A DNA stretch of 45,565 nt, taken from positions 1,364,001 to 1,409,565 of the forward strand of contig NW_027140453.1 of NCBI RefSeq assembly GCF_036365525.1. The letters are read 5' to 3'. How positions within the stretch are numbered: position 1 is the stretch's first letter; each line of letters opens with the position of its first letter. Of this stretch, positions 1 through 45,565 are shown in pieces. The DNA is from Heterodontus francisci (Eukaryota). Both the position numbers and the translations under genes were made by a program. The notes beneath the pieces are model-generated. The model saw only the letters and a list, made by a program, of their open reading frames with translations, ran no database searches and was not told where the DNA came from.

Positions 1-3000
1 AGGGGCTGGAGGAGGTTACAGAGTTTGGGAGGGTTGTAGGGGCTGGAGGAAGTTACAGAGATGGGGTGGGGTGTAGTGGCTGGAGTAGGTAATAGAGATA
101 GGGAGTGCTTTAGGGACTGGAGGAGGTAACAGAGATAGGGAGGTTTGTAGGGGCTGGAAGACGTTACAGAGATAGGGAGGGGTGCAGGGGCTGGAGGAGA
201 TAACAGAGATAGGGAGTGGTGTCGGGGCTGGAAGAGGTTACAGAGATAGGGGGCTTTAGGGGATGGAGGAGGTTACAGAGATAGGGAGGGTTGTAGGGGC
301 TGGAAGAGATTACAGAGATAGGGGTGGGTGTAGAGGCTGGAGGATGTTACTGAGATAGGACGGGTTTTAGGGACTAGGAAGAGGTTACAGGGATATGGAG
401 GAGTGTGGAGGCTGGAGGTTACAGTGATAGGGAGGGCTGTAGGGGCTGGAGGTGGTAACAGAGATAGGGAGGGTTGTAGCGGCTGGAAGATGTTACAGAG
501 ATAGGAAGGGGAGTCGAGGTTGGAAGAGGTTACAGAGATAGGGAGGGTTATCAGGGTTGCAAGAGGTTTCAGAGATAGGGTGGGTTGTAGAGGCTGGAGG
601 AGGCTATAGAGTTAGGGAGGGTTGTTGGGGCTGGTAGAGTTATCAGAGATAGGGAGAGCTGTAGGGGCTGGGGGAGGTAACAGAGATAGGGAGGGCTGTA
701 GGGGCTGGTAGAGTTTACAGATATAGGGAGGGGTTTAGGGGCTGGAGGAGGTTACAGAGATAGGGAGGGTTGTCGGGGCTGGAGGAGGTTACAGAGATAG
801 GGAGGGTTGTAGTGGCTGGAGGAGGTTACAGAGATAGGGAGGGCTGTCGTGGCTGGAGGAGGTAATAGAGATAGGGAGTGCTGTGGGGGCTGGAGGAGGT
901 AACAGAGATAGGGAGGGCTGTAGGGGCTGGTAGAGTTTACAGATATAGGGCGGGCTTTAGGGGCTGGAGGAGGTAACAGAGAAAGGGAAGGTTGGAGGGG
1001 CTGGAGGAGGTTACAGAGATAGGGTGGGGTGTAGTGGTTGGAGGAGGTTACAGAGATAGGGAGGGTTGTCGTGGCTGGAGGAGGTTACAGAGATAGGGAG
1101 TCTTGTAGGGGCTGGTAGAGTTTACAGATATAGGGAGGGATTTAGGGGCAGGATGAGGTTACAGAGTTAGGGAGTGCTGTAGGGGCTGGAGGAGGTAACA
1201 GTAATAGGGAGGGTTGTAGGTGCTGGAAGACGTTACAGAGATAGGGATGGGTGCAGGGCCTGGAGGAGATAACAGTGATAGGGAGTGTTGTCGGAGCTGG
1301 AAGAGGTTACAGAGATAGGGAGGGTTGCAGGGGCTGGAGGAGGTTACAGAGATAGGGTGGGGTGTAGGGGTTGGAGGAGGTTAAAGAGTTAGGGAGGGAT
1401 TTAGGGGCAGGATGAGGTTACAGAGTTAGGGAGTGCTGTAGGGGCTGGAGGAGGTAACAGTAATAGGGAGGGTTTGTAGGGGCTGGAAGACGTTACAGAG
1501 ATAGGGATGGGTGCAGGGCCTGGAGGAGATAACAGTGATAGGGAGTGTTGTCGGAGCTGGAAGAGGTTACAGAGATAGGGAGGGTTGCAGGGGCTGGAGG
1601 AGTTTACAGAGATAGGGTGGTGTGTAGGGGTTGGAGGAGGTTAAAGAGATAGGGGGGTTGTAGTGGCTGGAGGAGGTTACAGAGATAGGGAGGGTTGTAG
1701 TGACTGGAGGCGGTAATAGAGATAGGGAGTGCTGTAGTGGCTGGAGGAGGTAACAGAGATAGGGAGTCTTGTAGGGGCTGGTAGAGTTTACAGATATAGG
1801 GAGGGGTTTAGGGGTAGGAAGAGGTTACAGAGTTAGGGAGTGCTGTAGGGGCTGGAGGAGGTAACAGTGATAGGGTGGGTTGTAGGGGCTGGAAGACGTT
1901 ACAGAGATAGGGATGGGTGCAGGGCCTGGAGGAGATAACAGAGATAGGGAGTGTTGTCGGAGCTGGAAGAGGTTACAGAGATAGGGAGGGTTGCAGGGGC
2001 TGGAAGAGATTACAGAGATAGGGAGGGCTGTAGGGGCTGGGGGAGGTAACAGAGATAGGGAGGGTTGTAGAGGCTGGTAGAGTTTACAGATATAGGGAGG
2101 GGTCCAGCGGCTGGAGGAGGTTACAGAGTTAGGGAGGGTTGTAGGGGCTGGAGGAGGTTACAGAGATAGGGAGGTTTGTCGGGGCTGGAGGAGGTAACAG
2201 AGATATGGAGGGTTATAGGCGCTGGAGGAGGTTACAGAGATAGGGAGGGTTGAAGGGACTGGTGGAGGTTACAGAGATAGGGAGGGTTGAAGGGTCTGGA
2301 GCTGGTAACAGAGATAGAGAGAGCTGTAGGAGCTAAAGCAGGTTACAGAAATGGGGAGGGGTCCAGTGGCTGAAGGAGGTTACAGAGATAGGGACGGGTG
2401 TAGGGGCTAGAGGAGGTAACAGAGATAGGGAGAGCTGTAGGGGCTGGAGGAGATAACAGAGTTAGGGATGGGTGTAGGAGCTAGAGGAGGTTACAGCGAT
2501 AGGGTGGGTTGTAATGGCTGAAGGAGGTTACATAGATGGGGAGGGTTGCAGGGTCTGGTGGAGGTTACAGAGGTAGGAAGTGTTGTAGGGGCTGGAGGAG
2601 GTAACAGAGTTAGGGATGGGTGTAGGGGCTGGAGGAGGTAAACGAGATAGGGAGAGCTGTCGGGGCTACAGGATGTTACAGAGTTATGGAGGGGTGCAAG
2701 GGCTGGAGGATGTTGCAGAGATAGGGAGTGTCGTAGGGGCTGGAGGAGGTTGCAGAGATAGGGAGGTGTGTAGGAGCTGGAGGAGGTTACAGAGATCAGG
2801 AGAGCTGTCGGGGCTGGAGGAGGTTACTGAGATAGGGAGGGTTGTAGGGACTGGTGGAGGTTACAGAGATAGGGAGGGGTGTCGGGGCTGATGGAGGTTA
2901 CAGAGAAATGGAGGGTTGTAGGGGCTGGAGGAGGTTGCAGAGATAGGGATGGGTGTTGGGGCTGGAGGATGTTACAGAGATAGGGAGGGTTGTAGGGGCT

Positions 3001-3135
3001 GGAGGAGGTTACAGAGATAGGGAGGGTTGTAGGGGATGGAGGAGGTTACAGAGTTAGGGAGGGTTGTAGGGGCGGGAGGAGGTTACAGAGTTAGGGAGGG
3101 TTGTAGGGGCTGGAGGAGGTTACAGAGGTAGGGAC
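1..3135. repeat. G-rich minisatellite, ~37-bp unit (AGAGATAGGGAGGGTTGTAGGGGCTGGAGGAGGTTAC), roughly 80+ copies
   Basis: Unit visibly repeated head-to-tail; GTTACAGAG recurs with period 37 (e.g. 2971, 3008). ORF 2616..2891 is a repeat artefact. Confidence 0.95.
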
Positions 3136-3170
3136 GGTTCGCGTGGGGTTGCATTTTGCACTGATCTTAC

Positions 3171-3231
3171 ACTGTTAATCCACTTCCGTTTCCAAAGTAC
3201 ACGTGGTTATAATTTCCCGTATTCACGCCAC
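3171..3231 (-). pseudogene. TRBJ: Degenerate TCR J segment (GVNTGNYNHVYFGNGSGLTV*), probable pseudo-J
   Basis: Minus strand reads ...TAT AAC CAC GTG TAC TTT GGA AAC GGA AGT GGA TTA ACA GT then GTAAGA (FGxG-x-x-LTV motif). Heptamer-like CACATTG at 3232-3238 (+), but the nonamer at 12 bp is poor (GCCTTCAAA). The donor is in phase 2 rather than 1. Confidence 0.6.
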
Positions 3232-3600
3232 CACATTGCTCACGTAAAAGGCCTTCAAACCATTACTCTGTCAGTTATGAGCCGCCTCTGAGACAGAACC
3301 CTCTCTGACCCTCATTGCCCGAGTCCCAGTCCAGAGCTGCAAGCCGATCATCCAGGGCAACACTACCACCAGGACTGAGAGAAAAGGAGACTTAGAACAG
3401 GACTGTGTAGGAAAGCGAGGGAGTGGTAGTTGATTGAACACAAACGAAGGATGGCAAGGAGAGAGGGGGCAAGCAGAGACAAACAACAGGGAAAGGGAAG
3501 AGGGCAAGGAGAGAGAGAGATAAGGATGAGAAATAATGAGGATGAGGAACTTAGTGGCAGAAACTGTGAACGAAAGAGAAATAAAGTGAGTTCACACAAG

Positions 3601-6175
3601 ATTTACTACAGGCCTCCCAACAGCGAGCGTGAGATAGAGGTACAAATATGTAAACAGATTATGGAAAGATGTAGGAGCAACAGGGTGGTGGTGATAGGAG
3701 ATTTTAATTTTCCCAACATTGACTGGGATTCGCTTAGTGTTAGAGGTCCAGATGGAGCAGAATTTGTAAGGAGCATCCAGGAGGGTTTTCTAGAGCAGTA
3801 TGTAAATAGTCCAACTCGGGAAGGGGCCAGACTGGACCTGGTGTTGGGGAATGAGCCCGGCCAGGTTGTTGAAGTTTCAGTAGGGGACTACTTTGGGAAT
3901 AGTGATCACAATTCCGTAAGCTTTAAAATACTCATGGACAAAGACGAGAGTGGTCCAAAAGGGAGAGTGCTAAATTGGGGGAAGGCCAACTACACCAAAA
4001 TTCGGCAGGAGCTGGGAAATGTAGATTGGGAGCAGCTGTTTGAAGGTAAATCCACATGTGATATGTGGGAGGCTTTTAAAGAGAGGTTGATTAGCGTGCA
4101 GGAGAGACATGTTCCTGTGAAAATGAGGGATAGAAATGGCAAGATTAGGGAACCATGGATGACAGGTGAAATTGTGAGACTAGCTAAGAGGAAAAAGGAA
4201 GCATACATAAGGTCTAGGCGGCTGATGAAAGACGAAGCTTTGAAAGAATATCGGGAATGTAGGACCAATCTGAAACGAGGAATTAAGAGGGCTAAAAGGG
4301 GTCATGAAATATCTTTAGCAAACAGGGTTAAGGAAAATCCCAAAGCCTTTTATTCATATATAAGGAGAAAGAGGGTAACTAGAGAAAGGATTGGCCCACT
4401 AAAGGACAAAGGAGGAAAGTTATGCGTGGAGTCAGAGAAAATGGGTGAGATTCTAAACGAGTACTTTGCATCGGTATTCACCGAGGAGAGGGACATGACG
4501 GATGTTGAGGTTAGGAACAGATGTTTGATTACTCTAGGTCAAGTCGGCATAAGGAGGGAGGAAGTGTTGGGTATTCTAAAGGGCATTAAGGTGGACAAGT
4601 CCCCAGGTCCGGATGGGATCTATCCCAGGTTACTGAGGGAAGCGAGAGAGGAAATAGCTGGGGCCTTAACAGATATCTTTGCAGCATCCTTAAACACGGG
4701 TGAGGTCCCGGAGGACTGGAGAATTGCTAATGTTGTCCCCTTGTTTAAGAAGGGTAGCAGGGATAATCCAGGTAATTATAGACCGGTGAGCCTGACGTCA
4801 GTGGTAGGGAAGCTGCTGGAGAAGATACTGAGGGATAGGATCTATTCCCATCTGGAAGAAAATGGGCTCATCAGTGATAGGCAACATGGTTTTGTGCAGG
4901 GAAGGTCATGTCTTACCAACTTAATAGAATTCTTTGAGGAAGTGACAAAGTTGATTGATGAGGGAAGGGCTGTCGATGTCATATACATGGACTTCAGTAA
5001 GGCGTTTGATAAGGTTCCCCATGGCAGGCTGATGGAGAAAGTGAAGGCGCTTGGGGTCCAAGGTGTACTAGCTAGATGGATAAAGAACTGGCTGGGCAAC
5101 AGGAGACAGAGAGTAGCAGTAGAAGGGAGTTTCTCAAAATGGAGACGTGTGACCAGTGGTGTTCCACAGGGATCCGTGCTGGGACCACTGTTGTTTGTGA
5201 TATACATTAATGATTTGGAGGAAAGTATAGGTGGACTGATTAGCAAATTTGCAGACGACACTAAGATTGGTGGAGTAGCAGATAGTGAAGGGGACTGTCA
5301 GAGAATACAGCAGAATATAGATAGATTGGAGGCTTGGGCAGAGAAATGGCAGATGGAGTTCAATCAGGGCAAATGCGAGGTGATGCATTTTGGAAGATCC
5401 AATTCAAGAGTGAACTATACAGTAAATGGAAAAGTCCTGGGCAAAATTGATGTCCAGAGAGATTTGGGTGTTCAGGTCCACTGTTCCCTGAAGGTGGCAA
5501 CGCAGGTAAATAGAGTGGTCAAGAAGGCATACGGCATGCTTTCCTTCATCGGACGGGGCATTGAGTACACGAGTTGGCAGGTCATGTTACAGTTGTATAG
5601 GACTTTGGTTCGGCCACATTTGGAATACTGCGTACAGTTCTGGTCGCCACATTATCAAAAGGATGTGGATGCTTTGGAGAGGGTGCAGAGGAGGTTCACC
5701 AGGATGTTGCCTGGTATGGAGGGCGCTAGCTATGAAGAGAGGTTGAGCAGATTAGGATTATTTTCATTAGAAAGACGGAGGTTGAGGGGGGACCTGATTG
5801 AGGTGTACAAAATCATGAGAGGTATAGACAGGGTGGATAGCAAGAGGCTTTTTCCCAGAGTGGGGGTTTCAATTACTAGAGGACACGAGTTCAAAGTGAA
5901 AGGGGAAAAGTTTAGGGGGGATATGCGTGGAAAGTTCTTTACGCAGAGGGTGGTGGGCACCTGGAACGCATTGCCAGCGGAGGTGGTAGATGCGGGCACG
6001 ATGGAGTCTTTTAAGATGTATCTAGACAGATACATGAATAGGCAGGAAGAAAAGAGATACAGAACCTTAGAAAATAGGCGACATGTTTAGAGAGAGGATC
6101 TGGATCGGCGCAGGCTTGGAGGGCCGAAGGGCCTGTTCCTGTGCTGTAATTATCTTTGTTCTTTCTTTGTTCTAT
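3601..6175 (+). mobile_element. CR1-clade LINE, 5'-truncated; ORF2 (C-terminal AP endonuclease + reverse transcriptase) open to 6090
   Basis: YYRPPN, GDFNFP, SDHN endonuclease motifs; RT motifs YMDFSKAFDKV, GVPQGSVLGP, FADD; CR1 3'UTR GGGCCGAAGGGCCTGTT and short-repeat tail. The N-terminus of ORF 3430..3600 is flanking read-through. Confidence 0.95.
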
Positions 6176-6179
6176 GACA

Positions 6180-6530
6180 CCAAGGATGAGAGACTTCAGT
6201 TAATGTGGAGAGACTGGAGGAGCTGGGATTGTTCTCCTGAAGAGACGGTTCAGGGGAGATTTAACAGAGACGTTTGCAATCGGTCATGGTTTTGACAGAG
6301 TAAATGAGGCGAAACTGTTTCCCGTGACACAAAGCAGCGAGCTGTTGTGATGTGGAATGCACTGCCTGAAAGGGCGGTGGGATTGACTCAGAGTATTACA
6401 AAGAGAATTGGGTCAACAGCTGAAGGGAGGAATTGCAGGTCTATAGCGATAGGGTGGGAGGGAACTGGGATCAATCAGACAGCTGTAGAAAAGAGCCAAC
6501 CCTGGCACCATGGTCAATGGTCCAGAACTG
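6180..6530 (+). mobile_element. Old degenerate CR1 3' fragment
   Basis: GAGAGACTGGAGGAGCTGGGATTGTTCTCC and TGGAATGCACTGCCTGA match the CR1 ORF2 C-terminus (ERL..LGLFS, WNALP). Confidence 0.65.
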
Positions 6531-6534
6531 TATT

Positions 6535-7620
6535 GCTCTCTCTGACTGAATCTCTCTCTCTCTCTCTCTCTACCTGAATCTCTCTCTCCTTTTCTCTCTC
6601 AATCTCTATAAATCTCTCCCTCGCGGATTCTCTCCCTCTCTCCCTGAATCTCTCCCTCTCTCTCTGAATCGGTCCCACTCTCTCTCTCTGAATCTCTCCC
6701 CCTCTCTCTCTTGGGTTCTCTCCCTCTCTCCCTGAATCTCTCCCTCTCTCTCTGAATTGCTCTCTCTCTGACTGAATCTCTCGCCCTCTCTCTGCCTGAA
6801 TCTCTCTCTCCTTTAGTCTCTCAATCTCTGTAAATCTCTGTCTCTCTTGGGTTCTCTCCCTCTCTCCCTGAATCTCTCCCGCTCTCTCTGAATTGCTCTC
6901 TCTCTCTCTCTAAATCTCTCTCTCTCTCTGTCTGAAACCCCCCCACTCTGAATCGCTCCCACTCTCTCTCTTTCTGCCTCTCTCTCTCTGAATTGCTCTC
7001 TCTCTCTCTCTCTTTAAATCTCTCTCTCTCTCTGAAACACCCCCCACCCTCTGAATCGCTCCCACTCTCTTTCACTCTGCCTCTCTCTCTCTGAATTGCT
7101 CTCTCTCTCTCTAAGTCTCTCTCTCTCTCTCTCTGAAACACACCCCTTCCCTCTGAATCACTCCCACACCCTCTCTCTCTCTCTGCCTCTCTCTCTCTCT
7201 GAATATCTCCCCCTCTCTCGAAATCACACTCTCTCTTTCTGAAAAAAATTCTCTCTCTCTGCCTCTCATTCTCTCTCGGAGTGTTTCTCTCTCAATGTGT
7301 GATTCTCTCTCTCTGTTTATCTCACTGGCTTTCTGTCTGCCTCTCTACTGCCTGCAGTCTCTCTCTCTCTCTCTCTCTCTGTTACTGTTTATTTTTTCTC
7401 TCCGTTTCTTTCTCTCTCTCTCTCTCTTCCCTCTCTCTTTCTCTCTGTTTCTTTCCATCTATCTCTGTGTCATCACTCTCTCTGTGTTTCTTTCCCTCTC
7501 TCTCTGTTGCTTTCCCTCTCTTTCTGCATCTTTCTCTCTCTCTGGTTCCATTTTTTGCTCGCCATTTTTTCTATCTCACATTTTTCTCTGCTTATTTCCT
7601 TTTCTGTTTATTTCCCCCTC
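6535..7620. repeat. CT-rich microsatellite/low-complexity tract
   Basis: (CT)n with recurring CTGAAT units; ORFs here are S/L or R/E artefacts. Confidence 0.9.
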
Positions 7621-7777
7621 TCTGCACCAAAGAGACACAATGATCAAATGGCCTCTTCCAACACAATAATAAGATTCCATCTGGTCAGACACGGTAAACT
7701 CAGAGATGTTATTGTGCGTACCGGCTCCTTTTGCCCCCCAACTCAACCTCCAGCACCTGGACTCGAGCATTACTTAC

Positions 7778-7826
7778 CCAGTACGGTGAGTCGGGTCCTA
7801 CCTCCGAAGGTAGCTGGATCGTTCAC
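7778..7826 (-). CDS. TRBJ: TCR beta-type J segment (VNDPATFGGRTRLTVLG)
   Basis: 49-nt segment GTG AAC GAT CCA GCT ACC TTC GGA GGT AGG ACC CGA CTC ACC GTA CTG G followed by a perfect phase-1 donor GTAAGT (7777-7772); preceded by a 12-RSS. Confidence 0.88.
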
Positions 7827-7854
7827 CACAGAGAGTGAACCCACCATTGAAACC
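7827..7854 (+). other. 12-RSS of J: CACAGAG-12 bp-ATTGAAACC
   Basis: Heptamer 7827-7833, spacer 7834-7845 (12 nt), nonamer 7846-7854, abutting the J coding end. Confidence 0.8.
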
Positions 7855-8056
7855 TCCCTCCCCCAGCAAGCCTCTCGCCTTGCCTGGGCAGTTTGCTATC
7901 TCTTCAGGGGGCATGTGCCCCATGAGATGGTCAACTCAGGATTCAGTCTGCTCCTGCCTGTCCTGACAGTGGAGGTACCTTGCTGCAGGGGTAGGGATTT
8001 CCTGGGCACTGGGGCAGGCAGTCGGGTAGCCTGTGAGAAGGGCAAGAGAATGGTGG

Positions 8057-8137
8057 AGTTCTTGCACGGGGTGAGCACAGGAATGTAACACGGTGCTATA
8101 CTGACCTCCCACGATGTTACTAAGCAGTTCAATAAAA
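8057..8137 (-). other. TRBD: Candidate D segment (coding 8096-8109, GGAGGTCAGTATAG) with 5' 12-RSS and 3' 23-RSS
   Basis: 3' RSS on minus: CACCGTG (8095-8089), 23 nt, GCAAGAACT (8065-8057), nearly identical to the GCAAGAACC nonamer of the V at 31850. 5' RSS on plus: CACGATG (8110-8116), 12 nt, TCAATAAAA (8129-8137, weak). Lies ~270 bp upstream of J with TRB-type 12/23 geometry. Confidence 0.65.
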
Positions 8138-8329
8138 CCTCTCCCCCCCCCCCCCTCTCTCTCTCATTTTTCTGTCCCTTTATCTCTCACTTCAAATTTC
8201 CCTTTTAATCACGTGTCCTTCCCTTTTCAGAGTTATTATCCCATTGGAAGTCTCCTGTTTCCATAAACACTTTCTCTCCTCCATATTCTAATCTTCTTCT
8301 CCCTGTATAAGTCTCTCGACAAGTCTTTC

Positions 8330-11005
8330 TCTCTCTGTGACTCCATTCCTGTCTCTGTCTGTCTTTCTCTCTCTCTCTATCTCTCCCTGTCCCTCTGNNN
8401 NNNNNNNNNNNNNNNNNNNNNNNNNNNNNNNNNNNNNNNNNNNNNNNNNNNNNNNNNNNNNNNNNNNNNNNNNNNNNNNNNNNNNNNNNNNNNNNNNNNN
8501 NNNNNNNNNNNNNNNNNNNNNNNNNNNNNNNNNNNNNNNNNNNNNNNNNNTCTCTTTCTGTCTTGGTCTGTCTGTCTGTCTCCCTCTCTCTCTGTGTCTC
8601 TCAATCTCTTTGTCTTGATCTCTGTTTTGCTTCTTCCATTTATTCATTTTCTCCCTTTCTCTCTCTTTATCTTTGCCTGTCTCTGATGTTCTTCCTTTTC
8701 TCTCTCAGCATCACATCTCTCACTGTCTCTCGTTCTCTGCCTCTCTTTGTCTCTTTCTGTCTCTCCCAGTCTCTCCATCTCTGTCTCACTATTTCACTCT
8801 GTCTCTCTTACTGTGTCTAAAACTAAAAATTGGCTAGCTGAAAGAAGACAGAGGGTGGTGGTTGATGGCAAATGTTCATCCTGGAGTTTAGTTACTAGTG
8901 GTGTACCGCAAGGTTCTGTTTTGGGGCCACTGCTGTTTGTCATTTTTATAAACGACCTGGATGAGGGTGTAGAAGGGTGGGTTAGTAAATTTGCGGATGA
9001 CACGAAGGTCGGTGGAGTTGTGGATAGTGTCGAAGGGTGTTGTAGGGTACAGAGGGACATAGATAGGCTGCAGAGCTGGGCTGAGAGATGGCAAATGGAG
9101 TTTAATGCGGAGAAGTGTGAGGTGATTCACTTTGGAAGGAGTAACAGCAATGCAGAGTACTGGGCTAATGGGAAGATTCTTGGTAGTGTAGATGAGCAGA
9201 GAGATCTTGGTATCCAGGTACATAAATCCCTGAAAGTTGCTACCCAGGTTAATAGGGCTGTTAAGAAGGCATATGGTGTGTTAGCCTTTATTAGTAGGGG
9301 GATCGAGTTTCAGAGCCACGGGGTCATGATGCAGCTGTACAAAACTCTGGTGAGGCCGCACCTGGAGTATTGCGTGCAGTTCTGGTCACCGCATTATAGG
9401 AAGGATGTCGAAGCTTTGGAAAGGGTGCAGAGGAGATTTACTAGGATGTTGCCTGGTATGGAAGGAAGGTCTTACGAGGAAAGGCTGAGGGACTTGGGGT
9501 TGTTTTCGTTAGAGAGAAGGAGGAGGAGAGGTGACTTAATAGAGACATACAAGATAATCAGAGGGTTAGATAGGGTGGATAGTGAGAGTCTTTTTCCTCG
9601 GATGAGGATGGCAAACACGAGGGGACATAGCTTTAAGTTGAGGGGTGAAAGATATAGGACAGATGTCAGAGGTAGTTTCTTTACGCAGAGAGTAGTAGGG
9701 GCGTGGAACGCCCTGCCTGCAACAGTAGTAGACTCGCCAACTTTAAGGGCATTTAAGTGGTCATTGGATAGACATATGGATGTAAATGGAATAGTGTAGG
9801 TCAGATGATCGGCGCAACATCGAGGGCCGAAGGGCCTGTACTGCGCTGTAATATTCTAATCTAATCTAATCACACTATATCTCTGTCTATCTGTCTCTGA
9901 CTGTCTGTCTGTCTCTCTCTGTCTGGCTGTCTGTCTGTCTCTCCCTCTGTCTCTCTGTTTGCCTGTCTCTCTTTCTCCCTCTCCATCTGTCTGTCTGCCT
10001 CTCTCTCTCTCTCTCTCTGTCCCTGTCCCTCCCTCTGCTTCTTTGTCTTGTTCTCTGTTTACCTTTACTCCTTCTCTCCCTTTCTCTCTCTCTCTATCTT
10101 TGCCTGTCTCTGACGTTCTTCTTTCTTCTCTCTGCCTCTCACTCTCTCACTGTCTCTGTCTGCCTCTCTCTCTGTCTCTCTCTTTCGCTCTGTCTCTCCA
10201 TCTGTCTCACTACCTCACTCCGTCTCTCTTTCTCGGCCTCACGCTATTTCACTCGATCTCTGTCTGCTGTCTCTCTCGGTCTCTCTCTCGGTCTCTCCCT
10301 GTCTCTCTCTCTCTGACTCTCTCTGCCTCTTTGTCTTGTTCTCTGTATCCTTCCTCCCTTTACTCTTTCTCTCCCTTTCTCTCACTCTATCTTTGCCTGT
10401 CTCTGACGTTCTTTTTTCTCCTCTCTGCCTCTTCGACTCTCACTGTCTCTGTCTGCCACTCTCTCCGCCTCTCCCTCTCTCTGTATCTCTGTCTCTCTCC
10501 GCCTATCTGTCTCTCTNNNNNNNNNNNNNNNNNNNNNNNNNNNNNNNNNNNNNNNNNNNNNNNNNNNNNNNNNNNNNNNNNNNNNNNNNNNNNNNNNNNN
10601 NNNNNNNNNNNNNNNNNNNNNNNNNNNNNNNNNNNNNNNNNNNNNNNNNNNNNNNNNNNNNNNNNNNNNNNNNNNNNNNNNNNNNNNNNNNNNNNNNNNN
10701 NNNNNNNNNNNNNNNNNNNNGCCACTCTCTGTCTCTCTGCCCCATCTCTCTTTCTGACTCTCTGTCTTGTTGTATTCCTCCTTACCTTTACTCTTTCTCT
10801 CCCTTTCTCTCTCTCTATCTCGGCCTGTCTCTGACGTTCTTCCTTCTCCTCTCTGCCTCTCACTCTCTCACTGTCTCTGTCTGCCTCGCTCTCTGTTTCT
10901 TTCTTTCTCCCTGTCTCTCCATCTGTCGCACTACCTCAACGGTTTCTCTTTCTGTGCCTGACACAATCTCACTCTATCTCTGTCTACTGTCTCGCTCTGT
11001 CTATC

Positions 11006-11036
<31 letters not shown>

Positions 11037-12640
11037 ACCTCTCTCTCTCTGTCTCTCTCTCCCTCTGTCTCTCTGTCTGCCCCCCCCTCTCTCTTTCTTT
11101 TCTCTCTCTTCGCCCCTGTCTCTCTCTGTCTCTTTGTCTTGTTCTCGGTTTCCCTTCCTTCCTTTACTCTTTCTCTCCTTTCTCTCTCTCTATCGTTGCC
11201 TGTCTCTGACATTCTAACTTCTCTCTGCCTCTCACTCTCTCACTGTCTCTGTCTGCCTCTCTCTCTGTTTCTTTCTTTCTCTCTGTCTCTCCATCTGTCG
11301 CACTACCTCAACTGTTTCTCTTTCTGAGCCTGACACAATCTCACTCTATCTCTGTCTACNNNNNNNNNNNNNNNNNNNNNNNNNNNNNNNNNNNNNNNNN
11401 NNNNNNNNNNNNNNNNNNNNNNNNNNNNNNNNNNNNNNNNNNNNNNNNNNNNNNNNNNNNNNNNNNNNNNNNNNNNNNNNNNNNNNNNNNNNNTCTCTGT
11501 CTCTTTGTCTTGTTCTCAGTTTCCCTTCCTTCCTTTACTCTTTCGCTCCTTTCTCTCTCTGTATCTTTGCCTGTCTCTGACATTCTAACTTATCTCTGCC
11601 TCTCACTCTCTCACTGTCTCTGTCTGCCTCTCTCTCTGTTTCTCTCTTTGTCTCTATCTCTCCATCTGTCTCACTACCTCATCTGTCTCCCTTTCTGTGC
11701 CTAACACTATTTCACTCGGTCTCTGTCTACTGTCTTTCTCTGTCTCTCCCTCCATCTGTCTCTCTGTTTGTCTCTCTCTCTCTCTCTTCCTTTCACTCTC
11801 GCTCTGTCCCTCTCTCTCTCTGCCTCTTTGTCTTGTTCTATGTTTTCCTTCCGCCCTTTACTCTTTCCCTCCTTTTCCTCCTCTTTCTTTGCCTGTCTCT
11901 GACGTTCTTCTTTTTTCTCACTCTGGCTATCAGCCTCTCACTGTCTCTGTCTCTCTCTTTCTCTCTGTCTCTCCATCTGTCTCATTACCTCACTCTGTCT
12001 CTCCTTCTGTGCCTAATACTATCTCACTCTATCTCTGTCTACTTTCTCTCTTTGTCTACTTTCTCTNNNNNNNNNNNNNNNNNNNNNNNNNNNNNNNNNN
12101 NNNNNNNNNNNNNNNNNNNNNNNNNNNNNNNNNNNNNNNNNNNNNNNNNNNNNNNNNNNNNNNNNNNNNNNNNNNNNNNNNNNNNNNNNNNNNNNTCCAT
12201 CTCTGTCTCTCTGCCTCACTCTGTCTCTCTTTTTCAAACGCTATATTACTCGAACTCCGTCTATCTGTCTCTCTCTCTGTCGATGTGGGTCTCTGTCTCT
12301 GTGTTTCTCTCTATATATGTCTCTTTCTCTGCCTTTCTCTCTCTCAGTCTCTCTCTCTTTGTCTCCATCTCTCTCTCTCAGTCTCTCGCAGTCACTCCAT
12401 CTCTGTCTCTCTGCCTCACTCTGTCTCTGTTTTTCAAACGCTATATTACTCGATCTCCATCTATCTGTCTCTCTCTCTGTCTCTGTGGGTCTTTGTCTCT
12501 ATGTTCCGCTCTCTATGTATCTCTTTCTCCGCCTTTCTCTCTCTCTGTCTCTCTATCTCTCCCTGTCTCCCTCTATCTCTCTATCTATCCCTCCCCTCCC
12601 CACCCTATCACAGACTGTCTCTTTTGCATTTCTTCACGCT
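8330..12640. repeat. CT-rich low-complexity region with internal duplications and four N-gaps, interrupted by a CR1 insertion
   Basis: (CT/GTCT)n; gaps at ~8398-8550, 10517-10720, 11360-11493, 12067-12195. Confidence 0.9.
8825..9871 (+). mobile_element. CR1 LINE, 5'-truncated RT C-terminal half with (CTAAT)n tail
   Basis: NWLAERRQRVVVDG..GVPQGSVLGP..FADD to the stop at 9799; very similar to 30490-31520. Confidence 0.95.
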
Positions 12641-12779
12641 CAAACATCCATTTAAGTTGCTCAAAACGCTTCTCATGTTTGCCGGTTCTGATGTGAAGTG
12701 GTAGCTCTCTTTTACTCTCTGCAGATCCTGCCTGATGCACTGAGGATTTCTAACATTTCATGTTCTTGTTGCTGAAATG

Positions 12780-13070
12780 CCATCTACTGCTGCCGCCTGT
12801 TGGTGGGCAATGACAGCTGCACCTCCATCTACTGCTGCTCCCTGTTGGTGGGCAGAGAGCTGCACCTCCGTCTACTGCTGCCCTCTGTTGGTAGACAAAG
12901 AGAGCTGCACCTCCAGCTACTGCTGCCCCCTTTTGGTGGGCAATACGAGCTGAACCTCCATCTACTGCTGCCCCCTGTTGGTGGGCAATGCGAGCTGAAC
13001 CTCCATCCACTGCTGCCTCCTGTTGGTGGGCAATGACAGCTGCACCTCCAGCAACTGCTCCCCCTAATTG
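12780..13070 (-). promoter_or_regulatory. Tandem array of ~6.5 x 45-bp units, each with a CTCF-like motif
   Basis: Minus-strand cores CCAACAGGCGGCAG, CCAACAGGGAGCAG, CCAACAGAGGGCAG, CCAAAAGGGGGCAG, CCAACAGGGGGCAG, CCAACAGGAGGCAG vs consensus CCASYAGRKGGCRS. The repeat is certain; CTCF binding is inferred. Confidence 0.7.
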
Positions 13071-13144
13071 CGGGAAACGGGTACTGCGAAAAGATAAATG
13101 TTGATTGTCAACACAAACAGTTCCGTGGGAAAAAGATCCCTTAC

Positions 13145-13181
13145 ATTGAAATAATGCTATCAGATTCAGTAACAGATACAT
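13145..13181 (-). pseudogene. Orphan V leader exon (MYLLLNLIALFQ) with intact donor but no V exon
   Basis: 37-nt exon homologous to the other leaders (MYLLLTLITLFH), donor GTAAGG at 13144; followed by the 45-bp array instead of a V exon. Confidence 0.8.
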
Positions 13182-13566
13182 CTTCTACTGGAAGCTGTGT
13201 TTGTAATCTGTAAATCAGTGGAAACAAGAGCTTTGAGTCCTGTGAGAAGCTACATGAAGACTGAAGTAAGTGATTTGGTTTTCACAACTCCTACCTCCCT
13301 GATTGGAAGCCACGTCCCTGTCTCTCTGTTTGGCTGCAAGTATAAGTTGTTGTTGCGTTTGTTGCTATTAGTCTCCTGCTGAAGTTGTTGCTGCATTTGT
13401 TGCTGGTAGTCTCCAGCTGAAGTTGTTGCATTTTTTGGTGCTAGTCACCTGCTGAAGTTGCTGCTGCATTTGTTGGTGTTTTTTCCTCAAGTTGTTATTG
13501 TATTCGATGGTGTTAATCTTTCTCTCTCCCTCTGTCTTTCTCTGTCCGTCTCTCCATTTCTCTCTC

Positions 13567-13798
13567 ATGTCCCTTTAAGATCTTAGGATGCTAATGAGCT
13601 AAATTCCAGCACGTAGTCACGTGACTCGTAGCCAGTGTCACTCTGTAACTGGAACACCTACAGGCAGGTCCTGTAAATAGTTAGTTCAGTACTGTGTATG
13701 ATAGTTCAGCTGTAAATAGACTTGTTTGTGATCTTCAACCAACTGGACTCCACGCTTCTCATTTATGTTGCATCACACAACATTATGAACTCACAACA
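13567..13798. mobile_element. Possible solo LTR
   Basis: ~230-bp segment starting TGTCCCTTTAAG and ending ACAACA (TG...CA). No TSD confirmed. Confidence 0.3.
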
Positions 13799-13799
13799 C

Positions 13800-14460
13800 T
13801 AACAGCTAATATGCAGGTGCAGCAAGCAATTCCGAAGGCGAATGGTATGCTGGCCTTCATTGCAATGGGATTTCAGTACAGGGGTAAAAATGTCTTGTTG
13901 CAATTGTATAGAACCTTGATGCGACTGCACCTCTCGTATTGTGTGCAGTTTTGCTCTCCTTATCGAAGGAAGGATATACTTGCCAAAGAGAGAATGCAGC
14001 AGAGATTCACCAAAATAATCCCTGGCTGGGTGGGTTTGTCTGAGGAAGAGCGATTACAGAAACTGGGTCTGTATTCTCTGGAGTTCCAAAGAATAAGAGG
14101 TGATCGCATTGAAACTTACAAAATTCTGACAAGACATGACACGACAAATGTCGATAGCGTGTTCAGTCTGGAATCAGGATACACTGTCTCCGAATAAGGT
14201 GCAGGCCATTGAAGAGTGAGATGAGGAGGAATTTCTTTAACTAAGAGAGTTGTGAATCTTTGGAATTCTCTACCAAAGATGTCTTTGTGAGCTGACTGCA
14301 TTGAGCATGTTCGAGACAGAAAGCGATAGATTTCTAGATACTAATGACATCAAGGGAGATGGGGATAGTGGGGGGAAATGACTCAGAGGTAGGTGATCAG
14401 CCATGAGTCGGTTCGATGTGCCGAATGGCCTACTCCTTCTCCTATTCCCTATGTTCCTAG
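13800..14460 (+). mobile_element. Degenerate CR1 3' fragment
   Basis: KANGMLAFI..LYRTL.R.HL.YCVQF..LGLYSLE..RGD.IETYKIL, plus 3'UTR GCCGAATGGCCTACTCCT. Confidence 0.85.
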
Positions 14461-14799
14461 GTTGTGTCCTGAATAAGCAGGGGGCAGGCTGTTGTCTGTT
14501 TGACGGTCCTAGAGCGCTCTCTGCTGTCCCTGTGGAGAATGAAGATAGTGTCAGGAGATGAAACCTAAATATTTTTAGTGATCATTCCTTCCTGATATTT
14601 ACATCTTCTCAATTTGGGTCACATCCCCGTTAATCATTCATAGACAGACAGAAGGTTTTAGGGAACATAAGCAGGCTATTAGTGACATCTTTACCAGTGC
14701 CTCTATATTTATTCTCTCACTTTTATTCACACGGGTCCCTTCTTATTGTCACAAACACCATCGCCCTGCACAAAAATCAAGTCTCTGTACAGCGCAACT

Positions 14800-15040
14800 T
14801 TATCTCCCACAGGTAGTGGTGGGACTCTGGAGGACAATCTGTGAGTTCACATCTGGGAAAGAGATGGGTCGAAAATGACGCCAGGACACTCTGGATTATC
14901 GAGGAAGAAGGATGGAAGGGAGGAATGAAAGCGTCAAGGAGAGAAGGAAATTATAAAGTAAAGAAAATTATTAAGCAGCATTATGTTTCATAAAGTTCCT
15001 TATGGTGGGAGATGGTCATCAGACCCAGTAACAGATACAT
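14800..15040 (-). pseudogene. TRBV: TRBV relic: leader with dead donor; V body and RSS deleted
   Basis: Leader 15004-15040 (MYLLLGLMTISH) with donor ATAAGG; exon starts at 14852, DVNSQIVLQSPTT fused directly to post-RSS ACCTGTGG; 3' flank matches that of the V at 43192. Confidence 0.85.
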
Positions 15041-15279
15041 CTTTCACTGGACCTTTCCCTATTCATCAAGTCATCTTGACAAACCATTGAGGAAAGCAAG
15101 GTGGTGAGGGGCGTTTGGTCACGCCCCCTTCTCTCATTCAACCAATCGGAATTAGCATGGTTTAAATTCGCAATTGCTCTTTTTGTATTTGCCAATCAGA
15201 AACGCGGATCTCCACATCTGGATTTCCCAATTGGATACAAGAGCCTGAGCGAAACTGTCACATGTGGATGGCTCTTCAG

Positions 15280-16090
15280 ATGTAACAGGCTCGATGGGGC
15301 TGAATGGCCTCACCCATTTCCTATTTAACAGATTCGAGGGGCTGAATGGGCCTCCTCCTGTACCTGTGCAGACTGAGGGGGGAACTGAATTGGCCTCCTC
15401 TTGCTCCTGTGCAACAGGCTCAAAGGGGCTGAATGGCTTACTCCTGTTCATATTAATCGGCTCAAGGGGGACTAAGTACCCTTCTCCAATTCCTACTAAC
15501 AAGCTCTACATTGATCAATAACCTCCTCCTGTTTGTGCGCAATGAGGCAGGGGAGTAATTGGCCTCCTCATGTTCCTTTGTAAGAGGCTCCAAAAGACTG
15601 AGAGACCTCCTCCTGAATTCTTCATAAACAGTTTTCCAGGCAGTTGTGTGTTACTGGTCCTATAGGGCCCTCTTCTTGGAGAAATTCGCTGTGATGCATT
15701 TTGGCTGAAGGGATAGACAAAGGCAATATAGACTAAAAGGCAGATTTCGAAAGAGTTTGCAAGGAACAGTGGACCTGAGGCTGCATGTGCCTCGATCTTT
15801 GAAGGTGGCAGGGCATGTTGAGAGAGTGGTTAGTAAAGCAGATGGGATCCTGATCTTCATAAATGGAGGTATTGAGTCCAAAAGCAGTGAACCTTTATAA
15901 AGCTCTGGTTAGGCTCCAGCTGGAGTATTGCGTCCAGTTCTGGCCACCACACTTAAGGGAGAATGTGAGGCTCCTTATTAGGGTGCAGAGCATATTTACG
16001 AGATTTGCAGAATGATCTCCTCCTGTTTCTATGCAACGGGACAAAGGGGCTGAATGGCCTACTCCTCTTCCTTTGTTCCTAACAAAGAGA
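15280..16090 (+). mobile_element. Degenerate tandem repeats of a CR1-tail-like unit (GGGGCTGAATGGCCTCCTCCTG) flanking a CR1 fragment (~15680-16010)
   Basis: Repeated GGGGCTGAATGG..CTCCTG units; CR1-like LEYCVQFW coding at ~15920-15945. Confidence 0.7.
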
Positions 16091-16435
16091 GTTGTGTGTT
16101 TGATCATCTGAGTGAAAGAAGACACCGTGTTAGTGGATAAAACCCCAATCGTTTTTCTGATATTCTCTCCTGATAGTGAAAACCTCTCAGTGTGGTGCCA
16201 CCCTTCTTAATCTTTCATAGAAAGATAGAAAGCTTATCAGCACAGAAAGAGGCCAGACTCTTCGCCTCTGCACCTGTGCTCTCAATTTTATTCTCACCCG
16301 TCTATTCTTATTGTCAAAAATATGATAGCCCTGCATCAATTCAAGTGGAAATACCGCGCTATTGTATGTCCAACAGGTGTTTCCTGCTGCCTTTGGGGTT
16401 TTTGTTGAACTGCTCCATCTCTCTGAGTCACTGTG

Positions 16436-16889
16436 AAGACTCCAGGCACAGAAATACACGGCCGAGTGATTCTCCCGCAGGCTGGAGGACTCCAGGTTGA
16501 ACTGGGTGCCAGTCGGTCTCTCGGCAGTGAAACCGTCCACCTCCTTCTCTGGATTTTTGTGATTAGTACCCGTGGAGTAAAACATAACCTGAGGCTCCTT
16601 CCTCGGGTATTGTCTGTACCAGAACATGTTAAGGGTACTGCTCCCCTCCAAAGTGCACTTCAGTTCCACTTCCTCCCCCACAACTCTGGAGACAGAGGCA
16701 GGAGTCTGGAGGATAGTCTGCGAGTTCACACCTGGGAGAGAGTGGGGAAGAGGAAGAGGTCAGTAAACAGGGGATTTCTAGGAAATGAAAGGAAGAGGGA
16801 ATGAGTATAGGAAGGTTATTAGAGAAAACGTTGGTATTTCAGACTCACTCACAGTGCAAAAGGATTATCAGAGCCAATGACTGATACAT
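16436..16889 (-). CDS. TRBV: TCR beta V gene segment (TRBV30-like), intact: leader 16853-16889, V exon 16436-16731
   Basis: MYQSLALIILLH-C-VNSQTILQTP..LKC..WYRQ..YFCAWS; GTGAGT donor and CAG acceptor; perfect 23-RSS CACAGTG (16435-16429)-23-ACAAAAACC (16405-16397). Confidence 0.93.
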
Positions 16890-16964
16890 CTTCCCCTTGA
16901 AGCTGTTTAGAAATAAGCAAAGCAGCGAGAACCGGAGTGTAAGCCTTGTGAGGGTCCAAACCTG

Positions 16965-17060
16965 CTCTTTACAAATCATTGAGGAAAATATGAAGAGCAT
17001 GAGGAAGTGATGCAGTGTTGGACACGCCCCCTTCCAACACCCAACCAATCAGAATGGACG
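16965..17060 (-). promoter_or_regulatory. V promoter module conserved upstream of most V genes
   Basis: On +: TTTACAAATCATTG (minus TGTAAA; TATAAA in the copy near 41865), AGGAAGTGATGCA (ETS core), CACGCCC, CCAATCA. Related modules at ~26740, 34810, 36460, 38090, 40360, 41865, 43745. Confidence 0.65.
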
Positions 17061-17539
17061 TGGTTCCTTGTTATGGTTGAGTGACTGGATTAAGTGTTGT
17101 TAATATCCCCAACAAGGATGTATGTTGTTCAGTTTCTAATTTACTGATGAGAAATCTCCAATTGAACATATCCAGATCCCCAACGAACCTCATCGGCATT
17201 CCCACATTAGCCACGTGTAGATTTCCAATTTATAGACATCTGGATTCCAGTTTATCCACACCTTCATCTCCGAATAGCCAGATGTCGATGCCGTGTGTCT
17301 CCTGGCAAACGTTGTAAGCAACAGTGGCCTGAGGCAAATAGGTGCAATGCCACCTGTGTGGCACTGGGCTCCTTACCTATTCTACAGCAGGGCTATGCAC
17401 ATTACTGGGTCCTTGGCAAGTTTAAATTGCACTGGGTGTGCCTGTGCCTGAACCCATGTAACCTGGGCATCAGCCTAGGCCTCTGGCTTATTATCGCAGT
17501 GACATTGCAACTATGCCATCGTTATCCTTAGACCAGGGC

Positions 17540-19490
17540 GGTTGAAGAGACATTTACCAGAATGGTGCCATGGTTGAGAGACGGTTGTTATGTGGAGAGA
17601 CTGGAGAAGCTGGGACAGTTTTCCTGGATCAGAGCAAGCTAATGGGACGCTTTAACCCTGGAGGTACAGCCGTTCGATAGAGCAGTTAGGGAGAAATGAT
17701 ATCCCCTGGCAGGAGCTTCGGAAGGTAGAGACTTCACATATAGCATCAGCAAGCAATTGGGAAAGTTAATGTTATGTTAGCCTTTATCGCAAGGGGATTT
17801 GAGTACAGGAGTAATGAAGTCTTGCTTCAATCGTGGAGAACCTTGGTTAGACCACACCTCGAGTACTGTGTGCAGTTTTAGTCCCTTGACCTTCGGAAGG
17901 ATATTATTCCCATGGAACGAGTGCTAAGAAGTTTCACCCGACTTGTTCCAGGGATGGCGGGACTGTCCTATGAAGAGAGATTGGGGAAACTGGGCCTGAA
18001 TGCTCTGGAGTTTCAAAGAATGAAAGGTGATCTCATTGAAACCTACAAAGTCCTTAAAGGGATAGACAGGGTAGATGCAGGCAAGAAGTTTCCTCTGGTT
18101 GAAAGAGAAGGTAAGTCAGACACTAGAGTGTGTAAAATGGGTAAAGTGAAAGTGTTCGATCGGCTGTCTGAACATAAAGTAGATAAAGCACCAGCAGCAG
18201 ATGAGATGTATTCAAGGATACTGAGGGAAGTGAGGGTGGAAATCGCGTTGGCCATAATTTTTCAGTCTTCCTTAGACTCAGGGCTGGTGCCAGATAACTG
18301 GAGAATTTCAAACGTTACACCCTTGTTCAAAAAGGGGGTAAAGATAAGCCCAGCAACTACAGGCCAGTCAGTTTAACTTTGGTGGTGGGGAAACTTCTAG
18401 AAAAAATAATTCGGGACAAAATCAATAGTCACATGGACGAGTTAATTAATGAAAGACAGCATGGATTCCATAAGGGAAAATCATGTTTAACTAACCTGCT
18501 AGAATTTTTTTGAGAAGGCAACAGAGAGGGTTGATGAGGGCAATGCTGTGGATGTGGTATACATGGACTTTCAAAAGGCGTTTGATACAATGCCACACAG
18601 CAAACATGTGAGAAAACTTGTAACTCGTGGAATAAAAGGGACGGTAGCAACATGGCGACGAAATTGGTTTAGTGACAGAAAACAAAGAGCAATGGTTAAT
18701 GGATGGTTTTTCGGGCTGGAGGAAGGTTTGCAGTGGAGTTCCCCAGGGATCAGTATTAGGACCTTTGCTTTTCCTGATATATATTAATGACCTAGACCTC
18801 GGTGTACAGGGCACAATTTCAAAGTTTGCCGATGATACGAAACTTAGAAGCATTGTGAATGATGAGGAGGATAATGTCGAATTTGAAAAGGACATAGACA
18901 TGTTGGTGGAATGGGCAGACAGGTGGCAGATGAGGTTCAATGCAGAGAAATGTGAAGTGATTCATTTTGGTCGGATGAACAATAGAGAATAAAGGGCACA
19001 ACTCGAAAGGGGGTGCAGGAGCACAGGGGCCTAGGTGTATATTTGTTTCAGTCATTAAGAGTGGAAGGACGGGTTGGGACAGTTTTACTTGGAGAAGAGA
19101 AGGCTGAGAGGTGATTTGATGGAGGTTTTCAAAATCATGAGGGATCTGGACAGAGTAGATGGAGAGAAACTTTTCCCACTCGTGAAAGGATCGAGAGGGC
19201 ACAGATTTAAAGTATTTGGTAAGGGAAGCAAAAGTGACATGAGGGAGAACTTTTTCACACAGCGAGTGGTGAAGGTCCAGAATGCACTGCCTGAGAACGT
19301 GGTGGAGGCAGGTTCAATTGAAGCATTCAAGAGCGAATTAGACAGTTATATTGAAAGGAAGGATGTGCAGGGTTATGGGGAGAAGGCAGGGGAGTGGGAC
19401 TGAGGGAATTTCTCTTCCAGAGAGACAGTGCGGGCACGATGGGCCGAATGACCTCCTTCTGCACTGTAACAATTCTGTGATTCTGTGGTT
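17540..19490 (+). mobile_element. Composite of frameshifted CR1 ORF2 fragments
   Basis: NWRISNVTPLFKKG, YMDFQKAFD, GVPQGSVLGP, FADD and FTQRVV motifs broken by stops and frameshifts; CR1 tail ending (ATTCTGTG)n near 19490. Confidence 0.9.
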
Positions 19491-21509
19491 GAGAAGTCTA
19501 GAACCAGGGGGCTCAATTTCACGACCACAGCGAGTAAGTTAAGGCCAATAGTGGAGATGCATTTAAGGGGGAGATTAGATCAGGACATGAGGGAGTAAGG
19601 AATAGAAGGAGGTGCTGATGGGCTGAGATGCAGAGAGATGGGAACAGGATTTTAAACCGTGGTGCGGAGTCAACTCCCCCTTGGCCCCTTTATTCCCTTC
19701 ACCCACTTGATTCTGGCTGTCACGTGGGACTAAGTCCTCTTAATTCAGACTCAGGCTGGGTGTTTGGGATATTGGGGTTACAGGAGAGCCACCCTCCACC
19801 TAATCCACCAGTTACGGTTAATGGCTTAGTACAAAGAGGAGGAAACTCAGTCCTTTCTTTAACTATCAAGTTACTTTATTCACGTTGTTGTACAATGGAA
19901 GAATAAGGCTTATACACTTGGTTAGACAAAAGCATGCAACTCAACTGGGTTATACAGTTAATAACAAAGCTAGCTAGAATTGATAAGCACACCCACCAGG
20001 TTCCTCTGACCTTTCCCTGACCTCGTCACAGAAAACAAACGATAATTCCCGGAAAGGGAAGAGCTGATGCTGGCCAGACGTTCTGATCTCTCTCTCTTTT
20101 ACGTCATCACCGCGTTGCTCACGCAGGGTCTTCCACTTCCACAATGGTTGGTCTCTGAAGTTTCTCGCTGGTTCTATGCCTGAGATTCTCCATACTTATT
20201 CTCTTTCTTATCTCTTCAAAACTGTGCTGTCTCTTTCCTGTTGGTTTAGGCCTGCTCACCTCGTTCGTATCTTCTCCTTATTGGCCCAGGCCCAAAGACC
20301 CCGGTATCACACCGTTTCCAAATAAGGCTCTATTCCTGTGATTTCTCCCTTGTCTGTCACATAAATTAATTAGTTCAAACTGGTTTTTACCAGCACAGGC
20401 CAGTGTCTGAGCTCAGGTTACTTTAGTTCATGTGCTATCCAGCAGTTTGTAACAGATTCTGTACTTCTTGCAGCCCATGGCCAAGGGATGATGTTGTTTA
20501 TTTTGGGTAACTGTTTCGAACAGCCAGACCAGGCTCGATTGATCGAATGACCTTGGTCAGTGCTGTATGATTCTATAACTATCTAAGACGCATCAAGGGG
20601 CTTATTTGTTTTAGGCTGAGAAAGATTTATTTTCCCTGTCTCCTAAACGAGAATTGAAGGGTTAAATTCTTGCCTGGGCCTAACTCCCAGATGCTTTGAA
20701 AGTTCTTCAAAAGACACCGAGTGTCTGAAAGACAAGTTGGTTAATAATTGTCAACAGTTGCTCAAAACCGCCAAATTAGGAATCTGTTCCAGTGAGAGAC
20801 CTATCTGGGGAGTTGTCTCGTATTTGCATTGTATGAATCATCAGGGGCATGTAGAATAGGGAGCTCTGTGCAACTCCTTGTCAGAATCTTCCGTCCATTC
20901 TTTCAACTGTATCATGAACCCATTTACCCTGCCTTGTAATCTGTTCTTAAAATGTAGAGGCTACCTCACGAAAAGAGCCTTATCACGTGGATGGAGCATT
21001 TTAATCATTAATATTGTATTGATATAATCTGAATCGAAGGAGAACAAGAAGATACAACAATATCAACAAAATAGCAAACCATGATATATCACTGATGGAA
21101 CTGCGAGATGTAAACAATGACGTTAGATATATGATAAACAACAGAGGGATGGATATACACTTAGACAGACAAGAGCCAGATAAATCGATCGATGACAAAT
21201 ATATATAGATGACAGAGTAAATAGATAAATAGATAAATAGAGATAAATAGAGATATGTATCGATAGCTGGAGGGATCGATAGAGCAATGGATGGATAGAC
21301 AAATGGAACAATAGAANNNNNNNNNNNNNNNNNNNNNNNNNNNNNNNNNNNNNNNNNNNNNNNNNNNNNNNNNNNNNNNNNNNNNNNNNNNNNNNNNNNN
21401 NNNNNNNNNNNNNNNNNNNNNNNNNNNNNNNNNNNNNNNNNNNNNNATTGAGAGATAGATAGATTGAGAGATAGATAGATAGATAGATCGATCGATATAG
21501 ACCCCAATC

Positions 21510-22870
21510 ATTGACCCACCTCACTGACCCCACTCACTGACCCCACTCACTGACCCCACTCACTGACACCACTCACTGACTCCACTCACTGACCCCACTC
21601 AGTGACCCCACACACTGACCCCACTCACTGACACCACTCACTGACTCCACTCACTGTCCTCTCTCACTGACTCCACTTACTGTCCCCACTCACGGACCCC
21701 ACTCAGTGACCCCACTCAGTGACCCCACTCAGTGACCCCACTCACTGACTCATCTCACTGACCCCACCCACTGACACCACTCACTGACTCCTCTCTTTGA
21801 CCCCAGTCACTGACACCACTGACTGACCCCACTCACTGTCTCCACTCACTGTCCCCACTCACTGACCCCACTGACTGACCCCGCTCACTGACTCCACTCA
21901 CCGACACCACTCACTGACTCCTCTCACTGACCCCACTCACTGAGTCCACTCACTGTCCACACTCACTGACCCCACTTACTGACCTCACTCACTGACTCCA
22001 CTGAGTGACTCCACTCACTGACTCCAGTCACTGACCACACGCACTGACCCCACTCACTAACCCCTGTCACTGACCCCACTCACTGACTACGCTCACTAAC
22101 CCCGCTCACTAACCCCGCTCACTGACTCCACTCACTGTCCCCGCCCACTGACTCCACTCACTGACCTCACTCACTGACTCCACTGAGTGACACCACTCAG
22201 TGACTCCACTCACTGACTCCACTCACTGACCCCACGCACTGACCCCGCTCACTAACCCCGCTCACTGACCCCACTTACTGATCCCACTCACTGACTCCCC
22301 ATTGACCCCGCTCACTAACCCCACTCACTAACCCCGCTCACTGACTCCACTGACTGTCCCCGCTCACTGTCCCCGCACACTGACCCCACTCACTGACCCC
22401 ACTCTTAGCATCCACTTACTGCCTCTGCTCACTGACTCCACTCATGGACTCCACTAACATCCTCCACTCACTGTCCCTGCTCATTAACCCCACTCACTGA
22501 CCTCACTCACTGACTTCAGTGAGTGACACAACTCAGTGACTCCACTCACTGACTCCACTTACTGATCCCACTCACTGACTCCCCACTGACCCTGCTCACT
22601 AACCCCACTCACTGACCCCACTTACTGATCCCACTCACTGACTCCCCACTAACCCCGCTCACTAACCCCGCTCACTAACCCCACTCACTGACTCCACTCA
22701 CAGACTCCACTCACTGCCTCCGCTCACTGACCCCGGTCACTGACCGCACTCACTGACCCCACTCACTGACCCCACTCACTGACCTCACTCACTGACTCAA
22801 CTGAGTGACACCACTCATTGACCCCACTCATAGATTCCACTCACTGACTCCACTCACTGACCCCACTCAA
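21510..22870. repeat. Minisatellite, 13-bp unit CACTGACCCCACT
   Basis: Directly visible degenerate tandem array, preceded by (GATA)n and an N-gap. Confidence 0.95.
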
Positions 22871-23310
22871 TCTCCCAGATCAATCCCTATAATAATCCTT
22901 CATTCTCGAGATCAATCCCTATAATAATCCTTAATTCTCCAGATCAATCCCGATAATAATCCCTCATTCTCCAGATCAATCCCTATAATAATCCTTCATT
23001 CTCCAGATCAATCCCGATAATAATCCCTCATTCTCCAGAGCAATCCCTATAATAATCCTTAATTCTCCAGATCAATCCCAATAATAATCCCTCATTCTCC
23101 AGATCAATCCATATAATAATCCTTCATTCTCCAGATCAATCCCAATAATAATCCCTCATTCTCCAGATCAATCCCTATAATAATCCTTCATTCTCCAGAT
23201 CAATCCCTATAATAATCCCTCATTCTCCAGATCAATCCCTATAATAATCCTTCATTCTCCAGATCAATCCCTAGAATAATCCTTCATTCTCCAGATCAAT
23301 CCCTGTAATA
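22871..23310. repeat. Minisatellite, 32-bp unit CTCCAGATCAATCCCTATAATAATCCTTCATT (~13 copies)
   Basis: Period 32 (e.g. CCAGATCA at 22971 and 23003); highly homogeneous. Confidence 0.95.
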
Positions 23311-23866
23311 TCCCCTTATTGTCTCTATCTCTGTCTCCCTCTCTGTCTCAGTCTCTTTAACTCTGTCTGTCGTTTTTGCTTTCTCTCACTAGATCTCTCT
23401 CTGTCACACACATACACTATCTTCCCTTCTCTAACAAAGTGGGTGTCCTTGTCCTGTTCATGTATATCAAGCTGGATCTGCAGACCTCCCGCTCTTTCCG
23501 TTTTCTCACTAAATCCTTTTCAAAGCCATTGTCCATTCCATGGTCCTGGAACCCCCTCTGCTGTCCCTGTGCAGAAGGTAAACACAGGGTCAGTGCATAA
23601 AAAATCCAGATTATTGTCATTGATTCCGGATAGTTACATTCTGAGATCTCGTGACATCCTTATTCATCGTTCATTGCACCCTCGCCAGTACCTGTAAATC
23701 TAAAATCTCACTACAATATTAACTCAGCTCTTTTTATTGTAATAAACACTTTCACTCTGCAAAAGGGAACAGCAGGTCGAGGCACCGAACGGTTTTACCC
23801 TCCACAGGTGTTTCCTGCTGCCTTTCGGGTTTTTGTTGAATTGCTCCATCTCTCTGAGTCACTGTG

Positions 23867-24162
23867 ATGACTCCAGGCACAGGAATATACGGCCGAATGA
23901 TTCTCCCGTCGGCTGGAGGACTCCAGGTCGAACGTGGAGTCAGTCGGTCTTTCGGTGGTGAAAGCCTCCACCGTCCCCTTTGAGTTCACCCCTTGTGCAG
24001 TTAGGGAGTAAAACATCAGCTGCAGCTCCTTCCCCGGGTATTGTCTGTACCAGTATATGTAAGGGTCACTGCTACCATCCACGGTGCATTTCAGCTTCAC
24101 CTGCTCACCAGGAAATTTGGAGACAGCGGCGGGAGTCTGGTTTATAGTCTGTGAGTTCACAT
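23867..24162 (-). pseudogene. TRBV: Leaderless TRBV30-like V exon (open frame, intact RSS)
   Basis: DVNSQTINQTP..C..WYRQ..YSCAWS; 23-RSS 23828-23866 is perfect; comparison with 36320-36420 shows the whole leader exon deleted near 24300. Confidence 0.85.
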
Positions 24163-25931
24163 CTGGGAAAGAGACAGGGAGAGGACGAGATCAATAAACA
24201 GGGAACTTCAGTCCAGTGGGGAGAGAGAAAGAAATAGATAAATAAATAAAAACATAACCAAAAGAAATGTGAAGTAGAAATATTGTTTCAATGAAATCTC
24301 AATGAATCAGCAAAGGGGAGAGAGCAGGAGTGATGAGTGCTGTCAATAACCAACCCACTCTTTACAAATCATTGGAAGGAACAGGATCTGTATCTGTGTG
24401 TGTGTATGCGCGTGTGTGCATCTTCCTCTCTCTTTCTTACTATTTGTTGCTCACTCTCTCTCTGCATGTATCGAGCTTTGTCTCCCATTCTTTCTCTCTC
24501 TTTTTCTCTCTGTATCTGTGTGTGCGCACGCGTGTGTGTGCATCTTCCTCTCTCTGTCTCCCTCTGACCCCTTCATTTATGCTGAGTGTTTCCTCTCTAT
24601 GTCTCCCTGATTCACCCTCTCTGTCTCGATGTTTAATCGCCAGATGTATTGAGTTCCTGTACATTTGGGAGTTGTTCGCCTCTTTGCAGTGAAGGTTAGA
24701 GGGAGGTTAACCAGACTGGTGCCAGGGATGAGGGACTTCAGTTACTGTGGAGAGACTGGAGAAGCTGGGGGTTTCTCTCCTTAGAGCAGAGAAGGTTAAT
24801 GGTAGATGTGATCCAGATATTGAAGATCATAGAGGATTTTGATAGATAATTGATGATGAAGGACATCTTCTACTGGTTAATATATAGAAAATCTATGAAA
24901 AGACATTCATTTGTTACATTACTGCAGTATATTTAATTAGTTCACACGAACTGTAATCGCCTAAAGATAGAGTTAGATGGATACAGAGACAGAGAGATAT
25001 TTAAACAGGTAGAGAGATAGATAGATAGAGAGACAAAGAGATCGACAACCAGGTAGAGCGATAGATAGAGAGAGAGACAGTCAGGTAGACAGATTGATAT
25101 AGAGAGAGGTAGAGAAATAGAGAGATGGAGGGAAAGTCAGATAGGTAGAGAAATATCGAGCTAGATAGAGAGACAGTCAGGTAGACAGATAGATATAGAG
25201 AGAGGGAGAGAAATCGAGAGATAGATAGAGAGACAGTCACTGCCCCTGTAAAAGACAGGAATGTATATCGGCATTCTCTCATTTTACACCAGCTTGGTAG
25301 ATAGAGTGAGAGAGAGGGATGGAAATAAAGGGAGAGAGAGGGATGGAGAGAGATGGATGGAGAGAGGGATGGAGAGGGAGAGAGTGGAATGCAGAGAGGG
25401 AGCGATGGGAATGTATTGATCAGTCGTGATCTCATTGAAGGGCGGAGTGTTTCCGAGGTGATGAATGTTCTCGTTGTGTTCCCAGGTCACTGTCAAAGTG
25501 TGTTCCAGACTCTGATGTTTATCATGGTCCTACAGTGCACTCTGCTGTCCCTTTGGAGAAATAAAACACAGTGACATAACACNNNNNNNNNNNNNNNNNN
25601 NNNNNNNNNNNNNNNNNNNNNNNNNNNNNNNNNNNNNNNNNNNNNNNNNNNNNNNNNNNNNNNNNNNNNNNNNNNNNNNNNNNNNNNNNNNNNNNNNNNN
25701 NNNNNNNNNNNNNNNNNNNNNNNNNNNNNNNNNNNNNNNNCTTTATCTGATCTTCATTTCACATATTAAAATATTTATTAACCTCTCAAAGACCGCTGAA
25801 CGTTGACCCTTCAGTCTTCACCTTTGTGGAGCAAAGATCCCCCGATGCTCAAATTATCTTGATAACTTTAACCTCTGTGTTCTGATATCATTCCTGTAAA
25901 GTCTATTTCACAATTCCCCTGTGTTTCTATA

Positions 25932-26043
25932 TCTTCGTCTTCTTTGGCCTCCTTATCTCGAGAGACAATGAGTAAGCGCCTGGAGGTGGTCAGTGGTGTG
26001 TGGAGCAGCGCCTGGAGTGGCTATAAAGGCAAATTCTAGAGTG
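25932..26043. mobile_element. Short insertion, probable retroelement end, in a V 3' flank
   Basis: Present here but absent from the paralogous flanks at ~34100 and ~39650. Confidence 0.5.
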
Positions 26044-26207
26044 ACTTTCTATTAAATTTCGCCCTGTCTTCTTGTGAAAAACATGTTCCCAATAATAAAA
26101 AAACAACACCCAACAAGACGCAGCACCACCTGGTTTTATCTGAAACAGGTGTTTCCTGCTGCCTTTGGGGTTTTTGTTGAACTGCTCCATCTCTCTGAGT
26201 CACTGTG

Positions 26208-26659
26208 AAGACTCCAGGCACAGAAATACACGGCCGAGTGATTTTCCTACAGGCTGGAGGACTCCAGGTTGAACTGGGAGTCAGTCGGTCTCTCGGCAGT
26301 AAAACCGTCCACCGTCCCCTCTGGATCCACATAGTTAGCAGTATTGGAGTAAAACATCAGCAGCGGCTCCTTCCCCGGCTCTTGTCTGTACCAGTACATG
26401 TAGAGGGTACTGCTGCTCCCCTCCACAGTGCACCTCAGTTCCATTCCTTTCCCGGGAAATCTGGAGACAGCGGCGGGAGTCTGGTGGATATTCTTTGAGT
26501 TCACATCTGGGAGAGAGATGGAGAGAGGAGGAGATCAGTAAACAGGGAACTTCTGGGAATGAAAGAAAAACAGGGAGAGGAGAGAAAGGTTCTGAAGGAT
26601 AATCCTTGTATTTGGCACTCACGTTGAACCAGGATTATCAGAGCCAGGAACAGATACAT
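26208..26659 (-). pseudogene. TRBV: TRBV30-like pseudogene (in-frame TAG in FR3)
   Basis: Leader 26623-26659 (MYLFLALIILVQ, GTGAGT); V exon 26208-26506 with TAG at 26247-26249; perfect 23-RSS 26169-26207. Confidence 0.9.
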
Positions 26660-27049
26660 CGCCCACTTGACACTGCCCTCTCAAACAGCAAAGGCAGTGG
26701 AACAGAGGGGATCAGTTCTGTGACTAACCAATCCGCTCTTTACAAATCATTGAGGAAAACATGAAGGGCATGAGGAAGTGATGCAGTGTTGGACACGCCC
26801 CTTTCCACCACCCAACCAATCAGAATGGACGTGGTTGCTTTTGATGGTTGAGTGACTGGATTAAGTGTTGTTAATATCCCCAACAAGGGTGTCTGTTGTT
26901 CAGTTTCTAATTTACTGATTAGAACTCTCCAGTTGTTCATATCCAGATTTCCAAATGAACCTCATCGGCATTCCCAAATTACCCACATGTAGATTTCCAA
27001 TTACAGACATCTGGATTCCAAATGATCTGCTCCTGTCGGGGATGTATTA

Positions 27050-27425
27050 GTGTGTTGGTAATTTAACGAGACTCCTAATCCACAGTCTCTGCTAGTGTTT
27101 TAGCGATGTGGGGTGAATCCCACCAATGCAGATCATGAAATTTCAATGCCATTAATAAATCTGGATTTTTTTTTGGAAAGAAAGCTCGTCTAATCGTGTC
27201 CATTGTTTCAAAAATCCATCCAGTTCTCTGACGACTATGAGGGAAGGAAATCTGCCGCCTTCACCTGGTCTGGCCTACATGTGACTCCAGATCCACACAA
27301 TGTGTTTGACTATTAAATGCCCTCTGCAATGGCCCAGCAAGCCTCTCAGTTCAAGGGCAATTAGAGATGGGCAATAAATGCTGGCCTAACCAGCGAGGCC
27401 CACATCACATGAACGAATTAAGAAA
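27050..27425 (+). mobile_element. Ancient SINE-like remnant
   Basis: Core GGAAGGAAATCTGCC also occurs inverted at ~33045-33060; tail ...CCCACATCACATGAACGAATTA. Family not assigned. Confidence 0.45.
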
Positions 27426-27569
27426 ACAACAGCTAGATGTTGATTCTCAAATAGTCAGGTGGGACTCCTGGCAAACGTTTTCTGCAACACTGGCCCGAGG
27501 GATGTAGGTGGAACAATATCTGGGTCATACTGGGCTGCTGATCTATTCTACAGCTTGGTCTGTGCTCAT

Positions 27570-30500
27570 TTTGGATATACCGTTTTGGATACTGTTGGGG
27601 GGGGGACGACTTACCAGGGGTAAGCAATGGGGTACAGGTCTCTGGTGCAGAGTCTGTCCCTGTTGCTCAGAAGGGAAGGGGGAAGAGGAGCAGAGCATTA
27701 GACATTAGGGACTCCATAGTTAGGGGAACAGAGAGGAGGTTCTGTGGGAACGAGAGAGACTCACGGTTGGTGTGTTGCCTCCCAGGTGCCAGGGTTTGTG
27801 ATGTCTCGGATAGTGTTTTTGGGATCCTTAAGGGGTAGGGGGAGCAGCCCCAAGTCGTGGTCCACATAGGCACCAACGACATAGGTAGGAAGAGAGATGT
27901 GGATTTAAGGCAGAAATTCAGGGAGCTAGGGTGGAAGCTTCGAGCGAGAACAAACAGAGTTGTTATCTCTGGGTTCTTGCCCGTGCCACGTGCTAGCGAA
28001 GCGAGGAATAGGGAGAGAGAGGAGTTGAACACGTGGCTGCAGGGATGGTGTAGGAGGGAGGGTTTTGGTTTCCTGGATAATTGGGGCTCTTTCTGGGGTA
28101 GGTGGGACCTCTACAAACAGGATGGTCTTCACCTGAACCAGAGGGGTACCAATATCCTGGGGGGGAGATTTGCTAGTGATCTTCGGGGGGGTTTAAACTT
28201 ATTCAGCAGGGGGATGGGAACCTAAATTGTAGTTCAAGTGTGCAGGCTGTTGAAAGTAGTGAGGTAGGGGATAAGGTTACAGGGACGCAAGAGGGCACTG
28301 GCAAGCAAGAACTTGGTTTAAAGTGTGTCTACTTCAACGCCAGCAGCATCCGGAATAAGGTGGGTGAGCTTGCAGCATGGGTTGGTACCTGGGATCTCGA
28401 TGTTGTGGCCATTTCGGAGACATGGGTAGAGCAGGGACAGGAATGGATGCTGCAGGTTCCGGGATTTAGATCTTTCAGTAAGAACAGAGAAGATGGTAAA
28501 AGAGGGGAGTGGGGGTGGGGTGTGGCATTGTTAATCAAGGAGAGTATTACGGCGGCAGAAAGGACGTTTGAGGACTCGTCCACTGAGGTAGTATGGGCCG
28601 AGGTTAGATACAGGAGAGGAGAGGTCACCGTGTTGGGAGTTTTCTATGGACCTGTGGGGCGGCACAGTGGCACAGTGGTTAGCACTGCAGCCTCACAGCT
28701 CCAGGGACCCGGGTTTGATTCTGGGTACTGCCTATGTGCAGTTTGCAAGTTCTCCCTGTGTCTGCGTGGGTTTTCTCCGGGTGCTGCGGTTTCCTCCCAC
28801 AAGCCAAAAGACTTGCAGGTTGGTAGGTAAATTGGCCATTATAAATTGTCACTAGTATAGGTAGGTGGTAGGGAAATATAGGGACAGGTGGGGATGTTTG
28901 GTAGGAATATGGGATTAGTGTAGGATTGGTATAAATGGGTGGTTGATGGTCGGCACAGACTAGGTGGGCCGAAGGGCCTGTTTCAGTGCTGTATGTCTAA
29001 TCTAATCTAATCTAGACCTCCGAATAGTTCCAGAGATGTAGAGGAGAGGATAGCAAAGATGATTCTCGACAGCAGCGAGAGTAACAGGATAGTTGTTATG
29101 GGGGACTTAAACTTTCCAAATATTGACTGGAAATACCATAGTTTGAGTACTTTAGATGGGTCAGTTTTTGTCCAGTGTGTGCAGGAGGGTTTTCTGACAC
29201 AGTATGTAGACAGGCCAACCAGGGGCGATGCCGCATTGGATTTGGTACTGGGTAATGAACCCGGCCAGGTGTTAGATTTAGATGTAGGTGAGCACTTTGG
29301 TGATAGTGATCACAATTCGGTTAGGTTTACCTTAGCAATGGGCAGGGACAGGCATATACAGCAGGGCAAGAATTATAGCTGGGGGAAAGGAAATTATGAT
29401 GCGATTAGGCAAGATTTAGGATGCGTAGGATGGGGAAGGAAACTGCAGGGGATGGGCACAATCGAAATGTGGAGCTTATTCAAGGAGCAGCTACTGCGTG
29501 TCCTTGATAAGTATGTACCTGTCAGGCAGGGAGGAAGTTGTCGAGCGAGGGAGCCGTGGTTTACTAAAGAAGTTGAAGCGCTTGTCAAGAGGAAGAAGAA
29601 GGCTTATGTTAGGATGAGACGTGAAGGCTCAGTTTGGGCGCTTGAGAGTTACAAGCTAGCCAGGAAGGATCGAAAGGGAGAGCTTGGAAGAGCGAGGAGA
29701 GGACACGAGAAGTCATTGGCGGATAGGATCAAGGAAAACCCTAAGGCTTTCTATAGGTATATCAGGAATAAAAGAATGACTAGAGTTAGATTAGGGCCAA
29801 TCAAGAATAGTAGTGGGAAGTTGTGTGTGGAATCAGAGGAGATAGGGGTTGCGTTAAATGAATATTTAGCATCAGTATTTACAGTAGAGAAAGAAAATGT
29901 TGTCGAGGAGAATACTGAGATACAGACTACTAGGCTAGATGGGATTGAGGTTCACAAGGAGGAGGTGTTAGCAATTTTGGAAAGTGTGAAAATAGATAAG
30001 TCCCCTGGGCCAGATGAGATTTATCCTAGGATTCTCTGGGAAGCCAGGGAGGAGATTGCAGAGCCTTTGTCCTTGATCTTTATGTCGTCATTGTTGACAG
30101 GAAAAGTGTCGGAAGACTGGAGGATAGCAAATGTTGTCCCCTTGTTCAGGAAGGGGAGTAGAGACAGCCCTGGTAATTATAGACCTGTGAGCCTTACTTC
30201 GGTTGTGGGTAAAATGTTGGAAAAGGTTATAAGAGATAGGATTTATAATCATCTTGAAAAGAATAAGTTCATCAGCGATAGTCAGCACGGTTTTGTGAAG
30301 GGTAGGTCGTGCCTCACAAACCTTATTGAGTTTTTTGAGATGGTGACCAAACAGGTGGATGAGGGTAAAGCAGTGGATGTGGTGTATATGGATTTCAGTA
30401 AGGCGTTTGGTAAGGTTCCCCACGGTAGGCTATTGCAGAAAATACGGAAGTATGGGATTGAAGGTGATTTAGTGATTTGGATCAGAAATTGGCTCGCTGA

Positions 30501-31540
30501 AAGAAGACAGAGGGTGGTGGTTGATGGTAAATGTTCATCCTGGAGTTTAGTTACTAGTGGTGTACCGCAAGGATCTGTTTGGGGGCCACTGCTGTTTGTC
30601 ATTTTTATAAATGACCTGGATGAGGGTGTAGAAGGGTGTGTTAGTAAATTTGTGGATGACACGAAGGTCGGTGGAGTTGTGGATATTGCCGAAGGATGTT
30701 GTTGGTTACAGATGGACATAGATAGGCTGCAGAGCTGGGCTGAGAGATGGAAAATGGAGTTAAATGCGGAAAAGTGTGAGGTGATTCACTTTGGAAGGAG
30801 TAACAGGAATGCAGAGTACTGGGCTAATGGGAAGATTCTTGGTAGTGTCGATGAGCAGAGAGATCTTGGTGTCCAGGTACATAAATCCCTGAAAGTTGCC
30901 ACCCAGGTTAATAGGGCTGTTAAGAAGGCATACGGTGTGTTAGTTTTTATTAGTAGGGGGATCGAGTTTCGGAGCCACGAGGTCATGCTGCAGCTGTACA
31001 AAACTCTGGTGCGGCCGCACCTGGAGTATTGCGTGCAGTTCTGGTCACCGTATTATAGGAAGGATGTGGAAGCTTTGGAAAGGGTACAGAGGAGATTTAC
31101 TAGGTTGTTGCCTGGTGTGGAGGGAAGGTCTTATGAGGAAAGGCTGAGGGACTTGAGGTTGTTTTCGTTGGAGAGAAGGAGGAGGAGAGGTGACTTAATA
31201 GAGACATATAAGATAATCAGAGGATTAGATAGGTTGGATAGTGAGAGTCTTTTTCCTCAGATGGTGATGGCAAACACGAGGGAACATAGCTTTAAGTTGA
31301 GGGGTGATAGATATAGGACAGATGTCAGAGGTAGTTTCTTTACTCAGAGAGTAGTAGGGGCGTGGAACGCCCTGCCTGCAACAGTAGTAGACTCGCCAAC
31401 TTTAAGGGCATTTAAGTGGTCATTGGATAGACATATGGATGAAAATGGTATAGTTTAGGTCAGATGGTTTCACAGGTCGCCGCAACATCGAGGGCCGAAG
31501 CGCCTGGACTGCGCTGTAATGTTCTAAGTTCTGTGTTCTA
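27570..31540 (+). mobile_element. Near full-length CR1 LINE: ORF1 SGNH-esterase region + ORF2 (endonuclease-RT), split by a SINE
   Basis: ORF1 motifs GDSIVRG, HIGTNDIG, DGLHLN (with an internal stop); ORF2 starts CVYFNA.SIRNK..ISETW and resumes after the SINE (ORF 29059..31458); RT motif altered to FVDD. Confidence 0.95.
28654..29014 (+). mobile_element. tRNA-derived SINE (HE1-like) nested in CR1 ORF2
   Basis: Pol III A-box TGGCACAGTGG and B-box-like GGTTTGATTC; CR1-type 3' end GGGCCGAAGGGCCTGTT + (CTAAT)n; GACCT duplicated at 28649-28653 and 29015-29019. Confidence 0.85.
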
Positions 31541-31571
31541 TTACTGGGTCCATAACCATCAGGGAGGCTCA

Positions 31572-31790
31572 AATCCACTGCTGCCAACTGCTGGTGGAAA
31601 ATGAGCACTGAGATTCAATCTACTGCTGCCCCCTGCCGGTGGAAGATGAGCACAGCGATTCAATCTACTGTTGCCCCCTGTCGGGGGAAAATGAGGACAG
31701 ACATTCAATCTACTGCTGCCCCTGCTGGTGGAAGATGAACACTGACATTCAATCTACTGCTGCCCCCTGCCGGTGGATGATGAGCACTGA
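31572..31790 (-). promoter_or_regulatory. Tandem array of 5 x 45-bp units with CTCF-like motifs, directly 3' of a V RSS
   Basis: Minus cores CCGGCAGGGGGCAG (x2), CCGACAGGGGGCAA, CCAGCAGTTGGCAG, CCAGCAGGGGCAG; same unit length and core as 12780-13070. Confidence 0.72.
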
Positions 31791-31849
31791 ACTCCCGTTC
31801 ATCCGCTGCAGGTTCTTGCAGCTGCGAATCCGCTTTCTCAAACACTGTG

Positions 31850-32616
31850 CGATACTGCAAGCACAGAAATAGACAGCGGTGTGAGATGGAGCAGCGTTTC
31901 TCAGTGCCAAAGTAAACAGTGCATTGCTGGATCTGACTGCATTAAATGACTCAGACGTGTAATTTGTAACAGACCCTTCTGTCGCAGAATAGAACAGAGA
32001 TTCCAGTGCCCTGTCTGGTTGTTGTCTGTACCAGTACATTAATGTACAGCCAGTATTGGTCAGCGTGCATCTGAGTGTTGTTGAATCTCCTGCTGCAATC
32101 GATAGGATAGAGGGCGACTGTTCCACATAGGAGGCGAGTATTCCTGTGGGATGGAACATCGATTAAATTATTATTTCAGTCAATAATGGATTGGAGCAGG
32201 AGCTGCATTGCAAGAAAGAAAGGGCTGACATTAATATAGCGCCGTTCAGGACCTCAAGACATCAGAAAGGCTTTGCAACCAATGTAGTTACTCCCTCAGT
32301 ACTGCCTCTGCGACAGTGCAGCACTCCCTCAGTACTGCCTCTGCGATAGTGCAGCACTCCCTCAGTACTGCCTCTGCGACAGTGCAGCACTCCCTCAATA
32401 CTGCCTCTGCGATAGTGCAGCACTCCCTCAGCCCTGACACCTGGGGTGTTACTTTTGACTTTGAGCTCAAGTGTTGCGGAGTGAGACTCAGACACAGGAG
32501 TGTTCCAGACAGAATCACCGCTGACATTACAATACATTATTCTACACAGTTTCTGACTTTCACTTACGTGGAAAGAATGCAGCCATCAAGATTAAACAGA
32601 GAACTTCATGCAACAT
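31850..32616 (-). CDS. TRBV: Divergent TCR beta-type V gene segment, intact: leader 32568-32616, V exon 31850-32143
   Basis: MLHEVLCLILMAAFFP-R-ILASYVEQSP..LRCTLTNTGCTLMYWYRQ..HTAVYFCACSI; GTAAGT donor and CAG acceptor; 23-RSS CACAGTG (31849-31843)-23-GCAAGAACC (31819-31811). Confidence 0.9.
32288..32430. repeat. 33-bp tandem repeat (CACTCCCTCAGTACTGCCTCTGCGACAGTGCAG) x~4 in the V intron
   Basis: Directly visible. Confidence 0.9.
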
Positions 32617-32899
32617 GATTTCTTCATTCGATACTAACTCGATGTGTGAACGTGTGGAGTTTTCAACAACACACTTGCAGGCGTTTTCTATATCGTATCC
32701 AATTAAATACCCAGCATCCAGTTGTCATTGTTATTGGCAGTCACTTACTGCGACACTCTGCTCCACCCCATTACATTGCATAACAATGTTGTGGAATGAT
32801 ACAACACAGGAGGATAGGGGGAGATTGAATAGAGGTGTTCACATTTCAGAAAGGGCTTTGATAGAGTAGAATTCAGGGAAACAAGCCTCTATACCCAGA

Positions 32900-33270
32900 G
32901 AGTGTGCCCATCCCTTATTGACCCTGAGAAGGTGATGGTGAACCATCTTTGGGAGTACCTGCTGGGCCATATCAGAGGGCAGTTAATAGTCAACCTCATT
33001 GCTGTGGGTCTGCAGTCACTTATAGGCCAGACCGGGTAAGAACGGCAGATTTCCTTCCTTGAAGGACATCAATGAATCCGTTGGGTTTTTACGACACTCC
33101 ATGTACAGGATTACTCATACTTTCCATGACAGATTTCTATTTATTTATTTAATTGAATTTAAATTCCATTTCTGCCCCTGGTGAAAATTGAACTCATGTC
33201 CGGGGATCATTAGTACAGGCCTCTGGATTACTAGTCCAGTAAAATAACCACTCTGCTACCGTACCTCTTT
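32900..33270 (-). mobile_element. Ancient SINE-like remnant, inverted relative to 27050-27425
   Basis: GGCAGATTTCCTTCC is the reverse complement of the core at ~27245. Confidence 0.4.
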
Positions 33271-33859
33271 GCTGAATGGGAGTTAAAGGGTTAAATTGTT
33301 CACTGGTCTGAACTGCTGGTTTCTTTGAAGAACACATCAAATGCGACTCGAGTCTGAGATGAAAGTTGGTAAACAGGTTTCAGCAGCTTCTGATCTCGCC
33401 GTCAGGAGGCAGATGTCCCAGTCCCGGAGATGAAGGTATCTGGAGAGGGGTCTCACTTTTGAACAGTGTGAAACAGCGCTCAGATGGTTAAGAGTTCCGA
33501 GCTGAGTTAGTTCCTATACATTGTGGGGTTGTTTGCCTACGTGTAGTGAGGGCTAGAGAGAGGGAGAGGTTTGGAGGGAGAGGGATGGAGAGAGGGAGAG
33601 AGAGGAAGAGAGAGGGATGGAGAGAGAGGGATGGAGAGAGGGAGAGAGAGGGATGGAGAGAGGGATCGACAGGACGTTACTGATCAGTCATGATCTCATT
33701 GAAGGGCGGAGTGTTTTCGAGGTGATGAATGAACTCCTTGTGTTCCCAGGTCGCTGTTAAAGTGTGTTCCAGACTCTGATGTTTATCATGGTCCTGCAGC
33801 GCACTCTGCTGTCCCTTTGGAGAAAGAAAACACCGTGACATCCAACGACAACGGATGTA

Positions 33860-33890
<31 letters not shown>

Positions 33891-34271
33891 CTCTAACTAT
33901 CTACCTGTGTTTATCTGATCTTCATTTCACATATTAAAATCTGTAATAATCTCTCTAAGACCGTTGAATGCTTACCCTTCAGTTTCTCCTTTCTGGAGCA
34001 AAGATCCCCCGATGTTCAAACTATCTTGATAACTTTAACCTCTGTGTTCTGATATCATTTCTGCAAAGTCTATTCCACAATTCCCCTGTGCTTCTATATC
34101 TAACCTGTCACTTTCTATTTAAATCCGCACTGTCTTCTTGTGAGAAACATGTTCCCAATGATAAAAAAAACAACCAACAGGAAGCAGCACCGACTGGGTT
34201 TATCTGAAACAGGTGTTTCCTGCTGCCTTTGGGGTTTTTGTTGAACTTCTCCATCTCTCTGAGTCACTGTG

Positions 34272-34727
34272 AAGACTCCAGGCACAGAAATACATGGCTG
34301 AGTGATTCTCCCGCAGGTTGGAGGACTCCAGTTTGAACTCGTACTTACTCAGTTTCTTGGCGGTAAAACCGTCCACCGTCCCCTCTGGATCCACATAGTT
34401 AGCAGTATTGGAGTAAAACATCAACAGCGGCTCCTTCCCTGGCTCTTGTCTGTACCAGTACATGTAGATGATACTGCTGCTCCCCTCCACTGTGCACCTC
34501 AGTTCCACTCCTTTCCCGGGAAATCTGGAGACAGCAGCGGGAGTCTGGAGGATAGTCTGTGAGTTCACATCTGGGAGAGAGATGGAGAGAGGAGGAGATC
34601 AGTAAACAGGGAAGTTCTGGGGATGAAAGGGAGACAGGGAGAAGAGGGGACAGTTATTACCGATAGTTTTTGCATTTCACACTCACTTACAATGAAACAA
34701 GATTATCAGACACAGTAACTGATAGAT
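34272..34727 (-). pseudogene. TRBV: TRBV30-like V with start codon lost (ATG>ATC); V exon open, RSS perfect
   Basis: Leader 34691-34727 begins ATC TAT CAG (paralogue at 40278 has ATG), with an in-frame TGA just upstream; V exon 34272-34570; 23-RSS 34233-34271. Confidence 0.85.
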
Positions 34728-34918
34728 CTTTCACTTCAACTTGTTCTCTTAATAGACACAGGAGTGAGATCAGGAGCTTAGACTCTTGTGAGGCTCCAAA
34801 TCAACTCTTTACAAATCATTGGGAGGAACATGAAGAGCATTAGGAAGTGATACAATGTTGGAGACGCCCATTCACCCAGGTCAACAAATCAGAATTGAAT
34901 TGGCTGCCAATCTGCTTC

Positions 34919-34951
<33 letters not shown>

Positions 34952-35897
34952 ATCTCTATCTCAGTTTACCTTCCGCTTTCTTGCGCTCTCTCTCTGTCTC
35001 TCTCTCTTTTGCTCTCCTCATGTGTCTAGGGTTATGTCTCCCACTCTCTTCCTTTCTCAGACTCTCTCTCCCTCTCTATCTCAGTCTATCTTCGCTCAAT
35101 TTCTCTCTCTGACACTCCCTCTCTCCTCATGTATCTAAGGTTATGTCTCCCATTCTCTCCTTCTCTCTGACTCTCCCTCTCTCATACTCTTGTTATCTCT
35201 TTAGTTATTTCCCTGTCTCTGTCTCTCTCTAGATCTATCTCCCTATCTGTCACAGGCTCTTTATCGCAGTCTCTCTTTCTCTCCGTCTCTCTCTCAGTGT
35301 CTCTCTCTCTCTCTCTCATTTGTGTCTCTTGCTGTCTCACTGTCTTTGCCTCTTTCTGCGTCTCCCTCTCTGTCTCAGTCTCTTTAACTCTGTCCGTCGA
35401 TTTTTCTCTCTCTCTCTAGATCTCGCTCTCTCTTTCACACACATACACTCACTTTCTCTCTCTAAAGGAGTAGGTGTCCTTGTCCTGTTGATGTTTATCA
35501 AGCTGGATCTACATGATCTCCTGCTCTCTTAGTTTTCTCACTAAATCCTTCTCAAAGCCATTGTCCGGTCCATGGTGCTGGATCCCCCTCTGCTGTCCCT
35601 TTGGAGAAGGTAAACACAGGGTCAGTGTATGAATACCCAGATTATTGTCATTGATTCCTGATAGTTACATTCTGAGATCTCGTGACATCCTTATTAATCG
35701 TTCATTGCACCCTCGGCAGTTCCTGTAAATCTAGTGTGTCACTACAACCATAACTCAACTCTTTTTATTGTAACAAACACTTTCACTCTGCATAAGGAAA
35801 CAACAGGTCGAGGCATCGAACGGTTTTACCCTCCACAGGTGTTTCCTGCTGCCTTTGGGGTTTTTGTTGAACTGCTCCATCTCTCTGAGTCACTGTG

Positions 35898-36382
35898 ATC
35901 TCTCCAGGCACAGAAATACACGGCCGAGTGATTCTCCCGCAGGCTGGAGGACTCCAGATTGAACTCGGAGTCTGTCGGTCTCTCGGCGGTGAAACCCTCC
36001 ACCGTCCCCTCTGAGTTCACCCTTTGTGCAGTTAGGGAGTAAAACATCAGCTGCGGCTCCTTCCCCGGGTATTGTCTGTACCAGTACATGTAAGGGTTAC
36101 TGGTGCCATCCACGGTGCATTTCAGCTTCACCTGCTCCTCAGACAATTTGGAGACAGAGGCGGGAGTCTGGTGGATAGTCTGTGAGTTCACATCTGGGAA
36201 AGAGACAGGGAGAGGAGGAGATCAGTAAACAGGGAAATTCAGTCCAGTGGGGAGAGAGAAAGAGAGAGAAGGAGAGAACGAAATAAATAAAACCATATCC
36301 TAAAGAAATGTTAAGTAGAATTATTGTTTCAATAAAATTCCTTACGGTGAAACAGGGTGATCAGAGTCAGTAACAGATACAT
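35898..36382 (-). CDS. TRBV: TCR beta V gene segment (TRBV30-like), intact: leader 36346-36382, V exon 35898-36193
   Basis: MYLLLTLITLFH-H-VNSQTIHQTP..CTVDGTSNPYMYWYRQ..YFCAWR; GTAAGG donor; perfect 23-RSS 35859-35897. Confidence 0.94.
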
Positions 36383-37603
36383 CTTTTACTTTAAGCTGCC
36401 TTCTGAATCAGCAAAGGGGAGAGAGCAGGAGTGATGAGTGTTGTTAATAACCAACCCACTCTTTACAAATCATTGGGAGGAACAGGGAGAGCATTAGGAA
36501 GTGATGCAGAGATGGTGACGTTCATTTCCCACATCAACAAATGAGAATCGAGTTGGTTGCCAATGTCCCACTTTCTCTCTCTCTCTCTGTCTCTCCCTGT
36601 CCTTTACTTGTGATGCTCCTTTCTTCCTCTCTGTCTCTCTTCTGTGCCTCCCTATATGTCTCAGTCTGTTTATTTCAGTCTCTCTCTCTCACAGATACAC
36701 ACACATTAGGTCTCTCTCTCTTTCTTTGTTTGTCTCTCTGTCTCTCTCGCTGTGTGTGTGTCTCTCTCTCTCTTCTCTCTCTCTAAGGATGTGGATTTCC
36801 TTCTCCTGGTCATGTATATCAACCTGGAGGACTGTATGTTCTCCCACTGTTTCAGTTTTCCTGTGAACTCCTTCTCAAAAGCCATTGTACATCACATGGT
36901 CCAAGAGCGTCCTCAGCTGTCCCTGTGGTGAAAATATACACAGTGTCAGTCTATAACAGCCCCAGTCCTTTTATTGTTATTCATTCCTGATAGTTACAAT
37001 CCTGAGATCACGGGATATTCTTATTCAATGAGCTGGAAGATGAATGGGCACGGATACAAAGCTGTGCATGTGTGTGCGTGTGTTTTTCACTCGCTCTGTC
37101 TTTAGTTAACTGTCTCCCTCTGTTTCACTGCTCTCTGTCTTTCTCTCCCTGTCTCTTTCTGTGTGTGTGTCTGTCTGTCTCCCAATCTGTCTCACTCTCT
37201 TCCTCTGTGTTTTTTTTGCTTTTCTCTCGCACTTCCTTCTTCCCCCTCTCTGTCCTCCTCTCTCTCCTCTGTCTGTCTCTCTGTCTCAGTCGCTTTCCCT
37301 CAGACGCTTTCTCTCAGTCTCGCTCTCAGACTCTCGCTCTCTGTCTCTGTCTCTCTCTCTCTGTCTCTCTCTCACTCTCTGTCTCTCTCTGTCTCTCAGT
37401 CTTTCTTTCCCTCAGTATCTCTATCTCTCTCTCTCTGTCCCTCTCTCACTCTCTGTCTCTCTCGGTCTCTCAGTCTCTCTCTCTCTGTCCCTCTCTCACT
37501 CTCTGTCTCTCTCGGTCTCTCAGTCTCTCTCTCTCAGTCTCTCTCACTGTTTCTCTGTCTCAGTCTCTCTGTCTCAGTCTCTTCCTCTGTGTTTTTTGTT
37601 TTT

Positions 37604-38010
37604 TGGGAGCTAGTCGGTCTCTCGGCGGTAAAACCGTCCACCGCCTTCTCCGGATTTATGTGATCAGTACCTGTGGAGTAAAACATAAACTGTGGCTCCT
37701 TCCCCGGGTATTGTCTGTACCAGAACATGTCAGGGTTACTGCTGCCCTGCACGGTGCATTTCAGCTTCACCTGCTCCTCAGAAAATTTGGAGACAGCGGC
37801 GGGAGTCTGGTGGATATTCTTTGAGTTCACATCTGGGAAAGAGACAGGGAGAGGAGGAGATCAGTAAACAGGGAACTTCAGTCCAGTGGGAGAGAGAAAG
37901 AGAGAAATAAATAAATAAAAACATCACCTAAAGAAATGTTAAGTAGAATTATTGTTTCAATAAAATCCCTTACGGTGAAACAGGGTGATCAGAGTCAGTA
38001 ACAGATACAT
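37604..38010 (-). pseudogene. TRBV: 3'-truncated TRBV30-like pseudogene (second Cys and RSS missing)
   Basis: Leader 37974-38010; exon from 37832 breaks off after ERPTSS into CT microsatellite. Confidence 0.88.
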
Positions 38011-38389
38011 CTTTTACTTTAAGCTGCCTTCTGAATCTGCAAAGGGGAGAGAGCAGGAGTGCTGAGTGTTGTTAATAACCAACCCACTCTTTACAAATCA
38101 TTGGGAGGAACAGGGAGAGCATTAGGAAGTGATGCAGAGATAGTGACGCCCAGTTAAACAAGTCAGAGTGGAGTAGGTTGACAATGTCTCTCTCTCTCTC
38201 TATTTGCATACATCCAGCTTTATGTCTACAACTCTTTCATTCTCTTTCTCTCTCTGTATATGTGTGTGTTTGTGTGTGTGTGCATCTTTCTGTCTCTGTC
38301 TCCCTCTGTCCCGTTCATTTCCACTGAGCTTTTCCTCACGACGTCTCCCTGATTCACCCTCTCTGTCTCTATGTTTCATCACCGGATTG

Positions 38390-39170
38390 ATTGAGAACCA
38401 GAGGTCACTTATTGATGGTAATTGGCAGAAGATCCAAAGGTGAACTGAGGAAACCTTTTGACACAGTGAATAGTTAGGATCTGGAATGCACTACCTGAGA
38501 GTGCGGGGGAGGCAGTTTCATTCGTCGCTTTCAGAAGGAAATTTGAATAATTATGTGTAAGGAAAATGTGCAGTGTTATGTAGAAAGGGCAGGGGGAGTG
38601 GGACTTACTGCAGAGACCAAATACAGCAACAGGCTAACAGCATTGTGGAACATCCTGCATTCAGGCTGCAAGTGTGACCCTGAGATTCCGGTTAGCGGAT
38701 ATTTTTAATTCTCATTCCCACTCCCTCCCTGACCTCTCTGTACTCGACCTCCTTCTCTGCTCCAGTGAAGCTCAACAGAAACTCGAAGAAAAGCACATCA
38801 TCTTTCAATTGGATACTTTGCAGCTTTCTGGGCTCAACAGTGAGTTAAACAATTTCTGATCGTAACAACTGCTCCGGTTTATATGGGCAGAGGTTTGTTG
38901 GTAATAATTGTGTTTCTGCTATTTTCACCTCCTCTAGACCCATCTCTTGTTCTTTACTTGACCCATTAACTTCCCCTTTGTCTTGCACCAGCCTCAGTTT
39001 TGTTATTAAGTCTCTCCTGCATTCCTCCCATTCTCCCTCTCCCTGGCTTTCTGCTGCTAAATAGCTGATAGACCTCTAAATCCTTCCAGTTCTGTTGAAA
39101 GGTCTACGACCTGATATGTTAATGTTTTGTCTCTCTCCACAGAGACTGTCTGACCTGATTAGTATTTCCA
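38390..39170 (+). mobile_element. CR1 3' remnant followed by a Penelope-like (GIY-YIG) 3' fragment (~38640-39170)
   Basis: WNALP-type coding near 38480; KLEEKHIIFQLDTLQLSGLN resembles the Penelope endonuclease C-terminus. Confidence 0.7.
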
Positions 39171-39814
39171 TCCTTATTTATTTATACCCCAGAAACGCAA
39201 TGAGCTCCAATATAGTGACCTAAACCATCCAGAACCTAAACCATCCAGCATCTGCGGTACCTTGTGTTCAGTTCACCAGACTGTAACCGGGATGTATTTC
39301 TATAATTATCAGGAGAGGTTCATATACAAGTTTCAAAGTCCCTATTGAAACATCATCAATAATCTGATACTTATCATGGTCCTACACCGCCCTCTGCTGT
39401 CCCTTTGGATAAAGACAACACTGTCAGTGAATAAAACACAACAGTGTCTGTCTGCCAACCAGCTTTCTATCAACCTATCTACCGACCTATCTGATCTTCA
39501 CTTCACACATTAAACCCTTTCATAATCTTTCTAAGAACTATGAATGTTCACCCTTCAGTCTTCTCCTTTCTGGAGCAAAGATGTTTAAACTATCTTTGTT
39601 CCGATATCATTCCTGCAAAGTCTATTTCACAATTCCCCTGTGCTTCGATATCTAACCTCTCACTTTCTGTTTAAATCCGCCCTGTCTTCTTGTGAAAAAC
39701 ACTTTTCCAATGCCAAAAACACCCAACAGGACGCAGCACCGCCTGGTTTTATCTGAAACAGGTGTTTCCTGCTGCCTTTGGAGTTTTTGTTGAACTGCTC
39801 CATCTCTCACTGTG

Positions 39815-40278
39815 AAGACTCCAGGCACAGAAATACACGGCCGAGTGATTCTCCCGCAGGCTGGAGGACTCCAGTTTGAACTCGTACTTATTAAGTTTCT
39901 CGGTGGTAAAACCGTCCACCGTCCCCTCTGGATCCACATAGTTAGCAGTACTGGAGTAAAACATCAACAGCGGCTCCTTCCCCGGGTATTGTCTGTACCA
40001 GTACATGGAGATGCTACCAGTACATGGAGATGCGACTTCACAGTGCACATCAGTCCCACTCCTTTTGCGGGAAATCTGGAGACAGTGGCGGTAATCTGGT
40101 GGATAGTCTGTGAGTTCACATCTGGGAGAGAGATGGAGAGAGGAGGAGATCAGTAAACAGGGAATTTCTGGGAATGAAAGGAAGACAGGGAGAGGAGAGG
40201 AAAGTTATTAACGATAATCTTTGTATTTCACACTCACTTACAATGAAACAGGATTATCAGACACAGTAACTGATACAT
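39815..40278 (-). pseudogene. TRBV: TRBV30-like pseudogene: frameshift and 17-bp RSS spacer
   Basis: Leader 40242-40278; exon 39815-40121 with a 19-bp tandem duplication (39996-40033); heptamer 39808-39814, spacer only 17 nt, nonamer 39782-39790. Confidence 0.9.
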
Positions 40279-40465
40279 CTTTCACTGTAACTTGTTCTCT
40301 TAATGGACACAGGAGTGAAAGCCGGAGCCTAGAGTCTTGTGAGGGTCCAATTCCACTCTTTACAAATCATTGGGAGGAAGATGAAGAGCATTAGGAAGTG
40401 ATACAATGTTGGAGACGCCCATTCCCCCAGGTCAACAAATCACAATCAAATTGGTTGCCAATCAC

Positions 40466-40524
<59 letters not shown>

Positions 40525-41316
40525 CACCTTCCGCTCTCTTGCTCTCACTCTGTCTGTCTCGCTCTCTCCTCATGTGTCTGGGGTTATGTCTCCCACTCTC
40601 TCCTTCTCTCTGACTCTCCCTCTCTCTTACTCTTACTGTCTCATTAGTTCTTTCTCTGTCTCTGTCTCTCTCTAGCTCTGCCTCCCTATCTGTCTCAGGC
40701 TCTTTATCTCAGTCTCTCTTTCTCTCCTTCTCTCTCTGTCCCTCTCTCTCTCTCACTCTCATTATGTCTCTCTTGCTGCCTCGCTGTCTTTGTCTCTATC
40801 TCTGTCTCCCTCTCTGTCTCAGTCTCTTTAATTCTATCTGTCGTTTTTCCTCTCTCTCACTAGATCTCTCTGTCACACACACACACACTCTTACTCTCTC
40901 TAACAAAATGGTGTCCTTGTCCTGTTCATGTGTATCAAGCTGGATCTGCATGATCTCCTGCTCTTTCAGTTTTCTCACGAAATCCTTCTCAAAGCCATTA
41001 TCCGTTCCATGGTCCTGGATCCACCTCTGCTGTCCCTGTGGAGAAGGTAAACACTGTGTCAGTGCATAAAAACCTAGATTATTGTCATTGATTCCTGATA
41101 ATTACATTCTGAGATCTCGTGACATCTTTATTAATCGCAGTACCTGCAAATCTAGTGTGTCACTACAATAATGTCTCAACACTTTTTATTGTAATACTTT
41201 CACTCTGCATAAGGGAACAGGAGGTCGAGGCACCGAACGGTTTTACCCCCCCCACAGGTGTTTCCTGCTGCCTTTGGGGTTATTGTTGAACTGCTCCACC
41301 TTTCTGAGTTACTGTG

Positions 41317-41785
41317 AAGACTCCAGGCACAGAAATACACGGCCGAGTGATTCTCCTACAGGCTGGAGGACTCCAGTTTGAACTCGGAGTCAGTCGGTCT
41401 CTCGGCGGTGAAACCATCCAGTGTCCCCTCTGAGTTCACCCTTTGTACAGTGAGGGAGTAAATCATCAGCTGCGGCTCCTTCCCCGAGTATTGTCTGTAC
41501 CAGTACATGTAAGGGTTACTGGTGCCATCCACGGTGCATTTCAGCTTCATCTGCTCCCCAGGAAATTTGGAGACAACGGCGGGAGTTGGTGGATAGTCTG
41601 TGAGTTCACATCTGGGAAAGAGACAGGGAGAGGAGGAGATCAGTAAACAGGGAATTTCAGTACAGTGGGAGAGAGACAGAGAGAAAGAAGTACAAACATA
41701 ACCTAAAGAAATGTTAAGTAGAATTATTGTTTCAATAAAATTCCTTACGGTGAAACAGGGTGATCAGAGTCAGTAACAGATACAT
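41317..41785 (-). pseudogene. TRBV: TRBV30-like pseudogene: 1-bp deletion in FR1, TAG in FR3, degenerate RSS
   Basis: Leader 41749-41785; exon 41317-41611; GGGAGTTGG vs GGGAGTCTGG at ~41586; TAG at 41356-41358; RSS CACAGTA-23-ACAATAACC (41278-41316). Confidence 0.9.
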
Positions 41786-43191
41786 CTTTTACTTTAAGCT
41801 GCCTTCTGAATCTGCAAAGGGGAGAGAGCAGGAGTGATCAGTGTTGTCAATAACCAACCCACTCTTTATAAATCATTGGGAGGAACAGGGAGAGCATTAG
41901 GAAGTGATGCAGAGATGGTGACACTTATTTTCAAGATCAACAAATGAGAATCGAGTTGTAAATGTCCCAATTTCTCTCTCAGTCTCTCTCTCTTTTTTTC
42001 TCTCTCTCTCTAAGGGGGTGATTGTCCTTCTCCTGGTCATGTATATCAACCTGGAGGACTGTATGATCTCCCACTGTTTCAGTTTTCCTATGAACTCCTT
42101 CTCAAAAGCCATTGTGCATCACATGGTCCTAGAGCGTCCTCAGCTATCCCTGTGGTGAAAATATACACAGTGTCAGTCTATAACAGCCCCAGTCCTTTTA
42201 TTGTTATTCTTTCCTGACAGTTACTATCCTGAGATCACGGGATATTCTTATTCAATGAGCTGGAAGATGAATAGACACGGATACATAGCAGTGCATGTGT
42301 GTGCGTGTATTTTTCACTCGCTCTGTCTTTAGATCACTGTCCCCCTCTGTTTTACTGCTCTCTGTCTTTCTGTCCCTGTCTCTTTCTTTGTGTGTTTGAG
42401 TGCATGTGTGTATGTGTGTGTCTGTTTCCCAATCTGTTTCAGTCTCTTCCTCTGTCTTTTTTTTTTGTTTTCTCTCTGGTTCTTTCTTGGCCCCCCTCTC
42501 TGTCCTCCTCCCTCTCCTCTCTCTCCTCCTCTCAGTCTCAATCGCTCTGTCTCCGTCTCTCTGTCTCAGTCTCTTTGTCTCAGTCTCTCTCTCAACCTTT
42601 CTCTCTCAGTCTCTCTGTCTCTGTCAGTTTTCCTCTCAATCTTGTTCTCACCCTCTCTCACACACTCGGTCTCCCTCTCTTTGTCTCTCTCGCTGTGTGT
42701 GTGTGTATCCCTCTCTCAGGTGATGAATGTCCTTCTCCTGTCACTGTGTATGAAGCTCGAGGGCTGCATGACCTCTGCCTCTTTCTGTTTTCCGATTAAA
42801 TGTTTTCTCGTCCATTGTGTATTAATGGTCCTGGAGCGCCCTCTGTTAACCCTATAGAGGAAGAAAACTCAGTGTCAGTGCAGAAGAACTCACGTCGTTT
42901 TATTGTTAATCTTTCCTGATAGTTACAACCTCAGATCTGGTGTTATCCTTGTTAATCATTCAGAGAGAGATCGAAACTTTTACCGCACAGATGAGGTCCG
43001 TTCATTGTCTCTTCGTCAGTGCCCGTCCATCTATTATCACACTTTTATTCTCACTTGTCTTCTTATCGTCACAAAAACAATCGCCCTGCACAAAAACCAA
43101 GTGGCAGCACCGAGCACCTTTATCCTCCACAGGTGTTTCCTGCTGCCTTTGGGGTTTTTGTTGAACTGCTCCATCTCTCTGAGTCACTGTG

Positions 43192-43665
43192 AAGACTCCA
43201 GGCACAGAAGTACACGGCCGAGTGATTCTCCCGCAGGTTGGAGGACTCCAGGTTGAACTCGGAGTTACTTGGTCTCTCGGCGGTAAAACCATCCACCTCT
43301 TCTGGAGATACGAGATTGGCACCCGTGGAGTAAAACATAAACTGCGGCTCCTTCCCCGGGTATTGTCTGTACCAGAACATGTCAGGGTTACTGCTGCCCT
43401 GCACGGTGCATTTCAGCTTCACCTGCTCCCCAGAATATTTGAAGACAGCGGCGGGAGTCTGGTGGATAGTCTGTGAGTTCACATCTGGGAAAGAGAAAGG
43501 GAGAGGAGGAGATCAATAAACAGGGACATTCAGTCCAGTGGGGAGAAAGAGGAGAGAGAGAGAAAATCAATGAAAAATAAAACGAAAGAAATGTTAAGTA
43601 GAATTATTGTTTCAATAAAATGCCTTACGGTGAAACAGGGTGGTCAAAGTCAGTAACAGATACAT
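43192..43665 (-). CDS. TRBV: TCR beta V gene segment (TRBV30-like), intact: leader 43629-43665, V exon 43192-43484
   Basis: MYLLLTLTTLFH-H-VNSQTIHQTP..CTVQGSSNPDMFWYRQ..YFCAWS; perfect 23-RSS 43153-43191. Confidence 0.94.
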
Positions 43666-44079
43666 ATTTTACTTTAAGCTGCCCTCTGAATCAGCAAAGG
43701 GGAGAGAGAAGGAGTGATGAGTGTTGTCAATAGCCAACCCACTCTTTACAAATCATTGGGAGGAACAGGAAGAGCATTAGGAAGTGATGCATAGATGGTG
43801 ACGCCCAGGTAAACATGTCAGAGTGGAGGAGGTTGTCAATGTCTCTCTCTCTATCTCAATCCGCCTTCCTCTCTCTTTCTTACTCTTCGTTCCTCACTCT
43901 CTCTCTCTCTGCATGTATCGAGATTTATGTCTCCCACTCTTTCAATCTCTTTCTCTCTATATCTGTGTGTGTGTGCGTATTTTCCTCTCTCTGTCTCCCT
44001 CTGTCCCGTTCATTTACGTTGCGTTTTTCCTCTCTATGTCTCCCTGATTCACCCTCTCTGTCTCTGTGTTTCATGGGCT

Positions 44080-44870
44080 GATGTATTGAGAAATAGAGGG
44101 CACTTATTGAAGGTAATTGGCAAAAGATCCAAAGGTGAACTGAGGAAACTTTTTGACGCAGTGAGTGGTGAGGATCTGGAATGCACTATCTGAGAGTGCG
44201 GGGGAGGCAGGTTCAATCGTGGCTTTCAAAAGGAAATTTGGATAATTATCTGAAGGGAAAATGTGCAGTGTTATTTAGAAAGGGCAGGAGGAGTGGGACT
44301 AGCTACAGAGACCAAGTACAGCAACAGGGTGACAGCATTGTGGAACATCCTGCATTCAGGCTGCAAGTGTGACCCTGAGATTCCGGTTAGTGGATACTTT
44401 TATTTCCCATTCCCACTCCCACCCTGACCTCTCTTTCCTCGAACTCCTTCTCTACTCCAATGAAGCTCAACAGAAACTCGAAGAACAGCCCCTCATCTTT
44501 CAATTGGACACTTTACAGCTTTCTGGACTCAACAGCCAATTTAACCATTTCTGATCATAACCACTGCTCCGGTTTATTTGGACAGAGGCTTGTTGGTAAT
44601 GATTGTGTTTCTGCCAGTTCTGCCTCTTCTAGACCCATCTTTTGTTCTTTACTTGACCCATTAACTTCCCCTTTGTCTTGCACCAGCCTCAGTTTTGTTA
44701 TTCAATCTCTTTTGCATTTCTCCCATTGCCCGTCTCTCTGACTTTGTGCTGCTTAAAAGTTAATAGATCTCTAAATCCTTCCAGTTCAGTTGAAAGATCT
44801 ACGACCTGATATGCTAATGTTTTTCTCCCTCGACAGAGGCTGTCTGATCTGATTAACATTTCCATCCTGA
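44080..44870 (+). mobile_element. Duplicate of the CR1 + Penelope-like remnant at 38390-39170
   Basis: KLEEQPLIFQLDTLQLSGLN; collinear with the first copy at an offset of ~5.7 kb. Confidence 0.7.
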
Positions 44871-45565
44871 TTTATTTATAACCCAGAAACGCAATGAGCA
44901 CCAATATAGTGACAGAGGACCCAGAACCTAAACCATCCAGCATCTGCGGGACCTTGTGTTCAGTTCACCAGACTGTAAACGGGATGTAGTCCTTTAATTA
45001 TCAGGAGCGGTTCATGGACAAGTTTCAAAGTCCCGATTGAAACATCATCAATAATCTGATACTAATCACGGTCCTACACCGCCCTCTGCTGTCCCTTTGG
45101 AGAAAGACAACACTGTCAGTGAATAAACCACAACAGTGTCTATATATCTATTTACCTATCTATCTCTCTTCCGATCGATCTACCTACCTATCTACCTATC
45201 CATCTACCCATTTATCTATCTAGTTATCTATCTATCTTCCTACTTATCTACCTATCTNNNNNNNNNNNNNNNNNNNNNNNNNNNNNNNNNNNNNNNNNNN
45301 NNNNNNNNNNNNNNNNNNNNNNNNNNNNNNNNNNNNNNNNNNNNNNNNNNNNNNNNNNNNNNNNNNNNNNNNNNNNNNNNNNNNNNNNNNNNNNNNNNNN
45401 NNNNNNNNNNNNNNNNNNNNNNNNNNNNNNNNNNNNNNCTTATCTACCTACCTAACTGCCGATCTATCTACCTGTCTATCTATCAACCTATTTATATATC
45501 TACCCACCTATCTATCTACCTAGCTTTCTACCTAACTATTTATCTACCTACATATCAACCTACCT

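What the first reader, a model, noticed from the sequence alone, without database searches (positions are those of the whole stretch)
7778..8137. Non-canonical D next to a lone J: possible second TCR-beta-like D-J unit
Seen: a 14-nt core GGAGGTCAGTATAG between two heptamers, with exact 23-bp (GCAAGAACT) and 12-bp (weak) spacing, ~270 bp upstream of a J. Two frames are open (GGQY, EVSI); the third ends in TAG. Established: D-beta cores are strongly conserved as GGGAC... across jawed vertebrates. Inference: this D is not the canonical D-beta, so the TRBV30-like array may feed a distinct D-J(-C) unit, i.e. a second or divergent beta-like chain or a decayed duplicate cluster.
Basis: partly seen in the sequence, partly recalled or inferred. 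Interest (0 to 1): 0.85.

Follow-up and report, generated by a model that had tools for sequence, protein, structure and literature searches.

The report
Shark TCR-beta D–J unit, off-consensus
A shark T-cell-receptor beta gene cluster has its own small D segment, whose sequence differs from the D-beta core kept in most other vertebrates, next to a J segment that is transcribed and spliced to a C-beta-like exon; several defects suggest the unit works weakly or is decaying.

Summary
On the minus strand a 14-nt core, GGAGGTCAGTATAG (8109-8096), lies between CATCGTG and CACCGTG. An exact 23-bp spacer leads to GCAAGAACT. The 5' nonamer is weak. A TRBJ-like J (7826-7778) starts 269 bp downstream. 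A D-like layout of this quality is expected 0.003 times per window and occurs once.

The Vs upstream are TRBV30-like. In an RNA-type run, J is spliced exactly at its predicted donor to an exon outside the window. That exon starts EADQEVKHP, which looks like C-beta. The D and both signals are identical in the two other sequence versions seen, while the neighbouring spacer DNA differs by 3-6%.

Several features argue against a healthy unit:
- The 5' nonamer fits better at 14 bp than at 12 bp.
- J reads FGGR, not FGxG.
- One D frame ends in a stop.
- The transcripts seen are unrearranged.
- A second J-like segment (3231-3171) is defective, so J is not quite alone.

I found no rearranged junctions, and the tool for cross-species loci was closed. 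My verdict is a real TRB-type D-J unit of a TRBV30-type cassette whose productive use is unproven. First-stage notes report similar non-canonical D units on other DNA of this genome; these are unverified.

The parts
8129..8139 (-). 5' D-RSS nonamer region. At 12-bp spacing it is TTTTATTGA (8137-8129, 5/9). At 14-bp spacing it is GGTTTTATT (8139-8131, 7/9).
   Evidence: The 9-mer GCAGTTCAA at the spacer/nonamer border otherwise occurs only in the TRBV30-like V 23-RSSs: 7 hits against 0.35 expected.
8117..8128 (-). 5' D-RSS spacer, 12 bp if counted to TTTTATTGA
8110..8116 (-). 5' D heptamer CATCGTG. The GTG next to the core is intact; 5/7 to consensus.
8096..8109 (-). D-like core GGAGGTCAGTATAG (frames GGQY, EVSI, RSV*)
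   Evidence: It is the only D-like layout in the window, with chance expectation 0.003. DNA contigs of run X1 match it without difference.
8089..8095 (-). 3' D heptamer CACCGTG (6/7)
8066..8088 (-). 3' D-RSS spacer, exactly 23 bp
8057..8065 (-). 3' D nonamer GCAAGAACT (6/9). It is nearly the same as the divergent V's nonamer GCAAGAACC.
7827..7854 (-). J 12-RSS: nonamer GGTTTCAAT, 12-bp spacer, heptamer CTCTGTG
7778..7826 (-). TRBJ-like J coding segment, VNDPATFGGRTRLTVL. The motif is FGGR, not FGxG.
   Evidence: RNA-type contigs of X5 cover 7783-7938 with no difference inside J.
7772..7777 (-). Splice donor GTAAGT (phase 1), in use
   Evidence: loose end exactly at 7778 in X5. The exon joined there starts AGGCAGACC..., which reads E-A-D-Q-E-V-K-H-P in frame, and it is absent from the window.
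3171..3261 (-). Second J-like segment (..NTGNYNHVYFGNGSGLTV). Its heptamer is CAATGTG. By my reading, its best nonamer (GGTTTGAAG) matches consensus at about 5/9 and lies at 14-bp spacing. The possible donors give phase 0 or 2, not 1. Probably a pseudogene.
16397..43482 (-). Upstream V array. It holds TRBV30-like 'CAWS' V exons, five intact by ORF plus four damaged (premature stop, truncation by a microsatellite, a 17-bp spacer, or no long ORF). Most have perfect CACAGTG-23-ACAAAAACC signals. One divergent TRBV lies at 32159-31850.

Best explanation
This is the D-J part of a TCR-beta-type V-D-J-C cassette of a shark, read on the minus strand. An array of TRBV30-like V segments, each with a 23-RSS, is followed by one D-type segment and, 269 bp later, one TRBJ-type J with a 12-RSS.

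Inferred mechanism. RAG would pair the 3' D 23-RSS with the J 12-RSS and delete the 269 bp between them. A V 23-RSS would then join the 5' D signal. J is spliced from its phase-1 donor to a C-beta-like exon more than 7.7 kb away, outside the window.

Shown: the signal architecture, its non-random occurrence, the TRBV30-like nature of the Vs, transcription of the unrearranged D-J interval and J, and use of the J donor.

Inferred: that the D actually recombines.

The D core is unrelated to GGGACAGGGGGC, its 5' signal is off-consensus, and J carries FGGR. I therefore read it as a real but weak ('ORF'-class) unit that contributes little, if anything, to productive beta chains.
For: - Layout: the D-like layout is unique in the window and expected 0.003 times by chance. 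It lies on the same strand as, and between, the V array and J.
- V identity: the Vs are V-set domains. Their best natural PDB matches are TRBV30 beta chains of the MEL5 TCR, at E about 1e-22, against about 1e-13 or worse for the other stand-alone natural TCR chains listed. The divergent V also matches TCR beta chains.
- J: it reads ..TRLTVL, has a 12-RSS and a GTAAGT donor.
- Expression: in run X5 (contigs total 159 Mb, so not a whole-genome set) contigs cover 7783-8079. A loose end exactly at 7778 joins J in frame to EADQEVKHP. Val at position 6 and Pro at position 9 match human TRBC as I recall it. Two sister runs, X16 and X17, show nothing, which fits tissue-specific transcription.
- Constraint: across the window and two variants in DNA run X1, eight sites differ in 7946-8056 and none in 8057-8138, which holds the D and both signals. 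My Poisson estimate is P about 0.003-0.05.
- Other species: germline Vs of the same CAWS family, with the same RSS read-through, exist in Chiloscyllium punctatum.
Against: - No D-J or V-D-J junction was seen. The X5 contigs run unbroken from J into its germline RSS, so the transcripts detected are sterile.
- The 5' nonamer is only 5/9 at 12 bp and fits better at 14 bp, a spacing that normally cripples recombination.
- J has FGGR instead of FGxG, and the RNA contigs confirm it.
- One D frame ends in TAG.
- The second J is defective, and an intact 886-aa LINE ORF sits between the two Js.
- The run kinds are guesses made by the tool.
- No cross-species copy of the D could be fetched.
Confidence: 0.6

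Rival explanations
1. Dead relic. The unit was once a working D-J pair of a duplicated cassette but no longer recombines. Only sterile transcripts run through it and splice from J to a shared C exon.
For: - The transcripts seen are germline, not rearranged.
- The 5' D nonamer fits best at 14 bp.
- J reads FGGR.
- The second J has a 14-bp spacer and the wrong splice phase.
- A LINE is inserted between the Js.
- One D frame has a stop.
Against: - The D and both signals are invariant across three sequence versions, while the flank differs by 3-6%.
- CAC/GTG next to the core is intact in both heptamers, and the 23-bp spacer is exact.
- The neighbouring Vs keep perfect signals.
- Contigs drop rare variants, so diverse junctions would not be seen even if present.
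Confidence: 0.25
2. Dedicated second beta-like chain. The TRBV30-type V array, this D, J and a divergent C together form a separate receptor chain gene, not just another TRB cassette.
For: - The cassette has its own V family, its own non-canonical D and its own J, spliced to a C exon outside the window.
- Unverified first-stage notes describe a 'TRBV30-type V array with its own non-canonical D, J and divergent C' and inverted cassettes elsewhere in this genome.
Against: - The nine C residues known fit ordinary C-beta spacing.
- An ordinary TRBV sits inside the same array.
- J is of typical TRBJ type.
- The C exon could not be read, so its divergence is untested.
Confidence: 0.15
3. Not a true D. 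The element is a patchwork of V-signal pieces, made by gene conversion or germline RAG activity, that only mimics a D.
For: - The 5' signal shares GCAGTTCAA at its spacer/nonamer border with the TRBV30-like V signals, and that 9-mer occurs nowhere else in the window.
- The last 8 nt of the core, the heptamer, the next 2 nt and the nonamer resemble the divergent V's end: CAGTAT(A/C)G CAC(C/A)GTG TT ... GCAAGAAC. The unanchored local-alignment test gives P about 0.02.
Against: - No V framework sequence lies upstream.
- The interiors of the spacers are unrelated (7/23).
- The position, 269 bp upstream of a used J, and the exact 23-bp spacing are what a working D needs.
- Origin from V signals would not stop it acting as a D.
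Confidence: 0.07

Closest known systems
TRBD-TRBJ-TRBC cassettes of bony vertebrates (for example TRBD1, GGGACAGGGGGC)
   Same: A short D with a 5' 12-type and a 3' 23-bp signal, a few hundred bp upstream of TRBJ with 12-RSS. J is spliced in phase 1 to C-beta. Germline transcription runs through the D-J region.
   Different: The core is unrelated to the conserved G-rich sequence and has a stop in one frame. Only one usable J is visible. The 5' nonamer is off-register. J lacks FGxG. The J-C intron is longer than 7.7 kb and carries a LINE.
The additional TRBD genes of the skink Tiliqua rugosa (three TRBD; PMC11754216)
   Same: More than one TRBD within a TRB locus, each flanked by 12/23 signals. 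The paper reports the conserved GGGACAGGGGGC sequence for TRBD1.
   Different: Those lie in a single D-J-C region of a reptile and all their signals are reported as canonical. Here the D belongs to a cassette headed by one V family, and its 5' signal is weak.
Human TRBV30 / mouse TRBV31 / opossum TRBV28, the lone inverted V behind TRBC (PMC2275272)
   Same: The Vs upstream of this D are of the same V lineage (SQTIHQ..., CAWS end). Their best PDB matches are TRBV30 chains.
   Different: In mammals this V is single, inverted and has no D-J of its own. Here it forms an array followed by its own D and J.
TRD D segments
   Same: The same 12-D-23 signal arrangement, with variable, non-conserved cores.
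   Different: The V and J here are beta-type (TRBV30-like; ..TRLTVL), not delta-type.

Membership tests
TRBD (TCR-beta D gene segment) | Short core flanked by a 5' 12-bp-spacer RSS and a 3' 23-bp-spacer RSS | tested here: met
   The 3' signal is CACCGTG-23-GCAAGAACT. The 5' signal is CATCGTG with a 5/9 nonamer at 12 bp. The layout is unique in the window, with chance expectation 0.003. Caveat: the nonamer fits better at 14 bp.
TRBD (TCR-beta D gene segment) | Lies between TRBV segments and TRBJ, in the same orientation | tested here: met
   V array at 43482-16436, D at 8109-8096 and J at 7826-7778, all on the minus strand.
TRBD (TCR-beta D gene segment) | Conserved G-rich core (GGGACAGGGGGC-like) | tested here: not met
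   The core is GGAGGTCAGTATAG. The conserved core is cited in PMC11754216. No GGGAC-type core with signals was found in the window.
TRBD (TCR-beta D gene segment) | Its nucleotides appear in CDR3 of rearranged transcripts, and D-J joints exist | not testable with these tools
   Only contigs were available and they drop rare junctions.
TRBJ (functional J-beta) | FGxG motif | tested here: not met
   J reads FGGR (TTC GGA GGT AGG). RNA-type contigs show no difference there.
TRBJ (functional J-beta) | 12-RSS upstream and a phase-1 donor that is spliced to C-beta | tested here: met
   The signal is GGTTTCAAT-12-CTCTGTG. The donor is used exactly at 7778 and joins an in-frame EADQEVKHP. Calling that exon C-beta rests on nine residues.
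TRBV30 lineage (for the V array that would feed the D) | Closest to TRBV30 among known V-beta genes | tested here: met
   MEL5 (TRBV30) beta chains 3hg1_E, 4jfd_E and 4jfh_E match at E 5e-22 to 8e-21, well ahead of the other stand-alone natural TCR chains listed. MEL5 is stated to be TRBV30 in PMC5887915. No tree was built.

The most novel reading that the evidence does not exclude
Sharks keep a complete second TRB cassette headed by TRBV30-type Vs with its own, non-canonical D, J and C. Tetrapods would have lost its D-J-C and kept only the single inverted TRBV30-type V behind TRBC. This unit would then be a surviving piece of the ancestral two-cassette beta locus, or even of a separate beta-like chain.
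Probability: 0.18. Interest if true: 0.75.

Novelty: new variant of a known kind. Interest (0 to 1): 0.5.

Why it matters
The D-beta core is often cited as conserved across a wide range of vertebrates, and the lone inverted TRBV30-type V of mammals has no accepted origin.

A shark cassette in which TRBV30-type Vs have their own D and J, with a different D core, would do two things. It would show that the conserved core is not required for a beta-type D. It would also give a testable origin for the inverted V.

If the unit is only a decaying copy, it still records how antigen-receptor cassettes duplicate and die in cartilaginous fish. I found no open paper describing germline D and J segments of the shark TCR-beta locus.

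Tried and rejected
1. Canonical D. A scan for GGGAC-type cores found many hits, none with flanking signals.
2. C exon in the window. The 28 nt joined to J have no match with up to 3 mismatches. Positions 1-7700 hold a 37-bp tandem array, a LINE and TC-rich repeats.
3. Rearranged transcripts. A homologue search with a V ORF returned six germline-type V sequences (five from Chiloscyllium punctatum, one from a JGI contig) and one unrelated rearranged chain. None came from this species.
Two metagenome scans, one for the D core with heptamer ends and one for a degenerate J, found nothing. This is uninformative.
5. V remnant. There is no V framework similarity upstream of the D, so I rejected this as the main reading.
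6. Literature. I found no open paper giving germline D or J of shark TCR-beta. PMC3222143 is not held.
7. Mouse D-beta1 signals. Their resemblance to the signals here is from my memory only. I could not verify it, so I did not use it.
8. Earlier findings. A search by sequence was blank.
9. Limits kept. No search was made with a joined J-C model; the join was only translated in a script. N gaps were not filled.

Full report
**What is there.**
Read on the minus strand, the window is part of a shark TCR-beta-type locus.
- The best V homologues are germline V genes of the bamboo shark Chiloscyllium punctatum, at 59-71% identity.
- Unverified first-stage notes place NAR-TCR genes in the same genome.
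- Nine or ten V exons lie between 43482 and 16436.
- Most belong to one family that ends in YFCAWS and carries a perfect CACAGTG-23-ACAAAAACC signal.
- One, at 32159-31850, is a different TRBV that ends in CACS.
- Five of the CAWS Vs have intact exons. The others have a premature stop, are truncated by a microsatellite, carry a 17-bp spacer or lack a long ORF.
- The CAWS family matches the beta chain of the MEL5 TCR far better than the other stand-alone natural TCR chains in the PDB listing. E is about 1e-22, against about 1e-13 or worse.

**The observation.**
- D unit: CATCGTG (8116-8110), the core GGAGGTCAGTATAG (8109-8096), CACCGTG (8095-8089), a 23-bp spacer and GCAAGAACT (8065-8057).
- J unit, 269 bp further on: signal GGTTTCAAT-12-CTCTGTG, then a 49-nt coding segment (7826-7778) reading VNDPATFGGRTRLTVL, then GTAAGT.
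- Chance: a D-like layout of this quality occurs once in the window on both strands. It is expected 0.003 times in first-order Markov random sequences built from the window.
- Placement: the element also lies on the right strand, just upstream of a J.

**Is it used?**
- The run search found DNA-type runs and three small RNA-type runs of one sample.
- In run X5 the contigs total only 159 Mb, so it is not a whole-genome set.
- X5 contigs cover 7783-8079, which is J, its germline signal and most of the D-J interval.
- A loose end sits exactly at 7778, the last base before GTAAGT.
- The 28 nt joined there read in frame as E-A-D-Q-E-V-K-H-P.
- Val at position 6 and Pro at position 9 match the start of human C-beta as I recall it.
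- This sequence is not in the window, so the C exon lies more than 7.7 kb downstream.
- The sister runs X16 and X17 show nothing here.

J is therefore transcribed and spliced to a C-beta-like exon in one library. However, the contig runs unbroken from J into its unrearranged signal, so what is visible is sterile germline transcription. No D-J or V-D-J joint was reported. Contigs drop rare variants, so diverse junctions could not have shown up anyway.

**Constraint.**
DNA run X1 carries two versions of the D-J interval. They differ from the window at 4 and 8 of 132 positions (7946-8077). Their contigs merge into a single shared sequence from 8052 onward. There are eight variable sites in 7946-8056 and none in 8057-8138, which holds the D and both signals. 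By my Poisson estimate this has P of about 0.003-0.05, depending on which flank sets the rate. This is suggestive but not decisive.

**Signs of weakness.**
- The 5' nonamer is 5/9 at 12 bp and 7/9 (GGTTTTATT) at 14 bp. A 14-bp spacer normally recombines poorly.
- J has Arg in place of the second Gly of FGxG, and the RNA contigs agree.
- One D frame ends in TAG.
- A second J-like segment at 3231-3171 (..YFGNGSGLTV) has its nonamer at 14 bp and no phase-1 donor, so it looks dead.
- An intact 886-aa LINE ORF (RVT_1 plus endonuclease) lies between the two Js.

**An unexpected detail.**
- The 5' D signal shares the 9-mer GCAGTTCAA, at its spacer/nonamer border, with the TRBV30-like V signals. That 9-mer occurs nowhere else in the window: 7 hits against 0.35 expected.
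- The last 8 nt of the core, the 3' heptamer, the next 2 nt and the nonamer resemble the end of the divergent V: CAGTAT(A/C)G CAC(C/A)GTG TT ... GCAAGAAC.
- The spacer interiors are unrelated, and no V framework lies upstream.

I read this as patchy exchange or shared descent among signals in the cassette, not as evidence that the element is a broken V.

**Comparison with what is known.**
[quoted passage not shown] A skink has three TRBD genes, and the paper reports the conserved sequence for TRBD1 (PMC11754216).
- A non-canonical TRBD may therefore not be without precedent, and it does not by itself imply another chain.
- The inverted TRBV30-type V behind TRBC is described as an ancient arrangement in mammals (PMC2275272).
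- An array of TRBV30-type Vs with its own D and J has not been described in any open paper I could find.
- First-stage notes list further non-canonical Ds and inverted V-D-J-C cassettes on this chromosome and on other pieces. I could not check them.

**Verdict.**
- This is a genuine TRB-type D-J unit belonging to a TRBV30-type cassette. It is transcribed and spliced to a C-beta-like exon.
- Recombination is unproven, and several features point to weak function or decay.
- Confidence that it is a true D-J gene-segment unit is about 0.6.
- The chance that it marks a separate beta-like chain, or the ancestral second cassette, is about 0.15-0.2.

**Limits.**
- Both metagenome scans were blank.
- The run kinds are the tool's guesses.
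- N gaps were left unfilled.
- No search used a joined J-C sequence.

Noticed in passing
window 3171-3261 (minus): A second J-like segment (NTGNYNHVYFGNGSGLTV) with heptamer CAATGTG. Its nonamer lies at 14-bp spacing and its donors give phase 0 or 2 only. It is probably a pseudo-J, so the 'lone J' has a dead neighbour.
   Followed up: partly
window 1-3139: A 37-bp tandem array of about 85 copies (AGGGGCTGGAGGAGGTTACAGAGATAGGGAGGGTTGT) abuts the second J-like segment.
   Followed up: no
window 3430-6090 (+): An intact 886-aa LINE ORF (endonuclease plus RVT_1) is inserted between the two J segments, opposite in orientation to the cassette. A second, 799-aa copy lies at 29059-31458.
   Followed up: partly
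window 8124-8132 and the V signals (e.g. 16405-16413, 43161-43169): GCAGTTCAA at the spacer/nonamer border is shared by the 5' D signal and the TRBV30-like V 23-RSSs, and it occurs nowhere else in the window.
   Followed up: partly
window 8057-8103 versus 31811-31857 (minus): The 3' end of the D core, its heptamer and its nonamer resemble the coding end and signal of the divergent V (nonamers GCAAGAACT and GCAAGAACC). The spacers are unrelated.
   Followed up: partly
V signals, e.g. window 16425-16435, 43181-43191 (minus): The TRBV30-like V signals read CACAGTGACTCAG. This contains a perfect TGACTCA (AP-1-type) site overlapping the heptamer, and it is conserved in all copies.
   Followed up: no
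window 39775-39815 (minus): One CAWS V has a signal with a 6-nt deletion, leaving a 17-bp spacer. Its exon is also truncated at the 5' end, so it is a pseudogene.
   Followed up: no
window 7993 and 8049: All DNA contig depth in run X1 shows G where the window has A. Two versions of 7946-8077 exist, at depths 12 and 23. So the window differs from both copies in that sample, through another individual, paralogues or assembly error.
   Followed up: no
window 8156-8343: An X5 contig lies here at only about 90% identity (18 of 188 letters differ). This suggests that a paralogous D-upstream region elsewhere in the genome is transcribed.
   Followed up: no

Follow-up and report, generated by a model that had tools for sequence, protein, structure and literature searches.

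A 45-bp minisatellite with six CTCF-type cores in one orientation was found in a 45,565-nucleotide window of the Heterodontus francisci genome (the window being the whole stretch of DNA analysed here). As assembled, this repeat, called array 1, lies between the last V remains and the D-like segment of a TCR-beta-like locus, and a sister repeat (array 2) directly follows the RSS of a V segment in the same window. The most likely reading, to which we give roughly an even chance, is that array 1 is a V-derived CTCF-type array from an RSS flank, acting as a multi-site scanning barrier ahead of D. We infer CTCF occupancy, cohesin stalling and an effect on recombination at array 1 from the DNA sequence.

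In mouse antigen-receptor loci, CTCF sites beside V and between V and D are central to RAG scanning. Cartilaginous fish are the oldest lineage with V(D)J recombination. A preliminary description of array 1 knew of no such element described in cartilaginous fish, and this held in the literature searched, in which we found no paper linking CTCF to the antigen-receptor loci of these animals. If the cores are bound, oriented CTCF-core minisatellites at V RSS flanks and at the V-D junction would make the CTCF-RSS partnership ancient, and they would provide natural alleles for how barrier strength scales with site number. If they are unbound, array 1 would be an ordinary minisatellite and a warning against inferring function from motifs.

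Repeat structure and CTCF-type cores of array 1

TRF delimited array 1 at 12780-13065 on the minus strand (45 bp, 6.4 copies, 84% matches, score 402), and alignment of the units extended it to about 13080 by a degenerate extra 5' unit. The unit, in the minus-strand reading, is about CCACCAACAGGGGGCAGCAGTAGATGGAGGTGCAGCTCTCATTGC. The matrix used for scoring approximated the JASPAR MA0139.1 counts, so the bit scores are approximate; on this scale, with a maximum of 27 bits, array 1 showed six minus-strand matches of 12.6 to 18.9 bits. The core of unit 1 (13011-13029) scored 15.5 bits, that of unit 2 (12966-12984) 18.9 bits, that of unit 3 (12921-12939) 16.7 bits and that of unit 4 (12876-12894) 18.1 bits. 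The cores of unit 5 (12833-12851) and unit 6 (12788-12806) scored 12.6 and 13.6 bits, respectively, and both carried changes at high-information motif positions; in unit 5, the critical G at PWM position 13 is an A. The per-position p values of the six cores, calculated from the exact score distribution, were 2.5e-7 to 1.2e-5.

These results agree with the preliminary description, which had reported six 45-bp units with CTCF-type cores in the same direction; TRF, the PWM and the core pattern gave the same picture, with all cores on the minus strand. Four units contained the core proposed there, CCAACAGRNGGCAGCA, without a mismatch and two contained it with one, always on the minus strand, with 0.00 occurrences expected from shuffles. 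The CAGCTG E-boxes mentioned for some units were also recovered, in two units of array 1, the remaining units having CAGCTC.

In the whole window, 22 PWM matches of at least 9 bits were observed, compared to 9.7 ± 3.5 under a Markov null. A stricter test with the 15-mer IUPAC consensus CCASYAGRKGGCRSY, allowing at most one mismatch, was passed by seven minus-strand sites and no plus-strand site of the window, compared to 0.32 expected. Of the six array 1 units, units 2 and 4 alone passed it (14/15 positions), and the other four matched at 13/15. An A stands at a consensus C-or-G position in every core, and the 15-mer scan found no perfect consensus match among the cores. Outside the LINE elements, the strong PWM matches were all on the V-sense strand. 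The PWM scan gave no plus-strand match between 5502 and 28282 and no oppositely oriented partner CTCF site in the window. Judged by these motif scores, the array 1 cores are good, uniformly oriented CTCF-type motifs that match the vertebrate CTCF core. The mammalian CTCF motif and its orientation rule extend to the little skate, in which the boundaries of TADs are marked by MA0139.1 matches located within ATAC peaks and biased in orientation as expected (PMC10115646), and lamprey CTCF binds the same two-part motif (PMC5504073). CTCF binding is mispredicted by motif scanning alone, as has been said for Hox clusters (PMC5504073).

The other minisatellites of the window, with units of 37, 39, 32, 33 and 38 bp, showed no PWM match. 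They include a 37-bp satellite of 85 copies at 1-3139 (TRF), which together with LINE sequence occupies positions 1-7700; an array of ~105 short units of 13, 26 or 39 bp at 21500-22869; a 32-bp satellite of 13.8 copies at 22867-23310; and a 33-bp minisatellite of 4.3 copies (95% matches) at 32290-32431, about 150-290 bp upstream of the exon of a divergent V segment. LINE reverse-transcriptase ORFs were located at 3430-6090, 8747-9871, 29059-31545 (plus strand) and 17912-19487 (plus strand). In two copies of one LINE family, a (TCTAA)n-type tail comes after the terminal DxNGIV; a further LINE has (ATTCTGTG)n at its end. The tail of the LINE copy at 29059-31545 stops ~25 bp from array 2.

Three other readings of array 1 and its spacer were rejected. 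No Rfam match to array 1 was obtained at E up to 1, which argues against a structured RNA. Inspection of the spacer by eye suggested an E-box and a YY1-like site; however, only two array 1 units contain CAGCTG, and array 2 has no AGATGG.

V, D and J segments and the sister array

The V, D and J segments are all on the minus strand, as are the array 1 cores. The RSS scan identified seven V segments with a perfect or near-perfect RSS (CACAGTG, a 23-nt spacer and ACAAAAACC), and TCR beta chains were the best single-domain PDB matches of two translated V exons. The J segment at 7778-7854 consists of a coding part (7778-7826, VNDPATFGGRTRLTVL), with a GT donor at 7777, and a 12-RSS with its heptamer at 7827-7833 and its nonamer at 7846-7854; it is of the TRLTVL type and reads FGGRTRLTVL. 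The D-like segment, read by eye at 8096-8109, is flanked by a 3' 23-RSS (8057-8095) and by a 5' RSS composed of a nonamer at 8131-8139, a 14-nt spacer and a heptamer at 8110-8116. The nonamer on the 3' side, GCAAGAACT, resembles that of the divergent V segment, GCAAGAACC. The assignment to a TCR locus made in the preliminary description can be narrowed to a TCR-beta-like locus by the PDB matches of the V exons, the 23-RSS on V, the 12-RSS on J and the TRLTVL-type J. The D-J pair is non-canonical in that the 5' spacer of D has 14 nt and J has FGGR where FGxG is expected. Because of this and because the window contains no C exon, the pair may not be the working recombination centre.

The most D-proximal intact V segment has its exon at about 16436-16729 (ORF) and a perfect 23-RSS at 16397-16435, and array 1 indeed lies, as assembled, between the last V remains and D, as had been proposed. 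The interval from array 1 to D is composed of CT-rich low-complexity DNA, a LINE fragment and four N runs; because of these N runs, the distance of 4.7 kb is uncertain and holds for the assembly only.

Two gutted V genes follow each other at the D-proximal end of the V cluster. The first is a V relic at 14505-15051, in which blastn recognised the leader, the opening ~50 bp of the V exon and also the 3' flank. Its positions 14815-14864 match 43447-43496 and its positions 14505-14814 match 42827-43134, so the homology jumps from 43134 to 43447; compared to the V segment at 43120-43482, about 312 bp are missing, comprising most of the exon and the RSS. The second is an orphan V promoter and leader at 13130-13246, with an ATG at 13181, a leader at 13146-13181 and a GT donor after 13145, and blastn showed this leader to be homologous to the leaders of other V genes. 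Neither a V exon nor an RSS remnant was found between the orphan leader and array 1, by eye or in the RSS scan. Together, the relic and the orphan leader indicate that the D-proximal end of the V cluster is decaying. In a possible RNA run (X5), the contig depth was 77.7 and 26.8 over the bins of the orphan leader and promoter (13104-13271), compared to 2-6 over the array; this signal could mean that the orphan leader is transcribed, or that sequence from other V leaders cross-maps to it at 80% likeness.

A coding repeat was considered as well. Long ORFs cross array 1 on both strands, which is expected because a 45-bp unit corresponds to 15 codons, but the leader frame hits a TAG at 13066-13064. 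The last base of the leader exon is the first of a codon, and after the candidate acceptor this phase reads, in the second part alone, PVSRN and then a stop, so that the TAG falls six codons into the would-be exon after the orphan leader. Array 1 is non-coding.

The decay of the neighbouring V genes bears on the main rival to the scanning barrier, namely that array 1 is a neutral leftover. According to this explanation, it is the surviving flank of a lost V, its copy number drifts by slippage or unequal exchange, and it has no role in V-D insulation; in thymocytes it would be either unbound or bound to no effect, as might follow from a nucleosomal or heterochromatic state amid CT-rich repeats and LINEs. 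We consider this possible but, on balance, doubtful. The orphan leader directly upstream and the gutted V 1.5 kb away speak for it, and the surroundings of low-complexity CT repeats, LINE fragments and assembly gaps, as well as the non-canonical D-J pair, are in keeping with it. However, four of the six cores are still strong, at 15.5 to 18.9 bits, and the consensus core of array 1 has no CpG. Where CTCF binding is blocked, CpG methylation is the usual cause, and this would not apply to a consensus core that lacks CpG.

Array 2 is a sister 45-bp minisatellite of 4.9 units at 31572-31790 on the minus strand (TRF), with five cores of 11.2 to 18.8 bits in the orientation of array 1. It starts about 20-35 bp past the 23-RSS (31811-31849, minus strand; CACAGTG, a 23-nt spacer and GCAAGAACC) of the divergent V segment, the exon of which lies at 31850-32143. 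Immediately past the nonamer comes a degenerate array 2 unit; the distance from the nonamer to the first strong core is 35 bp. A homologous protein search with this divergent V found one relative, scyTo_0012003 of Scyliorhinus torazame, with 60% identity.

Several further CTCF-like sequences lie beside V segments. The motif GGCAGCAGG occurs 5-6 nt after the nonamer in every V of the main family (16388-16396, 23819-23827, 26160-26168, 34224-34232, 35850-35858, 41269-41277 and 43144-43152), where the divergent V has GCAGCGG. This motif is the 3' half of the array core (GGCAGCAG), and it may be the seed from which the arrays grew. A second, single-copy CTCF-like family (GGGACAGCAGAG[G/T/A]GCG.., 11-18 bits) was found on the minus strand, in the orientation of the arrays, at 14512-14530, 25533-25551, 33797-33815, 39385-39403 and 45077-45095. 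Its members are located about 350-620 bp past the 3' end (the RSS where present) of one V subfamily; all five copies are identical over the ~35 bp surrounding the motif, compared to 60-70% likeness in the flanks, and the critical G at PWM position 13 is kept in only two of the five. Weak CTCF-like cores on the plus strand, in the opposite orientation and each with one mismatch to CCAACAGRNGGCAGCA, were found at 34174-34189 (CCAACAGGAAGCAGCA) and 39723-39738 (CCAACAGGACGCAGCA). The former lies 44 bp beyond the RSS belonging to the V at 34233. The latter lies ~10 bp below a V ORF (39749-40048) that had no RSS in the RSS scan.

Copy number and conservation of the repeat unit

The abundance of the unit was examined with four sequencing runs aligned to 12600-15100 at a likeness of at least 80%, including raw reads from another individual (run X8) and contigs (run X1). 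Over array 1, the depth was 0.6-3.7 in X8 (both mates) and 62-215 in X1 (word depth), and over the single-copy stretch at 14532-14783 it was 0.4-4.4 and 80-152, respectively. Over the LINE and repeat block at 13356-14531, the corresponding values were 120-3200 and 9,770-281,000; the neighbouring LINE and repeat sequence was 100-1000 times deeper than array 1. No length variants or joints were found within array 1 in the aligned runs, and the RAD-seq run X9 gave zero reads on it. Because the depth of array 1 equals that of its single-copy flanks, the unit is low-copy at an identity of at least 80%, and a handful of relatives in the genome is possible. A ubiquitous dispersed satellite had been named beforehand as the result that would speak against the proposal; for copies at least 80% alike, the depth is instead that of single-copy flanks. 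The 38-bp minisatellite of 3.6 copies at 13344-13475, just upstream of the orphan promoter, differs from array 1 in this respect and is part of a high-copy dispersed repeat, with depths of about 9,770-20,000 in X1 and about 60-90 per mate in X8 in the bins from 13356.

These depths also bear on the possibility that the unit is a dispersed satellite or transposable element carrying a CTCF-like motif. Array 2 abuts the 3' end of a LINE, the ORF of which ends at 31458 and the tail at about 31545. The mouse SINE B2 carries a CTCF-like motif. Vertebrate transposons are known to spread CTCF sites, as cited for mammals (PMC5504073). However, at a likeness of at least 80%, array 1 had the depth of single-copy flanks in the four runs, next to repeats 100-1000 times deeper, and neither flanking nor terminal inverted repeats were found at array 1. 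In addition, the other copy of the LINE family that abuts array 2 (ORF 8747-9799, tail to 9871) has no array after its tail. The read and contig depth and the lack of terminal inverted repeats thus leave a transposon or satellite origin very improbable, and for copies at least 80% alike we regard it as largely refuted.

The conservation of the motif relative to the spacer depended on the comparison. Within array 1, the 19 motif columns showed 6/114 differences from the consensus and the spacer 11/136 (p = 0.45), and within array 2 the differences were 7/94 and 10/111, respectively (p = 0.80). Between the consensus sequences of arrays 1 and 2, by contrast, the motif was identical at 17/19 positions and the spacer at 16/26 (p = 0.046), and the mean identity over all cross-array unit pairs was 0.84 for the motif versus 0.59 for the spacer. 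For a block consisting of the motif and the adjoining GTAGAT, chosen post hoc, 23/25 positions were shared across the arrays versus 10/20 elsewhere in the unit. The objection that the motif might be no more conserved than the rest of the unit, raised with the original proposal, therefore holds within each array and does not hold between arrays. There is no conservation signal at the short time-scale of repeat homogenisation and a modest one at the longer time-scale; young, homogenised repeats leave little power for the within-array comparison.

For a neutral leftover, these results point both ways. A motif kept no better than the spacer within the array, together with the weakened cores of units 5 and 6, is consistent with drift, but between arrays 1 and 2 the motif block has been retained in preference to the spacer, which favours the scanning barrier.

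The block shared between the arrays could also serve another zinc-finger protein, or a meiotic hotspot that drives expansion of the V cluster, in which case the likeness to CTCF would be incidental. This block runs ~6 nt (GTAGAT) past the 19-nt PWM window, with the post hoc counts given above, no core matches the consensus perfectly, and the gene cluster that contains the arrays is duplicating in tandem, a setting in which unequal exchange occurs often. We nevertheless judge this explanation improbable. The block common to both arrays takes in the full CTCF core and scores highly with the 19-nt matrix, with p values down to 2.5e-7, while the candidates picked by eye, CAGCTG (E-box) and AGATGG (YY1-like), are not conserved. 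Furthermore, the uniform V-sense orientation and the placement next to an RSS repeat the pattern of CTCF sites in the mouse (PMC10293834).

Proposed scanning barrier and comparison with known CTCF systems

In the scanning-barrier reading, arrays 1 and 2 would form a small V-linked family of 45-bp minisatellites, produced by tandem amplification of a CTCF site just past a V RSS. Array 2 would have kept the ancestral position beside the RSS. Array 1 would have lost its V exon and RSS while keeping the promoter and leader, and it would now be the CTCF-type cluster nearest the D-J pair.

Each core of array 1 is forward on the V-sense (minus) strand and points away from the V genes. According to the convergent rule and single-molecule work (PMC10132984, PMC10772921), CTCF has its N-terminus on the side to which its motif points, and one N-terminally facing CTCF blocks ~45% of extrusion encounters, compared to 16% from the C-terminal side (PMC10132984). 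[quoted passage not shown] Cohesin anchored at the D-J recombination centre and reeling in upstream DNA would then meet up to six polar barriers, 45 bp apart, and stall; array 1 would be the first such barrier that it encounters. The predicted outcome is that RAG scanning into the V cluster is slowed, or that array 1 itself is held against the recombination centre.

The spacing of 45 bp is close to the footprint of one CTCF, and full occupancy may therefore be impossible and actual occupancy partial. If each occupied site blocked ~45% of encounters independently, about 97% of passages would be expected to end within six sites. Insulation has been found to improve step by step with two to four copies of one CTCF site (PMC11417384). 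A wider proposal, which we put forward tentatively as a speculation with a low chance of being right in full, is that sharks turned a single RSS-flank CTCF site into minisatellites of variable copy number, which would set cohesin stalling by dosage at each V or at a V-less boundary. In this scenario a decayed V would have given rise, independently, to an IGCR1-like function, with array 1 co-opted as the V-to-D barrier of the TCR-beta locus, and V(D)J scanning guided by CTCF would go back to the base of the jawed vertebrates.

Among known systems, the closest likeness is to V-linked sites. The V-linked CBEs of mouse Igh and Tcrb face the D-J side (PMC10293834, PMC10772921), and CTCF bound at array 1 would, by its motif orientation, do the same. 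The RSS-associated CBEs of mouse proximal VH segments stall extrusion anchored at the recombination centre, so that the V concerned is used more and scanning upstream of it is blocked (PMC10293834; bioRxiv 10.1101/2020.01.01.891473). Such a CBE, of the VH5-2/VH81X type, is located directly past the V RSS in V-sense orientation, and array 2 has exactly that position. Array 1 shares the orientation and the association with V remains but has lost the V exon and RSS, so it no longer adjoins an RSS. Moreover, the mouse VH segments have one site per V in Igh, whereas the shark arrays, known from sequence, have five to six tandem motif sites at 45-bp spacing in a TCR-beta-like locus.

The preliminary description had compared array 1 with IGCR1 and with the super-anchor at the 3' end of Igh, and neither analogy survived in detail, since the divergent pair is absent and placement and orientation differ. 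IGCR1 insulates V from D-J and imposes an order on rearrangement. Like IGCR1, which impedes scanning into the V region in the mouse (PMC10293834), array 1 lies, as assembled, between the most proximal V and the first D. However, IGCR1 consists of two divergent CBEs, the dominant CBE1 of which faces the V genes (PMC10293834), whereas array 1 has at least six sites, all in the V-type orientation of CBE2, and is probably derived from a V flank. The mouse Tcrb elements 5'PC and CBE1, which act as tether or barrier, are located 27 and 3 kb upstream of Dbeta1 (PMC10772921, PMC4291525), and array 1 is likewise upstream of D. They face the V genes and are convergent with the V-linked CBEs (PMC10293834, PMC10772921), whereas array 1 is oriented as the V-linked sites are. 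Array 1 is thus not a convergent partner of the V-linked sites.

The CBE cluster at the 3' end of mouse Igh is made up of separate elements over kilobases rather than a 45-bp minisatellite. Its ten consecutive CBEs have the same orientation in series (PMC10293834), and array 1 is similarly serial. [quoted passage not shown] Another known tandem repeat with CTCF sites is the DXZ4/Dxz4 macrosatellite, whose units each contain an oriented CTCF site, with long-range contacts dictated by the direction of the sites (PMC5899087, PMC3491370). The units of array 1 each hold a core in the same way, but they are 45 bp long, whereas those of DXZ4/Dxz4 are kilobases long, X-linked and without a link to V(D)J recombination. 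The V-type orientation of array 1 agrees with the orphan leader beside it. Since all of its cores are oriented as V-linked sites are, array 1 looks like a V-type CBE cluster without its V rather than a dedicated boundary element.

What the first reader, a model, noticed from the sequence alone, without database searches (positions are those of the whole stretch)
14513..45092. One CTCF-like motif in the 3' flank module of most V genes, all oriented toward D-J
Seen on minus: ACAGCAGAGAGCGCT (~14513), ACAGCAGAGGGGGTT (~23550), ACAGCAGAGTGCACT (~25534), ACAGCAGAGTGCGCT (~33798), ACAGCAGAGGGGGAT (~35582), ACAGCTGAGGACGCT (~36906), ACAGCAGAGGGCGGT (39386, 45078), ACAGCAGAGGTGGAT (~41019), TTAACAGAGGGCGCT (~42834). 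The inferred ancestor ACAGCAGAGGGCGCT is close to canonical CCAGCAGAGGGCGCT. They lie ~280-640 bp behind the RSS and stay recognisable between otherwise unrelated flank types. Established: V-associated CBEs raise V usage during RAG scanning in mouse Igh. Inference: the same logic in sharks, with motif quality possibly tuning V usage.
Basis: partly seen in the sequence, partly recalled or inferred. Interest (0 to 1): 0.75.

Follow-up and report, generated by a model that had tools for sequence, protein, structure and literature searches.

The report
Fading CTCF sites in shark TCR-beta
Behind most copies of a duplicated shark T-cell-receptor V gene lies the same short DNA motif, likely an old binding site for the genome-folding protein CTCF that has weakened in about four of five copies and that starts at a splice site joined in RNA contigs for one copy type, so it is probably a passenger of gene duplication rather than a dial that tunes V-gene use.

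Summary
All ten 15-mers are there, on the minus strand, and D-J-C lies on that side. The locus is a multi-cluster TCR-beta, not Igh. The window's TRBV30-like V genes lie 3' of C, inverted, so they would join that D by inversion, which linear RAG scanning cannot do. The motif is one ancestral element copied with the V unit (115 copies examined, 7 lineages). The lineage consensus is a strong CTCF match (18 bits, recalled matrix), but only 22 of 115 copies reach 13 bits, 21 of them from one lineage, often behind V genes with a broken RSS. The 14 lineage-fixed changes fall at random with respect to CTCF score (P=0.55). The motif starts at a branch-point/pyrimidine/AG acceptor kept in 111 of 115 copies. 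RNA contigs of one sample splice unrearranged V transcripts into it for one lineage; no such joint was seen for the strong lineage. Best reading: a mostly decayed CTCF site, placed like mouse CBE3 beside Trbv31, overlapping a germline-transcript splice acceptor. Stronger CTCF candidates are two 45-bp arrays in the window. The scan noted CTCF motifs and such arrays before on other DNA of this genome.

The parts
14512..14530 (-). Motif copy, lineage F, 11.9 bits; behind an internally deleted V relic
23549..23567 (-). Motif copy, lineage C, 7.4 bits; 300 bp behind RSS of V23866
25533..25551 (-). Motif copy, lineage E, 11.2 bits; behind V26207 (stop codon in V)
33797..33815 (-). Motif copy, lineage E, 11.9 bits; 457 bp behind RSS of intact V34271
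35581..35599 (-). Motif copy, lineage C, 8.5 bits; its first base is the G of the acceptor AG, the rest is the start of the spliced exon
35599..35829 (-). 231-nt GT-AG intron of unrearranged V transcripts: donor about 30 nt behind the RSS nonamer, branch-point-like CTGAC, pyrimidine tract, AG; one AATAAA inside
   Evidence: joint in runs X2 and X3; boundaries
35830..36382 (-). Intact TRBV30-like V gene: leader 36346-36382, V exon from 36193, 23-RSS from 35897, open tail to the donor
   Evidence: family
36905..36923 (-). Motif copy, lineage B, 8.7 bits; orphan, upstream V has no 3' end or RSS
39385..39403 (-). Motif copy, lineage D, 18.1 bits; behind a broken V whose RSS spacer is 6 nt short; no splice joint seen
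41018..41036 (-). Motif copy, lineage C, 4.8 bits; behind V41316 (stop codon in V)
42132..42150 (-).
42834..42852 (-). Motif copy, lineage A, 5.9 bits; 340 bp behind RSS of intact V43191
45077..45095 (-). Motif copy, lineage D, 18.1 bits; its V lies outside the window
16108..16135 (-). Homologous branch point, pyrimidine tract and AG behind intact V16435, with no motif after it
31572..31790 (-). 45-bp tandem array of CTCF-type motifs (4.9 copies, up to 19.0 bits) starting about 70 bp behind the heptamer of V31849, another V family
12780..13065 (-). 45-bp tandem array of CTCF-type motifs (6.4 copies, up to 19.0 bits, upstream TGCAG in some units) at the D-J-proximal end of the inverted V block

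Best explanation
The motif is a paralogous element in the 3' flank of a tandemly multiplied, inverted TRBV30-like V gene, likely descended from one CTCF site that faced the D-J-C and is now weak in most copies, and it starts at a 3' splice site that RNA contigs show joined for one lineage. Shown: common descent, scores, position, orientation, the acceptor and one joint. Inferred: the ancestor bound CTCF; after duplication a site per V was not needed, so five of seven lineages (A, B, C, E, F) lost 6-12 bits; the D lineage (about 1 copy in 5) would still stop cohesin coming from the D-J-C side. Any such effect would work by looping or insulation, as for mouse CBE3, not by pausing a scanning RAG, because the join to the nearest D is an inversion. 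The main anchors of the block are more likely the 45-bp arrays. The splice into the motif would give a sterile leader-V transcript predicted to encode 152 aa instead of 134 aa, and is likely a side use.
For: Ancestor 18.2-18.8 bits, about 6e-4 by chance in such a flank. 22 of 115 copies reach 13 bits: 21 of lineage D (20 binned D plus one mis-binned as C) and 1 of G; median 8.7. The 14 lineage-fixed changes cost 49.2 bits against 48.0 +/- 10.6 for random placement, P=0.55; 31 within-lineage alleles cost 2.48 bits each against 2.89, P=0.24; information-rich columns 0.81 identical against 0.88 for the others. Of 14 D copies with an RSS found, 4 have an intact V and 7 a shortened RSS spacer; weak lineages A and E have 6 of 9 and 10 of 18 intact. 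The V16435 type lacks the motif in 5 of 5 printed flanks, of 6 found. Architecture: D, 13 J and C on plus, window V genes on minus 3' of C. Acceptor AG in 111 of 115 copies picked by the exon side alone. GT-AG joint at exactly this AG in runs X2 and X3; leader-intron joints in X1 and X5 show that spliced RNA is in this set of runs.
Against: 83 of 115 copies still pass p<1e-4, so weak binding is possible. The block from -12 to +27 stays 70-85% identical across all 7 lineages while the flanks fall to 44-48%, which points to some past or present constraint; its best-kept part (+19 to +27) lies outside the CTCF 19-mer and is unexplained. The column-by-column test has little power: it shows no signal in the arrays either, and array family 2 does not spare its score. 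The matrix is recalled, and no binding data exist here. The joint comes from one sample of a relative-like organism (organism B, contigs only, RNA status a guess by the tool), and unspliced contigs cross the acceptor in X1 and X2. No GT-AG joint into the D-lineage acceptor was listed in 4 runs and one X3 contig reads through it. The matching donor GT is present in only 14 of 81 V tails, 18 counting shifted ones.
Confidence: 0.55

Rival explanations
1. The block is kept as a splice acceptor and exon start for germline V transcripts; the CTCF match is incidental or a by-product.
For: AG in 111 of 115 copies and in all 7 lineage consensuses, T at -10 invariant in 83 of 83 unique copies; joint at this AG; acceptor kept without the motif in 4 of 5 printed V16435-type flanks; best-kept stretch lies outside the CTCF 19-mer.
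Against: Donor GT in only 14-18 of 81 V tails; no joint for lineage D; among A, B, C the acceptor is no more alike (0.67) than the flanks; an 18-bit ancestor is unlikely by chance; I saw no codon periodicity in the per-column changes (read by eye).
Confidence: 0.2
2. One reading: each V carries a working CTCF site whose graded strength tunes how often that V is used.
For: Strong ancestor; 83 of 115 copies at p<1e-4; all face their own D-J-C; the locus has a polar CTCF landscape, 17 of 23 other strong sites near a V being on that V's strand (not independent); mouse Tcrb V CBEs face the D-J-C (PMC5859386, PMC10772921, passages).
Against: Random placement of changes; strong copies mostly behind broken V genes; inversional geometry excludes scanning for the nearest D; the closest mouse element lowers usage of the inverted V; an intact V type lacks the motif.
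Confidence: 0.15
3. The 40-bp block binds another factor, or persists as the shared island at which the V units recombine with each other, so neither CTCF nor splicing is what keeps it.
For: Positions +19 to +27 are the most conserved (0.85-0.93); at least one copy has an E-type upstream side and a C-type downstream side joined at the block (C407:1173833).
Against: No factor identified; exchange at the block does not explain why it survived in the first place or why its consensus fits CTCF.
Confidence: 0.1

Closest known systems
Mouse Tcrb CBE3 between E-beta and Trbv31 (PMC10772921; bioRxiv 10.1101/2024.10.13.618029; passages read)
   Same: CTCF-type motif on the RSS side of an inverted TRBV30/Trbv31-type V that lies 3' of C, facing back toward D-J (orientation of CBE3 inferred from 'convergent with V CBEs').
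   Different: Mouse has one V and one bound site; here the V and its flank are multiplied to hundreds of copies in about 21 clusters and most motifs are weak. Homology to CBE3 is positional only; no sequence comparison was possible. The family-2 array sits closer to the CBE3 position.
Mouse Tcrb V-region CBEs such as the Trbv1 3'CBE (same papers; PMC5859386)
   Same: Site 3' of a V-beta gene, same strand as the V, facing the D-J-C.
   Different: Those V genes are upstream and join by deletion, and binding is shown; here inversion, no binding data, and an overlapping splice acceptor.
RSS-associated CBEs of proximal mouse Igh VH genes
   Same: V-linked motif oriented toward D-J.
   Different: Different locus, 280 to over 1000 bp from the RSS, not on a deletional scanning path to the nearest D, and weak in most copies.
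Germline (sterile) V transcripts of antigen-receptor loci (recalled; RNA of unrearranged V segments is mentioned in the passages)
   Same: Leader-V transcript that keeps the RSS.
   Different: Here a second intron behind the RSS joins a downstream exon that begins with the motif; one search listed no paper on such an exon.

Membership tests
CTCF-binding element (CBE) | Match to the CTCF core motif | tested here: inconclusive
   22 of 115 at p<1e-5, 83 of 115 at p<1e-4; ancestor and lineage D 18 bits (recalled matrix)
CTCF-binding element (CBE) | CTCF and cohesin occupancy in vivo | not testable with these tools
   No ChIP or CUT&RUN data reachable
CTCF-binding element (CBE) | Selection sparing the motif score | tested here: not met
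   49.2 bits lost against 48.0 +/- 10.6 random, P=0.55; within-lineage P=0.24; test power limited
CTCF-binding element (CBE) | Upstream TGCAG motif for zinc fingers 9-11 (optional feature, recalled) | tested here: not met
   Absent at the 4 strong module copies in the 445-kb region; present at family-2 arrays and three other sites
Igh-type RSS-associated scanning CBE | V joins the D by deletion with convergent RSSs, on the RAG scanning path | tested here: not met
   V RSS and nearest D 5' RSS share orientation; a deletional partner D exists only about 350 kb away, past two clusters
Igh-type RSS-associated scanning CBE | Site immediately behind the RSS | tested here: not met
   Median 299-545 bp for A, C, D, E and 1056 bp for B; none within 1.5 kb for F, G
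Igh-type RSS-associated scanning CBE | Raises usage of its V | not testable with these tools
   Contig depths cannot rank genes; strong copies not enriched behind intact V genes
Tcrb CBE3-like element | Lies on the RSS side of the inverted V 3' of C and faces D-J | tested here: met
Tcrb CBE3-like element | Insulates the enhancer and restrains the inverted V | not testable with these tools
   Needs deletion or reporter work
Spliceosomal 3' splice site | Branch point, pyrimidine tract and AG | tested here: met
   AG in 111 of 115; tract in all lineage consensuses; CTGAC branch-like motif in A, B, C, D, F, altered in E and G
Spliceosomal 3' splice site | Used in RNA (GT-AG joint) | tested here: inconclusive

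The most novel reading that the evidence does not exclude
The CBE3-Trbv31 unit (an inverted V-beta behind C with a CTCF barrier on its RSS side) dates back to cartilaginous fish. In this shark the unit was multiplied hundreds of times across about 21 V-D-J-C clusters; the per-gene barrier was let decay, which would free the inverted V genes from insulation, while 45-bp CTCF minisatellites took over as inward-facing anchors around each cluster, and the decayed site was reused as the exon start of a spliced germline transcript predicted to encode a secreted single V domain.
Probability: 0.15. Interest if true: 0.7.

Novelty: new variant of a known kind. Interest (0 to 1): 0.35.

Why it matters
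As a working per-V dial the finding does not hold up, which removes an attractive but weak claim. What remains is useful: a series of more than 100 paralogous CTCF motifs from 18 bits down to below zero, behind near-identical V genes, is a ready natural experiment on whether a V-flanking CBE matters for inversional V(D)J joining. It also suggests that the mouse arrangement of a CBE beside the inverted V-beta may be very old.

Tried and rejected
D-segment pattern guessed from memory found nothing on the TRB contigs (48 matches elsewhere); a mistyped D pattern gave 0; the D was found by scanning fetched DNA. Motif as a D segment or a 12-RSS: rejected, no heptamer abuts it and it was not picked up by the RSS scans. 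Motif as part of a dispersed repeat: rejected, the 40 scored of 224 candidates and the first 100 listed of 198 matches all lie on contigs that hold this V family, none on C1-C406. Coding exon of another gene: reading frames close within about 20 codons (for lineage C; others read by eye). Correlation of column identity with information content: no signal for modules or arrays, so not discriminating; in that call the two array families were not separated, which one search corrected. One D copy was mis-binned as C, which biases the within-lineage test slightly toward conservation. The V reading-frame caller left many genes undetermined. The look-up of sequencing runs listed no holder on record as RNA. 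No cover at 39232-39327 is not evidence. Literature searches listed no paper on the genomic layout or CTCF sites of a shark TRB locus; subscription papers are not in the library, so older shark TCR-beta work was not seen. No supplements were read.
Full report
1. The observation. All ten 15-mers are exact, minus-strand matches at the stated places, one being off by a base. Scored with a CTCF matrix recalled from memory (JASPAR MA0139.1), the twins at 39386 and 45078 reach 18.1 bits; the other eight reach 4.8-11.9 bits; 7 of 10 pass p<1e-4. An eleventh copy at 42132-42150 scores 0.3 bits.

2. The locus. The V genes end in CAWS and carry 23-spacer RSSs. Their best single-domain matches among solved structures are TCR beta chains, including Mel5 (that Mel5 uses TRBV30 is recalled), and three relatives were found in Chiloscyllium. 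In 445 kb of contig C407 around the window there are two plus-strand D-J sets, each with 13 J; the nearer one (D at 1,281.6 kb) is followed by a TCR-beta C exon near 1,300.6 kb. The window's V genes (1,378-1,407 kb) lie 3' of that C on the minus strand. An exact D-RSS pattern gives 21 matches on 6 contigs, 9 forward and 12 reverse, and an exact V-RSS pattern 163 matches, 68 forward and 95 reverse. So this is a multi-cluster TCR-beta locus with an expanded inverted V block. 'Toward D-J' is true for the nearest cluster but follows from the V strand. The V RSS and the D 5' RSS share one orientation, so the join would be an inversion. PMC10772921 (12 of 43 passages seen) states that RAG scanning cannot conduct such joins.

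3. The copies. A profile of the exon side alone found 115 copies in 845 kb (the 445-kb stretch plus 40 stretches of 10 kb chosen around RSS hits). Median score is 8.7 bits; 22 of 115 reach 13 bits, 21 from lineage D and 1 from G; 83 of 115 pass p<1e-4. The 14 changes fixed in the seven lineages cost 49.2 bits, against 48.0 +/- 10.6 when placed at random (P=0.55). The 31 alleles within lineages cost 2.48 bits each against 2.89 (P=0.24). Information-rich columns are 0.81 identical, the others 0.88. Lineages A, B and C are 0.71 and 0.67 identical in the flanks and 0.74 in the motif, so their flanks are related; across all seven lineages the block from -12 to +27 is 0.70-0.85 identical against 0.44-0.48 outside, and the best-kept part, +19 to +27, lies beyond the CTCF 19-mer. 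Of 22 copies binned D, 14 had an RSS within 1.5 kb: 4 with an intact V, 7 with a shortened spacer; weak lineages A and E had 6 of 9 and 10 of 18 intact (crude caller). The V16435 type, an intact V at the D-J-proximal end of the block, lacks the motif in the 5 flanks printed of 6 found; I read this as a deletion of about 25 bases.

4. The splice site. Every copy begins right after a pyrimidine tract and, in 109 of 115, an AG; 2 more have the AG two bases earlier and 4 have lost it. Most lineages have a CTGAC branch-like word about 22 bases upstream. Laying four runs on 35480-36540 gave a joint that skips 35599-35829 with GT-AG ends in X2 and X3, which are one sample of organism B; leader-intron joints appeared in X1 and X5; unspliced contigs cross the acceptor in X1 and X2. 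The spliced form would encode 152 aa against 134 aa unspliced, with a hydrophilic tail (predicted). Against a general role: no GT-AG joint into the D-lineage acceptor at 39402 was listed in four runs and one X3 contig reads through it, and the matching donor GT is in 14 of 81 V tails, 18 with shifted ones. All runs are assembled contigs whose RNA status is the tool's guess.

5. Stronger CTCF candidates. The window holds two 45-bp arrays, 31572-31790 and 12780-13065, with units up to 19 bits. In the 445-kb stretch 71 sites reach 13 bits where 8.5 are expected from composition; most belong to such arrays, up to 22.8 bits. One family follows the RSS of another V family, the other sits at the D-J-proximal end of each inverted block and has the upstream TGCAG. 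An exact unit pattern has 209 matches; the first 100 listed are all on TRB contigs. Family 1 loses 2.14 bits per change against 3.11 random, family 2 loses 3.86 against 3.12; units are not independent. Earlier notes of the scan describe similar arrays and V-linked motifs on other DNA of this genome; the look-up near this place was empty.

6. Mechanism. Shown: descent from one element, scores, geometry, acceptor, one joint. Inferred: the ancestor was a CTCF site on the RSS side of a single inverted V, facing D-J, as CBE3 lies between E-beta and Trbv31 in mouse. Deleting CBE3 raised Trbv31 usage about 2-fold (bioRxiv 10.1101/2024.10.13.618029, 12 of 17 passages seen), so such a site restrains rather than boosts the inverted V. 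After multiplication one site per V was likely not needed and most decayed. D copies would still act as one-way cohesin barriers.

7. Known and new. V-linked CBEs facing D-J are known for mouse Igh and Tcrb (PMC5859386, 12 of 18 passages seen). Membership in the Igh scanning class fails on geometry and distance. The positional likeness to CBE3 holds; homology and binding are untested. Six searches listed no paper on a shark TRB layout, its CTCF sites, or this downstream exon; other papers in those lists were seen as listings only. Verdict: a real but mostly decayed element, a new variant of a known kind, interest 0.35.

Noticed in passing
G000 contigs C407, C761, C779, C1317, C1675, C2233: At least 21 TCR-beta D segments in both orientations; the two clusters examined have upstream V genes, one D, 13 J, and a block of inverted TRBV30-like V genes 3' of them. 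Two neighbouring clusters on C407 are near-copies 167 kb apart.
   Followed up: partly
window 31572-31790 and 12780-13065; C407:1175809-1176349, 1226407-1226767, 1348607-1348877, 1504228-1504546, 1161996-1162266, 1332446-1332715: Two related families of 45-bp CTCF-motif minisatellites, on the strand of the neighbouring V, so that they face inward around each D-J-C.
   Followed up: partly
G000:C407:1254735 and 1087149 (+); 1308182 and 1137669 (-): Single strong CTCF motifs 27 kb 5' of each D (20.3 bits) and 3' of the J-C region (18.3 bits), facing each other across D-J-C.
   Followed up: no
G000:C407:1231069, 1235645, 1240234 (+): 13.7-bit CTCF cores with an upstream TGCAG motif, 1.4 kb behind three upstream V genes.
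   Followed up: no
window, all CAWS-type V genes, e.g. 35830-35897: The V reading frame stays open through the RSS and about 24 codons beyond; a Chiloscyllium gene model (P0002) reads through a nearly identical RSS. In one search contigs cover the RSS and its 3' flank in X1, X2, X3 and X5.
   Followed up: partly
window 39780-39815: A V lineage with a 6-nt deletion in the RSS spacer has been copied at least 7 times together with the strongest motif type.
   Followed up: partly
G000:C407:1173833: A module with an E-type upstream side and a C-type downstream side, suggesting unequal crossing-over at the conserved block.
   Followed up: no
window 3430-6090, 8687-9799, 29011-31458: Long ORFs that look like reverse-transcriptase frames of LINE elements (family by eye, not searched).
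   Followed up: no
window 21500-23310 and 32290-32431: Satellite arrays of period 13/26/39 and 32, and a 33-bp repeat inside the leader intron of V31849.
   Followed up: no

Follow-up and report, generated by a model that had tools for sequence, protein, structure and literature searches.

Human TRBV30 is a lone back-to-front segment. The amniote 3′-inverted TRBV clade of mammalian TRBV30, mouse TRBV31 and opossum TRBV28, as far as PMC2275272 and PMC11754216 describe it, lies 3′ of TRBC in the opposite orientation and carries a 23-RSS, and the V array of the horn shark Heterodontus francisci described here shares its clade, placement, orientation and signal. The shark, however, has dozens of copies per contig, not one (tuatara has five) (PMC2275272, PMC11754216). 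In the shark, moreover, other V families stand in the block, and a D-J-C2 group lies between the Vs and C1, the constant gene of the working unit (C2 denotes a second constant gene). The TRB locus of the bamboo shark (Chiloscyllium punctatum) comprises two units in a published table, each with a single D, a small set of direct 5′ Vs and, beyond C on its 3′ side, ~15 inverted Vs (PMC10322711, supplementary file 16); the few direct 5′ Vs and the inverted V block 3′ of C resemble the present locus, whereas two single-D units contrast with at least 21 here, each of which has a pair of D-J blocks. That table, which comes without sequences, lists no inverted D-J-C in its 34-46 kb gaps, and a leader length typical of the TRBV30-lineage family, an indirect indicator, is found in 16/30 inverted and 0/5 direct bamboo-shark Vs (PMC10322711). 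Several V-D-J-C units, some in opposite orientation, are also on record for salmonids and pike, with paired TRB (PMC10464911), and for bichir, with five tandem units (PMC10322711); the salmonid pairs are described as head-to-head with Vs in the middle (PMC10464911), whereas C1 and C2 are tail-to-tail here. Squamate TRE (TCR epsilon), in the account of PMC11754216, is a second TRB-related V-D-J-C with Vs sister to the 3′-inverted TRBV and a TRBC-related C, but it is a separate locus proposed to be squamate-specific, whereas C2 sits inside the TRB module and is dead here. No named TRE sequences occurred among our search matches. Rast and Litman reportedly described a multicluster TCR-beta from the horn shark in 1994 by hybridization and clones, without cassette anatomy; many TCRβ V, J and C copies were reportedly present in one shark genome, as here. 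A 2019 review presents shark TCR loci as translocons (PMC6795676).

The window, i.e., the whole 45,565-nt stretch analyzed (contig NW_027140453.1, here C407, positions 1,364,001 to 1,409,565), carries nine CAW-type V exons, one V of another family and one relic, all on the minus strand (Table 1). The sequence-only reading had reported nine V exons plus a relic; all are present, a tenth V (CACS) is added, and that observation is largely confirmed. The motifs it listed as shared are so only in part, with SQTIHQ and SNP each in 4/9 and CAWS in 7/9 (of the other two, one has CAWR and one is truncated). Its claim of a multicopy lineage stands with the nine CAW-type exons, the single-copy state being that of mammals and not of tuatara. 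Three of the nine are fully intact (V1, V5, and V10: ATG leader, open exon, and 23-RSS), V10 being the V closest to the D of the inverted unit. Exact CACAGTG-N22-24-ACAAAAAC signals numbered six in the window versus none in 100 shuffles, and a looser RSS scan of the window gave eight 23-RSS. V7 formed a long branch of unstable placement in trees. First-look candidates of the V family numbered 663, 40 of which were scored.

Table 1. Segments of the inverted unit (window positions, except for the TM exon)
Feature	Position	Strand	Details
V1, TRBV30-lineage, intact	43153..43665	-	leader 43665-43629, exon 43484-43192, 23-RSS 43191-43153
V2, TRBV30-lineage pseudogene	41278..41785	-	exon 41611-41317; frameshift and stop; RSS heptamer 1 mismatch, nonamer 1 mismatch
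V3, TRBV30-lineage pseudogene	39782..40278	-	exon 40121-39815; frameshift; RSS spacer 17 nt
V4, TRBV30-lineage, 3′ end truncated	37603..38010	-	exon 37832-37603; without RSS
V5, TRBV30-lineage, intact	35859..36382	-	leader 36382-36346, exon 36193-35898, 23-RSS
V6, TRBV30-lineage	34233..34727	-	exon 34570-34272 open, 23-RSS perfect, leader start ATC
V7, different TRBV family (CACS)	31811..32143	-	exon 32143-31850 open, 23-RSS
V8, TRBV30-lineage pseudogene	26169..26659	-	exon 26506-26208; in-frame stop
V9, TRBV30-lineage	23828..24162	-	exon 24162-23867 open, 23-RSS perfect; no leader within 260 nt
V10, TRBV30-lineage, intact	16397..16889	-	leader 16889-16853, exon 16731-16436, 23-RSS
V relic	14815..14852	-	only first codons of a TRBV30-lineage exon
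D	8057..8139	-	coding part 8109-8096, 14 nt; without canonical TRBD core
J-a (VNDPATFGGRTRLTVL)	7778..7854	-	segment 7826-7778; 12-RSS and phase-1 splice donor
J-b, defective	3171..3238	-	segment 3231-3171; poor nonamer, phase-2 donor
TM exon downstream of C2	C407:1357090-1356983	-	same strand as J-b

The D-J previously noted as visible in the orientation of the Vs was recovered as a D-like element, J-a and the defective J-b, all on the minus strand. The 5′ signal of the D has a 14-nt spacer and is likely weak, and its 3′ signal is a 23-RSS that is kept in 15 of 19 similar copies among the fetched loci; one D-like element was observed in the window, and any at all appeared in 1/200 shuffles. 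Strict RSS and D-core scans and short-word blastn with D1 and D2 detected no D in the window. The 12-RSS of J-a equals those of working J segments in quality, donor consensus is lost in several J-a copies, and J-b has 13 copies genome-wide. Downstream of J-b on the same strand, 1.1 kb past the first base of the window, lies the C2 exon (start C407:1362877). The J in the window was also considered as an orphan, an idea dropped after the D, J-a and downstream C2 were found.

The working unit is D-J-D-J-Cβ on the plus strand, and mapping of TRBC orientation, proposed with the sequence-only reading, places the array 3′ of TRBC on the opposite strand (C1 on plus at C407:1300640, Vs on minus from C407:1335973). 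This unit has the features of a TRB locus, i.e., V with 23-RSS, D with 12/23-RSS and a GGGACAGGGG core, J with 12-RSS, and a TRBC-type C. Module order is few 5′ V, D1-J4/5, D2-J12/13, C1, and then the inverted C2-J-D-V block; each module has between 4 and 6 direct Vs plus as many as 28 V matches in its 3′ block, unlike the one-V shark Ig-type minicluster (one V, D, J, and C). The genome holds at least 21 copies of the module; all 21 C1 exons are open and differ by a median of 2.1%, and one contig carries six C1 exons in both orientations. In a 645-kb map, 36/36 subfamily-1 V matches lie in 3′ blocks and 35/36 are inverted, 0/16 5′-block Vs belong to that subfamily, and 6/16 direct 5′ Vs belong to a second TRBV30-lineage subfamily (HSPG type). 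On contig C1317 (20 samples), Vs lie at 343-388 kb and at 1.30 Mb. TRBV30 is placed between TRBC and EPHB6 at a locus that also has trypsinogens and MOXD2; here, EPHB-type, trypsin and MOXD-type genes had no match on the seven TRB contigs, which are unanchored (profiles scored: Ephrin_lbd 22/22, Cu2_monooxygen 15/15, and trypsin in 150 of 359 candidates). On C44, the 200 kb around a divergent Eph exon (~100 kb to either side) contained no V.

C2 lies tail-to-tail 15.6-20.2 kb behind C1 in 18/18 testable C1 copies, in either orientation. It carries in-frame stops in 24/24 exons of this genome and is open in a catshark gene model, to which it is identical at 62/110 positions, versus at most 38/97 for C1 types; C2 and C1 are only about 37% identical. 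In the C-domain tree, whose TRBC rows include two from bony fish and none from tetrapods, C2 formed a clade (99/96) within TRBC (87/90, not starred), apart from TRGC and IgL, and a TRG or IgL constant is thereby disfavored. Among the best 60 matches, a search with the catshark C2 model returned TCRβ chains and no TCRγ chain. A PDB search with the C2 domain was uninformative, being dominated by multi-domain Ig chains, and an ESM Atlas search gave TCR-type C clusters that do not separate beta from gamma. Tree and identities show C2 to be a separate TRBC lineage common to this shark and the catshark.

The kinship with TRBV30 that had been claimed is borne out by the trees, in which array Vs cluster with mammalian TRBV30. 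Support was 85/98 with 86 rows, 100/97 with five rows dropped (W1395851m, P0058_154, P0002_72, P0024_108, and P0010_123) and 99/95 with 37 rows, on alignments of only 98-99 columns; the tree that retains long-branch rows falls short of the bootstrap threshold of 95. The clade comprises donkey TRBV30 and reedfish, sturgeon, gar, teleost, amphibian, ray and shark sequences and stands apart from other TRBV, TRAV/TRDV, TRGV and Ig V, one mammalian row (P0157) being named TRBV30 at source and outgroup classes being assigned mostly by sequence features, not names. AU tests rejected one clade of all V of this genome (p 1.5e-6) and one clade of all mammalian TRBV (p 7e-4). Word-based searches for proteins gave just 2, 4 and 4 matches, and a PDB search placed MEL5, which uses TRBV30 (PMC5887915), among the best single-V TCRβ chains. 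The sequence-only reading had offered as alternatives a conserved gnathostome TRBV30 lineage expanded in this shark and an array in the inverted position with its own D-J; one clade runs from donkey to sharks, inverted position and own D-J were both found, and the two hold together.

We put at roughly 80% the probability that the window represents the V-D-J portion of a second, inverted TCR-beta unit with a broken constant gene, whose intact Vs likely join a working Cβ by inversion. TRBV30-lineage Vs, one D and two J point back toward the working D-J-D-J-Cβ and lead to the broken C2. Because their own constant gene is broken, the intact Vs would likely reach the working Cβ via RAG-mediated inversion, like mammalian TRBV30. 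Since the break is common to the copies, C2 would have died before the module was amplified; the V pool may have stayed useful because its Vs, with 23-RSS, can recombine with the working unit's D segments, with 12-RSS, and the family would have grown by tandem and whole-module duplication. In contigs of 3/4 presumed RNA runs, the leader intron of V5 or a close paralog is spliced out. In run X6, one contig passes from a family V into 21 nt matching a C1-unit J, a junction seen in a single contig (depth 2.1, ~86% like V5) of a run only presumed to be RNA; it is evidence for use of a family V with a C1-unit J, not for the route of joining. Thus, either inversion or deletion over a long range likely brings the V family into service with the working Cβ. 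Weighing against the inverted-unit reading are the HSPG-type Vs among direct 5′ Vs and catshark and bamboo-shark gene models (P0036 and P0007) in which a family V and J-C are linked along a single strand.

Convergence or a tree artefact, with an elasmobranch TRBV lineage merely lying inverted, could account for the TRBV30 likeness, given that identity to donkey TRBV30 is only 40-45%, that the V alignments are short and that search matches were preselected for likeness to the query. Yet intermediates occur in reedfish (UniRef name TRBV30), sturgeon, gar, tarpon, newt, caecilian and frog, both AU tests reject alternatives to the TRBV30 clade, and inverted position and tree agree independently, and we regard this explanation as very unlikely. 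It also seems unlikely, if somewhat less so, that haplotigs or duplicated contigs in the assembly account for most of the cassettes and that the real locus has few units: the median divergence is 2.1%, ~13 groups remain after pairs <0.5% apart are merged (nearest-neighbour table), and redundancy is at odds with six C1 on a single contig in both orientations, even though all cassettes sit on contigs of 0.3-2.0 Mb, none chromosome-scale, and 7/210 pairs are <0.2% apart, one of them with 0/4099 nt different.

Alternatively, with the same anatomy, the Vs may be used mainly by long-range deletion to a same-strand D-J-C1 elsewhere in the array. Deletional joining could yield the same V-J junction because cassettes on the strand of the Vs are located 250-350 kb away; D-J-C1 cassettes occur in both orientations (one on the minus strand at C407:1014-1040 kb), of the 7 listed J segments of its type, the one at C407:1029714 is the match for the J of the X6 junction, and each inverted V block of the tabulated bamboo-shark locus is direct relative to the other unit (PMC10322711). 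However, in 18/18 cases, regardless of orientation, the inverted block keeps a constant spacing from its own C1, deletion needs to span one or two whole cassettes, and the junction J variant may occur in unmapped cassettes too; mainly deletional use is possible rather than probable. That the inverted unit is still self-sufficient, with V-D-Ja spliced to C2 or another exon into a truncated or alternative chain, is highly improbable: J-a shows an ordinary 12-RSS together with a phase-1 donor and most D copies keep the 3′ 23-RSS, but stops interrupt every C2 exon, the 5′ spacer of the D is 14 nt, and the donor consensus is gone from several copies of J-a.

This arrangement suggests that TRBV30 could be what remains of a second beta-chain unit of ancient origin. 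More tentatively, the ancestral jawed-vertebrate TRB might have had two tail-to-tail V-D-J-C units with distinct constant isotypes, of which the second would still encode a distinct beta-like chain in some sharks, in keeping with the open catshark model, would be a 24-copy fossil here and would have left only TRBV30 in mammals. Squamate TCR epsilon may have its true source in that second unit.

Inverted V blocks are already in the published bamboo-shark table (PMC10322711), and the papers and supplements searched showed neither a C2 unit nor a second TRBC in sharks, nor any shark orthologs of TRBV30. The locus provides a concrete account of where the single inverted TRBV30, an oddity of the textbooks, may have come from, extends the TRBV30 lineage and its position to sharks, and indicates that elasmobranchs have a second TCRβ-type constant isotype, apparently undescribed. 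Its TCRβ modules, at least 21 in number and nearly identical, are at variance with the view of single-translocon shark TCR loci, as that review states it (PMC6795676), and cassette-specific SNPs in them offer a test of allelic and locus exclusion in T cells.

The array of TRBV30-lineage V segments in the window is real. Six-frame translation and RSS scans placed ten V exons (V1 to V10) and one relic on the minus strand, and exact 23-type RSS occurred six times in the window versus none in 100 shuffles. A single family, CAW, supplied nine of the ten exons; three of these (V1, V5, and V10) combine an ATG leader, an open exon, and an RSS, V6 and V9 are open exons for which a usable leader was not found, and four are broken. 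The sequence-only reading of nine V exons plus a relic was thus borne out, although the motifs it described as common are only partly so (SQTIHQ and SNP in 4/9 each, CAWS in 7/9). Of 31 family members in this genome, 23 have a leader of 37 nt, and the nearest named proteins to the window Vs were from sharks, with 57 to 68% identity to Chiloscyllium. The CACS family (V7; window 31850-32143) is present again in nearly every inverted block; FastTree drew it as a long branch close to the TRBV30 clade, whereas its place in IQ-TREE was unresolved.

A relatives search covered 1.84 billion representatives, and names were looked up for 30 of 150 matches. Among these were catshark, manta, stingray, sturgeon, gar, tarpon, newt, caecilian, and frog, as well as a reedfish "TRBV30" and a cluster containing a donkey "TRBV30," to which the window Vs are 40 to 45% identical. 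In a FastTree analysis of 247 domains, the window Vs grouped with mammalian TRBV30. IQ-TREE recovered the same clade with support of 85/98 in 86 rows, 100/97 when five long or unstable rows were left out, and 99/95 in 37 rows, a run whose bootstrap had not fully converged; outgroup classes in the V trees were assigned mostly from sequence features. AU tests rejected all Vs of this genome as one clade (p 1.5e-6) and mammalian TRBV, including TRBV30, as one clade (p 7e-4). When two window Vs were compared with the PDB, 5xov_J and the MEL5 family came out as the top TCRβ chains with a single V; TRBV30 is the V used by MEL5, according to PMC5887915. A short-CDR2 V family ending CAASM/V (C407:1068170, 1212694, and 1431118, all on the minus strand; C407 is contig NW_027140453.1) adjoined IgH V in one tree (98/90), apart from other TRBV, possibly through outgroup attraction or as an Ig-like V inside TRB.

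The sequence-only reading had posed an ancient TRBV30 lineage and an inverted position with its own D-J as alternatives; both hold. In the DNA flanking the window (C407:1364001-1409565), the plus strand carries a D1-J-D2-J-C unit at C407:1272404-1300995, and the window Vs are therefore inverted and 3' of C. The constant gene of this unit (C1) matches TCRβ constant domains. As proposed, they share their strand with a D and two J segments (J-a and J-b), which stand upstream of the window's copy of a second constant type, C2. This D was the one D-like element in 13 kb (1/200 shuffles gave any), and 19 similar copies were present in the loci retrieved. Spacing from J-b to C2 ranges from 4.2 to 7.7 kb across copies; in the window, a long degenerate tandem repeat (positions 1-3130; unit roughly 37 nt by eye) fills this intron.

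Elements of the inverted unit (window positions unless C407 is given)
Element	Position	Strand	Remarks
C2 exon	start C407:1362877, 1.1 kb beyond window base 1	-	TM exon further on
J-b	3231-3171	-	defective
J-a	7826-7778	-	RSS and donor normal
D	8109-8096	-	3' 23-RSS; 5' signal with 14-nt spacer; canonical core absent

A multicluster TCRβ was reportedly described in horn shark in 1994. Our map of C407:924001-1569485 contains four D-J-D-J-C1 units, with both orientations represented; behind each lies a V block on the opposite strand, and three have a mapped 5' block of 4 to 6 direct Vs. Matches to the window's subfamily lay exclusively in 3' blocks (36/36) and were inverted in 35/36 cases; the subfamily was absent from the 16 direct 5' Vs, 6 of which are members of a sister subfamily in that lineage. 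In this one assembly, C1 exon 1 is present in 21 copies over six contigs, 6 of them on C407 (21/21 candidates scored), and is open in all 21; the D-region count agrees (40/44 candidates scored). Across 4.1 kb around the C1 copies, the median difference was 2.1%, with 7/210 pairs below 0.2%.

Several further features of these contigs were observed. D-J blocks stand at the two ends of one contig (C761:4264, minus; C761:1979086, plus) with C beyond it, so cassettes may exceed 21. C407:967882-987489 (plus) is a near-identical copy of window 16436-34570 (minus), about 400 kb off and in opposite orientation, with an identical V10 protein and the same stop in V8; the pair is a recent segmental duplication. 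The 200 kb of C407:624001-824000 hold 58 V matches, all on the minus strand, a block far bigger than those of the mapped cassettes, and a search there for D, J, or C1 found none. Three TRB Vs recur at C1317:1300988-1305344, about 900 kb past the last V sampled near that contig's cassettes, so non-TRB DNA may interrupt the locus. No EPHB-, trypsin-, or MOXD-type flanking marker was placed on the seven TRB contigs (150/359 trypsin candidates scored). Elsewhere, a strongly divergent Eph ligand-binding exon (C44:21931877-21932338) adjoins a tandem set of retrotransposon-like elements whose open frames reach 1252 codons (C44:21911156-21927609), and five J segments with one C exon on a chromosome-scale contig (C5:199489302-199494340), whose J motif we take to be TRGJ-like, are likely the TRG locus.

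The catshark gene model P0036 joins a family V and a J to a constant domain unlike C1, and a genome search with that domain returned 24 C2 loci. C2 lies 15.6 to 20.2 kb behind C1 on the opposite strand for 18/18 C1 copies with enough flanking sequence for the test; the other three C1 lie at contig ends. Four further C2 copies, the window's among them, are tandem repeats 60 to 62 kb away from C1, and the other two sit close to contig ends. In-frame stops interrupt all 24 C2 exons, and one frameshift position is common to the four copies compared in full, which argues that C2 likely died before the module was amplified. The predicted catshark C2 is open. In a 22-row C tree, C2 grouped with catshark C2 (99/96), while C1 clustered with the C1 of five other shark rows (100/99); the two types joined a pair of teleost TRBC (87/90), to the exclusion of the TRGC and IgL of this genome, and the branching order of the three TRBC lineages was not settled. 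Catshark has both types, so the C1/C2 split predates its divergence from Heterodontus francisci.

Transcript evidence came from contigs of four presumed RNA runs of one sample. The V5-type leader intron was spliced out in three of the four, and in one contig of run X6, a family V exits at the CDR3 start into a 21-nt match to a working-unit J. This single, low-depth contig comes from a paralog and therefore shows that family Vs can join C1-unit J segments, without revealing the route. The V-D-J-C2 unit sits inverted behind D-J-D-J-C1, its C2 is dead, and its Vs carry 23-RSS. By the established rules of V(D)J recombination, inversion is how such a V joins a 12-RSS D of opposite orientation, and we propose that these Vs join the D-J-C1 of their own cassette in this way. 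Long-range deletion to a same-strand cassette is a real rival, because cassettes occur in both orientations on the C407 map; in our analysis, inversion into the own cassette is the most likely route.

Published loci offer several comparisons. Mammalian TRBV30 orthologs are inverted and 3' of C (PMC2275272), the inverted TRBV of amniotes form one clade, with five in tuatara and squamate TRE Vs as its sister (PMC11754216), and salmonid TRB has head-to-head pairs (PMC10464911). In a table of coordinates in PMC10322711 (supplement 16), bamboo shark, bichir, and sturgeon all have inverted Vs behind their TRBC, and the part covered here lists no inverted C for bony fish. Bamboo shark introns in this table start at base 38 in 16/30 inverted versus 0/5 direct Vs, in agreement with the 37-nt leader here, an indirect likeness since the table gives coordinates without sequences. 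Shark TCR genes are described as a translocon arrangement in a review (PMC6795676), and nothing further on how shark TRB is laid out came from passages of PMC12227049, PMC1845163, PMC12529555, PMC2192082, and PMC2193153.

C2 may have been inserted in elasmobranchs only, ahead of inverted Vs that are older. In sum, the window is the TRBV30-lineage V array of a fossil second TCRβ unit, within a TRB module that has been amplified to 21 copies or more.
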